A stretch of DNA of 28,855 nt from Parcubacteria group bacterium (GCA_013203565.1 JABMPZ010000093.1:1-28855), one strand, 5' to 3'. Positions 1 to 28,855 are shown, numbered from the stretch's first letter. A program made the numbers and translations. Notes: generated by a model not told the origin, from the letters alone.

Positions 1-1275
1 GGTGTTTATAGTATGGGAGATTATTTAGTTGGAGGTGAAATAGGTCTTTTTGATAATTCAAGAACAATTTTCCCAGAGCATAACTTTTTTCCTGCTGAAA
101 CTCGTATTATATTTGAGAAAAGAGGTTGGAAAACTATTACTGCATTTCAAACAAGGAATATACCACATCAAGGGCATGAGTTTTTACAGAAAAAAGCGCT
201 TGAACAAACAGATGGTTTGTTTATACAGCCCGTAATAGGGGAGAAAAAACTTGCTGACTTCAAAGACGAGTATATTTTAACCTCGTATGAGATTTTAATT
301 GACAAGTATTATCCAAAGCAAAAGGTTCTGCTCGGCATATTGCCATTAAAGATGAGGTATGCTGGTCCGAGAGAGGCAGTTTTTCACGCTTTAATCAGAA
401 AAAACTTTGGTTGCACACATTTTATTGTAGGAAGAGACCATGCTGGAGTCGGTGGTTACTATCCGCCGTTTGCTGCTCAAGAGATTTTTGATACATTCAA
501 AAAAGATGAGATTGGTATTGAAATTTTCAAATATCCTGAAGTTATTTTTTGTAATGAAGAAAAAAAACACTTATTTATTACTGACTGCCCACATAAAGAA
601 GAAAACAAATTGTCTTTTTCCGGGACTAAATTACGAGAGCATATAAAAAACAATGAATTACCTCCTGAATATATTATTAGACCAGAGGTTTTTAATATGA
701 TTTCTCAAAGCCATAACTCATTAGTTGATGATGTGTATAAAAATAATACAAAGAAACAGGGTTTTGTTCTTTGGTTTACTGGATTATCTCAATCAGGGAA
801 AACAACAATAGCTGATGGAGTATTTAAGATATTAGAAAAAAAAGGACTTAAACTTGAGAGGTTAGACGGGGATATTGTAAGAGAATCATTGAGTTCTGAC
901 CTTGGCTTTACACATAAAGACAGGCAAGAGAATATAAAAAGAGTGGCTTTTATGTCAAAGCTTTTAAGTAGAAATGGAGTTGGTGTTATTGCTTCTTTTA
1001 TATCTCCGTATAAAGAAATGAGGGAGAAAGTAAGACAACAAGTTGCCAATTTTATAGAGGTTTATACTAATGCACCTTTGGAAGTTTGTGAGGCAAGAGA
1101 TACAAAAGGACTTTATGCAAAAGCCAGAAAAGGAGAAATACAAAACTTTACTGGCATTTCCGACCCTTATGAAGCTCCAGAAAATCCAGAGATTGAATTA
1201 TTCACTAATAGAGAAACATTAGAAGAAAATATTGATGAAGTAATTAAGTATTTGGAGCAGAATAATCTTGTTTAA
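1..1275 (+). CDS. sat/cysC: Bifunctional ATP sulfurylase (Sat) / adenylyl-sulfate kinase (CysC) fusion, 5'-truncated by window edge
   Basis: Frame is open from base 1 (ggt gtt tat agt atg). Sat motifs FQTRNIPHQGH, RYAGPREAVFHALIRKNFGCTHFIVGRDHAG. APS kinase motifs WFTGLSQSGKTT, LDGDIVR, SFISPY, DTKGLYAKARKGEIQNFTGISDPYEAP. Confidence 0.96.
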   Translation, partial: GVYSMGDYLVGGEIGLFDNSRTIFPEHNFFPAETRIIFEKRGWKTITAFQTRNIPHQGHEFLQKKALEQTDGLFIQPVIGEKKLADFKDEYILTSYEILIDKYYPKQKVLLGILPLKMRYAGPREAVFHALIRKNFGCTHFIVGRDHAGVGGYYPPFAAQEIFDTFKKDEIGIEIFKYPEVIFCNEEKKHLFITDCPHKEENKLSFSGTKLREHIKNNELPPEYIIRPEVFNMISQSHNSLVDDVYKNNTKKQGFVLWFTGLSQSGKTTIADGVFKILEKKGLKLERLDGDIVRESLSSDLGFTHKDRQENIKRVAFMSKLLSRNGVGVIASFISPYKEMREKVRQQVANFIEVYTNAPLEVCEARDTKGLYAKARKGEIQNFTGISDPYEAPENPEIELFTNRETLEENIDEVIKYLEQNNLV

Positions 1276-2401
1276 CTTTTCGTTTGATTGTCTGCAACAT
1301 AAAGAAACATAATAGAATTACTAAAGGTATTATAGGGAGAGTATAGCGCGGATACGGAAACAGCACAGAATGCAAAGCCCAAAAATAGGCAATAAAGAGC
1401 CAAAGTAAAAGGATTTTTTTCTTTTTTATAAACTTTAAAGATAAGAAAGATAAAGCCAGCATAAGCAGAAACACGATTTTATAAATTAAAATCAAATAAA
1501 GCGCTGAAGGGTATTTTTGTGTTAAACGTTTAGCTTGTGTTCCTCCAGCTCCGGGTTTCCAAAAAAGATAGATATTTTGCAAACGAGAGACAATAATTTT
1601 ACCTAAAGTTGCTTCCCCTGGCTTTAATTTTTCTGTTTCTATGCTGAAATAGTCTATTTCTACAAAGGCCTTTTGAGTCACATTATGGAAGCCGGAACGG
1701 ATGGGTAGTAATTTGTTTAGTTCAACGTAATTTCTTATGGTCCAAGGTATAAGAGTTGCAAGAAAGATAAGAATTAAAAAACTAAGCTTAAGGAGTTGAG
1801 TTTTTTTTCTGAATTTTTTGAATAAAATCACAAAACCACCACATAACCAAATAGGCAGAAATAAAGCTGAAGGTCTTGTTAAAGTTGCTATTCCTAATGT
1901 TCCGCCTATGGCAGCGGCATTTAGATATTGGGGATTTTTTTGAAAACGTAAAACAAGATATACTAATAAAATCAGCATAAAGCTGAAAACAATTTCTGTG
2001 AGCAGTAAATTAGAGTAAAGTAAAAAATAAGGCCAAAGCACTACAATTATTGATGCAGATAAAGCTAAAACAAAAGATAGGTTTAAGAAATTTTTGGCAA
2101 TGAAGTAAACAAATAGACTGATTAGCCCTAAAATCAATATTTGGATGATTTTAACATAAGTATAATTGTGTCCGAAAACAACATAAATACCAGACAGAAA
2201 AAACGGATACACAGGCGCTCCGTCAGCAGATGAACCATATTCAGTGAATCCATTGCCTTGAGACAAATTTACTGCTGTGTTATCATATGACAAGGCGTCT
2301 TGCGTTACCCCAAAGTCAGGCACAAATTTTAGCCAAATTCCACCTGCTAAAGAAACAAGAATAAATATTGAAACTAAGGCGATTATATCTTTTTTAAGCA
2401 T
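1244..2401 (-). CDS. GT-C fold membrane glycosyltransferase (PMT_2 / ArnT-like, GT39/GT83-like), paralog 1
   Basis: Many hydrophobic helices. Loop motif DALSYDNTAVNLSQGNG, plus PVYPFFL, WPYFLLYSNLLLTE, LTRP, PWTIRNY, PRYTLP. Start reassigned from 2521 to ATG 2401 because the longer ORF runs antisense through the sulfotransferase and a promoter lies just upstream of 2401. Confidence 0.82.
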   Translation of the reverse strand: MLKKDIIALVSIFILVSLAGGIWLKFVPDFGVTQDALSYDNTAVNLSQGNGFTEYGSSADGAPVYPFFLSGIYVVFGHNYTYVKIIQILILGLISLFVYFIAKNFLNLSFVLALSASIIVVLWPYFLLYSNLLLTEIVFSFMLILLVYLVLRFQKNPQYLNAAAIGGTLGIATLTRPSALFLPIWLCGGFVILFKKFRKKTQLLKLSFLILIFLATLIPWTIRNYVELNKLLPIRSGFHNVTQKAFVEIDYFSIETEKLKPGEATLGKIIVSRLQNIYLFWKPGAGGTQAKRLTQKYPSALYLILIYKIVFLLMLALSFLSLKFIKKKKILLLWLFIAYFWALHSVLFPYPRYTLPIIPLVILLCFFMLQTIKRKVKQDYSAPNT

Positions 2402-2417
2402 ATATTTTAATTCTTCT

Positions 2418-2447
2418 ATTATAACAAAAAATAATACAAAATGAAAA
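2418..2447 (-). promoter_or_regulatory. Putative sigma70 promoter for GT-C paralog 1 (extended -10)
   Basis: Minus strand reads TG-T-TATAAT (2426->2418), with -35-like TTTTCA (2447->2442) at an 18-bp spacer. The predicted leader is about 10 nt before ATG 2401. Confidence 0.6.
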
Positions 2448-3319
2448 GAAACGTTGATTTTATTGGTATTGGCGCTCCAAGGTCCGGTACCACATGGCTC
2501 TTTACCTGCTTTAAGGAGCATCCGGAAATTTGTATGTCTAATATTAAAGAAACAAATTTCTTTACTGATTTTTTGGTATCAGCAAAAAACAGAAACATTA
2601 AAAAGTATGAGAGATTCTTTAGTCATTGCGCTGACGGCGCAGTGATTGGAGAATTCTCCCCACACTATTTATCTGATGAAAAAGCCCCCTTTCTTATTAA
2701 AAAGAATTTTCCTAATGTGAAATTGATTGCTTGTTTTAGGAACCCTGTTGAACAGCTTTACTCTTACTATCGCTTTACTAAGCAAAGAGGCAGGCATAGT
2801 TTCCAAAGCTTTGAGGAGTTTTTAGAGAAAGAAGATTTTGGAGCAAAGAAAAAAGTTCTTTATTATGTCAACTTGAAAAAATGGCTTCATGTTTTTTCAA
2901 GAGAACAGATTTTAATTTTAATTTATAAAGACATTTCAGAAAATCCCAAGCATGTTCTTAGGCAAACATTTGAATTCTTAAATGTTGATAAAAATTTTAT
3001 TCCTTCAAAAGCCAATGAAAAAGTAAATCCAAGCGGTGAATTTAAGGGGTGGTTTTTATCGCGGCTTGCCTACAAGATAATATATTTTTTACAAGGTAGG
3101 GCACGGGGAGATAAGGTGATTGCATGGTTGTTGAGATCGAGAATAAAAGTATTATTTGATAGAGCCATGCAGTCATCCACAAAACAAAAAAAACAACCAA
3201 GCGCTACTCAAGAGCCAATCAGCCCTTCAATAAGAAAAAAATTGCAAAAAATGTATGAAGAAGACATAAAAGGAATAGAGAGTTTAATCAATAGGGATTT
3301 GAGTTTTTGGAGGCAATAA
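2441..3319 (+). CDS. PAPS-dependent sulfotransferase (Sulfotransfer_1/3; resembles heparan-sulfate-type sulfotransferase domain)
   Basis: 5'-PSB loop IGAPRSGTTWL, HPEI..S..KETNFF, GEFSPHY, 3'-PB-like FRNPVEQLYSYY. Adjacent to sat/cysC. Confidence 0.9.
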   Translation: MKRNVDFIGIGAPRSGTTWLFTCFKEHPEICMSNIKETNFFTDFLVSAKNRNIKKYERFFSHCADGAVIGEFSPHYLSDEKAPFLIKKNFPNVKLIACFRNPVEQLYSYYRFTKQRGRHSFQSFEEFLEKEDFGAKKKVLYYVNLKKWLHVFSREQILILIYKDISENPKHVLRQTFEFLNVDKNFIPSKANEKVNPSGEFKGWFLSRLAYKIIYFLQGRARGDKVIAWLLRSRIKVLFDRAMQSSTKQKKQPSATQEPISPSIRKKLQKMYEEDIKGIESLINRDLSFWRQ

Positions 3320-3368
3320 GGTAATATGAAAGTGAGCGCCAGTTTATTTATAAGGCTTATTATTTTTT

Positions 3369-5324
3369 ATGTGCGGTATTTTTGGAATTGCAACAAATAA
3401 AAACTCAGGTTTTTCTTCGGAATTGCTGAAAGATTCAGCAGATAAATTATTTCGTTTTTCAGAGTCCCGAGGTAAAGAGGCATCTGGGGTTGCTTTGTTT
3501 AGACAAGGCAAAATTCAAATATATAAAAGACCTGAACCAGCTTCTCGTTTAATTAAAAGTAAAGAGTATGGAGATTTATTTAGGTCTCCTGCTTCAACGT
3601 TGTCGGATATCAGTGCTTTGATAGGCCACGCCAGATTGGTAACCAATGGGGCGCTGGAAGATAACAGAAATAATCAGCCAGTGGTAAAGCAGGGGATAGC
3701 AGCCGTGCATAACGGCATTATAGTGAATGATAATGAGATTTGGGAAGCATTTAGCCAATTAAAAAGAGAGTATGAAGTGGATACAGAAGTAATGTTAGCT
3801 TTATTAGAAATGTTTCTCAGCAAGGGTAGTTCTGTATCTGATTCTTTTCAGGATGTTTTTAGTATTATCAAGGGCGCTGCTTCAGTGGCATTATTGTTTG
3901 AGAAAAAAAGTAAGATGGTATTAGCCACTAATACCGGCTCTCTTTATGTTTGCTGGAGCCGAAATAAAGATGTATTGTTTTTTGCTTCCGAGCTTTACAT
4001 TTTAAAGAAGTTTTTAAAATGGAGAAAATTAAAATTTTTAGGGCCTTGCAAAATATCACAAGTTAAACCTATGTCCGGCTTGGTAATTGATTTAGAGGAT
4101 TTAGGCGCTAAGCAGTTTTTCATGAAAAAAACCAAGTTTTCAGAAGTGGCGGAAAGAACAGTACAGCCCAAGTCTTCAGAAGTTATCAGGGCTCTTGTGC
4201 CTAAAAGCTTAATTATTGATAACCAGAGCCAGGTGGCTGGATTAAAACGTTGCTCTCGTTGTATTTTGCCTGAAACAATGCCTTTTATTGATTTTGATAA
4301 TCAAGGAGTTTGTAATTATTGCCGTGAATACAAGAAGGTGAAGCTGAAGGGTAAGGAGGCATTGGAAAAAGTTCTTGCTGGTTATAGAGCCAATACAGAA
4401 AAGCTTAATGTCATAGTACCCTTAAGCGGCGGAAGGGATTCTTGCTTTACACTTCATTATGCAAAAAATATTTTAGGGCTATCTCCAATTGCATATACTT
4501 ATGATTGGGGCATGGTAACCGATTTAGCCAGAAGGAATCAAGCCAGGATTTGCGGACAATTAGGCGTGGAGCATATTTTAGTTTCGGCTGACATAAGAAA
4601 GAAACGGGAGAACATCAGGAAAAATGTTTCAGCTTGGCTTAAAAAGCCCAATTTAGGTACAGTGCCACTTTTTATGGCAGGGGATAAGCAGTATTTTTAC
4701 TATGCTAATCAGCTTAGTAAGCAAACAAATATAAAGTTGATACTTTTTGGTTCTAACCCTTATGAAAAAACTGATTTCAAGTATGGCTTTTGTAAAGTAA
4801 AGCAAGGCACGGTATCCGAGAAACAAACAAAGCATGCTGTTATTTCAAACATAAATAAATTCAAGATAGCTTTTTATTATACGAGCCAGTTTTTCCGAAA
4901 CCCAGCTTATTTAAATAGTTCTCTTTTGGATACTTTTACTGGTTATCTTTCTTATTATTTTATTCCACATAATTATCTACTTTTCTACAGATATAGGCGG
5001 TGGGATGAAAAAGAAGTGGTTTCAACACTGTTAGAACAATATAATTGGGAATTATCTGAGGATACTAAAGACACCTGGCGCATAGGGGACGGCACTGCTC
5101 CTTTTTATAATTACATTTATTATACAATTGCTGGTTTTACTGAAAATGATACTTTTAGGTCTAATCAGATAAGAGAAGGGGTGATAACAAGAGATGAGGC
5201 CTTGAAAGCAGTAAAAGAAAGTAATCAGCCAAGATATCCGTCAATCAAATGGTATTGCGATACTATAGGTATTGACTTTGAGGAAACTTTGAAGATAATT
5301 AACTCAGTTCCACGTTTGTATTAA
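3369..5324 (+). CDS. Fusion: class II (Ntn) glutamine amidotransferase + N-acetyl sugar amidotransferase (WbpG/WbuX/PseA-like, PP-loop)
   Basis: N-terminal MCGIFG (Cys nucleophile), SRGKEASG, IGHARLVTNG, NNQPV, HNGIIVN, DTEV. C-terminal CSRCILP...GVCNYC Cys cluster and PP-loop SGGRDS. Confidence 0.8.
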   Translation: MCGIFGIATNKNSGFSSELLKDSADKLFRFSESRGKEASGVALFRQGKIQIYKRPEPASRLIKSKEYGDLFRSPASTLSDISALIGHARLVTNGALEDNRNNQPVVKQGIAAVHNGIIVNDNEIWEAFSQLKREYEVDTEVMLALLEMFLSKGSSVSDSFQDVFSIIKGAASVALLFEKKSKMVLATNTGSLYVCWSRNKDVLFFASELYILKKFLKWRKLKFLGPCKISQVKPMSGLVIDLEDLGAKQFFMKKTKFSEVAERTVQPKSSEVIRALVPKSLIIDNQSQVAGLKRCSRCILPETMPFIDFDNQGVCNYCREYKKVKLKGKEALEKVLAGYRANTEKLNVIVPLSGGRDSCFTLHYAKNILGLSPIAYTYDWGMVTDLARRNQARICGQLGVEHILVSADIRKKRENIRKNVSAWLKKPNLGTVPLFMAGDKQYFYYANQLSKQTNIKLILFGSNPYEKTDFKYGFCKVKQGTVSEKQTKHAVISNINKFKIAFYYTSQFFRNPAYLNSSLLDTFTGYLSYYFIPHNYLLFYRYRRWDEKEVVSTLLEQYNWELSEDTKDTWRIGDGTAPFYNYIYYTIAGFTENDTFRSNQIREGVITRDEALKAVKESNQPRYPSIKWYCDTIGIDFEETLKIINSVPRLY

Positions 5325-5336
5325 TCAGAGAAAAAT

Positions 5337-6308
5337 ATGAAACTTGCTGTTATTATTCCTGCCTATAATGAGCAGGAGACAATTCAATCGGTAATTCAGA
5401 AAATTCCCGTAAAGATTAAAGGGCTTTCTCATCAAGAAGTGATTGTGGTTGATGACGGTTCAACAGACCAAACAGCTCAATTAGCCAGAGAGGCCGTGGC
5501 TTTGGTTGTGTCTCACACTAAAAATCGGGGAGTGGGCGTTGCTTTTACTACTGGTGTTGATGTTGCCCTGCGCCGGGGAGCGGATTTGGTTGTTACCTGC
5601 GATGCCGATAATCAGTTTGACCCGTCTGAAATTCCAAAACTCTTAGAGCCGATTTTAGCTGCACAAGCAGATGTTGTTTTAGGTTCTCGGTTCTCTCCAG
5701 GGTCTGTTCTTTCTGGCATACCAAGAGTTAAACTCTGGGGCAATAAGTTCATGTCTTGGTTTTTGAGCTGGATTTGCAAAGAGAAATTTTCAGATGTTTC
5801 TTGCGGGTTTAGGGCTTATTCCAAGGAGGCGCTTTTATGGACCAATCTTTTTGGGGAATTTACATATACCCACGAGGCGGTCTTGAGCTTAAGCTTTAAA
5901 AACTTGAGGATAAAAGAGGTGCCAATTACAACTCTTTATTTCCCAGAGCGGGTTTCTTCTGTGAGTGGCAACTTGGTTGCTTACGGGTTTAGGTCTTTAA
6001 GGATTATTCTTCAGGCAATTCTTGGCTACCGGCCCTTTAAGTTTTTTGGAACTTTGGGCGGTTTGATTTTCGTAATAGGAGTTTTACTGGATTTGGTGAT
6101 GATGATTATTTTTTGGCAAACCAGCAGTTTTTCTCCGTACAGGTTTATTGGCATTTCTGGGCTGATATTTAATATTGTGGGCATAGCCGCTTTTATTGTT
6201 GGCTTAGCAGCTGGCTTGCTGAATAGGGTTCGTCAGAACCAGGAGAGGATTCTTTATTTTTTAAAAAAGCGGGCTTATTCAGATTCTTCAAATCATTTCT
6301 CCAAATAA
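5337..6308 (+). CDS. GT2 polyprenol-phosphate glycosyltransferase (DPM synthase/GtrB-like) with two C-terminal TM helices
   Basis: IIPAYNE, VVDDGSTDQT, NRGVGVAF, DADNQFDP, VLGSRF, SDVSCGFRAYS, and a hydrophobic C-terminus. Confidence 0.87.
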   Translation: MKLAVIIPAYNEQETIQSVIQKIPVKIKGLSHQEVIVVDDGSTDQTAQLAREAVALVVSHTKNRGVGVAFTTGVDVALRRGADLVVTCDADNQFDPSEIPKLLEPILAAQADVVLGSRFSPGSVLSGIPRVKLWGNKFMSWFLSWICKEKFSDVSCGFRAYSKEALLWTNLFGEFTYTHEAVLSLSFKNLRIKEVPITTLYFPERVSSVSGNLVAYGFRSLRIILQAILGYRPFKFFGTLGGLIFVIGVLLDLVMMIIFWQTSSFSPYRFIGISGLIFNIVGIAAFIVGLAAGLLNRVRQNQERILYFLKKRAYSDSSNHFSK

Positions 6309-7591
6309 TGGATTTCTCTCCACGAAAAATTATCTTGGGAAAGTTTGGCAAAGATGTGGCTTGGTATGTGGCTAGTTTAATCACGCTTGCTGTTTGCGGC
6401 GTTGCTTTGAATATACTGATAGCTTGGGTTTACGGGGCAAGTGTACTCGGAGCCTTTAATCAGGTGTATGCTGTTTACATATTATTATCCCAGCTTGCTG
6501 TTTTTGGTATTCATTTTTCTGTATTAAAGAACATTTCGCAATTCAGAGCAGAGAAAGCGCTATGTAGTAAGATTATTTCTTCAGCTCTTGTTATAACATT
6601 GCTGTTGTCTGTGTTAATTATTCTGGTTAGTTTTGGTTTGAGAGGATGGATAGGTGATATTTTACAGAGCCCAATGGTGGCTTCAGGTTTAAAATATGCT
6701 CTGCCTGGGCTTTTGTTTTTTGCCTTAAACAAGGTTTTATTGGCTGTGCTAAATAGTACAAGACAAATGAAAGCATATGCCGTTGGTTTGGGTTTGCGAT
6801 ATGTTCTAATGCTTTGTTTTTTGATTGGCCTTATCTTATTTAAAGCATCAGGCAATATTCTGCCTCTTTTATTTACTGCAAGCGAATGTATATTATTTTT
6901 TTGGCTTCTGTCTTATGTAGGCAGAATTTATCCCTTTGTTGGTTTTTCAAAATGGTCTGGCTGGTTTAAAAAACATTTCCTTTTTGGTTTACGAGCTTTT
7001 GGCGGTGGAGCATTATCAGAAATCAATACAAGGGTTGATGTTTTAATGCTTGGCTTTTTTACAGGTGACTCAATAGTGGGTATTTACAGCTTGGCTGCTA
7101 TATTAGCTGAAGGCCTGCTCCAGCTTACAGTGGCGTTTAGGGCAAATGTCAATCCAATACTCTCCAAGCTTTATTTTGAAAAAGGAGCAAATGAATTGAA
7201 AAAAATTATCAAACAGGGTATTAAAATGTGTTATCCAGTTATGGCAGGAGTTGGTACCTTGGCTATAATAGCTTATCCGCTTCTTATACGTTTGTTCTTG
7301 GGCGCAGATAATGTTTTTATGTTAAGCTGGCCAGTGTTTTTCATTTTAACACTTGGTATTATGGCAAGCGCGGGGTATATGCCTTTTTCGATGCTCTTAA
7401 ATCAAACAGGATTTCCCGGCTCGCAAACTACGCTCAGAGCCTTAGTTTTATTAACTAATATTATTTTAAACTTAGCTCTTATTCCTATTTTAGGAATGTA
7501 TGGAGCAGCCATAGCCACTAGCTTCTCATTTGTTGTGCTTATGGGTTTTTTGAAATTATTTGTAAATCACCAATTAAAAATTAAAATTTAA
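6308..7591 (+). CDS. wzx: Wzx-type oligosaccharide flippase (Polysacc_synt/MOP family) 1
   Basis: About 12 hydrophobic segments. Motifs LGAFNQVY, RVDVLMLGFF...VGIYSLA, LNLALIPILGMYGAAIATS. TAATG overlap with upstream GT2. Confidence 0.87.
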   Translation: MDFSPRKIILGKFGKDVAWYVASLITLAVCGVALNILIAWVYGASVLGAFNQVYAVYILLSQLAVFGIHFSVLKNISQFRAEKALCSKIISSALVITLLLSVLIILVSFGLRGWIGDILQSPMVASGLKYALPGLLFFALNKVLLAVLNSTRQMKAYAVGLGLRYVLMLCFLIGLILFKASGNILPLLFTASECILFFWLLSYVGRIYPFVGFSKWSGWFKKHFLFGLRAFGGGALSEINTRVDVLMLGFFTGDSIVGIYSLAAILAEGLLQLTVAFRANVNPILSKLYFEKGANELKKIIKQGIKMCYPVMAGVGTLAIIAYPLLIRLFLGADNVFMLSWPVFFILTLGIMASAGYMPFSMLLNQTGFPGSQTTLRALVLLTNIILNLALIPILGMYGAAIATSFSFVVLMGFLKLFVNHQLKIKI

Positions 7592-7592
7592 A

Positions 7593-8183
7593 ATGAAAGA
7601 GTTTATACCACATTCTAAATATTCGCAAGCTAATTTTCTTACTCAAAAACTTATTGATGGATTTTATAATAAAGTGAGTAAGTTGGTTTCTAATTTAGAA
7701 GCAAACAAGGTATTAGAGGTTGGTTGCGGGCATGGTTTTTCTACTGCTTACTTAAAACATTTTTTTTCAGGAAAACATTTTGAGGCGTCAGAGCTTTTGC
7801 AAAGTTCTGTAAACAAAGCTCAAAAAATGCATCCTGAAATCAAAATATATCAGGAATCAATTTATGATTTAAAAAGAAAGGAATCTTGTTTTGATTTAAT
7901 TTTAGCGCTTGAGGTTTTAGAGCACCTTGAAGATCCAAAGTTAGCTTTAAGACAAATGCATAGAGTAAGTTCCAGATATTGTTTGGTTTCTGTTCCAAGA
8001 GAGCCATTGTGGAGAATTTTTAATATGTGCCGTTTGAAATATGTCAGAAGCGCGGGAAACACACCAGGACATTTGAATCATTGGTCTAAAAAAGATTTTA
8101 TCAGGTTTGCTGACGATTACTTTTCAATTGAGGAAATAGCCCTCCCTCTGCCTTGGATGATATTTTTAATGAAAAAAAGATAA
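7593..8183 (+). CDS. Class I SAM-dependent methyltransferase
   Basis: VLEVGCGHG motif I, FDLILALEVLEHLEDP, SVPREP, GNTPGHLNHWS. Confidence 0.85.
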   Translation: MKEFIPHSKYSQANFLTQKLIDGFYNKVSKLVSNLEANKVLEVGCGHGFSTAYLKHFFSGKHFEASELLQSSVNKAQKMHPEIKIYQESIYDLKRKESCFDLILALEVLEHLEDPKLALRQMHRVSSRYCLVSVPREPLWRIFNMCRLKYVRSAGNTPGHLNHWSKKDFIRFADDYFSIEEIALPLPWMIFLMKKR

Positions 8184-8212
8184 TTTTCAAAGCAAATCAA
8201 AATTCGCATTTT

Positions 8213-9184
8213 ATGAACATAAGAAATAAAATTTATTTGCTGAAAAGAATGTTAAAATCCAGAGGTGTTTTGTTTAGCTTAAAGGTTTTTCTTCGTGCGA
8301 TAGAGCGCTTTTTCAGAAAGAATGTTTTGTTTCAGGAATATATTACCAAGAAAATTAATTCCATATATTTAATGAAGTTTTCTCTTAGAAAAAAAGCCCA
8401 GCATAGGGCATTATGTTTATTTAGAACATGGGAAGAATTAGAAACTGCAATTGTACAAAAAGTTGTTAAAGAGAATATGCATGTATTAGATTTAGGAGCT
8501 AACATTGGATATTATTCGTTTTTATTTGCTATGTTAGTAAAAGGGCAGGGGAAAGTGTATGCTGTAGAGCCATTACCACGAAATTTTACTCAATTAAAAG
8601 AAAATGTTTTACTCAATGGATTGCATAGTTTGATTTCTGTGGAGAATATAGCAATTTCTGATAAAACAGGAGTTATGGAGTTTTTCATTGGAAGAACTGA
8701 TAATGTTGGTAGTTTAGTGAAGATTGCAACAGACAGGCAGACAGGACAGAATATAGAAGTAAAAACTTTTTCTTTAGTTGATTACCTAAAAGATAAACCT
8801 TGTATGGATTTTATCAGAATGGACATTGAAAGGGGAGAGCTCAAGATTTTCAAGAATTTAATAGAACGAGGTTCTGAATTAGATAATAAATATCCAAAAA
8901 GAATTTTCTTTGAGATTCATCCAATAGGAACTGAAGACCCTGACGCTACATACACTTCTGTTTTACAAGGGCTTATGAAAATTGGGTATTGTGCTGAATA
9001 TGTTATTCCTTCCTCAAATCCTTTAGCCATGAAACAATTTCAATCCTTAGGCTATGTGCCTGAAAAGATCACTTCAACAGAAAATCTTTTATTTCGTGAT
9101 ATAAGAAACGAGCACCTACTTGAAGTAGCTGCTCGTCGTCCCAAAATCACAAGAGCGATTTTAATGCGCCTTAGTTCTGTTTAG
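8213..9184 (+). CDS. FkbM-family methyltransferase
   Basis: VLDLGANIGYYS, VYAVEP, FIRMDIERGE, FFEIHP. Start reassigned to ATG 8213 to avoid overlap with the upstream gene. Confidence 0.8.
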   Translation: MNIRNKIYLLKRMLKSRGVLFSLKVFLRAIERFFRKNVLFQEYITKKINSIYLMKFSLRKKAQHRALCLFRTWEELETAIVQKVVKENMHVLDLGANIGYYSFLFAMLVKGQGKVYAVEPLPRNFTQLKENVLLNGLHSLISVENIAISDKTGVMEFFIGRTDNVGSLVKIATDRQTGQNIEVKTFSLVDYLKDKPCMDFIRMDIERGELKIFKNLIERGSELDNKYPKRIFFEIHPIGTEDPDATYTSVLQGLMKIGYCAEYVIPSSNPLAMKQFQSLGYVPEKITSTENLLFRDIRNEHLLEVAARRPKITRAILMRLSSV

Positions 9185-10352
9185 ATTTTTTGGATTTCTT
9201 GAACAATAGAGGGCTTAGATAATTTATAGTGAAAAAACATAACACAATAATTATAGGTATTACAGGCAGGGCAAGTCTGGGAAGGGGGGAGCCAATGGCA
9301 TAGCCCGCCCAGAAATAAGCAACACATAGCCAGAGCAGTAATATCTTTTTTTGTTTTAAGAATTTCCAACTGAATATAGCAAGAGCTAAGATTAAGAAGA
9401 AGACAATTCTATAAATTAAGATTAATTGTTTTGCATTAGGGAATTTGTCTGTTATGGCTTCAGCTCGTTTACCTGTGGCACCTGGGTTCCAGAAAAGATA
9501 AATATTTTTTAGGTAAGAGGTTTTACTTTCTTGTAGTATTTGTTCTTGTGGTATTATACTATCTCTTTCTATGTCTTGCATATTGCTGATTTCGGATTTA
9601 ACAGGAGATAATTCGTTAAACTCTTTATAATTTCTTATAGTCCAAGGAGCAAGAGCTACAATAAAAGCCACAATGAAAAGTAAGAGTTTTAGAAAGTTTC
9701 TTGATTTGCGGAATTGTGGAATAAAAATCAATATACATATAGCGAGCCAGAAAGGAAGCAACATAATCATTGGTCTTGTTAAAGCGTAAAGACCTAATAC
9801 AACCCCAAGTCCGACACTTTTTAGGTAAGTAGGGGTTTTTTGAAACAATAACAAAAGATACATTGAGATTATTAAGAAAAGAGCAAGAGCAATTTCAGGT
9901 AGAATTAAATTACTGTAAAGTAAAAAATAAGGCCAAGTAGCCGTTACTAAGCCAGCTGCTAAAGCAAGAGAGTATTTTATGCTTAGCCGTTTACAGATAA
10001 GGTAAACAAATACGCCAATGAGTCCTAAGAATAAAAGTTGAATTACCTTGATAGCGTTGTAGTTATTTCCCGCAACAGAATAGATTACAGCCAAAGAGTA
10101 GGGATAGCCAGGAGTTTCATTAGCAGAGGAACCATTATTCCACACAAAGCCATTACCGTTTGATAAATTTTGAGCTATTTCATCATAAGCTGTGGATTGC
10201 TCTTTCATCTCAAATACAGGCATATATTTCAACCAAATACCTCCTGCAGTAATAACCACAACAAAAATCGCAGTTATTGCAATGATGTTCTTTAATGCGC
10301 GTGGGTCAGTTGATTTACGAATTTTTGTGAATAATGTTTTTATTGATTTCAT
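9171..10352 (-). CDS. GT-C fold membrane glycosyltransferase (PMT_2 / ArnT-like), paralog 2
   Basis: Colinear with paralog 1: AYDEIAQNLSNGNG, PGYP, WPYFLLYSNLILPE, LTRP, PWTIRNY, NIYLFWNPGATG, PRLALP. Confidence 0.82.
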   Translation of the reverse strand: MKSIKTLFTKIRKSTDPRALKNIIAITAIFVVVITAGGIWLKYMPVFEMKEQSTAYDEIAQNLSNGNGFVWNNGSSANETPGYPYSLAVIYSVAGNNYNAIKVIQLLFLGLIGVFVYLICKRLSIKYSLALAAGLVTATWPYFLLYSNLILPEIALALFLIISMYLLLLFQKTPTYLKSVGLGVVLGLYALTRPMIMLLPFWLAICILIFIPQFRKSRNFLKLLLFIVAFIVALAPWTIRNYKEFNELSPVKSEISNMQDIERDSIIPQEQILQESKTSYLKNIYLFWNPGATGKRAEAITDKFPNAKQLILIYRIVFFLILALAIFSWKFLKQKKILLLWLCVAYFWAGYAIGSPLPRLALPVIPIIIVLCFFTINYLSPLLFKKSKKSKQN

Positions 10353-10374
10353 ATAATTTTGTTTGCTAAATATT

Positions 10375-10403
10375 TTGTAACTGTCTCATTATTATGGTAT
10401 CAT
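10375..10403 (+). promoter_or_regulatory. Putative sigma70 promoter P1
   Basis: TTGTAA (10375-10380), 17-bp spacer, TG-G-TATCAT (-10 at 10398-10403). Confidence 0.5.
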
Positions 10404-10533
10404 AATTATAGTTTAGAGGCAAATTAGATAGTTTTAAAATGAAAATACTTATAAAACTATGGGTTATGGAGAAGCTTTAATTCGGACTGGTCTTGCCATG
10501 AACTTATTAGTATTATTGCTACCTGTTTAGGGG

Positions 10534-10562
10534 TTGAAAGATATAGTTTTTTTTGTTATAAT
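10534..10562 (+). promoter_or_regulatory. Near-consensus sigma70 promoter P2 for the 10574-24814 gene run
   Basis: TTGAAA (10534-10539), exactly 17 bp, TATAAT (10557-10562) with extended -10 TG at 10554-10555. It lies 11 nt before ATG 10574. Confidence 0.75.
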
Positions 10563-10573
10563 TTTTATCATAT

Positions 10574-11527
10574 ATGTTCGAAGACATGAAAAAACAATTC
10601 CATCAAAACAAGACCATTCTTATTACAGGTGGCGCAGGGTTTATCGGCTCTTCTATTGCTGAAAGGGTTTGTCGTGATAATAAGGTTATTGTTCTAGATG
10701 ACCTCTCAACCGGCGCAAAGGAGAATTTGAGCGGTCTTGTTCTTGATTTTAGGCAAGGACATACAAGTCAAATAGCCGAGTTGGTTCCTGAAAAAGTGGA
10801 CTTAATTTTTCATTTGGGAATTGCTTCATCAACCATGCTTTATCTTAATGATAGAACATTGGTTGGCAGAGAAATCAATGGTTCAATAGCTGTTTTTGAG
10901 AAAGCAGTAAGAGATAAAGCCAAGGTGGTAATAGCTTCCTCGTCTTCTATTTATAATCAGGGGGATTTTCCTTCCAAAGAAAACCAAGCAGTAAAGATAA
11001 CTGATTTTTATACTGAATGCCGGCTTTCTATTGAGCGCTTGGCCGAGCTTTATTCTATTTTGTACAATATGAGAGCAGTTTGCTTGCGGATGTTTGCTGT
11101 TTACGGGGGTTTGAGAGAGAAAGGCAAGACCAAATTTGCTAATATGGTGACGAAGTTTCTTTGGCGAATGATGGATGGTAAAAATCCTGTTTCTTATGGT
11201 GATGGCACTCAAACTCGGGATTTTACCTATATAGACGACATTGTTGATTGTTGGCTTTTATCAGCTCTTTGGGACAAATCAAGATTTGAAATTTTCAATT
11301 TAGGCACTGGCAAGGAGTATGATTTTAATGCTGTCGGGGAGATTATTAATAAGGTTATAGGCACTAATTTGGAGATGCAATACGAACCCAATCCTTTGCC
11401 TAATTTTGTTTTTCGCGCTTGGGCTGATACAGGAAAAGCAGAGAAATTGCTTGGTTTTTCTGCCAAAATAACCCTGGAACAAGGCATTAAAAAGCTTCAT
11501 GAATCTACATTAAAAGACCAGGAGTAA
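10574..11527 (+). CDS. NAD-dependent nucleotide-sugar epimerase/dehydratase (extended SDR)
   Basis: ILITGGAGFIGS, LDDLSTG, ASSSSIY, LRMFAVYG, YGDGTQTRDFTYIDD, FNLGTG. The catalytic motif reads YTECR. Alternative start at 10586. Confidence 0.9.
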   Translation: MFEDMKKQFHQNKTILITGGAGFIGSSIAERVCRDNKVIVLDDLSTGAKENLSGLVLDFRQGHTSQIAELVPEKVDLIFHLGIASSTMLYLNDRTLVGREINGSIAVFEKAVRDKAKVVIASSSSIYNQGDFPSKENQAVKITDFYTECRLSIERLAELYSILYNMRAVCLRMFAVYGGLREKGKTKFANMVTKFLWRMMDGKNPVSYGDGTQTRDFTYIDDIVDCWLLSALWDKSRFEIFNLGTGKEYDFNAVGEIINKVIGTNLEMQYEPNPLPNFVFRAWADTGKAEKLLGFSAKITLEQGIKKLHESTLKDQE

Positions 11528-11559
11528 ACACAATTGCCAAGTATCTAATTAATCTAACC

Positions 11560-12651
11560 ATGGTCGTTTTCTTTTCTAAATCAAAATGTAAAAGCCTGAT
11601 TGCTAAATCAAGGAGTTTGCTCTCTAATTTGACCGTAAGTAGAAAACGCGGCTTGTTTTACATTGTTGAAGTAGGTGGCTGGTCAATTAAATGGGATGGA
11701 CAATATATTACTAAAAATCTTAACAAATTGAACCTGCTCCAATCAAGAATCACTACTACTCATTTGGGCGCAAGAAATAAAATTATTCATTTTGGGAGCG
11801 TGAACATTTTTTTAAAAGAAAATGGTTCACGAAGACCCCATAAATCTAATAAAGTAGTTTTAACATGGTTTCATTTCGTTCCTGGACACAAAAGAAACAA
11901 AAATATCCTCTCCTCGCAAAATAGATTAAGTTTTCTGCACACTTCCTGTAATATAACAAAAAATAAGCTCATATCTTTTGGAGTAAACCCAGAAAAAATA
12001 AAGGTTATTCCATTAGGCGTTGATTTATCTTTGTTTAAGCCATGTAGTCAAGAGAAAAGGCAGGCCTTAAGAAAAGAACTTGACATTCCAGTAGGTAAGG
12101 TTGTTGTTGGTTCTTTTCAAAAAGACGGTGTTGGATGGGGTGAGGGTTTAGAGCCTAAGCTGATAAAAGGACCTGACATTTTTGTAAAAGTAGTTTCTCT
12201 ATTGGCAAAACATTATCCGATTTTTGTTTTATTGGCAGGCCCTGCCAGGGGCTATGTTCAAAAAGAGCTTAAAAAGAGAAATATACCTTATATAAGTTTA
12301 GGACACAGGACACTTTCAGAAGTGGCAGAATATTATCATGCTTTGGATATGTATTTAATTACTTCCAGAATTGAAGGGGGACCTAAGGCAATTTTGGAAG
12401 GCATGGCCTCAGCAGTGCCAGTTGTTTCTACTAAGGTTGGTATGGTGGGAGATATTACTACAGACAACAGAGATGTATTATTAGGGGAGGTTGAAGATAT
12501 ACAAGGACTTTTTCAAAAAGCAAGTCAGCTTATTGAAAATGCAAATTTAATGGAGCAACTCAAACAAGGAGGTTTGAAAACAGCGCAGAATTATTCTTGG
12601 TCTAAAATTGCTCAAAGATATTATCAAGAGATTTACAAACATTTGTTATGA
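11560..12651 (+). CDS. GT4 (GT-B) glycosyltransferase
   Basis: IPLGVD, KGPDIF, YHALDMYLITSRIEGGPKAILEGMASAVPVVSTKVG. Confidence 0.88.
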   Translation: MVVFFSKSKCKSLIAKSRSLLSNLTVSRKRGLFYIVEVGGWSIKWDGQYITKNLNKLNLLQSRITTTHLGARNKIIHFGSVNIFLKENGSRRPHKSNKVVLTWFHFVPGHKRNKNILSSQNRLSFLHTSCNITKNKLISFGVNPEKIKVIPLGVDLSLFKPCSQEKRQALRKELDIPVGKVVVGSFQKDGVGWGEGLEPKLIKGPDIFVKVVSLLAKHYPIFVLLAGPARGYVQKELKKRNIPYISLGHRTLSEVAEYYHALDMYLITSRIEGGPKAILEGMASAVPVVSTKVGMVGDITTDNRDVLLGEVEDIQGLFQKASQLIENANLMEQLKQGGLKTAQNYSWSKIAQRYYQEIYKHLL

Positions 12652-13682
12652 AAATTCATATTGCATACAATTTTAAGCAAGGTCCATGGGGTGGAGGTAA
12701 TCAGTTCTTAAAATCCCTGAAAGAAGAGTTCAAGAGAAGGGGAGTGTATGTGGAAGAGCCTGATGGCGCTGATGTTGTTTTATTTAACAGCCATCATCAA
12801 TTGGGAGATGCCTTAAAAATAAAGTTGAAGCATTCAGAAAAGATACTAATTCACCGCCTTGGTCCTGTTTTTTATTACCATCGTGGCAAGCGTTGGAAAA
12901 AATACGATAAGCAAATTATTAAATTGAGTAACAAAGTATCTAACGGAGTTGTTTTCCAGTCAAACTGGTCGCTGAATGAGGCGCTTCGGCTCGGTTTTAA
13001 CAAAGAAATTCCTCATAAAGTAATTTTTAATGCTACTGATGCGTCTTTTTTCAATAAAAACAATAAAAAATCTTTTAACACGCAACAAAAAATTAAGCTT
13101 ATGGCTATGAGTTGGTCTGCTAATTTGCAGAAAGGATTTGATATATATCAGTATTTAGATGAAAATCTTGATTTTTCAAAATATGAAATGACTTTTGTTG
13201 GAAACGCGCCCGTGAAGTTTAAGAATATAAAACAAATTAAGCCGTCAGAAACAAAAGAAGTAGCTATGTTATTGAAGCAAAATGACATCTTTGTTTTCGC
13301 CTCTAAAAACGAGGCCTGTTCAAATGCTTTAATTGAAGCTATGTCGTGTGGCTTGCCAGTTATTGCTCTTAACTCCGCAAGCAACGCTGAAATAGTAAAA
13401 CAAGGAGGAGAGCTTTTTCAGTCATCAAGAAATGTTATAGAAAAAATTGAAAAAGTGGCTAATAATTATGATTTTTATGCATCTGAAATTCCAGAGTTTT
13501 CAATGGACGATACAACCCAGCAATATTATTCTTTCAGCCAAAAAATATATAATAGCATAAAAGAAAACAGGAACAGCCAAAAACGAATTGGGCTTTCAAC
13601 AAAAATTAGCTTTATTAAGCTGAAGTTTTTGTTTGATTCAGTCGTTTTATTTGATAAAATAGGTCATAAGTCAAATAGATAA
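12648..13682 (+). CDS. GT4 (GT-B) glycosyltransferase
   Basis: GPWGGGNQFL, IFNATD, KGFD, DIFVFASKNEACSNALIEAMSCGLPVI. ATGA overlap. Confidence 0.88.
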   Translation: MKIHIAYNFKQGPWGGGNQFLKSLKEEFKRRGVYVEEPDGADVVLFNSHHQLGDALKIKLKHSEKILIHRLGPVFYYHRGKRWKKYDKQIIKLSNKVSNGVVFQSNWSLNEALRLGFNKEIPHKVIFNATDASFFNKNNKKSFNTQQKIKLMAMSWSANLQKGFDIYQYLDENLDFSKYEMTFVGNAPVKFKNIKQIKPSETKEVAMLLKQNDIFVFASKNEACSNALIEAMSCGLPVIALNSASNAEIVKQGGELFQSSRNVIEKIEKVANNYDFYASEIPEFSMDDTTQQYYSFSQKIYNSIKENRNSQKRIGLSTKISFIKLKFLFDSVVLFDKIGHKSNR

Positions 13683-13693
13683 AAACAAAAACC

Positions 13694-14518
13694 ATGAGCC
13701 CCGTATTAACCATTGTGCTTCCAATTTATAATGCAACTGGTTTTTTAGATAATCTTCTTTATTGTTTAGAAAAGTTAACATTTTCAGAGTATAAGGTATT
13801 AATTTGTGCCAAAGCCACAACTAAAAGAAAAAAGCAGAAAATAGAAAAAGTGTCAGGAAAATATAAAAATGTGGAAGTTTTTTTTCATAATCCTGGCACA
13901 TCAGGTAGCACAAGCACAGGTAAAGGAAGTGCTTTAGATATTTTAATTGGTAGAATTAATACTAAATATGGAGTAATGATGGATGCAGATGCTGTTTTTC
14001 TGAAAAAGGGTTGGGATAATATTTTGCTTCAACATTTTAATGACGAAATTAAAATTGGTGGAGCTCCAAGGGGTTCAAATAAATTTCCAAATACTTTTCC
14101 AGATAGTTTTTTAACTATTTTTGATACACAAGTTTTTAAGGACCTTAAGATTAGTATGATGCCAAGGCACAGGTCGGAGGCGCAAGGTATTGGTTGGGAT
14201 GTTGGATGGGAAATATATGACAAGTACACTAAGGCCGGATATAAATCAATCATAGCTGTAGTAAGGAATACGAGAACTTATAAACAAGGTCCTTTTGGAG
14301 GATTGCTTGGAATTGAAGAATATTATCTTGACGGAGATAATCATATTTTTGCTTCTCATTATGGCAGGGGCTGTTCTTATTTAGGTTCAGCTAAGTATAA
14401 AAAAGGAACAAATTTTATTTATCGGCTTCCTAAAATTGGTCGTGTGTTCAGAATGATTAAAGGTAAGCGGGAAAAAGGCAAGTGGCTCAAAATTTGCAGG
14501 GGAATAGTTGAAAAATAA
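13694..14518 (+). CDS. GT-A fold (GT2-like) glycosyltransferase, divergent
   Basis: TIVLPIYN, GSALD, DxD motif MMDADAVFL, WDVGW. Confidence 0.65.
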   Translation: MSPVLTIVLPIYNATGFLDNLLYCLEKLTFSEYKVLICAKATTKRKKQKIEKVSGKYKNVEVFFHNPGTSGSTSTGKGSALDILIGRINTKYGVMMDADAVFLKKGWDNILLQHFNDEIKIGGAPRGSNKFPNTFPDSFLTIFDTQVFKDLKISMMPRHRSEAQGIGWDVGWEIYDKYTKAGYKSIIAVVRNTRTYKQGPFGGLLGIEEYYLDGDNHIFASHYGRGCSYLGSAKYKKGTNFIYRLPKIGRVFRMIKGKREKGKWLKICRGIVEK

Positions 14519-14566
14519 ATTTAACTATATCTATCTGTTAGGTTAAAATAAATTGTGAAAAAAAAT

Positions 14567-15403
14567 ATGCAGAAAAATAAAATAAATGTATTTGGTCGCA
14601 ATATAACATCACAATATGGTGAAGATGGCATAATAGAATACATATTAAAGCATATCAATACCAATAAAATATGTGTTGAATTTGGCGCATGGGACGGCAA
14701 GTTTTTATCAAACACATTTTCACTTTGGCACGATAATAAATGGCAAGGAATTTTAGTAGAGGCAGATAAAGAGAAGTGCGATGCCCTTAAAAAAAGATAT
14801 TCATCGTATAATATAAATGTATTTAATAAACTTTTAGAGCCGAAAAGGGAGAATAGCATTGATGCGTTGTTTAAGAATAATCAACTTAATCCAAATGTTG
14901 GGCTTATATCAATTGACATAGATTCATTTGATTATCATATATGGAAGAATATGGAATATGTGAACCCTGATATTGTTATTATTGAACACAATCCTACAAT
15001 ACCTGGTTATGTTGAATATTATGACCCAGAGGGGGAGACATTTCTTAAGTGCTCGGCTAAAGCACTTGAAACTCTTGGCAAGAGCAAGGGATATAAACTG
15101 ATCTGTTGCACTAAAACGAATAGTATTTTTATTAAAAATGAGCTTTTCAATAATGAGTTTTTTCCTGATATGCCCGTAGAGTATTTATTTGATTATAGTT
15201 TTTGTTCATCACCTATATTATCTGCTGATAGAAATCCTGTGCATAATCTGATCCCTATTTTTTATGGTTCGCCCAATAAATTTCACAAGATTTGTTATCC
15301 AATAATCAATAGAATACTTGCATTATTAAGACATAAAAATTATAAAAGACCTTCCAAAAAAATTATTGCGCAATGTGAAAAAGCAGGCATTACAGTTTTA
15401 TAA
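14567..15403 (+). CDS. FkbM-like / SAM methyltransferase-like protein
   Basis: SQYGEDGII, VEFGAWDG, GILVEAD, SIDIDSFDY, IIEHN. ATG 14567 preferred over GTG 14555. Confidence 0.6.
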   Translation: MQKNKINVFGRNITSQYGEDGIIEYILKHINTNKICVEFGAWDGKFLSNTFSLWHDNKWQGILVEADKEKCDALKKRYSSYNINVFNKLLEPKRENSIDALFKNNQLNPNVGLISIDIDSFDYHIWKNMEYVNPDIVIIEHNPTIPGYVEYYDPEGETFLKCSAKALETLGKSKGYKLICCTKTNSIFIKNELFNNEFFPDMPVEYLFDYSFCSSPILSADRNPVHNLIPIFYGSPNKFHKICYPIINRILALLRHKNYKRPSKKIIAQCEKAGITVL

Positions 15404-15420
15404 TCATCTCATCAATCCCT

Positions 15421-16440
15421 ATGTCTAATAGTGATAAATTTAAGCAAATTGAATTTGAAGAAATAAAAGAATGTCCTTTTTGTTCTTCAGAACAAATTAA
15501 GTTCTTATTTTCAGCGCCTGAACGGCTTACTGATTTACCGGGGATATTTTCTGTTTATCAATGTCAAGAGTGTGGTTTGGCTTTTCAAAACCCGCTTGTT
15601 AGAGAAGAATATATTGGATTATATTACACTGAAAGATTGGGGTACTATTCGCCATCAGCCAACAAAGACAAGGAGCCACATGGATTAAAGAAATTTTTAA
15701 CAGAGCATATACTGGTTAATCACCTAAAGTATGATTTTAAAAAAAAGAATATATTTCTACTTTTTCTTACCCTACCGCTTAAAAGATTTTTGAAAACTCG
15801 TATTTTTCCTGATTTTAAGCAAGGAGGAAAATTTTTAGATATTGGTTGCGCTGGCGGGAGGTTGCTCAGTAGAATGAAAAAAATGGGCTGGGACACAACA
15901 GGAATTGAAATGCATAAGAAAACCGCTAATTATGCCCAAGAGCAATTAGGGCTTAAGGTTTTTAATAAAAGAATTGAAGACGCGGATTTTCCAGAGCAAG
16001 AGTTTGATGCAATAGTAATGAGTATGGTTTTAGAGCATTTATATCATCCTTTTATGTCATTAGAAAAAATCACAAAATGGTTAAAAAAAGACGGTCAGCT
16101 TATATTTTCCATTCCTTATTTTAATGGTTTTGAATTTAATAGATTTAGGGGTTATTCTTTTGGGCTTCAATTACCTATTCATATAACTTTTTTAAGTAAA
16201 AAAGTTATTAAGCAACACTTAACTACTTTAGGGTATAAAGATATAAAATTTTATCATCAGTTTTTTGACAGAGATATAATAGCTTCAGCCAGAAACAAGT
16301 ATAAAGATACAGGGGTCTGGTTTTACAAAATACTTGGACACAATAAAATAGTAAGGATATTATTAGTTCGACCATTTGTTTTTTTACTTGCATTATTTAA
16401 TAAAACAAGTCGTATTACTGTTTATGCTAAAAAGATATGA
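15421..16440 (+). CDS. Class I SAM methyltransferase with N-terminal Cys (Zn-ribbon-like) domain
   Basis: CPFC...CQECG, FLDIGCAGG, TGIE, FDAIVMSMVLEHLYHP, HITF. Confidence 0.85.
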   Translation: MSNSDKFKQIEFEEIKECPFCSSEQIKFLFSAPERLTDLPGIFSVYQCQECGLAFQNPLVREEYIGLYYTERLGYYSPSANKDKEPHGLKKFLTEHILVNHLKYDFKKKNIFLLFLTLPLKRFLKTRIFPDFKQGGKFLDIGCAGGRLLSRMKKMGWDTTGIEMHKKTANYAQEQLGLKVFNKRIEDADFPEQEFDAIVMSMVLEHLYHPFMSLEKITKWLKKDGQLIFSIPYFNGFEFNRFRGYSFGLQLPIHITFLSKKVIKQHLTTLGYKDIKFYHQFFDRDIIASARNKYKDTGVWFYKILGHNKIVRILLVRPFVFLLALFNKTSRITVYAKKI

Positions 16441-17165
16441 AACATTTAATTAAGAAAATTAAAAAAGGGAAGAAGATATTTAATTTAATTGGGTTAGATA
16501 TTATTAAAATTGCTAAAAGTCCAAAGTATTCGTTTTTAGGATTAAAAAATTTACCTATTAAAACAATTATAGATGTTGGGGCAAATAAAGGACAGTTTGC
16601 GAAGAGAGCTGCAGATATTTTTCCAGATGCTCATATATATAGCTTTGAACCCGTGCCAAGGGCTTATAAGATATTAGATGAGTGGATAAAACAAGCAAAA
16701 GAAAAAAGATTTACTGCCTATAATTTAGCATTAGGCGAAAACGAAGGAACCGTAGAGATGTTTGATCATATTGGACATAGTTCATCGTCATCTTTTCTTA
16801 AAACTACAAAAGTTAGTGAGAGTATGTATCCATTTACCAAAAAACAAGAGTCCATTCCTGTAAAATTAACTACTTTAGATAATTGGTCAAAAAATTTACA
16901 CTCTCAATTACCAAATGACATCCTTATCAAATTAGATGTGCAGGGATATGAAGATAGGGTAATTAAAGGAGGGTCTGAAACATTTAATATGGCAAAGACC
17001 TGTATTTTAGAAGTTTGTTTAGATAAATTGTATGAAAATCAGGCAACTTTCAAACAATTATCCGACTTACTCTATAATCTTGGATATCGCTATGCTGGTA
17101 ACTTAGAGCAGAGTTATGCTGAAGATGGGCATGTGATATTTATTGACGCTATCTTCACAAAATAA
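16437..17165 (+). CDS. FkbM-family methyltransferase
   Basis: IIDVGANKGQF, YSFEP, NLALGE, TTLD, IKLDVQGYED. ATGA overlap. Confidence 0.9.
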   Translation: MKHLIKKIKKGKKIFNLIGLDIIKIAKSPKYSFLGLKNLPIKTIIDVGANKGQFAKRAADIFPDAHIYSFEPVPRAYKILDEWIKQAKEKRFTAYNLALGENEGTVEMFDHIGHSSSSSFLKTTKVSESMYPFTKKQESIPVKLTTLDNWSKNLHSQLPNDILIKLDVQGYEDRVIKGGSETFNMAKTCILEVCLDKLYENQATFKQLSDLLYNLGYRYAGNLEQSYAEDGHVIFIDAIFTK

Positions 17166-17169
17166 CAGA

Positions 17170-17201
17170 TGAAAGGAGCTAAGCTCCTTGCACTCCTTTC
17201 A
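17170..17201. repeat. Nested inverted-repeat element (two mutually exclusive hairpins)
   Basis: TGAAAGGAG (17170-17178) pairs with CTCCTTTCA (17193-17201). AAGGAGC (17173-17179) pairs with GCTCCTT (17183-17189). Confidence 0.75.
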
Positions 17202-17210
17202 CATACTAAT

Positions 17211-17882
17211 ATGAACAATAAAAAATCAATTATTAAAAAAATACAATCTTTAATTCGGAAGTTATCTGTGAGTTTTAAAAAGAAGAAATATAAAAAAACA
17301 GGGAAGCTACCATTGCAAGAGTTAATAGGGGACAGGGACGAGAAGTATGCCGACTATGCTAAAGCCCAAGTTAATAGAACATTAACCAAGATAGACAAAG
17401 ACGCTTCTTTTAGATATGGTCAGATTATTCAAGAATTCTTAAAAATTAAGCCGAATCATCAAGGCAGAGTTTTATGTGTGGGCTGCCGTAATGTATATGA
17501 ATTAAATGCTTTTGAAAAAGCTGGGTTTGAAAAAGTTCAAGGCATAGATTTAGTATCAATTGACCCAAGAATAACTGTAATGGATATGGGAGATATGAAA
17601 TTCAATGATAATACCTTTGATTTAGTTTATTCTGGCGACTCGTTAGAACATTCTTACGACATAAATCAAACAGCAGGTGAATTTTGTCGTGTTGTTAAAT
17701 CAGGAGGTCATATTGCTATTGAAACACCAATAAATTATCAAGCCAATCAGGTTGATAGGTGGGATGTAAAGAATTTAGATGGTTTGCTTGCTTTTTTCCG
17801 TCCTTATGTTAAAAATGTATCGTGCTTGTGGCAGGAGGTTTCACAAGAACATATTAAAGTGATTTTTGAGATTATAAAATAA
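17211..17882 (+). CDS. Class I SAM methyltransferase (Methyltransf_11-like)
   Basis: VLCVGCR, GIDL, MDMGDMKFNDNTFDLVYS, SLEH, RVVKSGG. Start reassigned to 17211 because the 17169 extension translates the hairpin element. Confidence 0.75.
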   Translation: MNNKKSIIKKIQSLIRKLSVSFKKKKYKKTGKLPLQELIGDRDEKYADYAKAQVNRTLTKIDKDASFRYGQIIQEFLKIKPNHQGRVLCVGCRNVYELNAFEKAGFEKVQGIDLVSIDPRITVMDMGDMKFNDNTFDLVYSGDSLEHSYDINQTAGEFCRVVKSGGHIAIETPINYQANQVDRWDVKNLDGLLAFFRPYVKNVSCLWQEVSQEHIKVIFEIIK

Positions 17883-17883
17883 C

Positions 17884-19164
17884 ATGTCTATTAAAATAGG
17901 ATTTTTCATTGAGAGAAAAGCTTATTATAAACACTTAGGACCTGTAATTGACGAGGCGCTTCAAAGAGGGCATAAGGTTTTTTGTTTTCACGATTACGCG
18001 CAAAGAAGGCAACAAGGTAAAAAAGCATATCAATTTGCATCAATAGATGACTTGCCTGATTTTTATTTTGGAAAGCCGTCGGTAATTACTTTTGATAGTC
18101 GTGAGAAATTAATTAAAAAAGCCAAAGAAAACAATGTTCAAGTTTTAGTTTCTTTGCTACATATGTCGCAAGAGTATATTGATCTAAAACAAAAATTGAA
18201 ACAAGCTGAAATTTTTTTAGTATCTCTACAGAGCGGTTGCGATAGTTTATCTACTGCTGAATCTTGGGGCGTTCCAGATACGACATTAATTTATTCTCAA
18301 GTATGGCTTGATTTAGCTGTTGAATACTCATTAAGGAGAAAAAAGATAACTAAGCCAGAACTTGATAATTTTCAACAACAACTTAAAGAAAAAATAAGGA
18401 TTGTTGGATTTCCCGAATTAGAACAAGGAAAAATGTTAAAATCTAATGACATAAAAAGGGAATGGGGTATTCCCGAAGATAAAAAGGTGGTTTTATATCT
18501 ACCGTTTCCTCTTAATTCAAGCCATAATAGTTTATGGGTATCATATATCTATGGCAAAAACAATATATTTTTGCAATTACCTTTGGCATTACTATCTTTC
18601 AACGCCAGATATATTAAACAGGTAATTAAAAAAAGGAACGACCAAAATGTTGTTAAATCAGTTAGAAAGTTTTGTGATAAAAACAATGCTTATCTCTTAG
18701 TTAAGTCCAGAAAAAAAGACCCAGTAAAGCCGTATGTCAAAAAAGTGGCGGATAAGGTTTTGTATGATGAAGACCTTTATCCAGCAACTATGATTAAATG
18801 TTTAAAAATTGCTGACTTGTGTTGTAATTTTTATTCCACTGCTGTCATAGAAACATCTTTTATGGGGGTGCCTAATATATGTATAGCTCCAGACACTGCT
18901 GACTGGATTAATATTCAACGGCCTCTTTGGCAGATGCTTTTTGAGAAAGCTTCTGATTTACACGATTTTCCTGGGGTTTCATATAAATTAAGTATTCCAG
19001 AAGCAATTAACGCATTTTCTGAAAAAACATTATTCGATTTTCCTTTTAATAAAGAAAAGCAAGCAGAATATATGAAAAAATATATTGGACCATTAGAGGG
19101 AAAATATGCTTCTAATGTTGTAGATATTGTAGAAAACCTTGTAAATACAGCAAAAATAAGGTAA
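17884..19164 (+). CDS. Uncharacterised GT-B-like protein (CDP-glycerol glycerophosphotransferase / nonulosonate-transferase-like C-terminus)
   Basis: RIVGFPELE, VLYLPFP, LLVKSRKKD, ADLCCNFYSTAVIETSFMGVP resemble the C-terminal Rossmann domain of TagF-like/CMP-sugar transferases. Located directly before pseB. Confidence 0.45.
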   Translation: MSIKIGFFIERKAYYKHLGPVIDEALQRGHKVFCFHDYAQRRQQGKKAYQFASIDDLPDFYFGKPSVITFDSREKLIKKAKENNVQVLVSLLHMSQEYIDLKQKLKQAEIFLVSLQSGCDSLSTAESWGVPDTTLIYSQVWLDLAVEYSLRRKKITKPELDNFQQQLKEKIRIVGFPELEQGKMLKSNDIKREWGIPEDKKVVLYLPFPLNSSHNSLWVSYIYGKNNIFLQLPLALLSFNARYIKQVIKKRNDQNVVKSVRKFCDKNNAYLLVKSRKKDPVKPYVKKVADKVLYDEDLYPATMIKCLKIADLCCNFYSTAVIETSFMGVPNICIAPDTADWINIQRPLWQMLFEKASDLHDFPGVSYKLSIPEAINAFSEKTLFDFPFNKEKQAEYMKKYIGPLEGKYASNVVDIVENLVNTAKIR

Positions 19165-19177
19165 AATAAATAAAAAT

Positions 19178-20152
19178 ATGAGCTTAGAAAACAAATCAAT
19201 TTTAATTACAGGCGGGGCAGGAAGCTTTGGTCAAAAGTTTGTTGAAATAGTTTTGAAAAAACACAATCCAAAAAGTGTGAGAGTTTTTGATATTAGAGAA
19301 TTAGCAATGGTTGAAATGCAAAGAAAATTTAAGGATGATGAAAGGGTTAGATTTTTAATCGGAGATGTGAGGGATAAAAGACGACTCCATAGAGCAATGA
19401 ATGGTATTGATATTGTTGTTCATACTGCCGCCCTAAAACACATAGATATTTGCGAATATAATCCGATTGAAGCAGTTAAAACAAATATTGAATCAGCAAT
19501 AGATATTATTGATTCAGCTATTGATAATAAAGTAGAAAAAGTCATTGCTTTGAGTACTGATAAGGCGGTTTATCCAACAAATCTATATGGAGCTACTAAA
19601 ATGGTGGCAGAGAAATTGTTTGTTCAAGGCAATTCTTATGCTGGCGGGCATAATCCCAGATTTTCCTGCACAAGATATGGCAATGTCTTGGCTTCATCTG
19701 GCAGTGTTGTGCCTTTGTTCAAAGAACAGGCAAAAACAGGGGAAATAACCATTACAGATAAAAGAATGACAAGATTTTGGATTACTTTGGAAGGTGGAGT
19801 GGATTTTGTTATTGAATGTATTAATAAGATGCATGGAGGCGAGATATTTGTGCCTAAAATTCCAAGTATGAAGATTACTGATTTAGCAGAGGTTATAGCT
19901 CCGGGTGCTCAAATCAAAGAAATAGGTATAAGGCCTGGTGAGAAATTAGATGAGGTTTTAATTACTAAAGAAGAAGCAAGACATACAAAAGAAATTGACA
20001 ATTCCTATATTATTGAGCCAGAGTTTCCTTTTTGGACAAAAGAGAATTTCAAGGAAGGAAAACCTCTTAATGATGAGTTTGAATATTCAAGTCAGACAAA
20101 CATAGAACAACTTACACCAGAGAAGTTAAAAGAAATTTTAAGTAGTATATGA
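19178..20152 (+). CDS. pseB: UDP-N-acetylglucosamine 4,6-dehydratase (inverting)
   Basis: ITGGAGSFG, HTAALKH..CEYNPIEAVKTN, LSTDKAVYPTNLYGATK, RYGNV..SSGSVVP, MTRFWITL, GIRPGEKL. Confidence 0.92.
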   Translation: MSLENKSILITGGAGSFGQKFVEIVLKKHNPKSVRVFDIRELAMVEMQRKFKDDERVRFLIGDVRDKRRLHRAMNGIDIVVHTAALKHIDICEYNPIEAVKTNIESAIDIIDSAIDNKVEKVIALSTDKAVYPTNLYGATKMVAEKLFVQGNSYAGGHNPRFSCTRYGNVLASSGSVVPLFKEQAKTGEITITDKRMTRFWITLEGGVDFVIECINKMHGGEIFVPKIPSMKITDLAEVIAPGAQIKEIGIRPGEKLDEVLITKEEARHTKEIDNSYIIEPEFPFWTKENFKEGKPLNDEFEYSSQTNIEQLTPEKLKEILSSI

Positions 20153-21291
20153 CAATTCCTGAAGAAAATTTCATTCCATATGCCAAGCAGTGGATTGATG
20201 AAGATGATATCAAGGAAGTTGAGAAGGTTTTGAGGAGTGATTGGATAACTCAAGGACCTGCGATTGATGAGTTTGAAAAGAAAGTAGCAGAATACTGTGA
20301 CGCTAAATATGCTGTGGCTGTTTCCTCTGGAACAGCTGCTTTGCATATTGCCTACAAAGTTGCTGGTATTGGCAAAGGAGATGAGGTTATAACAAGTCCA
20401 ATGACTTTTGCAGGCACTGCCAATGCTGTTGTTTACTGCGGAGGCACCCCTGTTTTTGCTGATATTGACCCTGATACATTGAACATTGACCCTAAGGAAA
20501 TTGAAAAAAAGATTACTGAAAAAACTAAGGCAATAGCAATTGTTGACTTCGCAGGCACGCCGTGTGACATTGACGCAATAAAAGAAATTGCCGACAAGCA
20601 TAATTTAATAATTATTGAAGATGCATGCCATGCTTTGGGTGCTGAATATAAAGGTAAAAAAGTTGGTAAATTAAGTGATATGACAGTATTTAGTTTTCAC
20701 CCAGCCAAGGTAATAACAACTGGAGAAGGGGGTATGATATTAACAGACAACAAGGAATTTGCAGACAAGATGAAAGTATTACGACATCATGGGGTTGTTA
20801 AAAATCCTGAAAAAGGTGGCTGGTATTATGATATAGAGGAATTGGGTTATAACTTTCGTATTACGAGTTTTCAGTGCGCTTTAGGTATCAGTCAGTTCAA
20901 AAAACTTGATAAGTTTATAGAAAGAAGAAGAGAAATAGTTGAAATGTATAATAAAGCTTTTTCAGATATTGATGAAATAATAATTCCAACTGAATCTGAT
21001 TATGCAAAATCAGCTTGGCATATTTATCCAATACAGTTTAAGTTGGGAAAACTTAACAGAAAGGAAATCTTTGATAAGTTTCATGAACAAGGTATTGGTG
21101 TTCAATTACATTATACGCCTGTGCATTTATTTAGTTTTTATAAAAAAGAGTTTGGTTATAAAGTAGGGGACTATCCAATGGCTGAAAAGTATTCAGAAAG
21201 AGCTATCACATTGCCGCTTTTTCCTAAGATGACTAATAAAGAAGTTGAAAGGGTAATAAAAGTTACAAAAGATATAATTTATGACAAATAA
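20149..21291 (+). CDS. pseC: PLP-dependent UDP-4-keto-6-deoxy-sugar aminotransferase (DegT family)
   Basis: IPYAKQWIDEDDI, DWITQGP, IEDACHALGA, SFHPAKVITTGEGG, LGYNFR. Follows pseB with an ATGA overlap. Confidence 0.9.
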   Translation: MTIPEENFIPYAKQWIDEDDIKEVEKVLRSDWITQGPAIDEFEKKVAEYCDAKYAVAVSSGTAALHIAYKVAGIGKGDEVITSPMTFAGTANAVVYCGGTPVFADIDPDTLNIDPKEIEKKITEKTKAIAIVDFAGTPCDIDAIKEIADKHNLIIIEDACHALGAEYKGKKVGKLSDMTVFSFHPAKVITTGEGGMILTDNKEFADKMKVLRHHGVVKNPEKGGWYYDIEELGYNFRITSFQCALGISQFKKLDKFIERRREIVEMYNKAFSDIDEIIIPTESDYAKSAWHIYPIQFKLGKLNRKEIFDKFHEQGIGVQLHYTPVHLFSFYKKEFGYKVGDYPMAEKYSERAITLPLFPKMTNKEVERVIKVTKDIIYDK

Positions 21292-21925
21292 AACATTTCA
21301 AGAAGAGAATTGGGGTGGTAACCATGGCGATGAATATAATGAGAGAAATCCGCAAACCATAGAAGAAATGGATGCGCTTTATATTGAAAATTATGGCATA
21401 AACCGTCAAGATTTGAATAAGGAGTTTCTTGAGAACATACCAAAAGATATTAAGATATTAGAGGTGGGAGCTAATGTTGGCTCGCAATTAGATGGGCTTC
21501 AGAAAATGGGTTTTGAAAAACTTTATGGAGTTGATATTAATAGAGATTCTATTGAAACAGCAAAAAACAACCTCAAGGGTGTTGATATTATTTTGGCTTC
21601 TGCTTCGGACTTGCCTTTCAAAGATAATTATTTTGATTTAGTTTTTACATCTGGTGTTTTAATTCATATTTCACCTGATAATATTAAAACAGCAATGAAA
21701 GAAATTACCAGATGTAGTAAAAAGTATATTTGGGGTTTAGAGTATTTTGCTGATACTCATACAGAGATACCTTATAGGGGAAAAAACAATTTACTTTGGA
21801 AAGCTGATTTTTCCAAACTCTATCTTGATGTATCTCCTGAATTAAAGCTTGTAAAAGAAAAAAAGATTAAATATAAGGACTCTGAAAATGTTGATTCTAT
21901 GTTTCTTTTAGAGAAAAATGTCTAA
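21281..21925 (+). CDS. Pseudaminic acid biosynthesis-associated methylase
   Basis: WGGNHGDEYNERN, ILEVGANVGSQL, FDLVFTSGVLIHISP, EYF, YRG....LWKADF. Sits inside the pse cluster. Confidence 0.85.
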   Translation: MTNKTFQEENWGGNHGDEYNERNPQTIEEMDALYIENYGINRQDLNKEFLENIPKDIKILEVGANVGSQLDGLQKMGFEKLYGVDINRDSIETAKNNLKGVDIILASASDLPFKDNYFDLVFTSGVLIHISPDNIKTAMKEITRCSKKYIWGLEYFADTHTEIPYRGKNNLLWKADFSKLYLDVSPELKLVKEKKIKYKDSENVDSMFLLEKNV

Positions 21926-22613
21926 AGCCAATTCAAAAATAGTAGCCATTGTGCAAGCGAGAATGGGTTCAACAAGATTGCCCGGCAAAGTTTTGATGGA
22001 TGTTGAGGATAAGCCAGTGGTTTGGTGGGTTTTAGAGCGATTAAAAAAAGCCAAAAGAATTGATGAGATTGTTTTGGCAATTCCAGATACAAAAGAAAAT
22101 GATATTTTGGCTGATTTTGCCAAAAAATATAACTATATATATGTAAGGGGAAGCGAGGAAGATGTTTTATCACGGTATTATAAAACAGCTAAAGACAGAG
22201 GCGCAGATATTATCGTGAGAATAACGGCTGACTGTCCGTTTGTTGACCCTGAAATAGTTGATAAGGTTATTAAAACACATTCAGAAGAGGGGAGTGATTA
22301 TACATCTAATGTGGTTGAAAGAACTTATCCCAAAGGGCTTGATACTGAAGTATTCAATTTTGATGTTTTAGAAAACGCCTACCTTGAGGCAAAACAGAGT
22401 CATCATAGAGAGCATGTATCCGCTTATTTCTTAGAAAATCCAGAAATGTTTCGTTTGGAAAATGTATCAGCGCCTCTTGATTTGCAAAATTCAAATATGC
22501 GGATTACTGTAGACACTCAAGAGGACTTAGATTTTATTCGAAAAATAGCAAAACATTTTTCTCCAAGGAAAGATTTTTCATCTATTGAAATCATAAATTA
22601 TGCCAAACATTAA
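21918..22613 (+). CDS. SpsF/PseF-like acylneuraminate cytidylyltransferase family protein
   Basis: IVQARMGSTRLPGKVL, RGSEEDVLSRY, VRITADCPFVDP, YPKGLDTEVF, REHV, RITVDTQED. Confidence 0.85.
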   Translation: MSKANSKIVAIVQARMGSTRLPGKVLMDVEDKPVVWWVLERLKKAKRIDEIVLAIPDTKENDILADFAKKYNYIYVRGSEEDVLSRYYKTAKDRGADIIVRITADCPFVDPEIVDKVIKTHSEEGSDYTSNVVERTYPKGLDTEVFNFDVLENAYLEAKQSHHREHVSAYFLENPEMFRLENVSAPLDLQNSNMRITVDTQEDLDFIRKIAKHFSPRKDFSSIEIINYAKH

Positions 22614-23055
22614 CTTAAGAAAAGCCGATGCTTCTGACACAAAGTTTTTATGGGAATTAAGGTGTCAGCCCGAGGTTTTTCAATACTTTAGAACACCAGA
22701 ACCCGTAGAATGGGAAAGCCATATTAAATGGATTGATCCTGTTTTGGAAGGAAAAACAAACAAAGAGCTTTTTATTATACAAGCAGAAGAAGAGAGGGTC
22801 GGTCAAGTAAGATTTGATTATGAGGAAAATGAGGCAGAAGTGAGTATTTCTATTATAAAAGAGTTTTGGGGAAAGGGGATTGGTTCTTTGGCTTTGGAAT
22901 TAGCTATAAAACAGGCGCAGAAAAATGAAAAAATAACAACTTTATTGGCTGAAATTCATAAAAACAATTTAGCATCTCAACGATTATTTAAGAAATTTAG
23001 TTTTGAGTTAAAAGAACAAAAAGACCAGTGGCTTAATTACACTCTACAGGTATGA
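22600..23055 (+). CDS. GNAT N-acetyltransferase (PseH-like)
   Basis: LRKAD.SD..FLWELR, HIKW, VGQVRFD, EVSISI, WGKGIG, NLASQRLF. Confidence 0.8.
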   Translation: MPNINLRKADASDTKFLWELRCQPEVFQYFRTPEPVEWESHIKWIDPVLEGKTNKELFIIQAEEERVGQVRFDYEENEAEVSISIIKEFWGKGIGSLALELAIKQAQKNEKITTLLAEIHKNNLASQRLFKKFSFELKEQKDQWLNYTLQV

Positions 23056-24131
23056 GCAATAAAATTATAAAAATAGGTAATAAAGAAGTAGGCGAGGGTA
23101 AACCTGTTTTAGTTGTTGCTGAAATATCTTGTAATCATTTGCAGGATTTTGAAAGAGCCAAGGAACTGGTTAAGACCGCTTGTGAGATTGGCGTGGGAGC
23201 TGTAAAACTTCAGCACTACACTCCTGCAACAATGACCTTAAAATCAGATAAGGATTATTTCAAGATAAAAAACCACCCTCTTTGGAAAGGAAAAACATTG
23301 TATGAACTTTATGAAACTGCATATATGCCATGGGAATGGTATGAGCCACTTAGCGAGTTGGCTGGAAAATATAATGTTCCTGTTTTTTCAACTGTTTATG
23401 ATGATACAGCTGTTGATTTTTTAGAAAAATATAATTGTCCTGCATATAAAATAGGTGGGTTTGAGGGGACAGATTATGAGTTATTGAAAAGGGTTGCTAA
23501 AACAAAAAAGCCAGTTATTTTATCCAGTGGAATGTCCACTAAAGAAGAACTTGAGAAAGCAGTGAATGTTTTAAGGGAAAATGGCTGTAATGATATAGTT
23601 ATTGTTAAGGCAGTTAATGCATATCCAACTGTTGATTTGAGTGAGATGAATTTAAGAACTATTCCTGCTCTTGAAAAAGAGTTTGATGTTATTTCAGGGC
23701 TTTCAGAGCATAGCATAACCCTTAATGTAAGCTTGCTTGCCGTAACTCTTGGAGCCAAAGTAATTGAGCGACATTTTACATTAAAAAGAAGCGATGGGGG
23801 AGCGGATTCTGCCTTTTCTCTGGAAACAGAAGAAATGGCTCAATTAGTAAGGGATATAAAAGATAGAAAAAATGTACAAGAAGATGAAAATATTTTAGGT
23901 AGTGTATTTTATGGAGTTACCAAAGCCGAACAAGAATCAATTATTTTTAAGCGTTCTTTATGGGTAATAAAACCAATTAAAAAGGGAGAAGAGTTTACAA
24001 AAGAAAATATAGGTAGATTTAGACCAAATAATGGTTTAGCAATAAAAGATTTACCAAATGTTTTAGGCAAAAAAGCAAAACAAGATATTGATTTTGCTGT
24101 CCCTTTGAGCTGGGATTTAGTTGAAGAATAA
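23052..24131 (+). CDS. pseI: Pseudaminic acid synthase (NeuB family, C-terminal SAF domain)
   Basis: VAEISCNH, AVKLQHYT, LYELY...PWEW, AYKI, LSSGM, AYP, GLSEH, IERHFTL.RSDGGADSAFSLE, RSLW.....KKGEEFTKEN. Confidence 0.9.
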   Translation: MSNKIIKIGNKEVGEGKPVLVVAEISCNHLQDFERAKELVKTACEIGVGAVKLQHYTPATMTLKSDKDYFKIKNHPLWKGKTLYELYETAYMPWEWYEPLSELAGKYNVPVFSTVYDDTAVDFLEKYNCPAYKIGGFEGTDYELLKRVAKTKKPVILSSGMSTKEELEKAVNVLRENGCNDIVIVKAVNAYPTVDLSEMNLRTIPALEKEFDVISGLSEHSITLNVSLLAVTLGAKVIERHFTLKRSDGGADSAFSLETEEMAQLVRDIKDRKNVQEDENILGSVFYGVTKAEQESIIFKRSLWVIKPIKKGEEFTKENIGRFRPNNGLAIKDLPNVLGKKAKQDIDFAVPLSWDLVEE

Positions 24132-24142
24132 CTATAAACTTT

Positions 24143-24814
24143 ATGAAAGTAAGTATTACTATACCTGCATATAATGCAGAAGAAACAATAAAAAAAGCAG
24201 TTCAGAGTGCTTTAAATCAAGATTTTCCGAAAGATGCTTTTGAAGTAGTTGTTGTTAATGATGGTTCAACAGATAACACATTAAATATCTTACAAGAATT
24301 TGGCGATAAGATAAGAATTATAAATCAAGCAAACCAAGGAGCTGTGAAAGCAGCTAATAAAGGATTTCGCGAAGCACGCAATGACTATATAATTAAACTT
24401 GATGCTGATGATGTTTTTGAATTGAATATAATCAAAGAAATGGCAGATGTATTGGATAAAAATTCAGATATTGATTTTGTGTATTCTGACTACTATGAAG
24501 AAAAACAAGGCGAAACAGAATTTGTATCAACGAGCGATAATCTTTTTAATACTATAGCCATTGGCATAATGTTTCGTAAACAAAAATTAGCCCGACAGGG
24601 CTTTTATAATGAAACAGTAGTTTTTGCAGAATATGATTTGCTTTTACAAACTCTTGATATATGGAATGGCTTTCATATACCCAAGCCCCTTTTTAGATAT
24701 ATGCGAAGAGAAGGGAGCATAACAACCAAAGAAGGGGTAAAAGAATTTATTGATGAGCTTAAAAAAGCACACCCGGATAAAATTAAAGAAATTGATAGTA
24801 TTCGTTGTTATTAA
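24143..24814 (+). CDS. GT2 glycosyltransferase (short, SpsA-like)
   Basis: SITIPAYNAE, VVNDGSTDNT, NQGAVKAANKG, KLDADD, EYDL. Confidence 0.88.
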   Translation: MKVSITIPAYNAEETIKKAVQSALNQDFPKDAFEVVVVNDGSTDNTLNILQEFGDKIRIINQANQGAVKAANKGFREARNDYIIKLDADDVFELNIIKEMADVLDKNSDIDFVYSDYYEEKQGETEFVSTSDNLFNTIAIGIMFRKQKLARQGFYNETVVFAEYDLLLQTLDIWNGFHIPKPLFRYMRREGSITTKEGVKEFIDELKKAHPDKIKEIDSIRCY

Positions 24815-24826
24815 GTATTGAGATGT

Positions 24827-26074
24827 TTACATCTTTTTGAAAAGATAGAATTGTAGAGAAAAGGTTATTGCCTCAAGTATTAAAAGCGCAGATATAGCTC
24901 CCCATATTCCAAATTGAGGCACCAAGATAAACAATGATAGTATATAAATGGGAGGTAGAACCAAGTTGCTTATCCATAATGATTTTGTTTTCATTTTAGC
25001 TGATAACGAAGTGCCAGCTAATGATCTTGGCACAGCGAAAAGCGCTAAAGCATAAACTTGGGAGTAAGCTACAAATTGTAGATATTTTGGAAAAAGCAGT
25101 TTAAAAATAAAAGGAGCTAAAATTATATAAAGGACTATTATCGGAGTTATAATAACAAGCATTTGCAACATTCTTTTCGGCACTGTCTTTTTTAACTCTT
25201 CAGAGGTTCGTTGGCTGAATTTAGGCATAGCTAAGCCAGGGATTACCTTAAAAACATCTTTAATTTTTAGAGGTAAAGCCAAGGCAATAAAATAAATAGC
25301 TATGCTGGCTGGTCCTAAAAAATGCCAGAGAATAATTTTGTCTAAATTATTATCCACTTTTCCCATAATACTTAATAAACTTAAGTGTTTGCCATAAGGT
25401 ATGGTTTTTTCATCTTGTTCTTTATTAAAGTTTACTTTTTTCATAGTTAATCCCAAAAAGATAAAATGTAGAACAGTCCATGATGAAAAATAAGCTAAAA
25501 GAATTATGAAAATGTTTTTAGTAAAAATTAGCGTAAGAATTACAATGCAAGTAGCTAAAATATGAGTGATTATCCTATATTTATTTTGAATATCAAACCG
25601 TTTTTTGCCACCCCAAAAAGATTCATAGATTATAAAAGAATTGATTAAAGGTAAAAACAAGCTGATAATTAAAAAAGCAAAACCTAAGGTATTATTTCCT
25701 TGTAAGAGATAATAACCCCCTGTTATTATACTACCCAAAGAGGCAAGTGTTCCCCATTTCAGTTTTGTTTTTAAGATAGGTATAAAAGAACCCTCTTTTC
25801 CTCTGGCTACTGCTTGTAATAGCGCAGTATTCATTCCAGAAAGAGTTGGTATTGCTAAAATGCCAGCCACAGATAAAACATACCTATAAGTACCAAAGGT
25901 TTTTGCAGATAATAAGTTGGCAAAAGCAAAAGTTAAAGCAAGGGCTGCTAATGATGTTATTGTTTGCCCCAAGCCAAGCCAAAAACCACCCTTGGCTAAA
26001 TAAACCATATCTGTTTGCGTGTATTTCTGTGAGCGTTTCAAGACCTTGTAAATTTTCTCTTTGAGGTTTAACAT
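24827..26074 (-). CDS. wzx: Wzx-type oligosaccharide flippase 2
   Basis: About 12 TM segments. Motifs TDMVYLAKGGFWL, FANLLS..TFGTYRYVLS, NLDKIILWHFLG..SIAIY, LVPQFGIWGA. Confidence 0.85.
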   Translation of the reverse strand: MLNLKEKIYKVLKRSQKYTQTDMVYLAKGGFWLGLGQTITSLAALALTFAFANLLSAKTFGTYRYVLSVAGILAIPTLSGMNTALLQAVARGKEGSFIPILKTKLKWGTLASLGSIITGGYYLLQGNNTLGFAFLIISLFLPLINSFIIYESFWGGKKRFDIQNKYRIITHILATCIVILTLIFTKNIFIILLAYFSSWTVLHFIFLGLTMKKVNFNKEQDEKTIPYGKHLSLLSIMGKVDNNLDKIILWHFLGPASIAIYFIALALPLKIKDVFKVIPGLAMPKFSQRTSEELKKTVPKRMLQMLVIITPIIVLYIILAPFIFKLLFPKYLQFVAYSQVYALALFAVPRSLAGTSLSAKMKTKSLWISNLVLPPIYILSLFILVPQFGIWGAISALLILEAITFSLQFYLFKKM

Positions 26075-26080
26075 TAATTT

Positions 26081-26109
26081 ATATTAACTGAAAATATGAT
26101 AAACAGCAA
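26081..26109 (-). promoter_or_regulatory. Possible leaderless promoter for flippase 2
   Basis: Minus strand TTGCTG (26109->26104), 17 bp, TAATAT (26086->26081), then 6 nt to ATG 26074. Confidence 0.35.
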
Positions 26110-26860
26110 CCCAAAAATTTCCATTGTAATGTCAACGCACAATGGAGAAAGATACTTAAAGCAATCAATTGAAAGTATTCTGAATCAATCGTTCAGGGAT
26201 TTTGAGTTTTTAATTATAAATGATGGCTCAACAGATAATACTTCTGAAGTTTTAAGTCGTTATGCTAAACAAGATGATAGAATAAAAATAATAGATAATA
26301 CAGAAAACATTGGTTTAACAAAGTCGTTGAATAAGGCCATTGCTGAAGCAAGAGGGGAGTATATAGCGAGAATGGATGATGATGATATATCTTTCACATC
26401 TCGTCTTGAAAAACAACTAAAATTTATGGAGAATAATCCCGCCGTTGTTTTATGTGGCTCTCTGGCTTTAGTAATAAATGATAAAGGAGAGGAAATCAAT
26501 AAAAAGGGTTTGGTGGTCTCTTATAAAGATATTAAAAAGAAACTTTTATTCAATAATCAATTTATTCATTCTTCTTTGTTTTTTAAGAAAGAAATAGGAC
26601 TGTATAATGAGTCGTTTGAGCGAGCCCAGGACTATGAATTTATTTTGCGCATTGCAAGTAAACATCAAGTTGCTAATTTACCTGAATATTTGGTAAAGTG
26701 GAGATCAAGACCGGATTCATTGTCTTTTTCTGGCACAAAACAGCAGAAGTATGCTATTAGGGCTCGTTGGTGGGCAATTACAAAATATGGTTATCCAAAG
26801 CTAAAAGGTCTTTTACATATATTATTAAGAATAGGATACTTACTATGGCCGAAAAGATAA
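26096..26860 (+). CDS. GT2 glycosyltransferase
   Basis: ISIVMSTHNGE, IINDGSTD, NIGLTKSLN, ARMDDDD, HSS, QDYEF. Confidence 0.9.
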   Translation: MINSNPKISIVMSTHNGERYLKQSIESILNQSFRDFEFLIINDGSTDNTSEVLSRYAKQDDRIKIIDNTENIGLTKSLNKAIAEARGEYIARMDDDDISFTSRLEKQLKFMENNPAVVLCGSLALVINDKGEEINKKGLVVSYKDIKKKLLFNNQFIHSSLFFKKEIGLYNESFERAQDYEFILRIASKHQVANLPEYLVKWRSRPDSLSFSGTKQQKYAIRARWWAITKYGYPKLKGLLHILLRIGYLLWPKR

Positions 26861-27975
26861 AGATATTACAAATAATTACTCTATCTGAATGGGGAGGAGC
26901 TCAAGGAGTAGTTTATGATTTAACAACCAACCTGCCAAAGGATAAGTTTTTAGTTGAGGTTGCTGTATCTCCTGACGGGCTCTTAGTAGAAAGATTAAGA
27001 GAAAAAGGTATTAAAGTTTATGAGATACCATCTTTACAAAGAGAGATTGGGCTTATGAAAGACATAAAAACAATGTTTGTTCTTTTCCGACTCATTAGAA
27101 AGGGTAAATATGACATTGTGCACTGTCACTCAACTAAAGCAGGGCTATTAGGTCGTTTAGCAGCAAAGTTAGCCAGAACTAAAGATATATATTTTACTGC
27201 GCATAGCTGGGGATTTTACAACAAAGAAGAATATGGCAAGAAAGTTGTTCTATTCAAATGGTTTCAGAAAATTGGCTCTATGTTTTCATCTAAAATAGTA
27301 TGTGTTTCAGAAAAAGTAAAACAAGATGGCTTGAAGAATAAAATAGCAAAAGCAAATAAGTTTTTAGTTATTAAAAATGGAATTGATTTTCAATTGAAAG
27401 ACACAAAACAGGGGATAAGAGAGCAAATGGGTATTCCTCAAGATAAAATCATTATTGTAATGACTGCACGACTGGCTCATCCTAAAAATCCATTGATGTT
27501 TTTAGAAGCATCTAAAATAGTGAAGAATACTTTTCCAGAGATTAAGTTTATGTTAATTGGAGATGGGATATTTATGGATGAGTGTAAGGAGTTTGTTCAG
27601 AATAATAACTTGGGGCATACTTCCGCTCTTTTAGGAGAAAAAACACCAGAACAAACAAGAAAACTAATGAAGGCCTGTGATGTTTTTGTTCTGTGTTCAA
27701 AGTTTGAAGGTATGCCAATCACTATTATTGAAGCAATGTTCGCTGGATTACCTATTGTTGCGAGTGATGTGGGTGGAGTAGGGGAGTTAGTGAAAAACAA
27801 TCAAAATGGGTTTCTGTTAAAAACACAAAACCCAGAAGAATTAGCAGAAAGAATAATATATCTAGCAAAGAATAAAAACAAATCAAAACAACTCGGCAAT
27901 AATAGCCGAATCCGTGCCCAAAAAGGTTTTTCAGTACAGAGAATGGTTGAACAATATACAAAGCTTTATGGATAA
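26845..27975 (+). CDS. GT4 (GT-B) glycosyltransferase
   Basis: EWGGAQ, HCHSTKAG, TAHSW, IKNGID, ARLAHPKNP, DVFVLCSKFEGMPITIIEAM..GLPIVASDVGG. Start reassigned to ATG 26845. Confidence 0.92.
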   Translation: MAEKIKILQIITLSEWGGAQGVVYDLTTNLPKDKFLVEVAVSPDGLLVERLREKGIKVYEIPSLQREIGLMKDIKTMFVLFRLIRKGKYDIVHCHSTKAGLLGRLAAKLARTKDIYFTAHSWGFYNKEEYGKKVVLFKWFQKIGSMFSSKIVCVSEKVKQDGLKNKIAKANKFLVIKNGIDFQLKDTKQGIREQMGIPQDKIIIVMTARLAHPKNPLMFLEASKIVKNTFPEIKFMLIGDGIFMDECKEFVQNNNLGHTSALLGEKTPEQTRKLMKACDVFVLCSKFEGMPITIIEAMFAGLPIVASDVGGVGELVKNNQNGFLLKTQNPEELAERIIYLAKNKNKSKQLGNNSRIRAQKGFSVQRMVEQYTKLYG

Positions 27976-28765
27976 ATTATTACAACAAACTATTGATTTA
28001 GCAAAACAAGCAGGTGAAGAAGTAATGAAAATATATAACAGGGGTTTTACTCAAAAAGAAAAGCAAGATAAGTCGCCTGTAACTGAAGCTGACTTAGCTT
28101 CAGAGAAAATAATTCTGCAAGGTCTTAAAAAAACAGGAATTACTGTTTTGTCAGAAGAAACAGAACCAGATAGTAAATGGTTTGAAAAAGATAAAATTTG
28201 GATGGTTGACCCGCTTGACGGCACTAAGGACTTTATACAAAAAACAGGAGAGTTCTCGGTAATGATTGCTTTAGTTGAAAATAAAGAACCGATTTTAGGA
28301 GTTATATATCAGCCAACTACAAATACATTATATTTTGCAGAAAAAGACAAAGGAGCTTTTATTCAAGAGGGAGCAGGAGAGCCAGAAAAAATAAAAGTTT
28401 CTGATGTTAGTGAATTATCAGATGCTCGGATAATTTTAAGTCGTAATCATACAAGCCAAGCGCAAAAAGATTTTGTGAAAAAACATCACTTTGCAAACGC
28501 AAAACATATTGGTAGCGCTGGATTGAAAATAGTTGCTGTATCCAGCCAAAAAGCCGAAGCATATTTTACAGAAAGCGACAAAGCTCATCAATGGGACACA
28601 GCCGCAGGAGAGTGTATATTAAAAGAAGCTGGAGGTATAATTACCGACATAAAAGGAAACCCATTAATCTATTGCAAGCCACAAACCAATCATCAAAACG
28701 GCATCTTAGTTTGCAATTCATCACTACATCCCAAAATTCTTCAAGCCCTAAAAGAGACCTTCTAA
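27968..28765 (+). CDS. cysQ: 3'(2'),5'-bisphosphate nucleotidase (PAP phosphatase)
   Basis: KQDKSPVTEAD, LSEE, WMVDPLDGTKDF, EFSVMIAL, GSAGLK, WDTAAG. Start reassigned to ATG 27968. Confidence 0.93.
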   Translation: MDKLLQQTIDLAKQAGEEVMKIYNRGFTQKEKQDKSPVTEADLASEKIILQGLKKTGITVLSEETEPDSKWFEKDKIWMVDPLDGTKDFIQKTGEFSVMIALVENKEPILGVIYQPTTNTLYFAEKDKGAFIQEGAGEPEKIKVSDVSELSDARIILSRNHTSQAQKDFVKKHHFANAKHIGSAGLKIVAVSSQKAEAYFTESDKAHQWDTAAGECILKEAGGIITDIKGNPLIYCKPQTNHQNGILVCNSSLHPKILQALKETF

Positions 28766-28855
28766 TTTTCTACAATGATTTTCTACGGACAAACCGTCAC
28801 GATCGTGAGCAAATGTCCGAAAATATTTTGGTTCATTTTGGAGCGATCGCTCCAA
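28765..28855. repeat. Palindrome cluster downstream of cysQ
   Basis: ATTTTCTAC direct repeat (28765-28773, 28778-28786). Concentric IRs CGGACA/TGTCCG (28786-28791/28814-28819) around TCACGATCGTGA (28797-28808). Perfect 18-bp palindrome TTGGAGCGATCGCTCCAA (28838-28855). Confidence 0.75.

Follow-up and report, generated by a model that had tools for sequence, protein, structure and literature searches.

In rhizobia (NodPQ with NodH, for the Nod factor) and in Xanthomonas (RaxPQ with RaxST), a private ATP sulfurylase/APS kinase furnishes a linked sulfotransferase with PAPS for modifying a secreted or surface molecule, outside the cysteine pathway. These systems differ from the locus described here in having CysDN-type sulfurylases, in their acceptors, a lipochitooligosaccharide or a peptide tyrosine, and in standing outside any Wzx/Wzy glycan locus. 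The synechan xss cluster is reportedly of the Wzx/Wzy type with sulfotransferases in the cluster, and is said to reside on a cyanobacterial megaplasmid with OPX/PCP export parts and regulators of its own, while the cluster of Cobetia marina KMM 1449 is reportedly related to the sulfated-polysaccharide cluster of Vibrio sp. KMM 8419. In the capsular cluster of the latter, dedicated PAPS-synthesis genes and sulfotransferases are found among glycosyltransferases (GTs) and Wzx, and the presence of PAPS genes and sulfotransferases inside a polysaccharide cluster is a hallmark of sulfated polysaccharide synthesis (PMC11641403). The xss genes of Synechocystis sp. PCC 6803, a free-living bacterium, are likewise a genetically defined set for producing a sulfated polysaccharide outside the cell (PMC8205485). 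The encoding of sulfation within a glycan locus is already known from other bacteria, and we found no paper describing an in-locus design for making, using and recycling PAPS in Patescibacteria (CPR).

The locus analysed here carries the genes expected of a sulfated-polysaccharide cluster: PAPS genes with a sulfotransferase, a phosphoglycosyltransferase, Wzx and Wzy_C. The window, by which we mean the whole stretch of DNA analysed, is an entire 28.9-kb contig of a metagenome-assembled genome (MAG, 73% complete, genome roughly 0.9 Mb) derived from freshwater metagenomes, and taxonomic placement assigned it to a Patescibacteria (CPR) bacterium, the kind of host considered in a preliminary description of the sequence. 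Searches with Pfam and NCBIfam profiles recovered all the genes named in that description at about the same positions: the window encodes Sat/CysC, one sulfotransferase, CysQ, eight GT2/GT4, two Wzx, two GT-C enzymes, PseB/C/I and seven probable methyltransferases, at an even GC content throughout. Extended with contig C95 of the MAG and a metagenome contig of 59.5 kb, the full locus spans ∼34 kb and 32 genes. The view that PAPS genes bracket the locus does not survive this extension, as glycan genes lie beyond both, and the apparent bracketing arises because the contig ends fall there. On the 5′ side of Sat/CysC, the 59.5-kb contig provides 6.5 kb with a GT4 and a restriction-modification system; 3′ of cysQ, a Bac_transf phosphoglycosyltransferase and a Wzy_C-TPR protein are followed by MurB and SecA (59.5-kb contig and C95). 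All three PAPS-cycle genes stand in operons with glycan genes. The preliminary description also raised the idea that modules may have been inserted into an older sulfation locus; compact CysC-CysQ-sulfotransferase or Sat/CysC-sulfotransferase modules are present in other Patescibacteria, but the even GC content of the window shows no trace of such an insertion.

Where the Vibrio cluster has cysDNC, this locus has a Sat/CysC fusion, and cysQ, present here, has 0 occurrences in the text of the Vibrio paper (PMC11641403). The Vibrio cluster also differs in its ABC/Kps export and in belonging to Gram-negative cells that additionally assimilate sulfate, and its glycan structure is chemically proven, whereas the patescibacterial glycan is predicted from genes. 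Compared with Synechocystis, the host here has a genome of only ∼0.9 Mb, and searches of its MAG returned no genes for sulfate assimilation.

The Sat/CysC fusion (ATP sulfurylase and APS kinase; 1-1275, plus strand; PF01747, E 1e-81, and PF01583, E 8e-61) is represented in the window by its C-terminal 424 residues, its 5′ end being cut by the end of the contig, and aligns with 153-569 of the 572 positions of the bifunctional model NF004040; it is because the contig ends that the PUA domain is missing. The complete protein, on the 59.5-kb contig, has 565 residues and a PUA_2 domain. In the full-length 565-aa sequence on L003, PUA_2 (E 2e-51), ATP-sulfurylase (E 9e-82) and APS_kinase (E 1e-60) are all recognized, and it passes TIGR00339 (403 bits against 323) and TIGR00455 (234 against 139) while missing the cut-off of the NF004040 bifunctional equivalog (527.5 bits against 669). 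The HxxH, GRDHAG, P-loop GLSQSGKT and LDGD motifs are present. The closest solved structure is the bifunctional SAT/APS kinase 2gks (E 8e-122, residues 24-562 matched), which likewise combines PUA-like, ATP sulfurylase and APS kinase domains but has a different physiological context, the gene here being translationally coupled to the upstream GT4, with which it overlaps by 4 nt.

The sulfotransferase (2441-3319, plus strand; PF00685, Sulfotransfer_1, E 4e-17, and PF13469, E 4e-14) is predicted to be a soluble, PAPS-dependent enzyme of 292 residues; we found no transmembrane segment in it, and the MAG yielded no second sulfotransferase. It is the first gene of a tightly spaced operon continuing with an amidotransferase, a GT2, a Wzx and methyltransferases. 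Public automatic gene calls set its start at 2534, whereby the PAPS-binding loop is lost; we place it at 2441 because the N-terminus is conserved. In the family alignment (A1), G9-I10-G11, K36, G70, R100, P102 and S108 do not vary, conservation of E71 is at least 90%, and the enzyme here retains all the PAPS-site residues that are invariant in the family. The 5′-PSB loop (GAPRSGTTW, residues 11-19), whose basic position is R or K among 31 family members, aligns through R14 with QKTGTT in NDST1 and KKGGT in 3-OST-3, the 3′-PB motif R100..S108 aligns with that of the same two enzymes, and E71 with the Glu of their EKS/TxxYF motif. This Glu is the catalytic base in heparan-sulfate and tyrosylprotein (TPST) enzymes, whereas cytosolic SULTs use a His. 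Searched with Foldseek, the AF2 model (pLDDT 90.5) has 3rnl as its top match (E 4e-13, TMt 0.82), followed by heparan-sulfate sulfotransferases (E 1e-8 to 1e-10; 3-OSTs at TMt 0.7-0.78), which score better than tyrosylprotein, polyketide and cytosolic sulfotransferases. The likeness to the NDST1 sulfotransferase domain and 3-OST-1/3/5 covers the fold, the 5′-PSB, the 3′-PB and the Glu of E-K-(S/T)-x-x-Y-F; it is otherwise a likeness of fold only and does not point to a glycosaminoglycan acceptor. Identity is 16-20%, and the enzyme here is soluble and bacterial and has Arg for Lys in the 5′-PSB. The suggestion of a mucin- or heparan-like mimic is not borne out, given the freshwater source and the fact that no UDP-glucose dehydrogenase or dedicated glycosaminoglycan synthase family is among the window's Pfam matches.

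CysQ, the 3′(2′),5′-bisphosphate nucleotidase or PAP phosphatase (27968-28765, plus strand; PF00459, E 5e-61), scores 223.9 bits on TIGR01331, 5 below the cut-off of 228.8 and 86 over the next IMPase-family model, HisN. Both metal-binding motifs, DPLDGT and WDTAAG, are there, and in the PDB the protein is closest to the CysQ 3b8b (E 4e-33), the top-scoring inositol monophosphatase reaching 1e-23. Its start is most likely ATG 27968 rather than GTG 27914, and its 5′ end overlaps the preceding GT4 by 8 nt (gene calls on L092). Homologues with 43-50% identity adjoin CysC in other Patescibacteria, but since CysQ is missing altogether in two relatives that have Sat/CysC and a sulfotransferase, it is not obligatory for the system.

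Among the genes that surround this trio, a GT-C membrane glycosyltransferase (PMT_2; 1244-2401, minus strand; PF13231, E 5e-10; about 9 hydrophobic segments) converges with Sat/CysC, its start being placed at ATG 2401 because the longer ORF runs antisense to the conserved N-terminus of the sulfotransferase. Downstream of the sulfotransferase lie, all on the plus strand, 1) a fusion of a class II glutamine amidotransferase with a WbuX-like N-acetyl-sugar amidotransferase (3369-5324; GATase_7, E 3e-14; TIGR03573 WbuX, 142 bits, under the cut-off of 203), which probably forms an acetamidino or amide group and has a 50% identical homologue in another patescibacterial locus rich in sulfotransferases (L024), 2) a polyprenyl-phosphate sugar synthase-like GT2 with two C-terminal transmembrane segments (5337-6308; PF00535, E 7e-27), whose top NCBIfam matches, AglJ and PpgS, do not reach their cut-offs, 3) a first Wzx-like flippase (6308-7591; Polysacc_synt, E 6e-13), 4) a class I methyltransferase (7593-8183; Methyltransf_11, E 2e-13), and 5) an FkbM-type methyltransferase (about 8249-9184; Methyltransf_21, E 2e-15). 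The second GT-C enzyme (PMT_2/PMT; 9171-10352, minus strand; PF13231, E 3e-10, and PF02366, E 3e-7; about 8 hydrophobic segments) precedes a same-strand run of 15 genes. This run is opened by an NAD-dependent sugar epimerase/dehydratase, two GT4 and one GT2 (10574-14518, plus strand; Pfam), ahead of which a promoter-like site at 10534-10562 has 11 of 12 matches, the best of the first 12 kb, the total of such sites being not above that in shuffles. Four probable methyltransferases follow (14555-17882, plus strand): an FkbM-like protein of 282 residues, a class I, an FkbM and another class I enzyme, all recognized by Pfam except the 282-aa protein, which has no Pfam match and whose resemblance to FkbM clusters (ESM Atlas score 0.98) is a lead only. 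Towards the 3′ end are, again assigned with Pfam, a GT2 (24143-24814, plus strand), the second Wzx-like flippase (24827-26074, minus strand; Polysacc_synt), a further GT2 (26096-26860, plus strand) and a GT4 (about 26845-27975, plus strand; also from the L092 gene calls). Just past the window, C95 encodes the initiating phosphoglycosyltransferase (Bac_transf, E 5e-63; TIGR03025, 351 bits against a cut-off of 296) and the Wzy_C protein of the polymerase/ligase type (E 3e-16).

A pseudaminic-acid-type module, found with NCBIfam and Pfam profiles, occupies 19178-24131 on the plus strand and comprises PseB, PseC, a methyltransferase, a CTP_transf_3 cytidylyltransferase, a GNAT and PseI; in another locus (L017), the pse genes stand in identical order adjoining a sulfotransferase. 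PseB (461 bits, cut-off 408), PseC (503, cut-off 423) and PseI (398, cut-off 340) exceed their equivalog cut-offs, while the PseH-like GNAT (61 bits, cut-off 93) and the CTP_transf_3 protein (27 bits against the 206 set for PseF) fall below theirs, and the pseudaminylation put forward in the preliminary description is unproven because no match to PseG (TIGR03590) was found in the window or the 73%-complete MAG. At 17884-19164 (plus strand), 13 nt upstream of pseB, lies a GT-B-fold protein with no Pfam match above threshold and 44 homologues, the named ones all from Patescibacteria or unclassified bacteria. Its model (pLDDT 91) matches UDP-GlcNAc 2-epimerases including NeuC, TagF and GT-B transferases in Foldseek (TM 0.5-0.58), and by this modelled fold it could be a candidate UDP-sugar hydrolase, substituting for PseG, or a nonulosonate transferase.

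Genuine APS kinase is found in just 13 of 300 sampled Patescibacteria, nine of them with a sulfotransferase, often adjacent, and three with a PAPS-reductase-family gene; counted among 301 genomes, 14 are kinase-positive, 10 of these with a sulfotransferase and three with a PAPS_reduct-family gene. Three other sampled genomes combine APS kinase with the sulfotransferase family of this locus, and the genes are adjacent in all three; in G101, G193 and G060, Sat/CysC adjoins the sulfotransferase within GT/Wzx/Wzy_C loci. Because APS kinase is this rare and yet adjacent to the sulfotransferase in 3/3 other genomes, the clustering of PAPS genes with sulfotransferase is more than expected by chance. 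The family itself is often multicopy, and GT2/GT4 homologues lie within 10 kb of it in 47 of 59 loci (each at least 8 kb); for comparison, the one genome used as a control, the MAG itself, has two such GT sites in 646 kb outside the locus.

That the acceptor is a carbohydrate is inferred from the operon, the family neighbourhoods and the structural ranking. Because the 5′-PSB has Arg instead of Lys, a non-glycan acceptor is conceivable: the PAPS system would then be real, with the sulfotransferase acting on a lipid, a small molecule or, like RaxST and TPST, on protein tyrosine, and its position in a glycan locus reflecting shared regulation or an envelope function. Tyrosylprotein sulfotransferases have Arg in their 5′-PSB, as does the PRSGTTW of this enzyme; TPST and polyketide sulfotransferase folds are significant matches as well, and no substrate is known for 3rnl, the structure that matches best. 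Yet heparan-sulfate sulfotransferases match 3 to 5 orders of magnitude better than TPSTs, the gene leads an operon of amidotransferase, GT2 and Wzx, and the family is surrounded by GT genes in most of its loci, so that we consider such an acceptor unlikely.

Less probable still is a role of Sat/CysC and CysQ in sulfate reduction or assimilation, with the reductive genes either supplied by a host or located in the 27% of the genome that is unassembled. This is how sat/cysC of CPR bacteria are usually read, sat, cysC and cysN being listed as sulfate-reduction genes (PMC7906910, PMC10221324, PMC12239599), and the PAPS_reduct-family genes in three of the kinase-positive Patescibacteria agree with it. 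Against it, no ORF of at least 80 aa in the window matches PAPS_reduct or NIR_SIR, as the preliminary description had noted, and PF01507 (PAPS_reduct), PF01077 (NIR_SIR) and PF00291 (PALP, cysteine synthase) have no match in the MAG, even though these searches matched in 11-14 of 14 reference genomes used as positive controls; as the MAG is just 73% complete, the lack of cysH, cysIJ and cysK is provisional. The same three profiles are unmatched in G101, which belongs to the same order, is 100% complete and has Sat/CysC beside a sulfotransferase. No assimilatory pathway lies in the 6.5 kb on the 5′ side, and Sat/CysC and CysQ are translationally coupled to GT genes in a locus with an intact sulfotransferase. 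Nor do we give much credence to the sulfation genes being decaying remnants, or non-functional in this strain with the glycan unsulfated. Assemblies of several samples break within Sat/CysC and right after cysQ, and a sulfotransferase of one sampled relative (G283) has internal stops, but on the 59.5-kb contig the three reading frames are uninterrupted and complete, 99.9-100% identical to the window, and their catalytic motifs are intact, including the 5′-PSB, Glu and 3′-PB of the sulfotransferase; judged by sequence, Sat/CysC, the sulfotransferase and CysQ look active.

The proposal that PAPS is used here for glycan sulfation is supported: no reductive genes were found in the MAG, the sulfotransferase motifs are intact and the nearest folds after 3rnl are those of glycan sulfotransferases. 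Since the genes to make, use and recycle PAPS sit inside a surface-sugar locus, PAPS most likely feeds sulfotransfer to a surface glycan rather than nutrient sulfate use. What speaks against this reading is that no SulP or PiT match, as expected for a sulfate importer, was found. Sat/CysC would convert sulfate and ATP to APS and then PAPS in the cytoplasm, and the single soluble sulfotransferase would transfer the sulfo group onto a hydroxyl or an amine of a sugar within a polyprenyl-diphosphate-linked oligosaccharide (less likely of a nucleotide sugar), begun by the Bac_transf phosphoglycosyltransferase and lengthened by the GT2/GT4 enzymes, while CysQ would hydrolyse the inhibitory by-product PAP to AMP. 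The same glycan would probably also be decorated with a nonulosonate of the pseudaminic-acid type, with several O-methyl groups and with an amide or acetamidino group; a Wzx protein would flip it outward and the Wzy_C-TPR protein would polymerise or ligate it. On the outer face, the GT-C enzymes may draw on polyprenyl-phosphate donors to add extra sugars. Taken as a whole, the gene content makes it probable that this is the main, single large surface-glycan assembly locus of a freshwater patescibacterium, equipped with a sulfation system of its own.

The PAPS supplied by this locus probably serves the sulfation of a glycan rather than sulfur assimilation, as the preliminary description had proposed, since its genome yields no assimilatory match, the distribution of the genes across the phylum points the same way, the neighbourhoods of the sulfotransferase are rich in glycosyltransferase (GT) genes, and both Sat/CysC and CysQ are translationally coupled to such genes. 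The window is the entire contig C87 of a metagenome-assembled genome (MAG) of 684,602 bases in 115 contigs (35% GC, completeness 73%, contamination 0.55%), in which we found no match to the PAPS_reduct, NIR_SIR or PALP (cysteine synthase) families, with positive controls in 11–14 of 14 reference genomes. Because the MAG is incomplete, we sampled 300 other Patescibacteria genomes, taking as genuine those APS kinases that matched at E < 1e-18. Such a kinase occurs in 13 of the 300 and the sulfotransferase family of the window in 6; in all three genomes that hold both (G101, from the same order, G193 and G060) the two genes adjoin, within loci that carry GT2/GT4, Wzx or Wzy_C genes. Sulfotransfer_3 or Sulfotransfer_2 genes are found in a further six genomes with the kinase, in most cases on the same contig, and a CysQ-like gene lies 1–2 kb from the kinase in 4 of the 13, while a strong PAPS_reduct-family match was obtained in only 3. 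Of 80 loci from species genomes with the sulfotransferase family, Sat, CysC or CysQ lies within 10 kb in 11, and the sulfotransferase is present in several copies in 16. GT2/GT4 homologues accompany 47 of the 59 sulfotransferase loci of at least 8 kb, compared with 2 GT2/GT4 sites in the 646 kb of the MAG outside the locus, a rough control taken from one genome.

CPR sat/cysC genes have been listed as sulfate-reduction genes (PMC7906910, PMC10221324, PMC12239599); in the 300-genome sample they occur mostly with sulfotransferases and CysQ, not with reductases, which corrects this common reading. One genome (G100, contig C62, 636–3778) encodes CysQ, an APS kinase and a PAPS_reduct-family protein consecutively, the last of which may be CysH, CysD or a relative that does not reduce PAPS. 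Three others (G066, G213 and G283, two of them 97–98% complete) hold the sulfotransferase family with no APS kinase found, and would either take PAPS from a host or use another donor; the copy in G283 contains internal stop codons.

Scanning every ORF of the window against Pfam and NCBIfam recovered the same genes as the preliminary description, whose gene observation is thereby confirmed; its interpretation is partly supported, holding as regards glycan sulfation and a CPR host but finding no support as regards mimicry. The Sat/CysC fusion (1–1275, forward strand) is followed by a GT-C/PMT_2 protein (1244–2401, reverse), the sulfotransferase (2441–3319, forward), a GATase II-WbuX amidotransferase (3369–5324), a GT2 with two C-terminal transmembrane (TM) segments (5337–6308), a first Wzx-like flippase (6308–7591), two methyltransferases (7593–9184) and a second GT-C protein (9171–10352, reverse). 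A forward run of 15 genes (10574–24814) then encodes an epimerase, two GT4, a GT2, four methyltransferases and a GT-B protein, and continues into a Pse-type part with PseB, PseC, a methyltransferase, a CTP_transf_3 cytidylyltransferase, a GNAT protein, PseI and a GT2. A second Wzx (24827–26074, reverse) is separated by a GT2 and a GT4 from CysQ (27968–28765). Neither a PAPS reductase nor a sulfite reductase was matched among the window ORFs. An open-ended ORF of 88 aa (28591–28854) was dismissed as spurious, as it overlaps cysQ, matches no family and is uncalled on a longer contig. Promoter and terminator scans gave site counts equal to those of shuffled sequences, so that no operon boundaries can be claimed from them.

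The same DNA is found at 99.9–100% identity on L003, a JGI metagenome contig of 59.5 kb that extends into both flanks. There, the full-length Sat/CysC gene is preceded by a GT4 whose stop overlaps its start by 4 nt, and no assimilatory gene lies to its left; further left is a restriction-modification cluster (L003 1727–4796; two N6_N4 methyltransferases, a BsaWI-like endonuclease and a DUF6680 protein). This cluster is not in the MAG, and a search of the MAG for the left flank of the locus returned nothing save one short, unrelated match of 82 bp. To the right of cysQ come a Bac_transf polyprenyl-phosphate glycosylphosphotransferase (TIGR03025, 351 bits against a cut-off of 296) and a membrane protein of 683 aa combining Wzy_C and TPR domains, and then MurB and SecA; the MAG also contains this flank, as contig C95, whose overlap with the end of C87 is 26 nt long. 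The full locus thus spans about 34 kb and 32 genes, with the PAPS genes one gene in from its left end and two genes in from its right end. As further glycan genes flank both ends, the PAPS genes do not bracket the locus, contrary to what had been proposed. Assemblies from several samples (L005, L091, L093, L094 and contig C95 of the MAG) break at nearly the same two points, one inside Sat/CysC and the other no more than about 90 nt past cysQ, pointing to variation between strains or to branching of the assembly graph at the two edges of the 28.9-kb block.

The Sat/CysC copy in the window is truncated by the contig end and covers positions 153–569 of the 572 in the bifunctional model; its missing N-terminus (PUA_2) was not found elsewhere in the MAG. 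Its Sat domain carries the HxxH and GRDHAG motifs and its kinase domain the P-loop and LDGD motifs. The full-length protein on L003 has 565 aa with PUA_2, ATP sulfurylase and APS kinase domains and scores above the cut-offs of the sulfate adenylyltransferase and APS kinase models; among solved structures it is closest to 2gks, a bifunctional SAT/APS kinase. CysQ falls 5 bits below the TIGR01331 cut-off, yet lies 86 bits above any other IMPase-family model, retains the DPLDGT and WDTAAG motifs, and has a CysQ as its best match among solved structures. A search of the MAG for sulfate importers of the SulP and PiT families gave no match.

For the sulfotransferase, the only one found in the MAG, we collected 311 homologues; the Sulfotransfer_2 search of the MAG gave no match, nor did the control for that family match anywhere. 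In an alignment of 31 homologues, the PAPS-site residues G9-I10-G11, R100, P102 and S108 are invariant and E71 is kept in at least 90%; set against NDST1 and 3-OST-3, these positions fall on the 5'-PSB, the Glu of the E-K-S/T-x-x-Y-F motif and the 3'-PB. The predicted structure (pLDDT 90.5) best matches 3rnl, an uncharacterised bacterial sulfotransferase, followed by heparan-sulfate glycan sulfotransferases ahead of tyrosylprotein, polyketide and cytosolic enzymes; the likeness to the heparan-sulfate enzymes is one of fold, at 16–20% identity. As it has no hydrophobic segment, the enzyme should work in the cytoplasm, the site of PAPS synthesis. The public automatic gene call (P0003, 261 aa) starts at 2534, so that the 5'-PSB loop is lost from the predicted protein, and that of the divergent GT-C gene starts at 2521; the N-terminus, which is conserved across the sulfotransferase family, places the true starts at 2441 and 2401, respectively. 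Members of the same family at 33–40% identity (L020, L030, L031, L033, L036, L046, L058 and L064) are common among archaea, both DPANN (Pace-, Woese- and Nanoarchaeota) and Asgard (Promethearchaeota), and are also found in Bacteroidota, Desulfobacterota and Gammaproteobacteria.

NodPQ/NodH and RaxPQ/RaxST are classic private PAPS supplies. In work on Vibrio sp. KMM 8419, the presence of PAPS-synthesis genes and sulfotransferases inside a polysaccharide cluster is described as the hallmark of sulfated polysaccharide synthesis (PMC11641403); the synechan cluster of Synechocystis is a genetically defined example (PMC8205485). The locus is not a new kind of system; what sets it apart from known clusters is its occurrence in CPR, a Sat/CysC fusion accompanied by CysQ, the combination of Pse-type genes and seven probable methyltransferases with sulfation genes, and a host in whose 73%-complete MAG no assimilatory genes were found. 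Our literature searches returned no paper dealing with sulfotransferases of CPR bacteria or with sulfated glycans made by them, and nothing relevant on CPR and pseudaminic or nonulosonic acid. In other Patescibacteria the sulfation genes lie closer together: L012 has a GT4 54% identical to that of the left flank and, further along, CysC-CysQ-sulfotransferase, L047 has Sat/CysC, CysQ and a sulfotransferase inside about 6 kb, L024 has CysC-CysQ next to a sulfotransferase, and in G101 it is Sat/CysC that adjoins the sulfotransferase. By analogy, these arrangements are compatible with the PAPS genes of the window having once been adjacent; GC content, inspected for a trace of inserted modules, is even across the window (0.29–0.41), with no sharp step.

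PseB, PseC and PseI score above their equivalog cut-offs and the GNAT protein and cytidylyltransferase below those of PseH and PseF, while no PseG was found in the MAG. A protein of 426 aa encoded 13 nt upstream of pseB (17884–19164) matches no Pfam family; its own family numbers 44 proteins, and the few that carry a name are labelled Patescibacteria, Pacebacteria or just "bacterium". The model of this protein has a confident GT-B fold resembling UDP-GlcNAc 2-epimerases (among them the hydrolysing NeuC), TagF and further transferases of the GT-B fold, which makes the protein a candidate for either the missing UDP-sugar hydrolase or the nonulosonate transferase. In L017, from a member of Magasanikbacteria, a sulfotransferase is the immediate neighbour of a PseB-PseC-PseF-PseI-GT2-Wzx series whose gene order matches that of the window, so the linkage of a sulfotransferase to Pse genes is not unique to this genome. 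The locus encodes seven probable methyltransferases if we count a protein of 282 aa (14555–15403), which matches no Pfam or NCBIfam family and whose ESM Atlas likeness to FkbM methyltransferase clusters (score 0.98) is a lead only; these and the amidotransferase agree, in gene content only, with the earlier proposal of a glycan bearing methyl and amide groups.

The host is a CPR bacterium, with sigma-70 factors and no TFIIB found in its genome. As no 16S rRNA was found in the MAG, we placed it by RpoD, whose closest named relatives (70–79% identity) are from Candidatus Pacebacteria, Patescibacteria group, Gribaldobacteria and Nealsonbacteria. Heparan or mucin mimicry, suggested in the preliminary description, was rejected: no UDP-glucose dehydrogenase or dedicated glycosaminoglycan synthase family was matched by Pfam in the window, the sulfotransferase resembles heparan-sulfate enzymes in fold only, and the window DNA comes from freshwater metagenomes.

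Instead of forming a capsule, the proposed sulfated, nonulosonate-bearing and heavily methylated oligosaccharide might be passed en bloc to proteins of the cell surface (type IV pilins or S-layer proteins), with the Wzy_C-TPR protein acting as an O-oligosaccharyltransferase of the PglL/PilO type, a reading we consider rather unlikely. That protein (positions 5559–7610 of L095, just right of the window) joins a Wzy_C domain, with about 13 TM segments, to a TPR domain at its C-terminus, and the TPR part, by analogy with O-oligosaccharyltransferases, might bind protein acceptors; the matches of the protein in a PDB sequence search cover the TPR repeats only and do not separate polymerase, ligase and O-oligosaccharyltransferase. 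If transfer to protein were true, the product would be the anionic glycoprotein coat of a CPR epibiont, setting host attachment or the avoidance of phages and predators, with the corollary that the "sulfate reduction" sat/cysC genes of CPR and DPANN would for the most part serve surface sulfation. Concrete enzymes for expression are the sulfotransferase, begun at the corrected start codon, and the Sat/CysC fusion.

CPR bacteria live attached to other microbes, and to our knowledge almost nothing is known of the chemistry of their surfaces. That a single locus takes up about 3.6% of an estimated 0.93-Mb genome, holds 8 of the 10 detectable GT2/GT4 homologues of the MAG and keeps an ATP-costly PAPS system, with no sulfate-nutrient genes found, speaks for an important role of a sulfated, anionic surface glycan in the lifestyle of this organism.
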